A stretch of 64,000 nucleotides of DNA from Octopus vulgaris (lineage: Eukaryota), in contig OX597820.1 in assembly GCA_951406725.2 (NCBI GenBank), positions 26,474,001 to 26,538,000 on the forward strand. Direction: 5' to 3'. Position 1 is the first letter of the stretch. Each line of letters opens with the position of its first letter. Under the pieces are notes generated by a model. The model was not told the origin of the DNA, did no database searches, and was given only the letters and a program-made list of their open reading frames with translations. The position numbers and the translations under genes are program-made. Below are positions 1 through 64,000 of this stretch, piece by piece.

Positions 1-1609
1 AATGTGGTAGTGAAGGTAGGTGATGATGGTGATAATTTGTTGCTAATGTGGTAGTGAAAGTAGGTGATGATGTTGGTTGCTGATGTAATAGTAGTAGTGA
101 AGGTAAAGGTTGCTAAGGTGGCAGTGATGCCAGTATTTGTCATTATTGTTGTATTTGTTGATAAGCTCAGCTCTTGATCAAGCATACCTATTAATGAATG
201 GCATTGCTCTTGTCATTTCTCCTATCAACAAACCATCTGCTCATTTTTCTACATGTGAAATAAAAGCTCCCTTACTTAAAAAGCAGGGAAGGGTAGTGAC
301 ATGAAGGCCATCCAACTCTAAAAACAAATGCTTCAATATATTCATCTAACCCATGCTAGCATGGAAGAATAAGCCCAGACAAAACAAATAGTCTTATATA
401 TAGGCTAATTTTCATGTCTAGTTTACAGTAACAGTGAATGCCTGTTGCCTTGTGGTTAGGATGTTCCACTCATGATCATAAGATTATGGTTTCAATTCCT
501 GAACTAAGCAGCATGTTGTGTTCTTGGGTAAAATACTTCATTTCATGTTGTTCCACTCAGCGATCCAGCCATGATCGACCCATATTTTTCTTCTATATGG
601 TAAATCCAGGGCCACATTACTCAATGTGCTTTCTTTATAAAACACTGGGATTTAAAGGTGATTTAGTTGCTATTACTAGCAGTTCAGGCAACCACATTAA
701 GGCTCCACATAGAGGCTTCAGGCGATGGTGGTGGTAGTAGTAGGAGGGGATGATGATTGTGGTAACAATTACTAGGATAATGGTGGTAGTGGTGGCAGTG
801 AAAGCTGTACAGGTGATGGTGGAGTTAGTTGTGAAGGAGAAGAATTGGAGGACACTGGTGGCTATGATTGCTAATAAGGGTTGGGTTAATGGCTGTGATG
901 GATGTTAGAAGATGACAACATATCTAGAGTGGTGCTATTGAGTGTAGTGGCTGGGCTTATGGTAATTGCAATTGTTCTGTCTGTGAGAATTGTTACATTT
1001 TCAAAACTGAAAAGCTTGACTTTTCTCAGAGGTCAAGAACTGAATTTGCAACACAAATACACATACATACATAAATACACACACACATAAACACTGTTTA
1101 TATATGTGTGTTTATACATATTTACTTCTGTGTGTGTGTGTGTGTATTCATGCATATGCCTGGATGTAAAGAGAAAAGAAAAAAATAAATGTGCATGTTT
1201 GTGCGTATTAAGTGGTAAACAAAAAATACAATTTTTAAAAGAATAAATTAAGAGAAATTGCTCCAACTTACCATCAGCAAGACAAAAGAATAGTCAACAG
1301 CCAAATTAGTATTAACATGTTTAATGCAGTAAACATCAAAAAAGTTAATTAGAAATAATTATACTGTAAGGAAAAGACAACATTAGCTCAAAGACCAATA
1401 TAATTTTAATTACTCTAGAAAGTATAAAACGTTAATTTTTGACATGTTCTGGTGTTATACTCTGCATAAAAAGCACAGATTTTTACTGTCTGTTGTGATG
1501 TGGTGAGAGATTATCACTCAATGAATATATGGTACTGTACATTTACTTTGATCTGTCTCAGTCCTAGGACTCGTAAAGCCAAGGCTTAACCTGGTTTCAT
1601 TAGCATATA

Positions 1610-2121
1610 CTTTAAATCCTTGTGTACAGTCCACCCTTGAGTATAATATGCAGGGGATTTTTAAGGGGCTGTACCTCTGAAAAACCTAAATCTTGTGTAT
1701 AATACGCACTCCTTCTCCAACTTGAGTCAAGAAGGTCTATATATTGTCCTTGGTTTGTAAAAATGTATACGGTAACGTCCTTTATTATTATTGTATATAT
1801 AACATAATGCAAACGTGTAGCTTTTTTGTGCATTTTGTTTGCAGAAAACAATAATAAAACAGTAATAACGTTTAATAAATGTTGCTTACTGCAAGTTATG
1901 GATGATTCTTTTATAATTTCATTGCTTTCAGGCTTAGCTTGAAGTATTTTCACGCCTGACATCACAAAATGCATCTGAATAAACATTGCCGGACAGCAAA
2001 TAGAGACTTGGACATTGCTTAGAAAATAATTTTCATTTTTAACCTCGTATCTAGTACACACTAGGAATTTTGACCTTTAAATTTTGGGAAAAAAATGCAG
2101 TTTATACTCGAGGATTTACGG
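1610..2121. mobile_element. Tc1/mariner-superfamily (pogo/Tigger-like) non-autonomous DNA transposon remnant
   Basis: Right end ttatactcgaggatttacgg|TA; left end TA|ctttaaatccttgtgtaca is a degenerate inverted copy (about 14/19 matches); TA flanks. Confidence 0.55.
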
Positions 2122-3034
2122 TAAGTGATTGAGATTACAATACAGGTCCTCAGTTCATCACATGGTGAACTTCCTAGCTATTGCTGGAGCACATTTATAG
2201 CTGAGTGGACTGGAGTAATGTGAAATGAAGTAATATTTATCCCCACTTAAACATGAATGCACTGTTAGAACAGACTATGCTGTGGTAGATACCATGCGAG
2301 AAATTGAAAGAAGCCTGTCGTGTGTGTGTGTGTGTGTGTGTGTGTAATGTGTCTGTTTGTCCCCCCAACATCGCTTGGCAACTGATGCTGATGCGTTTAC
2401 TTCCCCCGTAACCTAGCAGTTCGGCAAAAGAGACCGATAGAATAAGTACCAGGCTTACAAATAAGTCCTGGGGTCAGTATGCTCGACTGAAGGCAGTGCT
2501 CCAGCATGGCTGCAATGAAATGACTGAAAATAAAGAATAATATGTTACAGTATTATCAGATGTGACCAAGAAAAAAAAAAATGACCGATTTCATTGTACA
2601 AGCATGAGTAAATTGCATTAAATAGGCAGATAGGTAACTAACTGGAAGGCAAACATGTTTGGTAAACAGGTACAGCTGACATGGGACTCTTCAATTATTG
2701 GCATATAAAATAACAGCAGGTAATCAGTGGGCAATCAGTGGAACAATTGGTAAAGAGAAACAGAGCAAGTGTGTGATTTGCCATTTCAGATTTTGTGTGG
2801 CCTCTGAACTAAAGATAATGTCAACATTGTCACATCAGAATTATATTTATAGAAATTAGGGTAATAGTGTTTTTTTTATATGCTCCATCGTCTGAAAGTT
2901 TGTTCTCCTCTCTGCTGTCTGGCGGCTGCTGCTGAATTGGCTGTGAGAGAATAAAAGTTTTGTTGGTCCTCTTTGGCTGGATAAACAGCCATGAAGAAAT
3001 TGTCTTCTATCACTGCTGACCTGACCCTGATGCT

Positions 3035-3330
3035 GGTGGTGGTGATGATGATGGTGGTGGTGATGGTGGTAGTTGCAGATGGCAGTGGTGGAGATGATGG
3101 TGGGGTTGATGATGGTGGTAGGGGTAGGGGATAGCAGTGATGGTGGTAGAGTTGCAGATGATAATGGTGGTGGGGTTGATGGTGGTAGGGGTAGGGGATA
3201 GCAGTGATGGTGGTAGAGTTGCAGATGATAATGGTGGTGGGGTTGATGGTGGTGAGAGTTGTGGTGATGGTAGTGGTGGTAGGAGTAGGGGATAGCAGTG
3301 ATAGTGGTAGAGTTGGGGATGGTAGTGCTG
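3035..3330. repeat. GGT-rich low-complexity tract containing an exact 67-bp tandem duplication
   Basis: Unit gatggtggtaggggtaggggatagcagtgatggtggtagagttgcagatgataatggtggtggggtt at 3111 and 3178. Confidence 0.85.
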
Positions 3331-3623
3331 TTGGTAGTTTTCCTGCTGCTGCAGCAACAGAAGCTTTTCTACTCCGCTGCATTAGTTGTTTTGCTCTTAG
3401 TTTCACTTTGGCATCATCATCATAAGCGTTGAAGAAAGAATTTCTTCAATTATCTAAGATCTTTGCTGCCTTTGTCCCATGAATAATTCCAGTCCTAGTT
3501 AGCAATCTAATGATGGAACCTCTACATAATTTCTAAATTGGCAAGAAATAGCAGCCAAATAACCCTTAAACAACACTCTACTGCCTAAAAAGCGAGGGAC
3601 AAATTAGACAATACAGATATATA

Positions 3624-3907
3624 TTTAAGAGATGAGGAATTATGTACCTATGCCATATGCCCATGGGCATATGGCTTAGTGGTTAAGAGCGCGGGCTACT
3701 AATCCCAAGATTCCGAGTTCGATTCCAAGCAGTGACCTGAACAATAACAATAATAATAATAATGATATCGAAAAATACCTTAGGAATGAGAACCCAGGTT
3801 CGAAATTTCCCCAAGACACCTGAAGAAGGTGGAAGGTGTATCAGCTGAAACGTTGTGTTAACAACAAACAAGATGAGGACAAATATCTGTCGAATGTAAA
3901 TAATGTA
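3624..3907 (+). mobile_element. tRNA-headed SINE-like element with a hammerhead-like motif in its 3' part (Penelope-type tail)
   Basis: A box TGGCTTAGTGG (3672-3682), B box GAGTTCGATTCC (3715-3726), (AAT)n linker, hammerhead-like motif 3815-3859, perfect 24-bp palindrome at 3652-3675. Confidence 0.7.
3815..3859 (+). ncRNA. Minimal type I hammerhead ribozyme-like motif
   Basis: GACAC-CTGAAGA-AGGTGG..TCAGCT-GAAA-C-GTT-GTGTT: stem I GACAC/GTGTT, CUGANGA and GAAA cores, stem II with one mismatch, palindromic AACGTT stem III. Confidence 0.7.
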
Positions 3908-4192
3908 GGCAATACAGGTTGAATTATACAAAAATGGCTGGAAGGTTATGATTGGTATGCCCTTCATCATATACCTGCTCTGTGAAGACTAAGCAACAAC
4001 AACAATTACAACAGCTTCTATAAATTCTTTTCACATTGAGTATATCTGTTGCCTTCATCATTTCTTTTGCATTGTTTTTGTTAATATTGATGATGAAGCC
4101 TCATGTCATACGTACATCTTATTGTGGTTGATTGTAGTTTGACACAGTCAAATTCATTTTAACTGTTATGTTGTTATCATGCACCATTACTC

Positions 4193-4609
4193 TCTTTTTA
4201 CTCTTTTACTTGTTTCACTCATTTGACTGTGGCCATGCTGGAGCACCACCTTTAGTCGAGCAAATCGACCCCAGGACTTATTCTTTGTAAGCCTAGTACT
4301 TATTCTATCGGTCTCTTTTGCCTAACCACTAAGTTATGGGGACATAAACACACCAGCATTGGTTGTCAAGTGATGTTGCAGGGGACAAACACAAACATAC
4401 ACAGACATATACATATATATATATATATACACATACACACACACACACATACGACGGGCTTCTTTCAGTTTCCTTCTACCAAATCCACTCATAAGGCTTT
4501 GGTTGGTCCGAGGCTATGGTAGAAGACACTTGCCCAAAGTGCCATGCAGTGGAACTGAACCCGGAACCATGTAGTTCATAAGCAAGCTACTTATCACACA
4601 GCCACTCCT
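4193..4609 (-). mobile_element. SINE group A (tRNA-derived, CORE-like ggcaccttgggcaagtg block, internal TA/TG microsatellite), full length
   Basis: Near-identical copies recur at 10378-10812(+), 14500-14888(-), 17460-17841(-), 18757-19150(+) and 51922-52443(+), with partial copies elsewhere. Confidence 0.85.
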
Positions 4610-4965
4610 TCAAAATTATTGTTTCCTTACAAGTTCAAATAATGAGAATGCAGAGCGAGGAGTTGTTCTTGGACTTTAAATTGAGATGCACACTTCAGGA
4701 ATGAAGGGAATTTTTTTTAGCCATGGAAGGAAAGTTTTTGTTAGGCTAGATCCCAGAGTAGTCTCTTAAACAGAGTAGAGTCTACTATAGGCACATGGGG
4801 CAAGATGTTGGTGTTAAACTCGGTGAAAGCTTTAGTCCATCATTTAAAAACAAGAACAGTCCATCTCACAGGCTTGTATCCTCTTTCTACCCACTCAGTT
4901 TTCACCTACTGTATTTTCTGGCATACAAGTTAACAGCATATATTGTAAACACATAGTGTAACCAT

Positions 4966-5278
4966 GTGAAGGTGCATGGCTCAGTGGTTAGAGCATCGCG
5001 CTTATAATTACAAGGTTGTGAGCTCGAATCCCGGACCAGGGCTGCATGCTGTGTTCTTGAGCAAGACACTTTATTTCACGTTGCTCTAGTTATTTCATGT
5101 TGCCAAGCTGTATCAGCCTTTGCCTTTCCCTTGGATAACACTGGTGTTGTGGAGAGGGGAGGCTGGTATACATGGGTGACTGCTGGTCTTCCATAAACAA
5201 TCTTGCCCGGACTTATGCCTGGGAGGGTTACTTTCTAGGTGCAATCCCATGGTCTGTGTCATGACTGAAGGGGGTCTC
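4966..5278 (+). mobile_element. SINE group C (tRNA head gtggaggcgcatggc..tagtggttag) with 11-bp TSD
   Basis: A and B boxes; TSD agtgtaaccat at 4955-4965 and 5279-5289. Confidence 0.85.
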
Positions 5279-5946
5279 AGTGTAACCATTCTAACATCGT
5301 CATTATCTTTCCAAATCCTGCTGCATTTCCCATGGAATTTTTGGTTCTCCAAAGTTGTTTAGGTGTCGACCTTTTTTGGCTGTAAATTTTGGTCTGAAAA
5401 GCTTGGTTTGTATGTTGGAAAATGTGGTGCCCAGTTATGGTCAGCCTAGTGGGATCAAACTTAGAATCTGTGTGAGAGTGAATCAAACTTCTTTACTATA
5501 CAGCCATGTCTGTTGGTACCTGTTAAACAATCTTCCAGTTTAGTAAACTAACAAGAATAGCTCAGGTTACCGCCTTCATATTTAATTATTCTTTCTTTTC
5601 ATTTTCTCAATTAATTCATTCCATATTTAATTAGGAACAAAAAAAATAAGAAAAAAAGAAATCTTTAGTATTTGCTGTCTTAATTATTTTGAGAATGCCA
5701 AGGGACTGGAATAATTTCGGTCGACTTGTCAAACCTGTAAAGTTGTTTTCTCTGACCTAGAAAAACACTGGTGCAAACTCTTGGTTGTGTGTGTGTGTTT
5801 GTAGATTTCGGGTCATTGAGGTTTTAGCTAAATCAGATGGTTGCCTAGTAAAAGGACTGGTGGATGGATATATTGTGCATTTATGGTGATAGCTGTAGAA
5901 TGACGGAATGGTGACTGAATGAATAAACTTTAAATGAAGATATATA

Positions 5947-6496
5947 TTAGGGTGTCTGGAAAGTTCGTGCCAATTCTTAAAGAAAAAAAAAGGTCAATAA
6001 ATACTTGCCATTACATTTTTAAATCAACCAAATATGAACCATTTTGTTGCACAATATGTCTCCATCTTTCCTTTAACTTGAAAATACCCTCTTCCCAGAA
6101 TTGAGGTGGTCTCATGGCAAAGAATTCATCACTGTATCTTTTTCTGCTATCCAAGGAATTGAAATTTTTACTATTAAGACTATTCTGCAGAAATCCGAAG
6201 GAGCAATATCTGGTGAATATGGAGGGTGGGGTAACACATCCCAGCCGAGCTGCAGCAATTTTTGTCTGGTTCCCAAAGCATCAAGTGCCAAAAATGAACT
6301 TTTTTATCTTCCATTTTAAAGGGTTACAGAATTAACACGGGTAATAGGAACATAAACCTTCTTCCATGAAAAGATAGCTTAAACTGTACTCTAAATGGAG
6401 GTGTAGCCAAATCCTATTTTATGGACTTAACCATGTTCTAAAATAAGTCAAAAGGTAAGCTACTATAAATCGGCACAAACTTTCCGGACAACCCAA
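5947..6496 (-). mobile_element. Internally deleted mariner (DD34D-type) transposon
   Basis: TIRs ttagggtgtctggaaagttcgtgcc / ggcacaaactttccggacaacccaa with TA flanks. Minus-strand transposase remnants QKLLQLGWDVLPHPPYSPDIAPSDF and FWEEGIFKLKERWRHIVQQNGSYLVD*. Confidence 0.9.
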
Positions 6497-7247
6497 TATA
6501 TCTGCTTACCTGCCTGTTTGTCTGCCTACCTGTCTATCTATCTGTCTGTCATAAGTTGATAAAACAAGTATTGATCGAGTTTTTGGTTTCCTCCTCATCA
6601 TCGTTGTTGCTGTCATCATCATTGCTACCATTATCATCTTTACTCCATGTCTGCTTTCCATGCTGGCATGGGTTGTGTATGCTGTTTTAGTCTGGGTCCT
6701 TATTTGCAGTCACTACTCTTCTCTTGGACATGTTAGGGGCACCAGCCTACAGAATGTATGGGGGTTCAAGTTATCATGACACCAGTGCTAGCAAAGTTGT
6801 TTTGTACTCTACAAGACAGAAATGGTTTCTCACTACTCTGTGTTGTCTGTGCTGTAGGGGCCTTGTGATCATTAGAGTGGGTTGGAAAGAGAATATGATT
6901 GAAGAATATGAACCAGAGTGGAAGAGAGAAAGAGATGAGAGTATGGTGGAGGATGAATTAGTGAGATTAGGGTGACAATGTGGCAAGAGGGAGAAAATAG
7001 TGTTAGATGGAGTGATGGAAGAAGGACAGTGATGGCTGGATGTAATGAGAGACAGTGCTTGTAGAAGATAGTGGGAAAAGAGAAAGCAGGCAGAGAACAA
7101 GAGATGGTTAATAAGTGACCTTAGAGGGAAGATGTTGTGGTTGCTAGCAGTACAGATGGGTGATGTTAACACATAACCATTATCAAACTTTATTCAATCC
7201 TGTCTGTTCTACCAAAGGACAATATTTTGTCTCACATTAGCGTTTGA

Positions 7248-7473
7248 CCTTTTGCATTTAAACTGACCATATCTGGCCCAGATATTCTACCTGTTTTATG
7301 TTCAAACCAGCCAGATCTAGCCTCTCACACCTAAACTACAATGTTATTCTAAAAATAAGCAATCACACCATCAAAATCACAAAACGACAAGATGATGCAT
7401 GATTAATTAAAAAGTGTTATAAGTGTTATTAAATAAGTATTATATACAAGCAAGTTATCTGAATACTTAAGGG
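7248..7473 (-). mobile_element. piggyBac-type (TTAA) MITE, same family as 22302-22765 and 42229-42657
   Basis: Ends in gggTTAA; the internal sequence is the reverse complement of the other two copies. Confidence 0.7.
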
Positions 7474-7997
7474 TTAACTGTACACCTCTTCTACAAAACC
7501 CAGCTATAGCTTAGTCACTGAAGGAGACTGTATATGATTGCTTGACCTGCTAAAAAAAGTAGTTGCCAGTCTCTTTGAAATAACACTTTGTCATATCAAA
7601 ACGAAGGGAACAAATATGAGGAAATATAGTCATAGATACTAAAAAAAAAAGAAGAAAAAAAAAGACAGTAGTGGTATGGGTTGAATGTCTTAGATCAAAA
7701 TGCAGCTTCATTAGGGCGAACCTTCAGGTATACTACAACAACAACAGTTAGATTAATTGAGCTTTTAAAAGTTAATGTGTATAGACTATGGGCTGTTTTT
7801 CATTGCAAGCAACAAGACATGAACTCTTGACTCCTTGGTCTACAGCATTGCATTCTCTCAACTTTATCTGCTTCAACAACTCTGATTAGAATTAAAACTG
7901 AAGTGCAGAGAAAATGGGGGAAGCGAAGAAGAAAAGGAAAGAAAGAAGTCTAATAGAGTTTATTCTATAATTTAGAAACTATATTGTATTGTAAGTT

Positions 7998-8064
7998 GTG
8001 TTGTATTGTGTGTGTGGAAATGTGTGTGTATGTATAGTATATATATATGTGTGTGTGTATATAT

Positions 8065-8102
<38 letters not shown>

Positions 8103-8158
8103 GTGTGTGTGTATATATATGTGTGTGTGTATATATATGTGTGTGTGTGTGTATATAT

Positions 8159-8212
<54 letters not shown>

Positions 8213-8515
8213 ATGTATATATGTGTGTGTGTGTATGTATATATGTGTGTGTGTGTATGTATATATGTGTGTGTGTGTATGTATATATGTGTGTGTGTGT
8301 ATGTATATATGTGTGTGTGTGTATGTATATATGTGTGTGTGTGTATGTATATATATATATGTGTGTATGTATATATATATATGTGTGTGTGTGTATGTAT
8401 ATATGTGTGTGTGTGTGTATGTATATATGTGTGTGTGTGTGTATGTATATATGTGTGTGTGTGTATGTATATATATATATATGTATATATGTATATATAT
8501 ATATATATATATGTA
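7998..8515. repeat. Compound (TA)n/(TG)n microsatellite, ~520 bp
   Basis: Read directly; it accounts for the spurious CVY/HTY ORFs in the track. Confidence 0.95.
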
Positions 8516-8850
8516 TGTTGTGCAGTGCTTGTCTGGTTATAATGATGCACCACTTGTTAGTAATTAGGTGCAATTGTCTATCGTGTATATGACATGTCTT
8601 GATGTCTTGGAGGCAATATATGTCTGCATGTGGGATTCTGTGTGTGTGTGTAACTGTTTCTGTCTCTGTGTGTTTCTTTCTTTGGCTCTTTCTGTCTTTC
8701 TGACACAGTCTGCGGTTGTGATGGTGTAGGTTGTGTGATTATGTAATTGCCTCTAATTCCTTTTGATGGAACTAAAATGCTGAAGGGCAATTGAGAAAAT
8801 CATTTGTTGAATGGTCGGTTTGATGCTTTTGGTAAAGTGAAGAAGGCCTT

Positions 8851-8887
<37 letters not shown>

Positions 8888-9187
8888 TAGAGAGAGAATT
8901 GGGGGTTGTGGTTGGAGAACAGGGTATTACAAGTGTATGCTAGTGCTGGTATGTATACACGGAGTGGTGTTAAGTGATGCAGTGTGTGTGTGTAATTGTA
9001 TGTGCTAAGCCAGACTAAAATATGTTAGTTGAAGAGCAAGGTGGAGAGGATGGAGAAAGTTTTGTTGAGAGGAGAGATGGAAAAATACTGAGTGATGGGT
9101 AAAGGAGAGGTTGGGATGAGAGGAGAGAGAAATTATAGGTCTCTCTTTTTCTCTCTTCATCTCTCTCCCTTTCTCTCTCTCTCTCTT

Positions 9188-9267
<80 letters not shown>

Positions 9268-9663
9268 CCTATTTTCTAGAAGCTAATGAGTTTGGTTTCC
9301 ACAGGTGTGGGCATGGGTCTGTGGGAATCTCAATCACATGGTTCTGGGTTCAGTCCCACTGCATGACACATTAAGCGAGTGTCTTTTATTATAGCCCTGA
9401 ACCAACCAAAGCCTTGTGAATAAATTTGGTGGGTGGAAACTGAAAGAAGCCTGTCTTTGTGTTTGTCTTCCACCAGTGCTTGACAGCTGGTGTTGGTTTG
9501 TTTATGTCCCATGTAACTTAACAGGTTGGCAAAAGATACCTTTAAAATAAGTACTATACTTAAAAGAAAATATGTGCTGAGGTTGATTCATTTGACTAAA
9601 AGCCTTCAAGGTGGACCCACAGTGTAGCCACAATCCAGTCGCTGAAACAAAGTGAAAGATGAA

Positions 9664-9694
<31 letters not shown>

Positions 9695-9697
<3 letters not shown>

Positions 9698-9904
9698 ATC
9701 TTCCAAGCAAAATGTGACCTTGTGTGTACCGTTGGTGATTTTTTTCTTTCCTCTGTCTTCCCTTCTCTGGATCTTTCCTTCTATGTTTCCGATGAAGAGC
9801 TCCGCTCGAAACGTTAAACCCTCCTTCTTTCCTGAGCTTCCAATAATACTATATTTGTTCCACGTTCTCGCGTTGTGTTTTTTTGTGCTTTCTTGTTTGG
9901 ATTA

Positions 9905-9910
<6 letters not shown>
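9695..9910 (+). mobile_element. Short Penelope-like terminal-repeat remnant inserted in (TA)n, carrying a hammerhead-like motif
   Basis: Flanked by (TA)n on both sides; motif GTTT-CCGATGA-A-GAGCtccGCTC-GAAA-C-GTT-AAAC at 9785-9819. Confidence 0.6.
9785..9819 (+). ncRNA. Minimal type I hammerhead ribozyme-like motif (U4C core variant)
   Basis: Stem I GTTT/AAAC, core CCGATGA, stem II GAGC/GCTC, GAAA, palindromic AACGTT stem III. Confidence 0.6.
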
Positions 9911-9944
<34 letters not shown>

Positions 9945-10339
9945 ATTGAGAGACAGTTTTGTGCCATTCATATCATGGGCTCCTAGGGAGCGTTTTGTTC
10001 GAATAGCTTGCTGCGCATTTGTTTGGAGATTTAAATTCCTGGATTTTCCTGAAGAGAAAGCTGCAAAATGGTCTCCTTATTCAATCTGAATTTGGAAATT
10101 TGCAGCCTTTGAAACATGTGTAGAAAATAACAAAAAGGAATTTTGTAGAATTTTCGTTCAGCTCCATTTCTTCCCTTCACTAAATATATAAAAATTCAAT
10201 TATCCGCGCTAAGGCACAGTTGCGACACCCCATGGTCGTAACCTCAACCGTGTTTTTTCTGTTGTGATTTTTGCTACCCAGGTATCGGTTAAATTTTGAA
10301 TAATCCGTAACAAGATAATTCATTTATCCATTTCAATAA

Positions 10340-10371
<32 letters not shown>

Positions 10372-10377
10372 TAGGCA

Positions 10378-10551
10378 AAGGAGTGGCTGTGTGGTAAAGT
10401 AGCTTGCTTACGAACCACATGGTTCCAGGTTCAGTCTCACTGCATGGCACTTTGGGCAAGTGTCTTCTACTATAGCCTCGGGCCATCTAAAGCCTTGTGA
10501 GTGGATTTGGTAGACAGAAACTGAAAGAAGCCCGTTGTATATGTATGTGTG

Positions 10552-10596
<45 letters not shown>

Positions 10597-10812
10597 ATAT
10601 GTTTGTGTGTCTGTTTGTCTCCCCCCCCCAACATTGCTTGACAACCGATGCTGGTGTGTTTATGTCCCCCGCAACCTAGTGGTTCGGCAAAAGAGACTGA
10701 TAGAATAAGTACTAGGCTTACAAAGAATAAGTCCTGGGGTCGATTTGCTCAACTAAAGGCATGGCTTGACTCCAGCATGGCCACAGTTAAATGACCGAAA
10801 CAAGTAAAAGAG
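10378..10812 (+). mobile_element. SINE group A, full length
   Basis: ggagtggctgtgtggtaa head, CORE-like block, internal (TA)n/(TG)n, 3' caagtaaaagag. Confidence 0.85.
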
Positions 10813-11699
10813 TATGTGTATGTGTGTGTATACAATCTCCCACATTCACTCCTCTAGTATTTTCATCCCATCTTCCAATCACTCTCAATGTCTTTACCTC
10901 TCTCTCTCTCTCTCTGTATGTAGTGGGAAAAAAAAGAAAGAGTGGTAAAGATATGGGATGGAGATATTAAGGGAGTGAATGTGGGAGACTACAAGAGGGA
11001 GCTGTGCCAGTGGGTGGCTAGGATGTGTGAACAGGGGAGTAGATTTATGATATTTTACTTTTTACATCTTATTTGTTGTACCCTGTGTTCTGTTTAGACT
11101 GACTACACTACCTTCATCAGCTCAACAACTGTGCAGGCTCAATTTAGGATCTGTTCAACACCAGGCTCCCCTTAGGTTTTGTACAACACCACAACATCAC
11201 TTGTATGTGGTGATAAGGTCAATGAGGGATTGTAATATGTGATCATTCAAGCAGCTAGAAATGGCAACCAAATTGCCTACCATCTTTAAAAAAAGTGGAC
11301 ATATTGGATAATGTCATCTTAGAAATATATTGAGAAAAACATGGATGGTCATGGCTGGAATGCTTTTGATCGTGGGTCTGCTGGAACAGGATTAACCTGA
11401 GTGATGTGCCATAGCAGCAACAACTGCAGCAGTTATTTATCTCTATTTAGTCAGACATTCTAACAAATGCTATTCCATCCCTGTACTGGGCCATCATAGC
11501 CTCACTTTGTCAGCTCAGAGATAATGGCATAGAGGTACAAACAAAGGAGCTTAGAAATAACAGCCTAATCCCCATCTGTTCACACCTTATCGGTCTCAAA
11601 AATAAAACATAAGAACACCTTAGGTAATGAATGGAATTCTGGATACTGCTATTATATTTCTACAACACGCAAAATATTGTAACAATTTCTTTTTGCCAC

Positions 11700-11950
11700 T
11701 GACACCACCATTGTCACCGCTACCGTCATCATCACTACCACCACCATCATCCCCACCATCACAATCATCACCACCATCACCGTCATTACTACCACTGTCA
11801 TCACCACCACCATCACTGTCACCACCACCACCACTGTCACCACCACCACCACCACCACCACCACCACCGTCATCATCACCACCACTGTCATCACTACCAC
11901 CACTGCCACCGGCATCACTACCACCACTGCCACCGTCATCACTATCACCA
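11700..11950. repeat. (CCA/CAT)-rich low-complexity tract
   Basis: Degenerate CCA triplet array; it produces Pro-, Gly- and Val-rich pseudo-ORFs. Confidence 0.85.
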
Positions 11951-12744
11951 CTGCTTTCATTCTCTTCTGACTCAGTAATGACACCACCTCTACTCAAATA
12001 TCATCTTTATGCTAGGTCAGCCACAGTCCTACAGCACTATTTTGTCTACACACTACTGCCAGAGCACCAAGCTGCTATGCTGCCCTCTCAGCTTCTCTCC
12101 TCACAATTTTTTCGATAGCACCAGAACACACATTACACCACATCATGCTATGTCATGCACCTCACAGCACTACAGCTCTACTTAGCCATGCCACAGCTCT
12201 AGATACAGCCACTACATCTAAGTGTCTGAAATATCCAATCTGACAGTAAGCACCATTCGTTTTGCGAGAATATGTCACTTTATATTTCCAACACTTAAAC
12301 AAGATATTCAGCAATGTGACTACCATTTGCCGGAATCTTCCACTTGCAGTTTGGTTGCTACAGTAACAGGTAAATCTTACCAAGTGGATTTATATCTCTG
12401 TAATTTGATGGCAATTTTTAAGACTGGATATGCTGTAGCCGTAGCTGAAATCAAACCATTATCAATGTGATGGTAGTAGTGGTGGTGATGGTTTTGAAAA
12501 CTGCAAGAAGTGGGGAGAAGGGAGTTTAGAAACAGCAGCAAAATGGTTAAACCATGCAAAAATATGAAGTCTCAGATTTATTTCTAAGGCATGGCTGTGT
12601 AGTTAAGAAGTTTGCTTTCCAAGCTGTGTGGTTTCTGTTTCAGTTCCACATTTGGCATCTTGAATGGGTTTCTTCTACTGTAGTCCCATGCTGACCAAAA
12701 ACTGTAAACGAATTTGAAACTGAAAGTAAAAGTGTTGTGTATAT

Positions 12745-12794
<50 letters not shown>

Positions 12795-13217
12795 CATTGT
12801 GTGATAGTTTGACGCAAGTGTCTTTTGTGAAAAACATGTCTAGCTATGGGAAAATATTACTTTGCTTGGCAACAAGCAGGGGTTAGTGACAGGAAGAGTA
12901 TCCAGCTATAAACAAAAACCTGCCTCAATAAATTTTGCTTGATCTAAGCAAGCATAGAAAAAGTGGATGTTAAATGATGCTGTTGATGCTCTTCAACTTC
13001 TAGTTTTAATATTTAAAATACAGGATAGGCATTATATATATATATTATTATTATTATTAATAATAATCATTTCTACTCTAGGCAGAAGGCCTTGAAAATT
13101 TTTGGGGAAGGGAGCTAGTCGATTATATCAACCCCAGTGCATAACTGGTATTTATTTCATCGACCCTGAAAGTTGACCTCAGTGGAATTTGAACTCAGAA
13201 CATAGCTGCTGCTGAAA

Positions 13218-13412
13218 TACATGAGGGCAGAGCATGCCGAAAAACTGCTCTATCGGGGACAGCTAGGATTTTGAGATAAGTACTTGAGTATTGAGTATTT
13301 TCCATGAAACTTAATACCTAAGTACTGAGCCTTCTAATTTGTAGAAAGAGATCCTGTGAGACAATTGCCAACGGGATGCTGTCTGCTCTCACAGAAGTAA
13401 CCAGCATAAGAA
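13218..13412 (+). mobile_element. 3' fragment of an RLE-type (R4/Dong-like) non-LTR retrotransposon
   Basis: Degenerate translation ...KTALSGTARILR*VLEY* resembles the QKxALLGTAxILRKVL C-terminus of R4-clade ORFs and is followed by a likely 3' UTR. Confidence 0.6.
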
Positions 13413-13967
13413 AGTGGTGAACTGGCAGAAATGTTAGCATGATGGGCAAAATGCTTAGTGGTATTTCGCCTGTCTTTATGTTCAGGGTTTAAATTCCTCC
13501 AAGGTCGAATTTGCTTTTCATTCTTTCAGGGTCGATAAATATAGCACATAAATCTAAACTGATACTTCTAAATGTAAATCTGTCTTCTGAGCCCTCTTGG
13601 AAACTTTGTCTTTTACTTCTGTTGTATTTCTTGTATCTATACACAGCTGTCCATCCATATGGCCATCCATCCAATTAATCAATCAATCAACCATTCATCC
13701 ACTCAGTCATCTACTCTAGCACAAGGCAGTACCCCAGCATGGCTGCTGTCCAATGTAACAAAAGGTACACACACACAAATGTGCATGCACATGCATGGAC
13801 ACACACACCACCACCACCACCATATTTAGCATAAAATCAGAAAGGCCTAAATTTCACTTATAGTTCATAATTGAGCTCTTAATCATCATAGATTCATTTT
13901 TTGTTGTTTATATGTTTCTACATCAATTCTCTTTCTCTTACTCTCTCCATCCCCCTCACTTTATATA

Positions 13968-14000
<33 letters not shown>

Positions 14001-14499
14001 GATGATGATGATATACATATAAATATGTAATGGAGCTCTATGGGTGTGTTGAGAATTATGTGTTTTCAGATGACAAAAAGAAAAACAGCATCATCTAACC
14101 GTTGCTGTTTATAACATACATATATATATATACAATGGAATATACTGCAAGATTCTTTTGAACATCATACATTTCTGAAACTGGGTTAACTAATGGAAAA
14201 CTGGGTTAAACTGCTCTGAATGCAGTTTCCCCCTCTAAAATATACTCGTGTGTGTTTGGTACACTGTTACGCTTGTTTGGAACAACCATGTCTGTCGATA
14301 ACATAGCCACACCCTCTTTGGTTAAAATCCGAACTTTCAAAATCAAAGTACCACCCTCCATTCCTCTTTCCTAATATTTTTTGGGTGAGGATATATATAT
14401 ATATATATAAATTAGAGAAAAACCACTATTATGCAATTCAATGTTATTATTATTATTATTACACACACACGCACATGTACATACATACATATACACACA

Positions 14500-14888
14500 T
14501 TCTTTTATTCTTTTACTTGTTTCAGTCATTTGACTGCAGCCATGTTGGAGCACTGCCTTTAGTCAAACAAATCGACTCCAGAACTTATTCTTTGTTAGCC
14601 TAGCTCCTATTCTATTGGTTTCTTTTTGCAGAATTGCTAAATGATGGGAACATAAGCACACCAACATTGGTGGAAGGACAGACACAAATAACAAATACAT
14701 ACATACATATGTACATACATATATATTTTCAACAGGCTTCTTTCAGTTTCCATCTACCAAATCCACTCACAAGGCTTTGGTCAGTCTGAGGCTATAGTTG
14801 AAGACAATTGCCTAAGGTGCCATGCAGTGGGACTGAACCGGAGCCATGTGGTTGGGAAGGAAGCTTTTTACCACACAGCCACTCCTGC
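14500..14888 (-). mobile_element. SINE group A
   Basis: Matches the other group A copies in the window. Confidence 0.8.
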
Positions 14889-14896
14889 ACACACCC

Positions 14897-14936
<40 letters not shown>

Positions 14937-16109
14937 GCACACAAATGCATACGTACTGGAAAGGTTAGGATTGGTTCCTTGTTGCTGTAAGTCATGTTGT
15001 GGAGTTCTAGCAATTTCTGGCCAGTGGCTTTTCCTCTGGTCATGTTATAGTCATTTGTTTTATTCTCCCACCACCTTAGTTGAAGGGGCTTTTCCCTTTA
15101 CTTTTCCTGTCTTGCAAGTAACTTGGGAACCTCACTAGTGCTGGTTATATTGTTGGGTGCAGAGACAACACACTTTTTATACATTGTAAAGTTAAAGTAG
15201 TTGGTGTTGGGAAGATCATCCAATATTAGAAACCATGCTAAGTCAGAGAGTAGAGCTTTTCACAGCCCTTTGGCTCATTGGCTTCTGTTGAACTGTTCAA
15301 CCCATCCCAGCATAGAAGATGGATGTTAAATGATGATGATGATGATAAGGATGTTCTTGGATTTAAAAGTATGGTTTCTTAAAGTGGCCCATATAGACCC
15401 CTTGGGGTGAGTGAAGCTTAGAGATGCACAAGTGGTTAATTTACTAGTTTGCATTTATAAATCTCTTCATCACAAGGGAATAAGTACCACTGGACCTTAT
15501 AGTTTAGTTGCCAGGTATTGTACATCTAATTGAATGTTCAAAGGATGTGATGGTCATTAATGATGTGTTTTTCATTTGCAATCTGTTCAAAACATGTTTT
15601 TTGATTGAATGAATGCTCTGGCTCTGAGTGGAAAGATCTGGATGCTTTTGGCATCCAACCCTTGCAAGCATGGCAAAATGGATATTAAATAATGGTTTAA
15701 CTAGTTGCAATTGTTGTATTGCAATAATACTGGGGTACTACTGCCTTTGTGTGTGTGTGTGATACTTATTTGTGTGTGTGTGTGTGTGATACTTTGTGTG
15801 TCTATTTATTAAATTCATGAATTACATCCGTTTAGGAAATTACTTCCCCTTTGAGTGCAAGTCTCACACATACACATGCACACTCACATTACAGACAAAC
15901 ACACGATTACATTGGCACACACACATGTAATGGGCTTCTATTTGGTTTCTATCTTCCAAATTTCACGCATGATGTATTGGTCAATCTTAGGATATGGTTT
16001 GATGATGACACTTGCCCAAGACACTGTGCAGTAGAATTGAACTCAGAACCACGTAGTTTTGAAGCAAACCATCTTGATCATGCAACTATAATTATGCCCA
16101 TGTCATGCT

Positions 16110-16471
16110 GTGGAGGTGCAATGGTCCAGTGGTTAGGTCAGGGGACTTGTGGTTTTAGGATCGTGGTTTCAATTCCCAGACTGGGTATTGTGTGTTTAGT
16201 GAGCGAAAACACCTAAAGCTCCACAAGGCTCCATAAGGGGTGGTAGTGAACTCTTTCACCACAACATTCTCTCACTCTTTCTGTTTCTGTTGTACTTGTA
16301 TTTCAAAGGGCCAGCCTTGTCACACCCTGTATCACGCTGAATCATCCTGAGAACTATGTTAAGGGTACGCGTGTTTGTGGAGTGCTCAGCCACTTGCACG
16401 TTAATTTCACAAGCAGGGTGTTCCGTTGATCGGATCAACTGGAACACTCGTCGTAACCGATGGAGTACCAT
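16110..16471 (+). mobile_element. SINE group C with 11-bp TSD
   Basis: tRNA head gtggaggtgcaatggtccagtggttagg; TSD catgtcatgct at 16099-16109 and 16472-16482. Confidence 0.85.
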
Positions 16472-16682
16472 CATGTCATGCTACATTAAATTTAGTGTAT
16501 ATGTGAGGTGGTACATACTCATGTTGTCTTGCATTGATATTTTTTTTGTGTGTATAAGGAGGCTTTGGTCGGCCCGAGGCTATAGTAGAGACACTTGGCC
16601 AAGGTGCCATGCAGCAGGAGTGATCCTGGAACCATGTGGTTGATAAGCAGCTACTTATCACCCAGCCATGCCTGTGCCATGC

Positions 16683-16718
<36 letters not shown>

Positions 16719-16809
16719 GAATGCAATGATGTTGATTATTGATAATATTGATACGGTCAAGCAAGATCACCTTAGGAGAGTGTTCTGCATACTAAATGGA
16801 AATGTGGTA

Positions 16810-17240
16810 GCATCTCATTCCTTAGCTCCACCTCTTTCTCTCTCATCAGCTCTACCTCTTTCTGTGCCTCCCTCCTTAGCATTACCTCTCTGCCTCTCAC
16901 TGTAACCCCACCCACCTCACCTTGCCTCTTCCTTCTTCCTCAGCTGGCTTTTCTCCTCAGCTTAACCTCTCCTTCTTGGCTCTGTTTCTCTCTCCTTAGC
17001 TCTGCCTTTTCCTCACCCTCTCCTTCCACTTCTACAGCTCTATTTTTTTCCTTTTTATCTCCACCTTTCTCTTACTGCCTTCACAATTCTCTTTCTCTTT
17101 TTTTTTCCCCTCTCTCACAGTTTTACCTCTCTTTTCCATCTCTTCTTAGTTCCATCTCTTTCTCCCTTCCTTTCTAAGTTTCACACTCTCTTTCTGCATC
17201 ACTTTCACATACTCTTTTATTTCTTTCTCAAACTTATTCC
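16810..17240. repeat. Long CT-rich polypyrimidine low-complexity tract
   Basis: About 430 bp that is almost purely C/T on the + strand. Confidence 0.8.
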
Positions 17241-17459
17241 TTACTTAACTGTACACTGCAGCAAGACTAAAAGAAATTCTTACTCATTAGGGCCGTGAAC
17301 TCAGTGCAGATGTATTCATAAGACTTCTAATTGGAGAGAATGCTGTTGTTTAGCCCCTGGTCAGGCTGGATTGAGGAGACCTATGATGAAAAGTATTGTA
17401 GCCATCACCCTCCCATTCCTTTCCCAGTCACAGTGCAGCTAAAACTATATACTCCAATA

Positions 17460-17841
17460 TACTCTTTTACTTGTTTATGTCATTTGACTGTGGCCATGCT
17501 GGAGCACCACCTTTAATCAAGCAACTCAACCCCGGGACTTATTCTTTGTAAGCCCAGTACTTATTCTATTGGTCTCTTTTGCCGAACCGCTAAGTGACGG
17601 GGACATAAACACACCAGCATCGGTTGTCAAGCAATGCTAGGGGGACAGACACAGACACACACGCACAAATATATACATATATACGACGGGCTTCTTTCAG
17701 TTTCCGTCTACCAAATCCACTCACAAAGCTTTGGTCGGGCCGAGGCTATAGTAGAAGACACTTGCCCAAGGTGTCACCAGTGGGACTGAACCCGGAACCA
17801 TGTGGTTGGTAAGCAAGCTACTTACCACACAGCCACTCCTG
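17460..17841 (-). mobile_element. SINE group A, young full-length copy
   Basis: Retains CpGs; reverse complement of 18757-19150. Confidence 0.85.
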
Positions 17842-18756
17842 TTCATTTTTTTAAAGAAATTAGACTGTAATTTGAGAGAGATTTGACTGCTATTTCTAAC
17901 ATGGTGAAAGACCAGATAAAGGACTCCTTCTCTAATTGGTGCATATAAACATTTAATTGATGCAAACAAAGGACACCTTCCACTATTTTATTCCATGCTC
18001 TTGTGTTTCATACTTGAAATCTCACCAAGGTTTTTGTATATTTTTCCTTGAATTCTCCCTTCTCAGCTTTAACTCTCCCGTCTCTCTTTTTCCCTACATC
18101 TCTACAGTTCTGCTTCTCTTCCTTTATCTCCACCTCTCTTTCTGTCTCCCAAACTCTGCTTCTCTGTTGAGAGTTTCTGGAGACTACACCAAACAGGTTC
18201 AGCTGATTCCTGTTAAATCACATTCTTCAATCTTAAAAAAACCCAACAAAATCTTAAAAAAAAAAAGACACATTGTATTGAATGTCATCCTAGATATACT
18301 GTGCCTCAATCAAAGAAGGAAATGAATAATTATAACTGGCAGGTCTTTTATGACTGCACCCCACAAACTAATTAACGGCAACAAGCAACTGGAGTTAATA
18401 AGAGAAGTGCCAAAATTACTTAGATATATATTACATCATGGTCAAAAGTAATTCTTATTTGTCATAGGTGGGAATAGAAGAAAGGGAGCAGAATTAGATG
18501 CTGTTCCTGCTGCTGTTGTACTCCACTTTTGATACTAATTGCTCATTAGTTATCTTGCATTCTGCCATTGTCTTAAGCTGCTCCTAACAAGTACCAACTA
18601 AGGCTGACAGTTATGTTCAGTTATCATCACTAGTCACACTGCAGAATACCAGGTGGAGGTGAATGGGAGTAAAGATTACTTCGTTCATCTATGAAATGCC
18701 AATGGATGTAACCTTACTACATATTTCTTTATACTTCTTCATTATTTATGAAGATA

Positions 18757-18915
18757 GGTGCAGGAGTGGCTGTGTGGTAAGTAGCTTGCTTACCAACCAC
18801 GTTTCCGGGTTCAGTCCCACTGCATGGCACCTTGGGCAAGTGTCTTCTACTATAGCCTCGGGCAGACCAAATCCTTGTGAGTGGATTTCGTAGACGGAAA
18901 CTGAAAGAAGCCCAT

Positions 18916-18954
<39 letters not shown>

Positions 18955-19150
18955 ATGTGTGTGTCTGTGTTTGTTCCCCCCAACATCACTTGACAACCGA
19001 TGCTGGTGTGTTTACATCACCGTCACTTAGCGGTTCAGCAAGAGAGACCGATAGAATAAGTACTAGGCTTACAAAGAATAAGTCCTGGGGTTGATTTGCT
19101 TGACTAAAGAACGTGCTCCAGCATGGCCATGGTCAAATGACTGAAACATA
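18757..19150 (+). mobile_element. SINE group A, young full-length copy
   Basis: Head, CORE-like block, internal (TA)n and 3' tail are all present. Confidence 0.85.
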
Positions 19151-20820
19151 ACAAAAAAAAAAATTGTATTGTGCGTGTATGCGTAGTCTTGTGGTTTAGT
19201 GGTTAGGGTGTTGCACTTGTAAGTATAAGATTGTGGTTTTGATTCCTGGCCCAGGCAGTGTGCTGTGTTCTTGAGTAAAATACTTCATTTCACATTGCTC
19301 CAGTCTACTTTGCTAGCAAAAATGTGCACTCTTGTGATGGACCAGTGTCCTGTCCAGGTGGGAATATATACACCAGAGTCCAGGAAAGCAGACTTATGTG
19401 TTTAGTCTATGGTTCAGGAAGACCTTTGATTCTTATATATATATATATATATATATTTACATGTATACACACACACAGATGTGTGAATGAGTGGATCAAG
19501 AAAGTAGCACCCAATATATTTGGTTGGAGTTACATGTATTTAATTACAGTTTAATTGCTCAGCTTGGTCAGATGTTCAGAGTAAGGTTAGGATTTTAAAT
19601 TACAGTTACGATCCATCTGACAAGCTTTAACATATTTTCTGTCTACCTAATTTTAGTCATAAGATCTGGGTCAGCTCTCAGGACATAGCAAATGACATTT
19701 GCCCAATGTTCCAACCCCAGGACTTCATGAAAGTGGGATCCAACCCAGGACCAAAGTAAAGTTCATAACCATCCAGCCATACTGCAGAACAATTCCTTCA
19801 ACAGCTGCCAGTTGGACATTATTATGATTTTGACACCTCTGGCAGTACCATTCCTTTCAGTGATATTAGATGGCATTGATATTACCATGGAATCTTTATC
19901 CTTTATCTGTTTCAGTCATTGGACTGTGTTCATGCACACACATATACACACAACATATGCATGCATGTACACTCTCTCTCTCTCTCTCTCTTTGTTAAAT
20001 TTTCATCTAGATGTCCCTGTTTTGTACTTGTGGGAAGTTGATCATTAATTTATGACTTGCTTTTTAAAACTAACCATTCATGTGTGTGTATGTGAGTGTG
20101 TATGTATAGAGGTTATATTTGTGTTTGTGTGTGTATAAATGTATGTGTGTATGCATACATATGTATATGTTTTGTGTGTGTATATGTATGTGTATATATG
20201 TATATGCATGTGTATGTATGTATATGTATGTACATGTGTATATGTATATATAGTTTGTATAAGTATATGCATATCATCTGGCATAGAATGGCATGATAAG
20301 CATGCACTCTGCACTGGAATAAATGACTGGAATATTTGTTGTTTAACCTTTCCAGGTCAGCCTTGATTTTGCAAACCTAAGATCAAAGGCATTCCATCTG
20401 TCAACGCTTAATGTTTTGTATATCTTGAACTACAATGTCCAACATGCCTTTCCTTTATTAAGATGATGAGGTCTGATTGAGGGGACATTGGACCGTTATT
20501 TTAGCCTGATAGGGTAACTATGCAATGAATGTTTTGTTAACTTTCCTTGTCATATTTTCAAATGGTTTGTCTTGTTCATATGGAGAGTAAGTTTATTAAA
20601 AGTTTCTCTGGTAAAAGGTGACAAAAGGCTGGCTGAGCTTCATGCTGTCACACTTATAGTTATCTTCAGAGTTTTGTAAATGAAGAAGCAGTAATTTCTT
20701 ATAATATATAGGTTCAGGCATGGCTGTGTAGTTAAAAAGTCTGTTTTCCAAGCCCATAGTTGTGGGTTCAGTACCACTGCATGACATTTTGTGCTGGTGC
20801 TTGCTTTCTACTATAGCTGT

Positions 20821-21389
20821 TATTTATTTTATTTATGTGCCCTTTTCAAGCATTGCCAGGCTCATGGGCCCAGTTTCGTGGTTTCTATGGCGTATGTGTT
20901 CCCCCCAGCTGGACAGGACGCCAGTCCATTGCAGTGTTACTCAAGAAACAGGAAGAAAGAGTGAGAGAAAGTTGGTGTGAAAGAGTACAACAGGGGTTGC
21001 CACCACTCCCTGCCGGAGCCTCGTGGAGCTTTCGGTGTTTTCGCTCAATAAACACACACAACACCCGGTCTGGGAATCGAAACCACGATCCTCTGACCGT
21101 GAGTCCGCTGCCTTTACCACTGGGCCATTGCACCTCCACAATGCGCCCCTTTAAAGCCTAGCCAGGCTCATGGGCTGGGTTTCCCGGTTTTAATGGCGCA
21201 TGTGTTTCCCAGCTGGACAGGACACCAGTCCATCGCAGCGTTACTCATTTTAACCAGCTGAGTGGACTGGAGCAATGTGAAATGAAGTGTTTTGCTCAAG
21301 AACACAATGCATTGCCCAGTCCAGGAATCGAAACCACAATCTTACGATCATGATGCTGACACCCTAACCACTAAGCCACACGCCTCCAC
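20821..21389 (-). mobile_element. Two tandem group C SINEs inside one 11-bp TSD, nested in an older group A SINE
   Basis: TSD actatagctgt at 20810-20820 and 21390-21400; two tRNA heads ending at ~21139 and 21389; shared tail gccaggctcatgggc. Confidence 0.8.
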
Positions 21390-22301
21390 ACTATAGCTGT
21401 ATCTTGACCAAAATCTTTGATTTAATTTGATAAACTGAAACTTAAGGTCCTCTGTATGTGTGTGTGTGTGTGCAAAAGGATGTATGAACCTAATGTAGGT
21501 TCAACAATAACATGGGCCTTCAGAAATTCTGGGCTGGTGTCCAACATGCTAGAAGAACATTGGGAGTGAGTCACTCCTTAGTTTTTTATATTTCTTAGAG
21601 ATGGTCACTCTGATATGGAAGTAGATATGCCAGGAATGATAGTGAACTTTTTGGGAATATTGCACTTAAGGTCATGATGCTCCTATGTTCCTGAGCTTGT
21701 AACCCATATTGACACTGGATTTCTTGCCTTGGCTTGTCTCATATCAGTTGGGTGGAGAAGGTTTATGAGTTGCTGCACAATCTTTATTTGACCTTAAATT
21801 TTAGGTTGTGCAATTATTGGTGAGGCAACTATTCGATAGCTGGAGTAGGAGGGTACTGTGGAAAGCATGGAAGCTGCGGGCACAAACCTGGGTGAAGGTG
21901 ACTGTTGGTGCGATAATCTCATGCATGGGTATTGCTGGCATTTTGTATGGGCAATGGTCAGTGATTTCTTTGGCCATCATCATATATATATATGTATGTG
22001 TTTATATGTATTATGGGTGTATATGAATTTGTCTCTTTGTCTTGAGATTGCACAATGGTTGTCAACAACCATTACCATCATATAAGTAGAAATATTACCT
22101 TGCTTGGAAACAGGTAGGGTTGGTGAAAAGAATGATGTCTGTTTGTAGAAAATCTGATTCAATGAACTCTGATGTTTGCAAGCATGGAAAAGTGGACATT
22201 AAAATGACCATGATGAGGTTCATGATAGTTTGTGAGCCAAGCACTCTTAATTAGATTTGTGTCTGCTCAGTCCTTACATATGCTAAGCTGACTGTGTTTA
22301 A

Positions 22302-22765
22302 CCCTTTAGCATTCAGATTATTCTCTTATATATAATGCTTATTTACTCTCTTTTACTCTTTGTTCACATTGTTTTCAGTTAATCATGCATTACCTTGTGG
22401 CTTCAATATTTCAACAATGTGATTGTATATTTTTAGAATGACATTGTAGTGTAGGTGCAAGAGGCTAGATCTGGCCAATTTGAACGTAACATGGGTAGAA
22501 TTTTGGGCCAGGTATGGCTGGGCTAACCCATTAATGCATAGCTTCCTGAAAAATGGATGCAGGAAAAATTACTATTGCTTGTTAAGTAAACTACCTATTG
22601 AGCTTATTTTTAGTATAGTCTGCCTCTAAACTAGTGCTCTATGAATGAGCAGGCACTATGTCCTAACAAACCAATTATACACATGTACAAAACGTTTTAA
22701 TAGTAATTTTTCCTGCGTCCATTTTTCTGGACGCTATGCATTAATGGGTTAAATGCTAAATGATT
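22302..22765 (+). mobile_element. piggyBac-type MITE (TTAA-ccctttagcatt...aatgctaaa) interrupted by a second MITE
   Basis: TTAA at 22298-22301; similarity to 42229-42657 and 7248-7473. Confidence 0.7.
22527..22748. mobile_element. piggyBac-type MITE with 50-bp TIRs, nested at a TTAA of the outer MITE
   Basis: TIR cccattaatgcatagc...aaattactatt with 3 mismatches in 50 bp; flanks ctaa/TTAA. Confidence 0.85.
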
Positions 22766-23072
22766 GGGTAAAGAGAATTCTGTTCTATTGTGATTGGCTG
22801 GCATTTTAGGATGGATGATTGGTGGCATTGTTTTGTGGGTGTGATTGCATTTGTACACACAAACATACATTTTTATGTCTACTGGTCTATTAAGTTATTC
22901 CTTTTTTTGCTGATTTTTCCAGATGTTTCAATGGAAGGATAAGTTAACTCCAGGTAAAACACCTTCAATCGCCGTCCCGTGATTAAGAACTACTCTCTCT
23001 CTTATTTGGGAAAACAAGAACAAAAACAAAACCAAACAAAAGCCTCAAACACTCTGGAAATATCAAACTACA

Positions 23073-23124
23073 ATGGCGACATACCGTGAGGAAATTGTGC
23101 GAGCAGAATTGAAAACTCCACCTG
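23073..23124 (+). CDS. KANK: KANK homologue, predicted first coding exon (MATYREEIVRAELKTPP + phase-1 G); the exon probably begins at 22923 with 5' UTR
   Basis: Pyrimidine-rich acceptor ...tgatttttccAG at 22921-22922; ATG at 23073 in acaATGg context; donor CTG|GTATGT at 23124/23125. Phase 1 joins in frame to the acceptor at 27285 (G+CT=Ala). The sequence is unique and non-repetitive. Confidence 0.7.
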
Positions 23125-23291
23125 GTATGTATAAGTACAAATTACATAGTCTTTTATTTTGTCACTGGATTTATTGTTGTTGTTGTTGAGCTTACAGAAT
23201 CATTTATTATGCAGGGCAAAATGCTTAGCAGCATTTTATCTGTCTCCCTGTTCTGAGTTTGAATTCTGTCACGATTAACTTTGCTGTGATT

Positions 23292-24130
23292 AAGGCGGCG
23301 AGCTGGCAGAAACGTTGGCACGCTGGGTGAGATGCTTAGTGGTATTTCGTCCACAGCTATATTCTGAGTTCAAATTCTGCCGAGGTCAACTTTGCCCTTC
23401 ATCCTTTCGGGGGTCGATTAAATAAGTACCAGTTATGCACTGGGGTCGATGTAATCAACTTAATCCATTTGCCTGTCCTTGTTTGTCCCCACTGTGTGTA
23501 GCCCCTTGTGGGCAGTAAAGAAATAAAGTTAACTTTGCTGTTCATCCTTTCTTGGTGGATAAAATAAGTACCAGTTGAGCACTGGGGTTGATGTTATTGA
23601 CATACCCCATCACCACCTCTGAACATGCAGGCATTGTGCCAAAATTTGAAACCATTATTATTATTATTCAGTGAGCTGGCAGAATCATTAGCACTCTGGA
23701 CGAAATGCTTGGTGGTATTTCACCTGTCACTACATTCTGAGTTCAAATTCTGCCGATGTGAACTTTGCCTTCCATCCTTTTGAGGTCAATAAATTAAGTA
23801 CCAACAAAACACTGGGGGTTCAAGTAATCGACTAGTCCCCTCCCTACAATTTCAGGCCTTGTGCCTCTAGTAGAAAGGCTAAGGTGACGAACTGACAGAA
23901 TTGAGCTAAGGTGACGAACTGTCAGAATTGTCAGCACGCTGGGCAAAATGCTTAGTGACAGTCCATCTACCTTCATGTTCTGAGTTCAAATTCCGCCAGA
24001 ATTAATTTAGCCTTTCATTCTTTCGGGGTTGATAAAATAAGTACCAGTTGAGTACTTGGGTTGATGTAATTGACTTAACTCCGCTGCTTCGAACTTCCTG
24101 GCCCTGTACTCAATTTTGAAACCATTATTA
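23292..24130 (+). mobile_element. Cluster of group B SINEs (ggcgagctggcagaa head; gcctttcatcctttcggggtcgataaa block, MetaSINE-like)
   Basis: At least three head-to-tail copies, some separated by (ATT)n. The family recurs at 26445-26850, 42300-42530, 50600-50833(-), 53650-54395 and 59130-59575(-). Confidence 0.8.
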
Positions 24131-24425
24131 TATTTCAGTTATTATTTTTTGTTTACGTTTGCCAAGTTAGAGGAAGAAAGCCAATGCTGGTGACTATTTT
24201 TCTGGTCTATGACTGTCAGGAGGAAGCCAGGAAGTTATGCTGTGGTTTGAGAGCTGGTCTGGATGTTTGCAACAGAACAGACTCTGCTAAAGGGAAACCC
24301 CAAAGGCCCACCAAGAGGTGGTGGTAAACTGAACAATAGCCTTAGAACCGCTCTTCACTCTGTTAGCATTCTTACTTCTTGAAGTGATCCACTGATAACT
24401 GGTTTCTTCAGGAATTGATTTAGAA

Positions 24426-25094
24426 CAGTTGTTCTCAACTGAGGTCCATGTGGCCTCTGTGTCTCCATATATGATTTTTTGGGGGTCCATGCAACAAAGT
24501 AGTAAATTGGGGGGTTCACAATAGTATTTGAAGGGCTCTTGAAAACATTTCGCTTTAGATGTATGTATTGTAAGAAACAATTAGGGTTCTTTAATGTTTT
24601 GTATAGTTCAACCTACGCAAGTTAATATGTGAAAAACAAAATAGGAATTTTGAAAGTAGTGTCTATAAAACTGTGGAGGTACATGGCCTAGTGGTCGGAG
24701 CAGCTGACTCGCAGTCGAGGGATTATGGGTTCGAATTTCAGACTGGGTTTGAATCATAGGTGTTTATGAGTGAAACACCTAAGCTCCTTGCGGCTCCGGC
24801 AGAAGGTAATGGCAAACTTCTGCTGAATCTTTTGCCATAACTTTCTCTCACTCTTTCCTCCTGCATCTTGCAGCTCACCTGCAATGGACTGGCGTCCCGT
24901 CCAGGTGGGGAACCTATACGCCAAGGAAATCAGGAAACTGACTCTTATGAGCCAGGCATGGCTCGAGAAGGAACAAACAACAACAGCAACACTCTATAAA
25001 ACTAGCTTTTAAACATCAAATGGCTGTGGGAGGTCCACTAGAATGAAGTAGTAATCAAAGAGGTCTATAGATAAAAAATGGTTGAGAAACTCTG
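24426..25094. mobile_element. hAT (Charlie-like) MITE with a nested group C SINE at 24673-24992
   Basis: TIRs cagttgttctcaac / gttgagaaactctg; 8-bp flanks atttagaa / atttagtt; SINE TSD tctataaaact at 24662-24672 and 24993-25003. Confidence 0.75.
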
Positions 25095-25693
25095 ATTTAG
25101 TTGGGTTATGTGAAAGATTGTGTGTGTGTTTGGTGTGTTTGAAATAGTAATGTACCAAGCAAAATGGCTAGCATCATTTTAATTTCAACCTTCTAAATGT
25201 GACCTTTCATCCTGCCAGAATCCATAAATTATGTATCATTTTGATTTGCTAAAATCTGGTTTAGCTGACTACACCCCATCTTTTTTCCTAAAAAAAAAAA
25301 TGTCGTGGCTATGTACTAGTGAAAGTCTAATCACCACCATCACCACCACAACTGCCACTACCATCATCAACATCATGATCACCACTATCATTATCACCAC
25401 CATTATTACCACTACCACCAGCATTGCCACTACCATCATCTTAACCATCACCACCACTACCATAACTGCCACTGCTACTATTATCAAATTTCCTTGTAGA
25501 TGATATTAGTGGATGAAACTTCCTCAGTTCTGAAGAACTTTGAAGGACTCTCACTGACAACTGGATAATTGTGTTTACAACAAACTCTGCTGTATGGCTT
25601 TCAGTTAACCATTTTTTTTATTCCTCTCGGTTCCTTGAACAAGTGTATTGGTAACACCGTTGCTATTGTTGCTTAGGTCCCAGTCAACTCTGA

Positions 25694-25860
25694 TCCAGCT
25701 GAGCCATGGTTAAAAGCATTCCAGCCATGACAGTCCAGCTGAGCTATGGTCAAAAGCATTCCAGCCATGGCAGTCCAACCGAGCTATGGTCAAAAGCATT
25801 CCAACTATGACTGTCCAACTGAGCTATGATCAAAAGCATTCCTGATATGACCATCCAGCT
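25694..25860. repeat. 40-bp minisatellite, ~4 units
   Basis: tccagctgagctatggtcaaaagcattccagccatgacag at 25694, 25734, 25774 and 25814. Confidence 0.9.
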
Positions 25861-26063
25861 AAAATTTTTCAAGCTGGTGCCCCAGCATGGCTATTCTCAT
25901 GACTGAAGCAGGTAAAAGATAAAATAACAGTTTGTGTGATTTCCCACACCCCTGCCTGAACTCTTTATGTAATTCATCCATCGACTGTTTTCGTATCTAT
26001 TGGTTTTGTGTGAAATACGAAATTGCAGAAGTATGATGGGATGACGGGATTTGTAAAGTAATG

Positions 26064-26360
26064 AACAAACATTTTATGGCAGCTAGTTATGTCCCTTTAT
26101 AATTCGAGTTCAAATCTTGTTTGAGTCAACTATATTACTCGTCCATCTCTAGGATTGATAAAAATAATTACTGATCAAGCATAAAGTTTGGGTAACTCAA
26201 TTACAAAGCCTCAACAATCATTTTATGGCAGCTAGTTATGTCCCTTTTTAATTTTGGTTCAAACCTTGTTTGGGTCAACTATATCACTCATATAGCTCTG
26301 GGATTGATAAAAACAAGTACTGATCAAGAATAAAGCTTGGTTAACTTAATTACAAGGCTT
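26064..26360. repeat. 149-bp tandem duplication of a decayed group B SINE
   Basis: cattttatggcagctagttatgtccc at 26070 and 26219. Confidence 0.85.
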
Positions 26361-26876
26361 TCCTCGACCACTATGAAAGAGAAAAAAAATCTGTGACCTT
26401 GTGCCATTGGAAAAGCCTATTGGTATTGATGTTATAATAATATGTTAATGCTGGACAAAATGCTTAGCAGCATTTCGTCTGACCTTTTGTGAGTTCAAAT
26501 GCCACCAAAGTCTACTTTGACTTTCATCCTTTGGTGGGTTCAAGTACTAGTTGAGCACTGGGGTCAATGTAATCGACTAGTCTCCTCCCCACAGTTTTTC
26601 AGGCTTTGTACCTACACTAGAAAGGATTATTATTAAGACACTGAACTGGTAGAATCGTAGTGCCTTAGACAAAACGCTTAGTGGCATTTCACCTGTCCTT
26701 ACATTCTGAGCTCAAATTCCCCTGAAGTCAACTTAGCCTTTTATCCTTTGCGGGTTGATAAAATAAATACCAGTTGAGCACTGGAGTTGACGTAATCAAC
26801 TTAGCCATCCATTGAAATTGCTGACCTTGTGCCAAAATTTGAAAAGATTGTTATTTTTATTATTATTATTATTATT

Positions 26877-27200
26877 CAGCAGTTTTATTTTTATAGCATG
26901 CTTTCACTTCACTTCCGAGCGCAGCTCTGTGTGTCTTGGGTATGTGCTGTGATTTGTTGTGATGTTCTGATGGTTACTGTATTGAAAGTGTTTTGTGTAG
27001 GATGTGTGCAGTACCCAGTAGTGCAATTTTCTGTATTATATGTGTTTGTAAGTCCTGGTGTTTTTGTTATGTATTTGTCTGAATATTTTTTTTATCATAC
27101 CTAATGCGCCTACTATGATAGGAATTGTTTCTGTTTTTAGATTCCACATTCGAGTTACCTCTATTTCCAGGTTTTTGTATTTTGAAAGTTTCGCCATTTC

Positions 27201-27203
<3 letters not shown>
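26877..27203 (-). mobile_element. 5'-truncated R4/Dong-like non-LTR retrotransposon (RLE C-terminus) inserted in (TAA)n
   Basis: Minus-strand KEMAKLSKYKNLEIEVTRMWNLKTETIPIIVGALGMIKK, then after a frameshift ...IQKIALLGTAHILHKTLSIQ*; (TTA)n on both sides. Confidence 0.85.
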
Positions 27204-27237
<34 letters not shown>

Positions 27238-27284
27238 GTATTAGTATTATCATCCTCCTCCTCATCATTTGTTTTCCATTGCAG

Positions 27285-30200
27285 CTGGGCCACCGCTAAC
27301 CCAAAAGTATCAAGTGCAAGTCCGAGCTGTAAAAAGTCAGAGCAGTGAAAGTGGAGATGAGCACTGCACATGTTGTCCGTATGGATACCACATTGATTTG
27401 GATTTTCTCAAGTACTGCGAAAACATGTCAAATGGTAACACACTTAAACAGCTCAAGAAAATCAAACGCAACAAAAAGAAGTTGCGTAAATCAATGGAAT
27501 TCATATTGGATCAGGAAAGTGGGACGGCGACTGAAAACTATGGTGAACTTCCACCCGACATTGTCCACTCAGCTGACGCTAGCCGCATTTTAAATATTGT
27601 TGAGTATGAATCATCAGCGACACGCAACATTCTTGAGGAAATTGATTCGTCAGTGAATGCCAAGATTAAAATGGCTGGGAGACAGTCTTACGTGATGCAA
27701 TCTGCCTATGACAACAATGATACCAGTGAAACAATGCATGCTAAATTTGGTACCTTTTCTTACAAGAATGCTGTTCAGGAAGACGCTTCTGTTCCCAGTA
27801 CGTTGGGCCGAACTGACTCTGTGAGTTCCATCTCATCCCTGTCTACAGTTTCTAGTGAACAAAATTACCCCACAACTAACACAATGTACGAACATTCCTC
27901 ACAGCACACAAAAAGTACTTACCGAACAACCACAGTAACGTCATCAGAATTGGCAGCAACCATAGCAACACATTTTCCACAACAGAATGGTTCTAGCCCA
28001 GCCCATAATTCTGTAACCTTTGACAGCCAAAATTCGACAATGATTAGCAAAGCATCTTTGGAGGCAATCCGCGAAGCAATGGCTGTTAGCCTCCAACGAA
28101 TGAGAGAACTGGAAGAACAAGTGAAAACAATTCCAGTCCTGCAAGTTCGGATTTCTGTCCTCAAAGAAGAAAAACGGCTCCTGATGCTGCAACTGAAAGC
28201 TCAGACCCACAAACTCAATCAAAGAAGCGTTGGTGTTAGCAACAGAACAACTACTTCAGAAAAAACTGTAACAACTTCAGAAAGATCTTGTAGGACTCTA
28301 GAAGAAATAACCAGCCGTATTCATGTAGAGCCTCCAAAACAGATTGAACAAATACAACATAAGGCATACCCTCAACCTCAATTTCACACGGTTCAGACTG
28401 TTGCTGTCATGAAGACTCCCGCTACTCGTTCCATAGGAATTGGAGACCATTCAGTTGAGGATCCTTATGACATCCAACCTGACTTGAGTTCAGCATATTT
28501 CTCAAAATATCCAGATACTCATACTGAGACTTGGGAAAAAGAAACCATCATTTTGCAACCAATTCAGTCAGAAGTTTCCCATGTTTCTCATGTTTCTCAA
28601 CTTGCCCAACATGTTTCTTCTACATCAGCTGAACATCTTGTTTCCTCGAGCCCAGCTGCTGTCAGAAGCCCCAAGCCGGTTACTCGAACTGTAGGTGTCG
28701 GTGATGGAAATGTCTATGACCAATCTGATTCTGGTCTCCACATTCACGAGAAAGAACTTCGCACACTTATTATTGGTCAGCCATCAACTTCCCTGTCTAA
28801 ACGTAATGTTGGTGTTGAGTGCAAGGTATCAACAAGAGATGTTGGTATTTCTTATATCTGTGATGACTTGAAGCCTTCTATGCGTTCAGTAGGTGTCGGT
28901 ACTGACGATGGTAGCCTTTCATCCACCTTGAATATTCGTTTCAAGAGTGAAGAAATCACAACAGCTATACGTCAAGTTTTGAGTAAAAATGTCCGCAGCG
29001 TAGGAGTTAGTTGTCACTTGCATGCATCAGGTAAAGAGGTAGGAACACAATACAGATGGGAGGTGAGTACTCGTAGCATGGGTTGTGGTAATTACAGAGT
29101 AGATGATGTTCCTCCTGAGCCACAGAAACAAGTTCGCACATTTTCTGTTGCTTGTGAAGCCAAACCCACTGTGACACACCGTTACTGTCTGACTGAAAAA
29201 GGATTGACTATGGAGCAAGGTACACTCACTGATTCTCTAAATGTGGAAAGCCGATTCACTAACACACCCAGAGCGCTGTGTGTTAATTCCTCGACAATAA
29301 CAGATAATCCAAAGCTCAAGGTGGATGGCTGTCAAACAGATGTCAAAATATTCATGGCTCTTGAACAGATTTGCAATCGCAGCTGTAACACAGATATTCC
29401 AAATCTACAGACAGTTGGTGTCAATACACAACGGCCTACTCTCACGACATCCAACTATGAACTCGATATCTTCTCAATTGAAAATATAAAAGAAAAAATC
29501 GAACATTATCAAACGTACACAGAGAAAACTATTTCTGGCTCTGGTGAAAGTTCTTTTTCACAATCGAGCACGACCTCCAGGTCAGGAGACCTCTTACAGT
29601 ATGGTGATGGTACTACCATTCATAACAGACGACAGGGTGAGTTTCAAGGTCAGTCTTTACAATCGTCATCATCTGTAACATCAGCACCATCAATGGAATA
29701 CAATACAATTAAATCCTCTGTCACATACGACTCTTCAGGAGGACAGTCTTCAGGAGGACAGTCTTCAGGAGGACAGTCTTCAGGAGGACAGTCTTCAGGA
29801 GGACAGTCTTCAGGAGGACAGTCTTCAGGAGGACAGTCTTCAGATGACCAGTCTTCTGGTAGACATGGTGGTACTCAAGGTGTGACTGTGAAGCAACGGT
29901 CGGTGAAGGCTCCAGACATGATGTCCTCCTCATCAAGTGTAAAAACAACTACATATTTTCAGTCAGATGCTCTTGATTCTGACTCTAAAACTTCCAAATC
30001 TTCCACTTTAGATGCTGAGAGAAGTGCATTTCTGAGAGATATGGCTGAAAGTGCAAAAATGTCAATGATGGGTCTAACAGACTCTAAAACTGAAGGTCAG
30101 ACAGTTATTTCAGGCGTCAGACATAAGCAAGCTGATGGTGCCAATGTAACTGTCAGCTCAAGAGTTGGTGGGAATCAACAAGTTAGTTTGGGTCCCATTG

Positions 30201-32592
30201 TAGACCAACAATATGGCATGAGTTCCACTGGAGATCAACGATATAGTTCAAGTGTCACAGGAGACCAATGGGTTAGCTCAAGTGTTTCTGGAGATCGAGT
30301 TAGCTCAAGTACAACTGGAGATCACCAGTTTATCTTGAGTTCTACAGGAGACCAACAAATTAGCTCAGGCTCTGTTGGAAACCAGCAAACCAGTTCAAGA
30401 ATCACTGGAGATCACTCGGTCAGCTCAAGCTCCGCTGGTAATGAATCAGTTAGTTCAAGTGTCATTGGAGGTCAATTGGTGTATTCAACTGGAGGCCAGT
30501 CTGTCAGTTCAAGAGACTCTGGAGAACATTTAGTTAGTTCAAGTGCTATTGGAGATTCTTCATTCAACTCAAATGTCAGTGAAATTCAGGTTGTTAGCTC
30601 AAATTTAATCAAAGATCAAGCAGTTAGCAGCAGTTTTAAACCTTCAGCTGAAAATGTAGTTGTGTTACATGGAACTGAGCAAAGAGGGTATATGGGCAGT
30701 GGTGCTAATGAAAGGACAGTGACCAGATCATCTGGAAGTAGTGTCTCTGATTCGGAGGTCTGCTTTCCTCAAGAGTATACTATCTCTGCTCAGACCGTAA
30801 ACATACAGCATGTCGACTCTTCAAGATCTAAAGATGGTAAAGGATCACGAGAACAGGAGGTTAGGACTATTAGTGACCGTGGTAATGTAGACACAATTGA
30901 AGGTGGTGTATTGAGTGGAGGGACTCACATGGTGTCTGGATCAATGTACGGTAGGTCCTCTGGATCATCCTCTGAAACGATGCTCAAAACATTAGTGCCT
31001 TCTGAACAGGATCAAACTAGAAAGCAAACTAAACAACTTCACACTGCCACACATTCGTCAGATGTTTATGGATTAGGGTCAGATTATCGAACAGGCATCG
31101 CTTCATCAGGATATATTACTGGAAAAGTTCCACGTGATGAATTTTCTCACCAATCGCTGGTGACAAGCATCAGATATGTTTCTGAGCCTGTTTCTGAAGT
31201 CTCTTCGACTGAGGTACTCTACAGAACTCCACAATCACCGCAAAGTTCTGGCAGTGTTCATGGTAAGACTATCACATATTCTAGTTCTTCAGAAAAGCCA
31301 TCCATGGTTACAACAGTCCACAGTGAGGGGTCTAGTTCAACAGATCAAAATCTTTCGATTGAACCCATGCTCACCAGAACTAAAATGATATCAAAATCTT
31401 CAGAATCTCCTCAGAGTACTGCCAGAGTATACAGTGAGAAAACAACACATAGTAGTTCTTCAGGGACTCATAGACTGGCATCTGAACCTGTAGTTACTGT
31501 TACTGAGACTATCTATAAGTCTCCGGAATCTTCTCAGAGTACCAGCAGAGTATATAGCAAGAATACAACACATAGTTCTTCGGGGGCACCAGTTGTAACT
31601 GAAGTGGTCCGAAGTGGTGAAGGTTACTCTACAAATCAAAGGCTGGCATCTGAACCTGTTGTTTCTATTACTGAAACAATCTATAAGTCTCCAGATTCTT
31701 CTCAGAGTACCAGCAGAGTGTATAGTAAGAAAATGGTGTACAGCAGTTCTTCAGGAGGGCCGGTTGTAACTGAAGTATTACATAGTGGTGAGGGTGATTC
31801 AGCTGATCAAAGGCATTTCTTCGAACCTATGCTCTCTGCATCTACAGCAATGTCTAAAGATTCTGCTTCTTGTAATAACAGCAATGTTTATTCAAAAAAG
31901 ACTGTGTATACTCATTCTTCAGGTACACCTATTGGACAAAGAGAATTCAGAGATGACAGAAACATAGAGTCTCATCAAATATCTGGGTTAAGTACTTCTC
32001 TTTCAGAGAGTAGCCATAATATTGAAGTATCAAATACAGACAGTGATTCAGTGGCTGCATCACTTTCCCTGTCATCATCATCATCTCAAAAACTGGAAGA
32101 CCTCAGTTCATCTGCAGACTTCCCTGACAGTGTGTCGTCTTCTCGTATTTGTGCAGATAGTGTTCCATCTTCTGTTGACAGTGCTGATACCAGGTCATCT
32201 TCTGGTGACTGTCCGCAAAGTGTTATGTCGTCTTCAGACTCCCTTAAGGCAGATCTCGACCGATTGGGTATGGAGATGTTCACAAACAGGCAGAGCAACA
32301 TGTTGGGTTTAGATGCTAACAAAATGCACACAGAATATTCTCAGAGCAGTGGTTGGAATCCTGAAAATACAACATATTCTTTCCGAATGACTGAGACTGT
32401 AACTACTTCATCCTCAGTTGGAAGTGAACCAGACTTGAGTCGAGAAGGAGGAACGAGTTTTGAAAATAGGCATGCTCTTTCCTACGGTAACCTCAGTGAA
32501 CCTAATATCCAGCTGAAATCATGTATAAAGAGAAGCAGTTCAGAACCTGGCGCCAAGAAAGAGATTTCTTTTGCTGAAAGTGTACAGGGCGG
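27285..32592 (+). CDS. KANK: KANK homologue (KN motif and ankyrin repeat domain protein), 5308-nt internal exon
   Basis: 1775-codon open frame. KN motif CTCCPYGYHIDLDFLKYCE...GNTLKQL; KANK coiled coil LEAIREAMAVSLQRMRELEEQVKTIPVLQVRISVLKEEKRLL; repeated RSVGVG-type motifs; C-terminal LKSCIKR...KKEISFAESVQGG matches the KANK LKSIMKK...KKNLQFVGINGG block. Acceptor ttttccattgcAG at 27283-27284; donor GG|GTAAGT at 32592/32593 (phase 2). Confidence 0.95.
29732..29851 (+). repeat. Coding 15-bp perfect tandem repeat (SSGGQ)x7 plus one degenerate unit
   Basis: tcttcaggaggacag seven times, then tcttcagatgaccag. Confidence 0.95.
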
Positions 32593-32734
32593 GTAAGTAG
32601 TGTTCTTGCCAACTAAAATTTAATTTCTATGGTGTCGGGATGATTGATCTAATGGATTGTGTGTTTTGTCTATATAGATTCCTAAAGGTTTTCAGCTGTA
32701 GGCTTCCTCCTCCTCATCACTATTCTTCCTCCAC

Positions 32735-33010
32735 ATCATCATCATCATTTAACGTCTGCTTTTCATGCTAGCATGGGTTGGATGGTTTGACTGAGAACTG
32801 GCGAACCAGATGGCTGCACCAGGCTCCAATCTTGATCTGGCAGAGTTTCTATAGCTGGATACCCTTCCTAACGCCAACCACTCCGAGAGTATAGTGGGTG
32901 CTTTTACGTGTCACCGGCACGGGGGCCAGTCAGGTGGTACTGGCAACGGCCATGCCCAAATGGTGTTTTTTTTACGTGCCACCTGCACACTGGCATAAGT
33001 GCCAGTGAGG
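32735..33010 (-). mobile_element. LINE/SINE 3' tail with (ATG)n terminus (RTE-like)
   Basis: catcatcatcatttaacgtc.gctttccatgctagcatgggttgga...; copies at 35957-36200, 46340-46730, 58786-58932 and, in + orientation, ~15200-15345 and 61225-61370. The RTE assignment is inferred. Confidence 0.7.
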
Positions 33011-33732
33011 ACCTAATCACTATTTTTTCTTATCATCCCTAACCAACATCATTTACATTCATTATGTCCAGGCTTCTTTTTCTGTTTCACTTTGTTTTAA
33101 CTATAGTATTGCAGTGTTCCTAAAAAAAGAAGGCAAAAAAATTGCCCATTCATCTGCACATCCATGTGCAGAATGCATGGTTGATTTTGTATGAGAGAGA
33201 CCTAGTAGCATTGGTTGAATGAGTGCCACCTGAGGCAGCCCTAGAGTTTTCCCTCCACCTATCCTATACAAAGGTCATACACCAGGCTCAAAAGTGCCAC
33301 TACACCCATAAAAGTGTCACCTGGGGCAGATTTCCCCCATCATCACCTGCCAGGTATGCTACTGCACAGACACCTAAGATAACAAAGCAGGAATCTATTC
33401 TGGACTGAATTCTTTGAACAGGTGTTTCACTGTTAATGAATCTCTCTCCATTTGAGCATTTTTTTTTTGCTTCTACATAGTAGGATTTGAACCCTGCACT
33501 GTTCAAACTAATGAGGCATTTGAAAAGTTCTGATGTTCCCACTGCAGTAAACTCTTTCTTCTCCATGTCTCCTTTTACTCTCAGGAAAATAGGGGGAAAA
33601 AAACCCAAACTGCCTGGTGTTCTTTGAACTGGTAGCACTAGACACTATGCGAAGTGTGTGTGTATGCATATTAGGGTTACCCCCATCACCAGAAAAGTGA
33701 TTTTAAAAAAGATTCTATAACTTAGTAATTAT

Positions 33733-33825
33733 ATCCATCCATCTCTACCTATCCATCCATCTCTACCTATCCATCCATCTCTACCTATCCATCCATCTCT
33801 ACCTATCCATCCATATCTACCTATT
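33733..33825. repeat. 18-bp minisatellite (atccatccatctctacct), ~5 units
   Basis: Read directly. Confidence 0.9.
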
Positions 33826-35132
33826 CATATCTATCTTTCTATATCTATCTAGTAAATTTGTTCTATATTGTGTTCAGCTTTACTAATATTATTATTGTTA
33901 CTGCTACTCTTAATATTATCAATATTGAAATTATGAGTATTACAACAAAGTACTGAAGGTGTTTTGGTTAATGTTAGGCATTTCATGTATCTGCATTTAA
34001 ATCCAGTTGTAATTTTCTTCAGTTCAAGTTTGGAGATTATATTATAATAGGTTACAAAAAAAAGTTAAAAATCATATTATTATTATGTTTTGATTTATAT
34101 TAGCCCTTGTGGCCAATAAAAGAATGAATTATTATTATTATTATCATCATTATTATTATCATCATCATTATTATTATTATTGTTTGATAAATGTATGCAT
34201 ATATGTCTTGCTTTTCTAAAAGTTTCAATTTCTGTATATATGTATTTGTGTGTGTATGTATGTATGTATGTGTGTATATATATACACACACACACATACA
34301 TACACGATAAACCTTTTATTTCTTATTTTGTTCTTGGTTCAGTTCATTCCGTTCCTCTTTTTCTCCCTTTTGTTAACTAAATGTCATTCACTTGTTCTGC
34401 CTGTTTGCTTACTTAACCTGCATGCTGCACCTGCTTGCTGGCTAATGCGAGTTCATAATTAGACACACACATGCACACACATTACTGCACCCTGCTGTAT
34501 CTTACTGTCTCTTTTTTCTCTGTCACTCTCTCTCTCTCTTTCTCTCTCTGTGTCTTTGTTTCTCTATCAATACTTGCTTCAGCTGCTGCATTATGTAATG
34601 TGAAGAATTGGGAAAATACTGGATGACTGTCTTTCAAGAACCAACTCTAGCTAATGGGGTTTTTCTCTGCTGGTTTTGGTACTTTCTTACATTTTGGAGT
34701 GTGCTCATACAAACATGCAGATTTGCATATGTGTATATATATATACACACACATTTATATGAATATATATATGAAAATCTGTGTGTATGTGTGTATCTAT
34801 GTATGTATAAAATTCTGTTGCTGGGTGTATTTGTGTGTGTGTGTGTGTGTGTGTGTGTATGCATGCACACATGAATATATACATAAAAATCTGTGTGTGT
34901 ATCTATGTATGTATAAAATTCTGTCACTGGGTGTATTTATTTGTGTGTGTGTGTGTGTGTGTATATAAAGAGAGAGAGTGTGCTTAATATGTATTTTTGA
35001 ATGTATGTGTGTTGTATATATTTGTATTATATACATATTCAAATGTATTTGTATATGAATATTTTTACTGCATGTGTGCATATCTATACATATATGTATG
35101 TGTGTGCATATATATACATATATATAAAACAA

Positions 35133-35160
35133 AGCCTTGGCTTTATTATCTCATTCTGTC

Positions 35161-35211
<51 letters not shown>

Positions 35212-35550
35212 TAGACAGAATGAGATAACAAAGCCAAGGCTATGAGGAGTTTTCAGGACATTTATAATGAAATAGTCATACAGGTGTTTCTGGTATGTTA
35301 TGGATATCCCTTCATCAGAGACAGTCTGAGAAAATATTAGAGTTCGAATTATTATGGAAAAGGAGGAGATAGGGAATCTAGAGGAAACAAGAGAATGAAA
35401 GTAGAAATAAGATGTATAAAGATATTGTATTTGCAGTTCCATTATTCGAGGAAAACGGTGTATAGAAGTGGTAAAAGTTTCTTGTACATGGTATGCAAGT
35501 TCCAATAGCAGTTTCAAATTATGGAGCTATGGAATCAATGTTGCTCGTTT
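35133..35550 (-). mobile_element. Penelope-like remnant: 30-bp inverted terminal copy around (TA)n plus a minus-strand hammerhead-like motif
   Basis: Inverted repeat at 35133-35162 / 35212-35241 (1 mismatch). Minus strand 35322->35275 reads GTCT-CTGATGA-AGGGATAT..ACATACCA-GAAA-CACCTG-TA-TGAC. Confidence 0.6.
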
Positions 35551-38500
35551 GAAAGGGTTTTATATATGTACATGTGTATATATTTGTATATATTGATGTG
35601 TGTGTGTTATGATCGTATATGTTTGTCGTGTTTGTGTAAAAGCTACAATAAAAGCATGTATATACATATGTAAAATACTACTTACTTGTCTGTGTATTTA
35701 TTGAGCTAACTGCTTATCTCTTTTTGTTTTGGTTGAAATTTCGTTTTTCAATTGAAGATTTTTCTTATGTCCTTATTTGAGCTTCATGCTTAGTTTCAAA
35801 CTGTATGAATCCAAAATCTGTTTGTTTGAAAGGCCTTCTTGAACCCTCATCTTTTGAATGAAATGATACTCACACAATGTTAGTGAACATTTGCTGTAGG
35901 TGGTGAAGAATCATGGGAATGATATCTTTCATCTTGATTTTTTTTTTTTTATATTGTTCATCATCGTTTAACGTCCGCTTTCCATGCTAGCATGGGTTGG
36001 ACAATTTGACTGAGGGCTGGCGAACCAGATGGCTGCACCAGGCTCCATTCTTGATCTGGTGGAGTTTCTACAGCTGGATGCCTTCCTAATGCCAACCACC
36101 CTGAGAGTGTAGTGGGTGGTTTTACGTGCCACCGGCACAGGGGCCAGTGAGGCGGTACTGGCAACAACCTCGCTCGAATGTTTTTACACGTGCCACCGGT
36201 ACTGTTTTTACATGGTCAAGGCACAGTAATGTTTCTTGGAGACCTGTCATCATGAACTCTCCTGTCCTAGACAATACATGAGGGGTTTTGCAATTCCTTG
36301 CTGATCAACATACACAAATGATTCGCTTATAGTGATCAAATGTTTGTGCTGCTCATCGGCTCACTTCTGCCATTGAATTAACATTTCCTGTACAGGTGCA
36401 GAAGTGTGCCACTTGTGAAAGTGATTGTAGATCAAAGCGAGATAGACTGTTTTGCTCGTGAACACAAAGCGTGGCCTGATCTGAGAATCAAAACCATAAT
36501 CTTGCTGTTGTGAGTGCAACACCCTGACCACTAGGTCACATGCCTTCACTACTTGATGTGTATAGTAACTGCGGTTTGTGCTTTTCAAGGAAGCAACATC
36601 TGTTCATGATGTGAGTGCAGATATAGGGTGTGGTGTCTTGCATATTTACATTGGTTGTTTGAAGTTTGCTCTGTAGCTTGTAGGTTTGGTTTCATGTTGA
36701 TGAGAACACAAAACAAAATTAGTTTGGAAAACATTGAAACATTATTTGATTGTTCTATCACCCTGTAGAGAATTGCACAAAAAACTAGAATATGAACTAT
36801 GGAAGCTTTGGCTGTTTGGTAAGGAATTTGCTTCCCTACCACATGGTTCTGGGTGTAGTGGCAAGCTGGGCAAGTGCTTACTATTATGGTCTTGGGCTGA
36901 CCAAAGCTTTGAGTGATTTTGGTAGAGAGAAACTGAAAGAAGCCTGTTGTATATGTGTGTTTGTGTGTGAGTGTGCGCGTGTGTCTGTGTTTCTATCCCC
37001 ATAACTTAGCAGTTCAATAAAAGGGACTGATAGAATAAGTACCAAGCTTAAAAAAAAAAAAAACAGTACTGAGTTTGACTCGCTTGACTAACTCCAAGGT
37101 TGTGCTCCAGCATGGTCGCAGTCTAATGATTGAAAATAGTTTAAACAAAAAAGGACACAAGCCAAACTTTAATACACATGTATGGCACATGTAAAATAAT
37201 CTCTGGAATTAATTATCAAACAATTTAAAATCCGTTGCTGATGGTGTTGTGAAGTGCAACATCGTTCTTACAATCTTTTGCTTCCAACAATAAACTACAG
37301 CAACAATGTTTCACTGTTAGATCATTCAGAAGATGAGGCTTGGAAGGTGTTGATATATTAAAGGACTTAGGAATGCTGCTGTTATTCAAACTCAAATATA
37401 AAGGACTTATAGATGTGGATGAAAAAAAACAACATTTGTAATAAAGTGTAAACACAAACATGGCTTCCGTGCAACACACCCATACACAAACAAACATTTC
37501 TTTGGTTGATACCCACCACCCTTTCTATGTTATTGTTACAAGTACTTTTCTCTTGTTTGTTACATGTGTATCATATGTCCTGTAAGGTTAAAAGCTATCT
37601 CTTTCTCTTGTTCCTTCATTCCATCTTTCTCTTTCTCTTTTCCTTTCTCCTTCATTCTCTTTTTTTTTTGTCTCAATCTCTGTCTCTTTTTATGTCATTC
37701 TTTTCTCACTCTGCTTCCTTTTCTTCTATTTTTCCCCTTTCTCTCCTCTTTTTATCTCTCTCTCTCTCACTAAATATTTCACACCGACATAGTCCTCTCT
37801 CTCTTCCTGTTTATAGTTGTAATAACATATGAACAAAAAGAAACATTGAAACATAGTAAAAAGATGAATAACTGGGTTTATTGCAGCTGTGTGTCTTGGG
37901 ATAAATATTTCAACTTCCTCATTATTCCTATTAAACTGTATATTAGCTGTCAGACAGATTCTTTAAAGTAATTAATTTTATTTCAAAAGGCTCAAGTATA
38001 TTTTTCTTTATCTTTTTGTTATGTAAAAGAGAGAATACAGTTTGATGGAATAAAACTCCAGTATATTACTGGTACTTATTCAATGCCTTCATTTTTTATT
38101 TTATTGGTTTCAATCACTGAACTGAGGCTGATCTGGGTCATCACTTTCAAAGGTTTTAGTCATTAATATTGGTACTGAATCTGTACAGATAGTGAATATG
38201 GAACGAGTGTCAGGCTCATTTCAGCAATCTCTGTTTATTGTGCGATTAAGTCCACTGAAGCTGTGTCGTTACAGAGAGTTAGCTCTGTCGTATAAAGTTT
38301 TAAATATTACGAATTATTTATCAGTTTACACATGCATGCATGTGCCCAATACACACAGACGTGTGAGTATATATATGGTGTAATGCACAGATAACCATTA
38401 AAATGTTTTGCTACAGAAACATGTGTAGCATGGATTGAACTGCCATTGTCCATTCTTCTAACTTTATTGTACACATAGACATACACACACACAATGAGCT

Positions 38501-38894
38501 TCCACCGAGTATCCATCGCCTGAATTTCAGTTAAAAGGCATTGGCTTATTGGAACTATCCCAGAAGAAGTATCAAGCCTGGAACCATGTAGTTGTAAAGC
38601 AAACTTCATAATCACACAATCATAACTGCATCCAAGTGTTGCTTATAAGACTATAATTTTGTGTACCAGCAATATCATCCCCCTACAACATTTATATGTA
38701 TACTAGATTCTGATGTTTTTTCACCAGTTGTCATCCATATCAATTTATATATTCTCGAATGTGTACATGTCTAATATGAAGACCTTATGATGATTGTCAT
38801 TCCTAGTGCTATTCCCCTTGCTTTGTACTATTAAATTCTGATGTTCTACTGAGATGATTGACATTTCCATTAGGTTTATTTGATATAAATATAT

Positions 38895-39369
38895 CCAGGA
38901 ACTGTTTAAGGCTGAGTGGGGACATTAGCTTCTTTGTTTGAGGTATAAGGATGCAGTTGTGTGTTGGTAGCCAGCTGGAAAAGATGTTTTCCCTGGGGCT
39001 AAAAAAGGTAGTAACATTATCCTAATCAGGACTGCCACTTTACATTGGCAAATAGATTTTACTCTGTAGTAACGTTACTACTTACTTCTCACTCAGAGAT
39101 TTAAAACTAATTGGTTTCCTCTTTATGAGATCGGTGACTGTGTCACTTTAAAAGTATATACCTCGAACAAGGCCTAGTGCTGCTATCTCTAGTCAACGGT
39201 TATCCTGTGCCGATGAAGAGAAATAACCCAGAAACCACAGTTCGTAGGTACTGTTTAAGGCTGAGTGGGGACATTAGATCCCTTGTTTGAGTTATTAGGA
39301 CACAATTGTGCATTAGTAGCCAGCTGGAAAAAATGTTTTCCTGGAGCTAAAAATGGTAGTAACATCATC
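38895..39369 (+). mobile_element. Direct-repeat (349-bp period) pseudo-LTR/retrozyme-like element with a degenerate hammerhead-like motif at the repeat junction
   Basis: ~120-bp repeat at 38901-39021 and 39250-39369; CCTGTG-CCGATGA-...-GAAA-CCACAG-TT-CGTAGG at 39204-39248. Confidence 0.6.
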
Positions 39370-42228
39370 ACACATACGTGTATGAGTACATGTGTATATA
39401 CACACACATTTGTAGGTAATTGATGATAGCTCACCAATAAATAAATCTAATTACATATGAATTATGTATCATTAAGATGGTTTCTTGTTGACTGTACTCA
39501 ACCTCAGGCACACCCTCTCTGCTTATTGAGATTTGTTTATAGCAGCAGTAACCTTTCCTTGGCACCTTGTTAATTTTTTATGGTCTCCTTCGCAGCAACC
39601 ACTATGGATTGTAACCTAAAACATGTATTTGGGGGTTAGGTCTTTCGATCTGTTGGACTTTGCTGGATCCTCATTGGGTTTTCACTGGGTTGGTTACTGA
39701 AGTCTTTGTCTTGTCTTCATCTTACTATACATAGCAGGTTAGCATTGCAGAGCTATGATAGGGAGTTTGTGAGAATTTAAGCACAGAACTTGGTAATTAA
39801 GAAAATATACTTGTCAGTTAGTTTCATTTTTTTTGGCATTTACTGCAATAATTTTTTGTTAGAAATGGAGCCTTTATGGTGTTGCTCAGTCTGCTAGAAG
39901 TAACCACATTTTCCTACATTCTTCTTTACTGTCTATCGATATTTAAGGTTACAGTGTATATCGGACGAGGAAATACATATTTACTGAAGTAAAAGAAAGA
40001 AAAAAGAGAGGGATTGGCGTGGCTGAAATACTTTTAATCATATGTCTGCTCAATCAGGGATGACCTATGGCTAAACACTAATAACAAATTTTTTTAGATG
40101 CTTTGGGCTGTTTATTAAAGGTGAATAGTTCTTTTTTTTCTATGCATACACAATACTATTATTAATTCTATTGATGGCTGTCAGTTACAATAGTAATTTA
40201 TACTTCAAATATTATACCATCTTGGAAATTATTTCTGTCAGTCTTCTATACATTCTAGAGTCAGTGGTGTTTGGTATACTTTCATCATCACTTAATGTCT
40301 GTTTTTATATATTTCATTCTAAGGCAGTGGGCTTTAGTACACTGGGTAAAATGCTTAGTGGCATTTTGTCTATCTGAGTTCAAGTTCTGCCAAGGTCAAC
40401 CTTGCCATTTATCATTTTGTGAGGGTCAATAAAATGAGCATCATTTCAGAACTGGGGTCGATGTAATTGACTTAGGCATTCTCTCAACATTGCCAGCCTT
40501 GTGCCAAAATTTGAAACCAGTATTATATTTCATCTTGGTCCATGTCTTGTCAGTACTTATTGATCCAGTCTTTTACATTCTATGGTTGTTATGGCTTTCT
40601 GTAATTTTTCTATCTCACCTTTCATCCCCCACACCTAACGTTTTATAATTTTCCTGATTGTCTTCCATACTTCTACAGTTGCTGACTCCCCCCCACCTAG
40701 TATGTGTTTGTGTGTCTCCACACTGCTTGACAACCAGTATTGGTTTGTTTATATCCTTGTAACTTAGCAGTTTGGCAAAAGAGACCGAAATAATAATCAC
40801 CAGACCTCCCCTTCCCAAAAAGGAAAAAACAAACAGAAATAAGTACTGGGGTTAATTTGTTTGATTAAACCCTTCAGGGTAGTGTTCCAGAATGACCACA
40901 GTCCCATGACTGAAACAAGTAAAAGATAAAGGATATGATACCCTGAACCTTACATTATTCTAGATACACACCTTTCTTTTTAAGACAGCATAGTGGGATT
41001 TGAGAGAATTTGGCTGCTGCTTCTAGCAAGTCAGGCACTCATGTAGAGGTTCCCTCTTTGACTCAATCAATGTTTATGTAGCTGAATTGTGTAAATGTTT
41101 TTTTTTTTTTTAATAATTATTCCCTTAGATTTTTCCCCCCCATCTGGTAATAATTTTCTCTTGTCTTGCATAGTTTTCCCTGCTCTCCCCTTTGTTTTTG
41201 CCATGATCATCCACAATTTATGGACATCTGTTATGATTTTTCGGCAATGTTTTAAATAGTGTTCCGATATCCATCTTTATTTTCATCGTTTTCCCCTTCA
41301 TACCACCCACATGTCTGTCATTTGCTCAAGACCTAGAACCCCCTCCCCTCCTTCGTTATTCATTATGTTTTTTTGCATTTTGTACAGCCACACCTCTTGC
41401 TATTATTGTTGTCAGTCCTTCCATCCATCCATACATATGTAAGTTATTTCAGTTCTGTCCCTCCATCACATTGCATTCATTTATATAACGTTTGTTGTTG
41501 TCGTCGTCGCAATGGGACAAAAATTTTTTCTTATCAGCTGACAGATGGCATACTTAGCATTTTTTTCCTGAAGAAATAATTTTCCTCTGTTTCAAAAATT
41601 GTCTATTAATCAAAAAATATTTTCAGTCACCACCACCACTACCATTGCCCCCCCCCCCCTCCATTCATTCTGTTTGATATGCAATTCAGAAGATTACCTC
41701 TGGTAGTATCTAATTGAGAAACGCTGATCTTGAGCTGTAATTACCAAGTGTTTATTGTCTCTTTTTCATCTTTGGTCCTTTGAGCCAGTTAAGGCCCCAT
41801 TGTTTATCTCAATCTGGTTTTAATTTTGCTTTTATGGGAATTGCCTTGGAAATTGGTTCAGTTACTATGTTGTGTTTTATTTTTTTTTGTTCTTGATTCT
41901 CTGTTTTTATATCTTTTTTTTTTTTTTTTTAATTCCTGAACTGCTTTTCTGGTATTTGTCCTTCTGCAGTGCATGCATGTTTAACGCTAAATATGTTTGT
42001 AGTTTTAGAAGAATTTGCAAGTGGAGAACCAGTTTCTGCAAAATGTTCCCATGCTTCTTTTCTACTTTCAGTGGTAGAACCCCTTGCTTTTGTTGTGTTT
42101 TGTAACTTCTTGTAGGAGGGCATCTTGTTGGGTGGTTCATTGTGTTCTTGAGCAAGAAACTCCATTTCACATTACTCTATTCCACTCGGCTGTAAATGAA
42201 AGATAATAATTATTGTCAGAATCATTAA

Positions 42229-42657
42229 CCCTTTAGCATTCAAATTTCTTTATTTATTCACATTGTTTTGAATTGATTAAACGTTATCTTGTTGCTTTGA
42301 GGTGGCGAGCTGGCAGAAACATTAGCACACCAGGCGAAATGCTTAGCAGTAGTTCGTCTGCCGTTACGTTCTGAGTTCAAATTCCGCCAAGGTCAACTTT
42401 GCCTTTCATCCTTTTGAGGTCAATAAATTAAGTACCAGTTATGCACTGGGGTTGATGTAATTGACTTAATCCCTTTATCTGTCCTTGTTTGTCCCCTCTG
42501 TTTAACCTCTTGTGGGCAATAAAGAAATAAGATTTCAATGATGAGATCGTTTATTTTTAGAATGACATTGTAGGGTAGGTGTGAGAGGTCTGATCTAGTT
42601 AGATAAAACGGGTGTAGAATATTTTGATTAGATGTGGTCAGTTTGAATGCTAAAAGG
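42229..42657 (+). mobile_element. piggyBac-type MITE interrupted by a group B SINE (42300-42530)
   Basis: TTAA-ccctttagcatt ... aatgctaaaagg-TTAA. Confidence 0.75.
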
Positions 42658-43294
42658 TTAAAGCTTTGGACAAAATATCTTGTGTTGTTTGTTCTGCTCT
42701 TTATGTTCTCAGTTCAGACCCCACCGATACCAACTTTTCACTATTTCAGGTAATACCCAATACAAGGGTAGGCCTATGACCTGTCAGTCCAGAGGTTATC
42801 TTCTGATTGTCTTGCAGGTGGGTACACCATCCGTTGCTAGCTTGCCAGGCCTGTCATGACATCACCATATTGCCCATGTTTGCTGGCTGAGTGGACTGGA
42901 GCAAGCAATGTGAAGTGAAGTGTTTTGCTCAAGAACACAACACATTGCCTGATCTAGGAATTGAAACCACAATCTTATGATTGTGAGTCCAACATCCCAA
43001 CCACTAAGCCATGCACCTCCACCTTCTTTTAGGGTCAATAAAATAAAACTAGCTGTCAAAGTACTGAGGTCAATAACATCAACTAACCCATTCTGACAAG
43101 AAATTTGTTTTGGACTGAAATTAGAAATTTAGGGTTGTGAGTTTGTGGAATCATTAAAAAGTCATGACAATTGCTTTGAGGTATTTCTTATTCTCAGTTC
43201 ATGTGTCGCCGAGGTCAACTTGGCCTTTTATCCCTCTGGATATTGATAAAATTAAAAGTATCAGTCAAGTACTGTGGTTGATTATTTTGATTAA

Positions 43295-43780
43295 CCTCTG
43301 ATAAGAGTATTCCAGGCACATGCATCACAACCAAATGTGCATGACATGGTGATCTCATATCAAGATAACCAGCACATGATCTTGCAGGTGGGGCCCTGTT
43401 AGAATTTTCTTCTGGTCGAGTAACCTACCCTGCTCAAAAGGTCCCTGAATAAGGGTCGTTTAAGGATGTTGAATGAAACCCCCATGTTTCCAGAGGTGAA
43501 TTATTCAAACCCAAAGGAATTCCTCTCAGCATATGGCTATGATGCTCCCCCACTACTTCTGCATGTCATCAGAGATGCACATATTGTCAGCCACTGAGGG
43601 ACATGCTCAACTGGTTATGGTCAAGCAACTGACAAGCAGATCTGTGGTACTGAGCAGAATGTTTGCTTTAGCCCATCTTTTACTCCAAGACAAAAACATG
43701 TACATAACACTTCTAATCAGTTAAGATCAAAAGCCATGACAGCCAGTGCCTGGTACTGCATCAGGGCAACGTACTGCATC
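43295..43780. mobile_element. Unclassified interspersed repeat, second copy at 54410-54877
   Basis: About 380 bp shared at high identity (ccaggcacatgcatc...atcttttact); both copies abut (TTA)n. Confidence 0.75.
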
Positions 43781-43787
43781 ATTACAG

Positions 43788-43824
<37 letters not shown>

Positions 43825-45504
43825 GTTTTATTATTATTTTTACTAAAATTTTTTGAAGTGAAACAATGCATCTGTTTCATAAATATATATTTACATGTAT
43901 GTTATCTAAGTATCTTGTATAGAAACACATTTTTCTTATCTTTATTGACTTTTTACTATATTTTTGGAGAGGCTTTTAATTATAGCCACAAGGTAGACAT
44001 TATCTCTACTCCCCCTCTCTCTCCTTTCCCCAACCCCCACGCATACACATAATTCTATCAAGGCATGTATTCTAGGTATGCGAGGTGAGTGCCACACACC
44101 CTCAAAGTATGGTAAATTTTCTTTATAATAATTTCATTCTTGTAGTGCCGTGATATAATCTGGTCATAATTTCCTAGCAATTCTAATAATACACTCTGTG
44201 AAACACAGATTAAACCAGGTTGAAGTCATCTTATGTATGGAAATAGCTTTAAAGATTGTATGTTTATACTTATTTCCTTAATAGTAGGTTAACAGGGAAG
44301 CACACACCATGACAACAACCACCATACTTCACTGATTTTCATTAGATGAATATATTTTCCATTTGAGGAAACCATATATATATAATAATAATGAGAGGTG
44401 TGGCTGTGTGGAAAGATGTAGGCAGTTTACTTCCAAACCACATGGTACTGGTTTCAATCTCACTGCGTGACCCCTTGGGCAAGCATATTCTACTAAACCA
44501 CTGGGCTGATTGTAGACTTGTGAGTGAATTTGGCAGTCAAAAACTGAAAGCAGCCTGTCATATATATATATATATATAAATTTGGTTATAAAAGGATTAA
44601 AGGAATTTGGTTGTCATTTCTTGCAAATTGAGCATTGGCTCATGTTGAAATGATTTTACCCCAATAGAGGCATCAACTGAATTTCATAGTAAAACTATTT
44701 CATATTTTCATATATAGCTTTTATAGTACATCTATTCTAAGTTGTTTTCTATTATAGTCATTTTTTATATTATTTCTGTCTTTTATGTCACTATTCTTAC
44801 TTCATATCTCCAGAACAGAGTTTCCATGCACTTTTATTTTGTGTATTTTTAATATTGTTGTAGTATTTCACTTTTATGATTTTCTTGTCACATTTTAGCC
44901 TTCCTATTTTAAAATATGTTCAACATAAGTGTGATATGAAACAGTTTTCTTTGTTTTTAATTCTTCTTTTTCATGGCTGTAATATGATATTTCAGTGCAT
45001 GGCTTCATCTGAAATATATTTTCAGATATATAACATAGATCTTTAAATATTTAATATACATATATAATCAAGATGTTGGTTACTTTCTAAACATGTAGGA
45101 GGAGGACTAGTGTATTTAATAATATAATTTGTGTAATTTAATAAACTCAGGCACAGCCAAGGTTTTGCTGCTAGAATATTATTTCAACACATGCATGTGT
45201 ACCATACTGTTGGTTCTGTCTTTGTTAGACTTGAAAGGCAATTTATAGAGCTGAATACGGTCGAACTTGCCATCAAATTTGAGAAATTTGAGGGTTTACA
45301 GTTCTCTGTTTTATAAAAACATGAGAAATTTCATGGTAATGACTGACTGGTCACTTTGGTGTGATGGTTATTGTAGTCAAATGGTATTCAACAGATTTGT
45401 GGTTCAATTCCCTTAAGTAGCCCTGCTCATATTTTTTTATTTATTGTACCTTGCTTGTAAATGTAATTAAATCTTAACTGTTTATGTGTGTGTGTGTGTG
45501 TGTG

Positions 45505-45544
<40 letters not shown>

Positions 45545-45814
45545 TGTAGGAGTGGCTGTTTGCTAAGTAGCTTGCTTGCCAACCACATGGTTCCAGGTTC
45601 AGTCCCACTGTGTGGCACCTTGGGCAAGTGTCTTCTACTATAGCCTGGGTCGACCAAAGCCTTGTGAGTGGATTTGGTAAATGGAAACTGAAAGAAGCCC
45701 AGTAAGAAATAAATACACAACTGAAAGAGGTACTAATATGCTTAGCTAAAGCATCATAAAAGCACGAAACTATTAGTAGCACTTTCAGTTGTGCATTAAA
45801 TTGCTATATACATA

Positions 45815-46034
45815 TGAGAGGGTGCTCAAAAGTTCCTGGCTTTAAGGGTATTGAGAAAGGCCTGGTTGGAGGCCCAAACTTCTGAGTACTTTTACAAGGC
45901 TTAGAAAAACTGAAGGACCGCTGCAGTAAGTGTGTAAATCTGAAGGGAATATTTTGAATAAAATCATAATCAGCTGATCTTCCCATATTTTCTTTTACCC
46001 ATAGCCAGGAAATTTTCAGTACTCCACCCACTTG
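45815..46034 (+). mobile_element. Short mariner derivative
   Basis: TIR-like gagggtgctcaaaagttcctggct / agccaggaaattttcagtactcc; remnant QGLEKLKDRCSKCVNLKG resembles a mariner transposase C-terminus. Confidence 0.7.
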
Positions 46035-46900
46035 TACAATATGTTAAACAGTGGGAAAACTAAGCAGGTGTGTTCAAAGAAAAAAAATACCTGATGGTTT
46101 TTATTCCGCCCCAATTGCAGCATAGACACACCTTTCACAGTCTCACTGTTATAAATGCAGTGAATCAGTAATTGGAAAACTGAATATAATAAACGACTGA
46201 ATAGTTCACAAAATTGCGTGATATGAAGTATTTATAAATAGGTGAAATAGTGAAATGGATAAGATAGTTGGTCACCTTGTCACAGTTTGCGTGTTCAAAT
46301 CCAATCCACTGCAGATATATTATTGCCATTATTGTCGTAATCATTTAACATCCGTTTTCCATGCTGGCATGGGTTGGACAATTTGACTGAGAACAGGTAA
46401 GCTGGGGAGGTGCACCAGGTTCCAATCTGATTTGCCATGGTTTCTACAGCCGGATGCTCTTCCTAACACCAACCATTCCGAGAGTGTAGCGGGTGCTTTT
46501 TATATGTCACTGGCACAAGTGCCAGTTATGTGACACTGGCATTGGCCATGACTATAATCTCACTCGGTTTGACAGGTCTTTTCAAGCACGATATATCACC
46601 AAAGGTCTTGGTCACCTGTCACTGCCTCCATGAGCCTCAACCCTCAAGCAGTGCTTTTTACACGTCACCAGCACAGATGCCGGTCAAATAGCACTGGCAT
46701 TGAACACAGCTGTGATTTCACTTGGCTTGACAATATATGCATTTTTAATGTATTGACTTAAACTTCTGTGCATCTTAAACTTCTCTTTTTTGTCAAGGTA
46801 CAATTTAGAGAAAATAAAAGAAAATTTTGATGTACTTTGTACATAGTTTAAAACTGATTTAAAAAAAAAAAGGTGTTGTTTATACATTTTTGTTCATTAA

Positions 46901-47118
46901 CCCGTTCATTACCAACTCGGCTGAAACTGCCTCTGGCTCTGAGTACAAATGTCTTGTTTTCATAAGTTTTGAATTAAAAGCTTCCACCATACCTTAATCA
47001 CAATTTATATTCCTAATACAAGCTGAATGGTAACTAAGTTATTTTACAAAATTCTTTGTTATATTTAAAGTAATTGAAAGAAACACAGCATCTCAAAATA
47101 AATACAGTAACGAAAGGG
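46901..47118. mobile_element. piggyBac-type MITE
   Basis: TTAA-cccgttcattac ... gtaacgaaaggg-TTAA (TTAA at 46897-46900 and 47119-47122). Confidence 0.75.
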
Positions 47119-50100
47119 TTAATTTAAACTAAGTATTAATTTAATTTAAACTAAGTATTAAGATCTTATTTCTCTGTTTAGTAAGTAGAACAGAAGCATA
47201 GAATATACAGATATATAATTTGTATTTTGTATACTCTTTTGAGGTGCATGTGTGTGTATTCCTCTGCATTGGATTACTATGTGGTATGATAGCCAGGTCC
47301 ACTAGAAGAGCTTTCTGTGATTGCCTCGGGATTCTATGACTCTATATATTGCACTACAACACTACAAATTTATATATGTGTATATGTATGTATATGATGA
47401 ATGAAACATATCACCGATTAGTTTATTCATGTTTGAATCTGTTGGAACATATTATGAATAAATATGCAAGTCATTGTTTTGATTCTTGCTGTTCACGATG
47501 CATATGATTATTTATTAAGGGTTGCCAATTAGCAACATGTATCAGCAAAAAAATTGTTTTGCTGAAGTTATGAACAAGAGCTTTGGTATGATAAATCTAA
47601 ACAAGAGACCTTCACACTGGTTTGGTTACATATCTGCGACTTTAGCAGTTCGGCAAAAGAGTCTGATAGAATAAGTACCAGATGTTAAAAAAAAAAAAAT
47701 GCAAGAACGAAGGTGGATTTGTTCCGCTAAACCCTTCAAGGCAGCGCTCCAGCAGGGCCACAGTCCAATGACTTGAACTAGTAAAAGAAATATGTAACTG
47801 TGAACTCTAGTACCTGCAGATTCATGTTCCCAGCCATGACCAGCCCATTTATTTTCAGATACATATTCAAGACTGCATTGCAATGTGTCCTTTTAATTTT
47901 TAAATGGCAAAATGTAGTTTGATGTGAACTTAGTTGCTATTTCTTGTAAGTAACATGGTCATGTGGGCCCCCCCCCCCAACTTCTTGTTAGTACATAATA
48001 ATGAGGTTGTTTAGCTCTAAGTCAACCCTGATTTAGCAGATCTGTGATTAAGGGCATTACAGTCAGGATAAAATATTGGTTTCATATTTTGGCACAAGGC
48101 CAGCAATTTTGGGGGAGTGGGTAAGTCAATTAGATCAACCCCTACGATCAACTGGTACTTATTTTATTGCCCCTGAAAGGATGAAAGACCAAGTCAATCT
48201 TGGTGGAATTTGAACTCAGAACTTAAATACAAATGAAATGCTGGCATGTTGACAATTCTGCCAGTTCTCTACCCACCAGGATCAAATATTAGCTTATGTT
48301 TCCTGCTTTTGTTTTGAGACAGTAACATGTGATTGAAGGAAGATTTGGCTACTATTTCATGCAAGTCAAATGATCATGTAGGGGCCCTGACATTAGTTTG
48401 TACTGATAGTGATGATGCTGGGAAACCCTTGGAGTAATAGCTATGATGATGATGACAACGGTGTTTGTGGTGGTGGTGATGTTGTTGATGACAGAATGAT
48501 GATAGAGGTGACAGTGGTGAAGATTTGACAGTGGTGACAGTAGTAATGACGGTTGTGACAATTGATGATGATGGAAGTGGTGACAGTGATGGTGGTGACA
48601 GTGATGGTTTCGTTTTTTTTCTTATGTTTCCTTTTTATTCCAAACAACACTGATGTCGAACAATGCAAAATTGACAGCAACAAATAAAATACCACAACAA
48701 CAACAAGCTGTATCAACAACAACAACTAGGTCAACACTAACAATAACAACAACATCACCACAAACTACAATAGCAACTTCCCAGACTTAATAAACCATTG
48801 TCTACTGCCAATCTATTAACAGCCGCTGTGCTTTTTTCTCAAGTCTGATCCATTGATGAGGTCTTGGGAATTTGGATTTTTGTTTCTGAATCAAATTTTT
48901 TTTTTTCTTTAATGCCAAAACCTATTCATTCCTTCATCTTCATTATCCAGCTCTTATACTTGTGCTGATCCCCTCCTCCACCTCCTACTCTCCACCTGTG
49001 GCTGGGTACCCCTCACACAATCACTGCCCTACCACCCTACCTTGTTTATCTGGAATGTTAGGTTTGTAGCCTCTGGTGGGTGTGATGGTTGAATTTCTTG
49101 CTAAAAACCGGTCTGAAAGGTTTTATGACTAGACTGACATACAATTGGATATAAATACTGGTACACACAAGCATATGTATGTAGACTCAGGCATACATAT
49201 ATACATTCATACATATACACATACATATATGTCTGTAGATACATACATATATAGATTCACATACATATGCTGAGAAACGCACATACTTATACATGTATAT
49301 ATGTACAAACACACACATACACACACACAGATACTGATAAAAAAAATACATGCATACATAACCATATATACATTTATAGACAAATAGTAATAAACACATG
49401 CACATACACACATTTACACACACACACACACATATATAGACATACATCCACACACTGACATGAGTAAATACTGATGTACGCACCCCTGTAGGCAAATGCC
49501 GAAAAACACCTACAACAGCTCACATATAAATACAGGCAAACACATACAAATGACCATCTCAAACAGTAGATGTGCACGCATGTGCACACACACACCTTGA
49601 CATATTTTCATGCACACACACACACACACATACACACACACACTTCCCCATATGCACAAATGCATACACAGATGCTTGTGGGCACAAAAGCACACACGTG
49701 AAGGTAAACATTTTTACACACCCACACACACAGAAATAGGTGCACACTACACCTGAGAGAACCTGCCTACATCCACATTCCCTTCCTTCTGAAATAAACA
49801 AACATATATAATAATAGGTGAGGAGTGGATTTTATGATAGTGTGTGTGTGTGTGTATGTATATATATATATATATATATATATACATACACACACACATA
49901 TATACATACACACATTTGTTTTTGCCATTTTTGGCCAATTTCCTCTATCTTTCATTAAGTTTTAGTTTGTCTCTTTCTTTGTCTCTCTCTTTCCTCTTTC
50001 TCTCTTTTTGCTTTCTCTCTCTCACTCTGTCTGTTTCACTTTCTATCTTTCTCTTGTTCTTATTTTGTAATTTGTAATTCTTTTTCATGTTGCTTTCTTA

Positions 50101-51921
50101 CTTTATTTTCCCACAGTCTTATTGTAGTTTGTGTGTGTGTGTGTGTGTGTGATGTATGTGTAACTGTGTATGTGTCTCTATGTATATTTGCAGGAATATT
50201 TCGGGTGTGTGTGTGTGTGTGTGTATGAGAGTGACAAAATGAATTGTATAAGAAATGCTTTTTATAGAGAATCTAAGTAAAAGAAAAACAAACCCCCCAA
50301 AAATCTCTCCCTGCCCCATCACCTTTACCACCTGTACATACCACCACATCTACCTGCCTCCACCACCATCATTACCATCAGTACATCCTAACCACCATCA
50401 CCACACCATTAAATCTGCCACCACCTTCATCTCTACATCAGTCACCATCTCTACTACCATCTTGACCACCACCATCACCATGAAATCATTACACCCACCA
50501 CCACCACCACTACTACTTCATCTATCACCATCTCTACTACCATCTTGACCTCTGCCATGACCACAATGCCATTACATCTGCTACCACCATCACCACCATC
50601 TTATTTCTTTACTGCCCACAAGGGGCTAAACATAGAGGGGACAAACAAGGACAGACAAATAGATTAAGTCGATTATATCAATCCCTTTGCATAACTGGTG
50701 CTTATTCAATCGATTCCGAAAGGATGAAAGGCAATGTTGACCTTGGCAGAATTTGAACTCAGGATGTAGCAGCAGACGAAATACTGCTAAGCATTTCGTC
50801 GACGTGCTAACATTTCTGCCAGCTCGCCGCCTTTACCATCACCACCATCTGTCACCCTCTCTACTTCCATTTTGACCATCTCAGCTGTCGTGACCAGCAT
50901 AACACCACCACCATCATGACCACAACAACCACCACACACCTACAATCACCTTGACCACAACACCACCATAATCTCTGAGCACATCTACCTACAAGACATC
51001 ACCATTATCACTACAGCCAGAACCAGTAAACCTCTACCTCACCACCACCACCACTACTAGAGATACCACTGATACACTTTCATCACCATTACCACCACAA
51101 CTACAACCAGTGCGCATTTGCTCACTACCACCATGACGAGTGCCAGTGCACCTCTCCCATTATTGCCATCATCAGTATCACTACCATACCACTATAGCGA
51201 CCACCACCACTACTACCTCTGGCTCACCATCCTGTCACTGCAACCACCAGTACTACCAACATCATTACTACCATAGCTACCACTCCCATTACTACTACCT
51301 GTACATTTCCACTGTCACTACCAGCAGTAAGGAGGAGCCAGTAAGGGAACCTTTATATTGTTGGGTAGTTTGCTAGAAATAGCAGCTATACTTTACTGCC
51401 TTAGAAAATGGATATGCTGTTTAATGTTTTGAGGCATGCACAATAAAATGCACATTAAAAAATGAATAGCAAAAAAAAAAAATAAAAAACAGGATGATCA
51501 TGGTCGGAATGTCTTTGATCATCGGTTTGCTTAAAGAAGGCAGATCTGAGGCTAAATGTCAGCCACCACCATCACATCTTTGACACTTGTGTTGGCTCAC
51601 TTTTAATCAGGTTACTGTTTGTCTTGCTTTTTTCTTTCCTAGTATGTAGCTTTGTCTTTCTTTCATTTCTGATGTACCTGGCATCATAGTACAGAGGATG
51701 GACCATCAAAATGTGACTTGCTGTCTAATATGACTTTTTCAATCATATTATTCTTTAGATACAAATCTTTCATTTTTGTAATTGAGTAATTCTCTTGACC
51801 TCTTTCTTTCCCTACACAAACAATGTCCAAACCTCCATGATTCCAAACTGTTTAGGCCAATGATGTGATATTACTTGATCTGCTGAAATTATCAACCAAA
51901 TTTCTCTTAAATCACAACTGT

Positions 51922-52443
51922 TGTGGCTGTGTGGTGAGAAGCTTGCTTCCCAACCACATGGTTCCGGGCTCAGTCCCACTCTGTGGCACCTTGGGCAAGT
52001 GTCTTCTACTATAAGCCTCAGGCTGACCAAAGCCTTGTGAGTGGATTTGGTAGACAGAAACTGAAAGAAGCCCGTCGTGTGTGTGTGTGTGTGTATAATA
52101 TATGTATGTATTTATATGTATGTGTATGTATATATGTGTATGTATGAATGTGTATGTATATGTATGCCTATGTGTATGTATATACATATGTATATATATA
52201 TATATGTATACATGTCCTTATGTGTGTGTATCTGTGTTTGTCCCCACTGCCATCACTTGACAACCAATGCCGGTGTGTTTATGTCCCTGTGACCTAGTGG
52301 TTCGTCAAAAGAAACCAATAGAATAAGTACTAGGCTTGCAAAAAATAAGTCCTGGGGTTGATTTCTTCAACTAAAACCCTTGAAGGTGGTGCTCCAGCAT
52401 GGCTGCAGTCAAATGACTGAAATGAGCAAAAGAATGAAAGAAT
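51922..52443 (+). mobile_element. SINE group A with expanded internal microsatellite
   Basis: About 150 bp of TG/TA array between the conserved 5' and 3' halves. Confidence 0.85.
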
Positions 52444-52650
52444 ACACGTACATGGAGTTCATTTTTTAATCTATTGCGTAGAAAGAAAGGCTGGAGCACT
52501 GTTGGCCATAGATTTGCTTAATACAGAAGTGAGCTGGGTTGAAATACAAGAGCAAGAACAAATATTTAATTTCTTTTTATCAGTGGGTGGTGGCTGAAAG
52601 GAGATTGTAAATATTACTTCATATATATAAATAAATAAATAAACACAGAC

Positions 52651-52708
<58 letters not shown>

Positions 52709-52727
52709 GTGTGTGTGTGTGTATATA

Positions 52728-53022
52728 TAAATTAGAAAAAACACCTTTTATCAATTCAAAATGAACAATTAAATTACACCATCTAGAAAATTACATATAA
52801 TAGAAATATTAAATATAAAATAACAATAATATATCGATGATTAAGTAAAGTGCAAAATAATAAATAAAACATATATTTGGTAGATTATTATTTTGCACTT
52901 TACTTAATCATCGGTATATTATTGTTATTTTATCTTTAATATTTCTATTATATGTAATTTTCTAGATGGTGTAATTTAATTGTTCATTTTGAATTGATAA
53001 AAGGTGCTTTTTTTCTAATTTT
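52728..53022. repeat. Long inverted repeat (~136-bp arms, 21-nt spacer) embedded in (TA)n
   Basis: 52728-52863 is the reverse complement of 52885-53022 with few mismatches. Confidence 0.9.
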
Positions 53023-53131
53023 TATATATATATAAATATAAATATATATTATATTTTGTGAAATTTGATTTAGTATTTCTAAATTGAAGTTTTCCCTGTA
53101 AGTTAGGAATAATATTCCCTCAAATTATTAT

Positions 53132-53163
<32 letters not shown>

Positions 53164-53649
53164 AACACAGACGTGCACGCACACACACATGCACACATTC
53201 ACTGCTGGTATAGCTGTGTAGTTTAGAAGTTTCCTTCCAGACTACATGGCTTTGAGTTCAATCCTGCTGCTTGACATCTTGGGCATGTTATCTTCCACTA
53301 TAGCCCCAAGCCCACCAAAGCCTTATGAGTGGATTTAGGGGATGAAAACTGACAAAAGCCCATTGTGTGTGTGTGTGTGTGTGTGTGTGCTTGTGCCCTT
53401 GATTTGACATCTCAGGATAGTTGTAAGCATCAATGCATGGTGCACCTCTGCAAACCTGAGATGTGTTCAGTCTATCAGATGGGATTGATGAATGGCTGTT
53501 ACATCCACTTAGCTGTGATGTGGAGGCATTCATTTTTGTTATTTCAGTGTTTAGCTTGTTTATGAAAGGTGTTTTTTTTTCTTATTATAGCATTGGAAAG
53601 CGATTGTGTGAAATATATACTGTTGTGTTTTAGTATCAGAAGATTGAAA

Positions 53650-54395
53650 CAATTGCGCTGGCAGAATTGGTAGAGTGTCAGAAAAAATACTCTATTTCTT
53701 TTTACTCTTTATGTGCTGAGTTCATATTCAACTGGGGTCAACTTTGCTGTTTATCCCTTTGGGGCTGATCAAATAAGGTACCGGTGAAGTACTGGGGTTG
53801 ATGATATTGACTAAAACCCTCCCCTGAATGTTGTTGGCCTTACACCTAAATGAGCAACTATTATTATTTTTATTATTAAGGTGACAAGCTGGCAGAGTCG
53901 TTAGCATGCTGGGCAAAATGCTTAGTGGTATTTTGTCTGACTTTGTTCTGAGTCCAAATGCCGCCAGGATCAACTTTGCCTTTCATCCTTTTGAGGGTGA
54001 TAAAATAAATATCAGTTGAGCTCTGGGGCCAATGAAATTGACTTACCCCTTGCAAAATTTCAGGCCTTGTGCCAAAACACAAAAGGATTAATTCTGCCGA
54101 GGTTGACTTTGCCTTTCATCCTTTCAGGATCAATAAAATAAGTACCAGTGAAACACTGGGGTTAATGTAATCAACTTGTGGCAAGCTGGCAGAAACATTA
54201 GCACACCAGACAAAATGCCTAGCAGTATTTTGCCTGTTGCTACGTTCTGAGTTCAAATTCTACTGAGGTTGATTTTTGCTTTTCATCATTTCGGGGTCGA
54301 TAAATTAAGTACCAGTTGATTACTGAGGTTGATCAAATCGACTGGCCCCACTCCCTCAAAATTTCAGGCTTTGTGCCTATAGTAGAAAGGATTAT
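53650..54395 (+). mobile_element. Head-to-tail array of group B SINEs with (ATT)n spacers
   Basis: Four copies or fragments carrying the gcctttcatcc...gataaa..aagtacc block. Confidence 0.8.
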
Positions 54396-55808
54396 TATTA
54401 TTATTGATTGATTGAGAGAGCAGTGCATGCCATCATAGTGACACTGGAGTAAAATATACGAAGCCCAGTATACCTATCATGACTACCCGTCTGATAAGGG
54501 TCCACCAGGCACATGCATCCCAACTATGTGTGCATGACATGGTGATCTCATATCAAGATAAACAATGTATGACCTTGCAGGTGGGGCCCAGTTAGAATTT
54601 TCTTCAGGTCGAGTAGCCCATCCTGCTCAAAACGTCTCTGAATAAGGGTTGTTTAAGGATGTTGAATGAAACACCCATGTTTCCAGAGGTGAATTATTCA
54701 AACCCAAAGGAATTCCTCTCAGCATACGGCTATGATGCTCCTCCACTGCTTCTGCTCGTGATCAGAGATGCACATATTGTCAGCCACTAAGGGACATGCT
54801 CAACTGATTAAGGTCAAGCAACTGACAAGCAGATCTGTGGTACTGAGCAGGATGTTTGCTGTAGTCTATCTTTTACTATTATTATTACTATTTAGAAGGC
54901 TTGAACCATAGACATGCACAATCGAGTGACAAAATATTTTCTGCTTCCTTAGTTACAACCCTTTCAAATCCTGCTACGGTTGACTTTGTCTTTCAATCTT
55001 CTAAGGTTTTTAAAATAAAGTACCAACGAAATACTGGTGTCCATCTAACTGTCTGTTCCCTTGTTTCCTCCCCAACACCTCTGCTTCAAAATTTCCAGCC
55101 TTGTTCCAAAGTTAAGAATCAATATTTAAGAATTCCTGTTGTATTGTTGGTTGCATTATGAGAATTTCTCTGTTGGTTTCTATAGCGATACTTTTCTCGA
55201 GGGTAATTTCTCCAACTGAACACCACTTTCTACAAATCCAATTACCCTCCCCACCCACCTCATCCTACTCCTCATAAACCTACGTTCATTTAGTTGATGT
55301 TTCCATAAGCAATTGGACATTTCTCTGTTGTTTCTCTTTTACTTTTTCTTTTACAGGTTTAATGCTTTTATCCATTACTTCATCCATCCGTGTGTGTGTG
55401 TGTGTGAGCGTGTATTTGTATATACTTCTATATATGTGTGTATGAGTATATTTGTGTGTATGTATGTACATATGTGTGAGTATATTTGTTTGTGTGTGTG
55501 TGTGTATATATGTACATCTGTGTGTGTCAGTATATTTGTGTGTGTATGTATATGTACATGTGTTGAGTATATTTGTGTATGCACATGTTGAGTATATTTG
55601 TGTATGTATGTACATATGTGTGTTGAGTATATTTGTGTATGTATGTACATATGTGTATGTGAGTATATTTGGATGTATGTACATGTGTATTTGTGTATAT
55701 TTATGTACATATATGTATATGTTAATATTTGTGTGTATGTGCATATGCATGCATGTGCATGTATTTCTCATTTCTTTCACTCATTCTGTCTGTCTGTCTT
55801 TCTGTCTC

Positions 55809-55860
<52 letters not shown>

Positions 55861-56749
55861 ATTTAACAGCATGTACCCTAAAACACCTGTCTTGTCTCCG
55901 TTCCTTTTGATTTTATTTCATTGCTCATAGGTGCATGTTTTGTGCAGAAAGACCTTAATATTCTCATCTACACCACCCACTACTCTTCTTTCTCTCTAAC
56001 TGTCTTTACAAATCCCTTTTCCCTCTCACCTTTTCCTTACCCTTTCTATAGTTCAACTCCACCTCCAACCCTTTTTATCTCTTTATTGGCATGCTATTAA
56101 AAAAAAAAAAAAATTAATTTGTTTGTCCCTTAATTAATATAAAGATATTTGTTTCTTTTGAAATAGCTAATTAAAGAAAACAACAATACAAAATAATATA
56201 AACATAAAACAAGAAAACCAAAAACAAACAAACAACAACAAAAACCAAATATGGCTTATTTCAAGAATTTCTAGCATGGCTTATTTCAAATTTAGTTGTC
56301 TTGGCAATTTTGCTAGGAGATCTTGGCGGTAACAACAGCAGTAGCAGCAGCAACAGCAGCAGCAACAGCAGCAGCATGTGAAGAAAGAATATACAGCAAT
56401 ATTATTAATTAATTGTTGCCTGCGTTTTCAGGATTCCTTCAGATGACAGGTCCATATTTTATTTTATCAAGGAAGGGAAACAAAAGCAAAACAAAACATA
56501 ATAAATAAAAAAAAATATCATGAAACCACAACCAAGAAGTAACTCTTGTTTTCTGATAAGAGAAACTGTTGAAATCCTATACTACTACTACTACTACTGG
56601 TGTTGTGGTGGTGGTAGTTGTAGTAATGCAATAGTAACTGCTTCTGCAAACGCTGAAGGTTTCATACATTAGCAAATTGAACTCCTCAGGTTTGTCGAGC
56701 TGGCAAAGGAGCTGCTAAAATACTTGCTCGACTTGTTAAAAATAGCAAT

Positions 56750-57085
56750 GAAATCTCTCTCAAATTACATCCCCACTGTCTTGAAAAGTGATAGAGGCAT
56801 TTAGATGTTGTAGTTTTAGATGTGCTATGCCAAAGTAAAAGATGGAATGGTCATATCTGGAATGCTTTTGATCACAGGTCTGATAATTTGAAACCTCCCA
56901 CCCCACATGATGGCTCAGAAATCTCTCTCAAATTACATCTTCACTGTCTTGAAAAGGGATGGATGCATTTAGATGTTGCAGTTTTAGATGTGCTATGCCA
57001 AAGTAAAAGATGGAATGGTCATATCTGGAATGGTTGTGATCACAGGTCTGATCATTTGAAACCTCCCACCCCGCCTGATGGCTCA
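56750..57085. repeat. 168-bp tandem duplication
   Basis: gaaatctctctcaaattacatc at 56750 and 56918, high identity. Confidence 0.9.
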
Positions 57086-58033
57086 ACAACTAGAATTACA
57101 GCTTCATAGAAAAGCCTCTATGCAGTAGCTTGACTGACTGGAAATAACAGCCAAATTCTTCTGAAATCAGATGTTACCATCTAAAATAAAGATTTTCACT
57201 GGACATTGGCATTCCTTGATATACAAAAAGCTGGGTATAACGACAGCTGGGACACTTTTTATGATAAGCTTGCTTGATGAGGGATGTTTAGGGGTGAAAC
57301 AATAACAACAGGTTTGTTGTAGGGTAGTGTTTCTCTCAGAAGGCCACCTTCCCTTGAGGGTAGATAGTGTGGATTTAAAAATGGAATGGACAAACTCCCT
57401 TGTTTCACCAAATTAAAATGGTTTTAAACTTAAATATGTCCAACACCAATGGGTACAGACATGAGTGTGTGGTAAAGAGTTTGCTTCCCTGTAACTTAGC
57501 AGTTTGGCAAAAGAGACTGATAGAATAAGTACTAGGCTTACAAAGAATAAGTCCCGGGGCCGAGTTCTTCGACTAAAACTTTTCAAGACAGTGCTCCAGC
57601 ATGGCTGCTGTTAAATGACTGAAACAAGTAAAAGAATAAAAGAATCAGTTATGTGTTGCCCCTTGCAGAAATTGCAGGAGCTACTTAGACATTGTGGGCT
57701 CTTCTTCTGGTGGTGCCTAAAATCATTGCACTTTTGGAAACCCTTCCATTTTCAGCAGAATTTTCAGAGTCCTGTTACTCCTTAGCCCATGTGCTCCACC
57801 TGAGTTTGAGTGGAGCAGCAAAGATTGAATAAACCTTTCCCTTCGGAAGGGTTCCATCTGCAGTCTCTTGTTGACCACAACTACCTTGAGCTGGTTTCAG
57901 CTGCTATGGCTATCTCCTTGGTGGCTTTCTTCAGTTGTTTGGGTTCCAAAGCACTCTTCTTCAGTGCTCTGCAACCAGTATGCCATGGCACACTGGTGTG
58001 CCATGAGATGATGCAATGTGTGCTGCAATGTAA

Positions 58034-58294
58034 AAATAAAAAAATAATAAATACGCCCTTTTCTAAAGCCTAGCAGGCTCATGGGTCGGTTTCCTGGTTT
58101 CTATGGCATATGTGTTCTCCAGCTGGATGTGACACCAGTCCATCGCAGCATTATTCATTTTTGCCAGCTGAGTGGACTGGAGCAATATGAAATAGTGTTT
58201 TGCTCAAGAACACAATGCGTTGCCTGGTCCAGGAATTGAAACCACAATCTTATGATCATGATGCTGACACCCTAACCACTAAGCCAGGTTACCA
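58034..58294 (-). mobile_element. Group C SINE with 11-bp TSD nested in a decayed hAT-like MITE (~57962-58418)
   Basis: TSD ctgcaatgtaa at 58023-58033 and 58295-58305. Confidence 0.75.
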
Positions 58295-61200
58295 CTGCAA
58301 TGTAACCTAAATATAATTTTCCCCCCAATACTTAGCTATACTTTTAGTTCAGGTGTGCACTGAATTTTGAAAAGAATGTAAGTGTATCACAAGTGAACAA
58401 AACATTGTGGAGCTCTACTCTTCTGCACAAAATAATGCACTGATCTTGGTGAAAATCCTTGGCAGCTGATTTCAATAGAGGATAAGGCTGTGTGCTATCC
58501 TGTGACAAGAACCTCACCAGTAGGATTTAAACTCAGAATGCTGAATCCTGTATAATATTTAGACCAGTACTTCACCACTTCTGGTACTTATAATTAAACC
58601 ACAGCATACTGATGGTTTAATTGACCGCAATATATTATATGTACTTACATATTCTAATTAAATCTCACCCCTATTACAAATTAGGGAATTCTTAACTTGG
58701 AGGGATTGGAGTCAGAATATAATAGAGATGAAGCTAATCATTTTAAGGAATTACTGCTATTTTTTGACAGTGATTATAATAATAATCATCATCATCATCA
58801 TCATCGTTTAACGTCCGCTTTCCATGCTAGCATGGGTTGGACGGTTCAACTGGGGTCTGGCAAGCCCGAAGGCTACACCAGGCCAGTCAGATCTGGCAGT
58901 GTTTCTACAGCTGGATGCCCTTCCTAACGCCAATAATGACGAAAAAAAAAAATAACATTATGATAAAAATGCTAAGATAATTGATTTTTTGTTTGTTTTA
59001 AATGAAGGTCATATATAGACAATTAGTATGTTACAATATGTTTAGTAGGATAAATGCTTTAATGCTGTCCTATTGGTAGGATCATTGTAATTTTCTTATA
59101 GTAATAGTAATAATGATATAATCTTTTCGTGAAATATTAGGAGAGGAAGCTACTCATTTACATTGATCCCAGTGCCCAACCGCTTTTTATTTCGTTGACC
59201 CTGAGAGGATGAAAGTCAAAATTGTCCTAGATGGAATTTGAACTTAGAGCATAAAGACAGACGAAATGCCACTAAGCATTTTGTCCAGTATGCTAATGAT
59301 TGTGTAAGCTCACCACCTTAGTAGTAGTAGTTGTAGTAGTAATAACAACAACAATAATAATCCTTTCTACTAATGGCACAAGGCCTGAAACTTGTGGGGA
59401 GGGGGTAAGTTGATTACATTGGCCCCAGTACTCAACTGGTACTTAATTTATCAACCTCGAAAAGATGAAAGGCAAAGTCGACCTCAGCAGAATTTGAACT
59501 CAGAATGTAGCAACGGGCGAAATACCGCTGAGCATTTCATCCAGCATGCTAATACTTCTGCCAGCTCACCACCTTAGTAATAGTAATAATAATAATGATA
59601 ACAATAATAATTAATAATTCTTATATTATCAATCATAATTAATAATAATAATAATTAATAATAATTCTTGTATTATTAATAATAATATAAGCACAAAGGC
59701 AGCAAAAGAATTAAAAATAAAGTTGATCTCAGCAGGATTTGGGCTCTGAATGTAAAGTGCTGCAAAGAATTCCATGAGGCATTTTCTCCAATGCTTTAAC
59801 AATTGTCTGACAAAATACTTTGCAGTATTTGTTCTGGCTTTTTGTGTTCTATGCTCACATTCTGCTGAGGCCATCTTTGCATTTCATCTCTGGGGTTGAA
59901 AATTAAATTGACCCAAGTACTTAATTAGTTATTTTCATTAACTGCCAATCAAGAGCTGGATTTCCTGAGGTAGTCAGATTTGTTTTCAACTTTGTTCAGT
60001 TATCTTCTGTGACAACACTGGTATAAAAAGTGTATCTTCGCTTGTCCTTCTTTTGGACACTATCAATGATGTGAGAGGAGACCTGCCACAGGAGCAACCG
60101 TTGACTTTCCATAACAACAGTGCCCAGACCTGTGTACCAGAGAGGACCCAGTTGTCTCACAACTCCACCAACACAGAACTGAAGCAATATGACCTCACAA
60201 CACACAGTTGATGGTTGCTAAAGAAGAAGAAGAACAACAACAGTAACTAGCCATAATATGGTATAACTAACAGAACTGAACAACTGACTCCATGAACAAA
60301 CTTCTCTACAGTTGTTTTTATCTAACTCCAGGTCAATCCTGATTCAGCTGACCTATGATTAAAAAGTATTCCAACTATGATCATTCCATTAAAAATTTTT
60401 CGAGCAATAGTATATCACAGACTGTATTATTCAATGTATCCTATTAATGTGGTAGGTGTTGCTTGATGGAGATTTGATTGTTATTTCTAGAGGGCTGAGC
60501 AACCACATAAAGGTTTTCTTCCTCACTGGTTTTTCTTGGTTAAAACAATAGGGTGTAATCTGAGGGATTTTTGGCTGCTATATCTAGGAGGTTCCTGGTC
60601 TGGTTTTTGTTTTTAACTTGAGGTTAAATAGTTTGATGTGGCCTTCACTATTCTCTAAGAAACCTTACACATATGCACACACACACACACGCGCATGCAC
60701 ATGTATATAGACATACACATGGACAGTATATTTCTCTTTCAAGGAATGATCTCCGTTTGAACAGCATATATAATTATCCTTTTTTTCTATAGGCACAAGG
60801 TTGGAAATTTTGAAGGATCAGGGAAGTCAGTTACACTGTCCCAGTGCTCAACTTTGTACTTATTTTATCAACCCTGAAAAGATGAAAAGCAAAATCAATC
60901 TTTGCGGCATTTGACCTCAGAATGCAAAGATGGATGAAATACCACTAAACATTTTGTCCAGCATGCTAGCAAGTCTTCTAGCTTGCTGCCATAAACAACA
61001 TATATAAAAGATAAAAGCTGACACATGAAAGAGAACCATATTATCTCTGATACTCTTTCATTTCTTATTACAGCATTGGATAAAATGCCTTGTGATATTT
61101 GTTCCCACACTCTGTGTTCTGGGTTCAAATTCCACCAAGGTCAGCTTTGTTTCTCATTATTTCAGAGTTGATAATAAAAGTACTAATCCAGAGTAGTGCA

Positions 61201-61489
61201 TTGGTGGAACTATTTCTTATGTAGTTGGCATGAGGAAGGTCATCCAACCATAGAAAGCAAGCCAGATCAGACTGGAATCTAGTGCAGCTCCCCTGCTTGT
61301 CAGCTCTTGTTAAACCATCCAACTCATGCCAGCATGAAAAAAAAACAAAAAACTTTAAATGATGATGATTTAGAAGGTTGGGTGAGAGACATTGTGGTAT
61401 CTGGTCTCTAATCTGGCTCTTTGCACCATGACAGCAATACCTATGACGACACTTGTTTGTTGAGATAAGCATTAGTATCATGAATAAGA

Positions 61490-62095
61490 CCAGAGCATAA
61501 CTTGGTTTCCATGGTGTATAACTGACTGCAGTTACAGTAATGCACCCCTGAACAAGATGCTGGTCTGTTGCAGAGCCATCCTAATAACATTATAGGCCCC
61601 TGGGCAAATCAATGTGCTGGGATCTTCACAAAAAATGCATGTCCATGTACAGATGTGCATATATCAGTGGAAATCCTTGAGCCTCTCTAGGACCCATAAA
61701 ACCGGAACTTAACCTTGTTTCCATGATGTATAACTGACTGCTGTTACAGCCTTCACCCCTCCCCCCCTGAATGAGATGCTAGTCTGTTGCAAGGCCATTT
61801 TAACAGCATGATAGGCCCCTGGGCAAATCTATGTGCTGCGGCCTATTGTATTTATTTACTGTCAGCTGGACACAATATACATAAATCTAAATTGGGCTTC
61901 CAGATCTGCTAGGTCTCTGGGCAAATCAATGCACTGGGCCCTATAGTATATATTTATTAACAGTAAACAACAGCATACATAGATTAGAATGGGAGCCCTA
62001 GGATCCTGAGGCCTTTGGGCAAATTGATGCCCGGGAACCCTATAGTATATATTTATTGATAGTGTTATGGTATACATAGATTAGAATTAGGCCCC
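61490..62095. repeat. Degenerate tandem array built on ggcccctgggcaaatcaatg units
   Basis: Motif occurs four times (~61595, 61813, 61912, 62010); the first two units share ~130 bp. Confidence 0.75.
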
Positions 62096-62683
62096 TACTG
62101 GTCATGGAATTGAGATCACAATCTTACAATTGAGTTTAACATTTTACCACTATGAGATGTGCTTAGAAGGAGGTCCTACAATAGTTTAAAATGTGTACAC
62201 ACACACACACACACACACCTGTACATACATTATACACACACAAACACACATGCCCACACACACAAACTCAATTATGACTTCTTCCCTGCTTGCATTTTCC
62301 CCTGTAGTTATTAACTCAAAAAGATATTCGGGCTGGTCATTTACTGCCACAGTCTTGACCGTCTTGGATACACTTCATAGCATATGATCTCCATGTCCTT
62401 TTTCCCCTGACTAACTTATTAAAACAAAATAAGACTAAAAATGAAAAAATAATAAACAAACACATTACTAAACTTACCAATAAAAGAAACAAATACAAAA
62501 GAACAAAAATATGGCAAACAAACGTGGTTTTTTTTTTTGTTCTGGGTTTCCTTTTTTTCTCTATTTTTCAAATTTGTATGCCCCTTCCGCATGTTACTCC
62601 TTGGTTTTGTGTTCGTCCCCACCAATACTCTTATGGTCAGCTGCCCCCCGTTTTTCTGTTTCTAGTTCTCTCTTTGTTTTCAG

Positions 62684-62905
62684 ATACGATTCAAGTAGTA
62701 GTTCTGAAGAATCCAGTTCGGACAGCATAGACTTGGAAGAGTCTGGCTCTTTGAGTGGAAGCAGCAGCAGTAGCAGCAGCAGCAGCTTTGAGGAGGGTTC
62801 ATATGATGGGAGGCAGGGAAACATTATTTATAGCTGTAAAGATGATGAGGCAATTGCCCGTGGTGTGCCTGGCGCGAAGATGTTCGATCAGAACATTCGT
62901 GAGAC
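62684..62905 (+). CDS. KANK: KANK homologue, next coding exon (222 nt, phase 2-2): (G)YDSSSSSEESSSDS...MFDQNIRET
   Basis: Strong acceptor tctctttgttttcAG at 62682-62683 and donor AC|GTAAGT at 62905/62906. The join GG+A restores 'GGYDSSSSSEESSS', which matches the KANK 'GGYETTSSDDSSS' acidic Ser block that precedes the ankyrin region. Confidence 0.9.
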
Positions 62906-63179
62906 GTAAGTAATAAATAAGAAAAAATGTAAAAAAAAAGATAAAAAGAGGAGGGGAAAGAAAGAGATTGAGAAATGACAAGAGAAAATGTAATGTAAAA
63001 TATAAAGAATTTAATTGGGTTCACAAGATGGAGGTTAAATCGCAATTTGGAAGTGACAGAATTTGAGGTGGACATTTGATGTATTGAAGAGATAGAAGTA
63101 TTTTGTGGTGAATGTTTTTTTTTTTTTCGCTTTTGGATCTGCTTTGCAGGATTCTTTATATGAGTTTGTGTGTTGAAGC

Positions 63180-63430
63180 ATATTCTGTTGTGTCTGGGGA
63201 GAGTCATTTTCTTTTTGTGCCTTATAATGTAACACACCCACCGGTAAAATTTCCACTTATTTCCTATTTTTATTTTCCTAAAATTTTCGTTGCGGCTTAC
63301 AACCTTTTCAATAGTCTTGACTCTTGAAAAGGTTGCAAGAGGCAATGAAAATTTTAGGAAAATAAAAATAGGAAATAAGTGGAAATAAAGCACAAAAAGA
63401 AAATGACTCTCCCCAGACAAAACAGAATAT
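63180..63430. repeat. Near-perfect palindrome (2-nt loop at 63317-63318) with a ~26-nt bulge in the left arm
   Basis: caaccttttcaatagtc-tt-gactcttgaaaaggttg centre; arms extend to atattctgtt / aacagaatat. Confidence 0.9.
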
Positions 63431-63459
63431 TTTTTTTTTAAAGGAAAGATGAAGTAAAA

Positions 63460-64000
63460 GGTTTTGTGAGATGTGGTGAGATAATTCATGGAATGAATTA
63501 GGCCATGTGAGATGAAATGTGATGTTTCTGTTGCAATGGAAATAGATTAGGCATGAGATGATGAGATGTAACTGGAATGGATTTGGTGGATGAGATAAAA
63601 TGAGATGTGTTGAGAAATGTGGCAAAATAAGGTGTGAAGAGAAGTTTGGTAAAGTAATGTGGCATGTGGAAAAATATGAAATGATGTGGTTTGTGGGAAA
63701 AGTAACAACTTGGTTATGGTGTGTGGCAGATGATGATAAAATGAAAATGATATGGTGATTGGAAAAAAGGAAATAAAAGGTTTGGTGTTTGGGAAAAGGT
63801 GACAAAATGATGTGGTGTGTGGAAAATGTGATAAGATAATATATTGTGTGGTAAAATATGAAATACTGTGGAGCATGGGAGAGTGTGATAAAAGGATGTT
63901 ATGTGGGAAGATGTGATAAAATGATGTGGTGTGTGGAAAAAGAGTAACAAAAGGAATGGTTTTTTGGGAAAAGGTGATGAAATGTGGTGTGTAGAAAATG
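63460..64000. repeat. Degenerate purine/GT-rich minisatellite (gatgtggtgtgtggaaaa-like units)
   Basis: The motif recurs to the end of the window. Confidence 0.7.

What the first reader, a model, noticed from the sequence alone, without database searches (positions are those of the whole stretch)
3815..39248. Four sequence-unrelated elements share one hammerhead architecture with palindromic stem III
Seen: motifs at 3815-3859(+), 9785-9819(+), 35275-35322(-) and 39204-39248(+) all read stem I - C(T/C)GA(T/A)GA-A - stem II - GAAA - self-complementary or nearly self-complementary stem III (AACGTT, AACGTT, ACACCTGT, AACCACAGTT) - NUH - stem I'. Their stems and flanks are otherwise unrelated. Four such motifs in 36 kb suggests several families of ribozyme-bearing elements are common in this genome (inference). 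At least the 39204 motif lies in sense orientation inside the KANK pre-mRNA.
Basis: partly seen in the sequence, partly recalled or inferred. Interest (0 to 1): 0.75.

Follow-up and report, generated by a model that had tools for sequence, protein, structure and literature searches.

The report
Penelope retrotransposon ends carrying hammerhead ribozymes
The four motifs are real and are mostly decayed leftover ends of four abundant jumping-gene families of a known kind (Penelope-like elements) that carry a small, predicted self-cutting RNA; they are likely harmless to the host gene, and the one unusual point is that one family's end repeat begins with a tRNA-type promoter signal that may drive it.

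Summary
All four motifs are present and beat chance (4 vs 0.16 in shuffles; genome-wide 19,543 and 1,191 exact matches vs 6 and 8 controls). Each is the window's single copy of a different high-copy family with the published minimal type I hammerhead of Penelope-like elements (PLEs; PMC4209133). Motif 1 is the end repeat (pLTR) of a Penelope/Poseidon-type element. Motif 2 ends a Neptune-type element. Motif 3 ends a third RT-endonuclease PLE. Motif 4 is a 350-bp non-coding partial tandem with PLE-type insertion marks. Three window copies are damaged, including the sense copy in the inferred KANK intron, so cleavage of host RNA is unlikely. Residual interest: family 1 starts with A/B boxes, its short copies tend to begin there, and its ORF lacks T4 runs (weak). 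Families 2 and 4 carry a U4C core, yet family 2 has over 7,000 copies. The scan noted the same kind of thing earlier elsewhere in this genome (e1-8663237, e1-8669779, e1-8669850). Verdict: new members of a known kind.

The parts
3613..3649 (-). [quoted passage not shown]
   Evidence: blastn, 92% to ref 271-307
3655..3907 (+). Family 1: solo pLTR of a Penelope/Poseidon-type PLE
   Evidence: 94% to L003 copy; same repeat flanks the RT-EN ORF in L373 and follows the EN in L365
3665..3737 (+). tRNA-like head of family 1: A-box-like 3672-3682, B-box-like 3716-3727, short palindrome at its 5' edge
   Evidence: read from sequence; box consensus recalled; ARAGORN of 30 heads at score 90-100 and 4 of 30 at 80; no Rfam tRNA match
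3786..3788 (+). ATG that, in longer copies, opens the frame running through the hammerhead into the PLE ORF
   Evidence: frame continues into the ORF in L351/L367 and L373; use as start codon is inferred
3815..3859 (+). Motif 1: minimal type I hammerhead, predicted cut 3854/3855; one base lost in stem II
9707..9908 (+). Family 2: about 200-bp 3' end of a Neptune-type PLE, between (AT)14 at 9667-9694 and (TA)16 at 9909-9941
9785..9819 (+). Motif 2: minimal hammerhead with U4C core, predicted cut 9815/9816; matches its family
27245..32593 (+). Host gene context: 1783-codon open frame with KN motif (KANK-family exon)
   Evidence: PF12075 E 4.5e-12; ankyrin exon downstream in L253:8798-9022
35220..35561 (-). 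Family 3: 5'-truncated 3' UTR and end of an RT-endonuclease PLE, ending at (TA)24 (35164-35211); antisense to KANK
35275..35322 (-). Motif 3: hammerhead with 8-nt palindrome and extra A before GAAA; damaged in stems I, II and III
38896..39364 (+). Family 4: 1.3 units of a 350-bp non-coding head-to-tail repeat, one hammerhead; sense to KANK
39204..39248 (+). Motif 4: hammerhead with U4C core, extra A before GAAA, broken palindrome; predicted cut 39242/39243

Best explanation
The four motifs are the ends of four families of Penelope-like retroelements (three traced to protein-coding elements, one likely a non-coding passenger), each carrying the minimal type I hammerhead that is predicted to fold only as a dimer through its palindromic stem III; the window copies are post-insertion relics that likely do not cut host RNA. 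Mechanism: the element's RT-endonuclease nicks AT-rich DNA and starts reverse transcription inside the RNA just downstream of the hammerhead (shown for anole Poseidon, PMC11167929; inferred here). Every insertion, however truncated, therefore keeps the ribozyme, and solo motifs flood the genome. The architecture is conserved across families by selection on the master elements (inferred); inserted copies then decay neutrally (shown by the scatter of substitutions, much of it at CpG).
For: Architecture equals the published consensus: extra nucleotide between 9 and 10.1, G10.1-C11.1, palindromic 15.x-16.x, short stem I (PMC4209133; family majorities). Family 1: pLTR-ORF-pLTR with 2,498-bp period in L373, RT and endonuclease followed by the repeat in L365; RVT_1 E 4.7e-8. 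Family 2: continuous homology from a GIY-YIG-like frame to the hammerhead over about 2 kb in L376/L379, L383 and L392; 76 of 84 scorable 3' ends abut (TA)4+. Family 3: endonuclease-like frame, 3' UTR and hammerhead region colinear on one strand in L259, L260, L262, L272, L282, L283; upstream RT scores E 3e-6 to 6e-4 against a PLE RT profile in 4 of 8 loci, best window control 0.33; ESM Atlas neighbours carry HTH_animal 26% and RVT_1 11-27%. Family 4: period 326-361 in 29 of 30 loci, 5' inversion in 22 of 30 (two of these loci overlap one site), 3' ends in two clusters about 55 nt apart. An intact 781-codon Neptune-type PLE in the same genome has the published U3-A8 variant in 6 of 6 full-length copies fetched. 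The dimer is the predicted optimum for an intact family-3 copy (-30.7 kcal/mol), but costs -3.5, +3.9 and +7.0 for window motifs 1, 3, 4 against -20.7, -30.7 and -26.0 for good family copies.
Against: No cleavage was measured. For family 2 the modelled dimer (-5.7) is far from the predicted optimum (-22), and for family 1 it is not the optimum either. The endonuclease pieces are weak by Pfam: family 1 none, family 2 E 0.0096 (below cut-off), family 3 no GIY-YIG hit; clade labels rest on recalled motifs, with no tree. No coding partner was found for family 4 in 30 loci, and 0 of 30 family-4 copies pass a strict intactness test. Within families there is no compensatory covariation in the alignments; between families only four were testable (strand-swap test, 181 of 5000 reach the observed value, the floor for four items).
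Confidence: 0.9

Rival explanations
1. The motifs are chance matches to a loose, after-the-fact pattern.
For: Only a very relaxed descriptor recovers all four; Rfam finds none.
Against: 19,543 vs 6 and 1,191 vs 8 genome-wide; family majorities restore perfect palindromes and stems; position at PLE ends.
Confidence: 0.01
2. The sense copy at 39204 is a co-opted, active intronic ribozyme that cuts or regulates KANK pre-mRNA.
For: Sense orientation in the inferred intron; 6-bp stem I still pairs; conserved intronic hammerheads are reported in amniotes (passages, PMC7229834).
Against: Palindrome broken (4 unpaired positions in the homodimer, +7.0 kcal/mol), U4C core, 2-of-3-pair stem II, single copy with no partner of the same palindrome in the window; 87% identity to relatives, like any other decayed copy.
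Confidence: 0.04
3. Family 1 is a separate tRNA-derived SINE that borrowed a PLE tail and has no coding parent (my first reading).
For: tRNA-like head with A/B boxes; 10 of 19 position-sampled copies start in the head; pLTR candidates outnumber ORF candidates about ten to one (2,907 vs 296).
Against: The same head-hammerhead unit sits at both ends of a full RT-endonuclease element, and the tail runs in frame into its ORF.
Confidence: 0.1
4. The hammerheads are passengers that PLEs do not need, and U4C families are drifting toward inactivity.
For: Catalytic mutants did not reduce insertion by anole Poseidon in vitro (PMC11167929); U4C lowers activity in vitro (PMC3088659); U4C is the master state in 75 of the first 100 listed family-2 copies of 7,106.
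Against: All other core positions, the stems and the palindrome are kept in four unrelated families; U4C still supported viroid infectivity.
Confidence: 0.25

Closest known systems
Minimal type I hammerheads in pLTRs of metazoan PLEs (Cervera and de la Pena 2014, PMC4209133; read parts 1-2 of 4 and supplement parts 1-2 of 3)
   Same: Core, unpaired base after A9, G10.1-C11.1, short stem I, palindromic stem III predicted to pair in a dimer, many sequence-divergent families per genome, mostly solo copies from truncated elements, U3-A8 variant.
   Different: Two families here carry U4C; all 56 cores in their Fig. S3 text read with U4. Two carry an extra A before GAAA (1 of 56 there). Their molluscan examples are a limpet and an oyster. 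Counts here (over 20,000 exact matches) exceed their 4,000-9,000.
Poseidon_Ac of the green anole (PMC11167929; passages and section 3 part 2)
   Same: ORF starts at the hammerhead and runs through it; copies end at a tail inside the ORF; AT-rich targets.
   Different: Family 1's pLTR begins with a tRNA-like A/B-box head and an (AAT)n tract, and most copies are solo pLTRs; the passages read mention no such head.
Animal non-LTR retrozymes (PMC7229834, passages; bioRxiv 10.64898/2026.07.22.740005, part 1 of 5 and passages)
   Same: Family 4: non-coding, about 350-bp head-to-tail unit with a type I hammerhead, dispersed, proposed to derive from PLEs.
   Different: Mostly 1.1-1.7 units with one hammerhead, so it misses their two-hammerhead criterion for an active retrozyme; minimal U4C motif with an 8-nt palindrome; circles not shown.
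Schistosome Sm-alpha/Sj-alpha SINE-like repeats (figure legend and references in PMC6765202; other details recalled)
   Same: Promoter followed by a hammerhead in a short repeat, like solo family-1 copies.
   Different: Those have canonical hammerheads and no coding parent is described in what I read; family 1 is the end repeat of an autonomous PLE.
Dimer-cleaving small hammerhead variants (Lunse, Weinberg and Breaker 2017; seen only as cited in PMC6765202)
   Same: Diminished palindromic stem III, association with PLEs, dimer cleavage.
   Different: The paper could not be read, so it may already contain the U4C and extra-A variants.

Membership tests
PLE minimal type I hammerhead | Core CUGANGA...GAAA...UH | tested here: met
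   Families 1 and 3 canonical. Families 2 and 4 differ at one position (U4C); family 2 has an older U4 subfamily.
PLE minimal type I hammerhead | Unpaired base between 9 and 10.1, and G10.1-C11.1 pair | tested here: met
   All four family majorities; window motif 1 has G-U and motif 3 a shifted pair.
PLE minimal type I hammerhead | Palindromic stem III with no closable loop | tested here: met
   Perfect palindromes in all four family majorities; broken in window motifs 3 and 4.
PLE minimal type I hammerhead | Covariation of stems | tested here: inconclusive
   None seen within families; between four families the swap test reaches its floor, 181 of 5000.
PLE minimal type I hammerhead | Self-cleavage as a dimer | not testable with these tools
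   Only folding energies.
Penelope-like elements (EN+) | RT followed by C-terminal GIY-YIG endonuclease upstream of the end repeat | tested here: met
   Family 1; family 2 endonuclease only, RT not reached; family 3 RT by profile, endonuclease by recalled motifs. Not met for family 4.
Penelope-like elements (EN+) | pLTR from partial tandem, 5' inversions, optional 3' tail | tested here: met
   Family 1: L373 pLTR-ORF-pLTR, 32 of 49 loci with a 5' inversion (short head hairpins included), 0 of 49 at the 3' side, 18 of 49 reach the tail. Family 4: 22 of 30. Family 2: 0 of 30 inversions, 2 of 30 tandems; family 3: 6 and 3 of 30.
Penelope-like elements (EN+) | Clade assignment (Penelope/Poseidon, Neptune, Nematis) by RT phylogeny | not tested
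   Labels rest on recalled motifs and on the linker description in PMC8557442; no tree was built.
Non-LTR retrozyme (family 4) | Non-coding tandem unit of 150-400 bp with type I hammerhead | tested here: met
   Period 326-361 in 29 of 30 loci, no PLE ORF found.
Non-LTR retrozyme (family 4) | Two or more consecutive units with complete hammerheads | tested here: not met
   Window copy 1.3 units, one motif; arms of 372-839 nt, 28 of 30 under two units; 0 of 30 strictly intact.
Non-LTR retrozyme (family 4) | Expression as small circular RNA | not tested
   No reads were laid on family 4.
tRNA-derived SINE (family 1) | tRNA-related head with A and B boxes | tested here: inconclusive
   Boxes at tRNA spacing by eye; ARAGORN 0 of 30 at score 90, 4 of 30 at 80; no Rfam tRNA match.
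tRNA-derived SINE (family 1) | Non-autonomous, no coding capacity of its own | tested here: not met
   It is the end repeat and ORF start of a coding element.

The most novel reading that the evidence does not exclude
Family 1 is an autonomous Penelope/Poseidon retrotransposon read by RNA polymerase III from a tRNA-type promoter in its own pLTR. Because PLE reverse transcription starts inside the RNA shortly after the hammerhead, priming near the 5' end of such a transcript writes a 250-300-bp SINE-like copy, so one element makes both its protein and thousands of SINE-like offspring. Alongside it, a U4C hammerhead subfamily has out-amplified its canonical parent.
Probability: 0.35. Interest if true: 0.62.

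Novelty: new member of a known kind. Interest (0 to 1): 0.3.

Why it matters
As stated, the finding rediscovers a published signature (minimal hammerheads of Penelope-like elements) in a genome where it is very abundant; that is useful for repeat annotation, since Rfam misses these motifs, but it is not surprising. Two details could matter. If family 1 is transcribed by polymerase III, it would be a protein-coding retrotransposon under a tRNA-type promoter and a direct route from an autonomous element to a SINE. The natural U4 versus U4C subfamily pair in family 2 offers a ready comparison for the open question of whether PLEs need ribozyme cleavage at all.

Tried and rejected
Rfam scans gave only simple-repeat artefacts and no hammerhead or tRNA. 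A Pfam GIY-YIG search of the genome returned mainly one Neptune-type family that is not the parent of any of the four. For the family-1 stretch no RNA holder on record was listed. Three raw RNA runs under another organism label and one contig set were laid on one family-1 locus: reads on both strands equally and no place where many molecules begin or end; the libraries look unstranded and fragmented, so this says nothing on cleavage or polymerase. Pairwise BLAST, Pfam and PDB sequence searches did not recognise the family-3 RT piece; a profile and the ESM Atlas did. No coding partner was found for family 4 in 30 loci. An upstream stretch of family 4 is complementary to its loop II by eye, but folding one copy did not return that pairing. 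No read evidence was obtained for the KANK exon-intron structure. Lunse et al. 2017 could not be read. Literature searches returned no listing that describes a tRNA-headed PLE pLTR; most hits were seen as listings only, and Repbase, Dfam and subscription journals were not searchable.
Full report
Observation. The four motifs are in the sequence as described. A core-only pattern finds exactly these four in the window against 0.16 in 200 local dinucleotide shuffles; a structured descriptor needs to be very relaxed to take in all four. The elements do not resemble each other, and each occurs once in the window. The true stem III palindromes run from A15.1 to U16.1 (4 nt in motifs 1-2, 8 nt in motifs 3-4), and motifs 3 and 4 have an extra A before GAAA.

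Genome context. The window lies in a 2.8-Gb animal genome, probably an octopus according to earlier scan notes; I did not test this. A KN-motif frame at 27245-32593 and an ankyrin exon about 58 kb further on the same strand make a KANK gene likely, with motif 4 sense and motif 3 antisense in an intron. The link between the exons is inferred. Whether motifs 1 and 2 lie in a transcript is unknown.

Abundance. Each motif belongs to a high-copy family (2,907, 4,505, 2,330 and 1,706 first-look candidates, 40 scored each; not copy numbers). Exact patterns give 19,543 matches against 6 for the reversed control and 1,191 against 8 for the extra-A type. That is about 0.5 exact matches per 64 kb. Since only 6, 20, 4 and 0 of 30 best-hit copies pass a strict intactness test, four partly decayed copies in one window are ordinary here.

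Architecture. Majority sequences of 30 copies per family restore perfect palindromes and paired stems I and II, except for a weak stem II in family 4. This is the minimal hammerhead of Penelope-like elements described in PMC4209133 (parts 1-2 of 4 and supplement parts 1-2 of 3): unpaired base after A9, G10.1-C11.1, palindromic stem III, dimer folding, low activity in vitro, many divergent families, mostly solo copies. Variation within families looks like neutral decay, not covariation. Between the four families the strand-swap test reaches its floor (181 of 5000).

Family 1. The unit is a tRNA-like head, an (AAT)n tract, an ATG, the hammerhead and a tail. In L029 the tail runs in frame into a coding stretch. 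Searching with that stretch led to L373, a decayed pLTR-ORF-pLTR of 2,498-bp period, and L365, where RT and endonuclease end directly before the repeat. The RT matches RVT_1 at E 4.7e-8; the endonuclease piece has no Pfam hit and matches the Neptune endonuclease at E 1e-4. The motifs are Penelope/Poseidon-like by recall. As in anole Poseidon, the frame passes through the ribozyme and copies end inside the ORF (PMC11167929). Of 49 short-copy loci, 32 have a 5' inversion and none a 3' inversion. Thirty of the 49 were selected for having the head; of the 19 sampled by position, 10 start in the head, and 1 reaches upstream into the ORF end. Three long copies (1.6-2.0 kb) have no T4 run on the sense strand against 2.4-3.1 expected (9 to 19 of 300 shuffles as low); L373 has 2 against 3.8; the copies share one master, and other PLE frames show no deficit. 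This is weak support for polymerase III. Against it, ARAGORN and Rfam do not call the head a tRNA, the hairpin at the head could itself fix the 5' ends, and an uncapped transcript would need a way to be translated.

Family 2. Most copies are about 200 bp; 76 of 84 scorable 3' ends abut (TA)4+. Longer copies run continuously for about 2 kb to a GIY-YIG-like frame of Neptune type (L376/L379, L383, L392; Pfam E 0.0096, below cut-off). A 33-nt exact pattern has 7,106 matches; by my count of the first 100 listed, positions 3-5 read CCG in 75, CTG in 20, CCA in 3 and CAG in 2. The excess of CTG over CCA, and linked diagnostic bases in 3 of 4 CTG loci among 30 examined, show an older U4 subfamily beside a larger U4C one. 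Among 30 long copies found with a U4 query, 24 of 25 scorable have U4 (biased by the query). U4C is reported to lower activity in vitro yet permit viroid infectivity (PMC3088659, passage).

Family 3. Homology extends over 1 kb upstream through a pyrimidine-rich non-coding stretch to a cysteine-rich linker and endonuclease-like frame, colinear with the hammerhead region in at least six loci. The RT upstream scores E 3e-6 to 6e-4 in 4 of 8 loci against a profile of PLE RTs from this genome, best control 0.33, and its ESM Atlas neighbours carry HTH_animal and RVT_1. Pfam, BLAST and PDB searches did not recognise it. All copies seen are broken. The clade may be Nematis (recalled motif).

Family 4. 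A non-coding unit of about 350 bp occurs as partial head-to-tail tandems, with 5' inversions in 22 of 30 loci and two clusters of 3' ends; four PLE proteins found no coding sequence in these loci. It behaves like a PLE-mobilised, retrozyme-like passenger (PMC7229834, passages; bioRxiv 10.64898/2026.07.22.740005, part 1 of 5 and passages) but fails the two-hammerhead criterion in nearly all loci. Its core is U4C in the majority of copies.

Are the window copies active? The modelled dimer costs -3.5, -5.7, +3.9 and +7.0 kcal/mol for motifs 1-4, against -20.7, -5.7, -30.7 and -26.0 for good family copies; only for family 3 is the dimer the predicted optimum. Motif 4, the sense intronic copy, has a broken palindrome and no partner in cis. 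Cleavage of KANK pre-mRNA is therefore unlikely (inference). The RNA data reached were uninformative.

Mechanism. Shown here: the motifs sit at the ends of PLE families, three with coding parents. Shown elsewhere: PLE RT starts inside the RNA downstream of the hammerhead at AT-rich nicks, the ribozyme needs the protein, and cleavage is not needed for insertion in vitro (PMC11167929). Inferred: this explains why every truncated copy keeps the motif, the TA-rich targets and the solo copies.

Novelty. The kind is published, and this scan has noted it elsewhere in the genome (AI notes, used as leads only). Nine literature searches listed no description of a tRNA-headed PLE pLTR. Lunse et al. 2017, part 3 of the 2014 supplement, the bioRxiv supplements, Repbase and Dfam were not seen and may cover the U4C, extra-A or tRNA-head variants. 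Other papers seen as passages only: PMC8557442, PMC6765202, PMC8967140. Verdict: new members of a known kind, interest 0.3; the polymerase III reading of family 1 has probability about 0.35 and would deserve about 0.6.

Noticed in passing
L151-L156 (e.g. L153 1439-3781 +, motif at 4666): Young Neptune-type PLE with an intact 781-codon RT and GIY-YIG frame, many near-identical copies, and a U3-A8 minimal hammerhead 880-1100 nt after the stop.
   Followed up: partly
window 27036-27407 (-): 122-codon fragment resembling the end of a restriction-like endonuclease non-LTR element (similar frame in L369 and L185; type recalled), interrupted by an (AAT)n tract and overlapping the start of the KANK open frame; no Pfam hit.
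   Followed up: partly
window 35136-35238: The (TA)24 tract after family 3 is flanked on the far side by an inverted copy of the last 26-28 nt of the element, forming a long hairpin.
   Followed up: no
window 2876-3445 (-): Stop-to-stop frame whose first 40 or so residues look like ordinary protein before a triplet repeat; it may be an exon of another gene, which would put motif 1 on its antisense strand.
   Followed up: no
window 29732-29856: 15-bp coding repeat (8.3 copies, Ser/Gly/Gln-rich) inside the unusually long 5.3-kb KANK exon.
   Followed up: no
L168:4725 +, L161:573 -, L125:200 +, L380:3133 (oriented), L233, L244; further rows: Further hammerhead families with other palindromes and U3-A8 or U4C cores; the extra-A type also occurs with several different palindromic hexamers.
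   Followed up: no
L029 (oriented, between two family-1 repeats); L330, L344, L349: Internally deleted family-1 elements: pLTR, ORF start, then a second pLTR within 250-550 nt; possible short non-autonomous derivatives.
   Followed up: partly
window 13412-61216 (families D11-D20): Many copies of at least three other short interspersed repeats, plus 149-bp (26064-26355) and 168-bp (56750-57085) tandem duplications.
   Followed up: no
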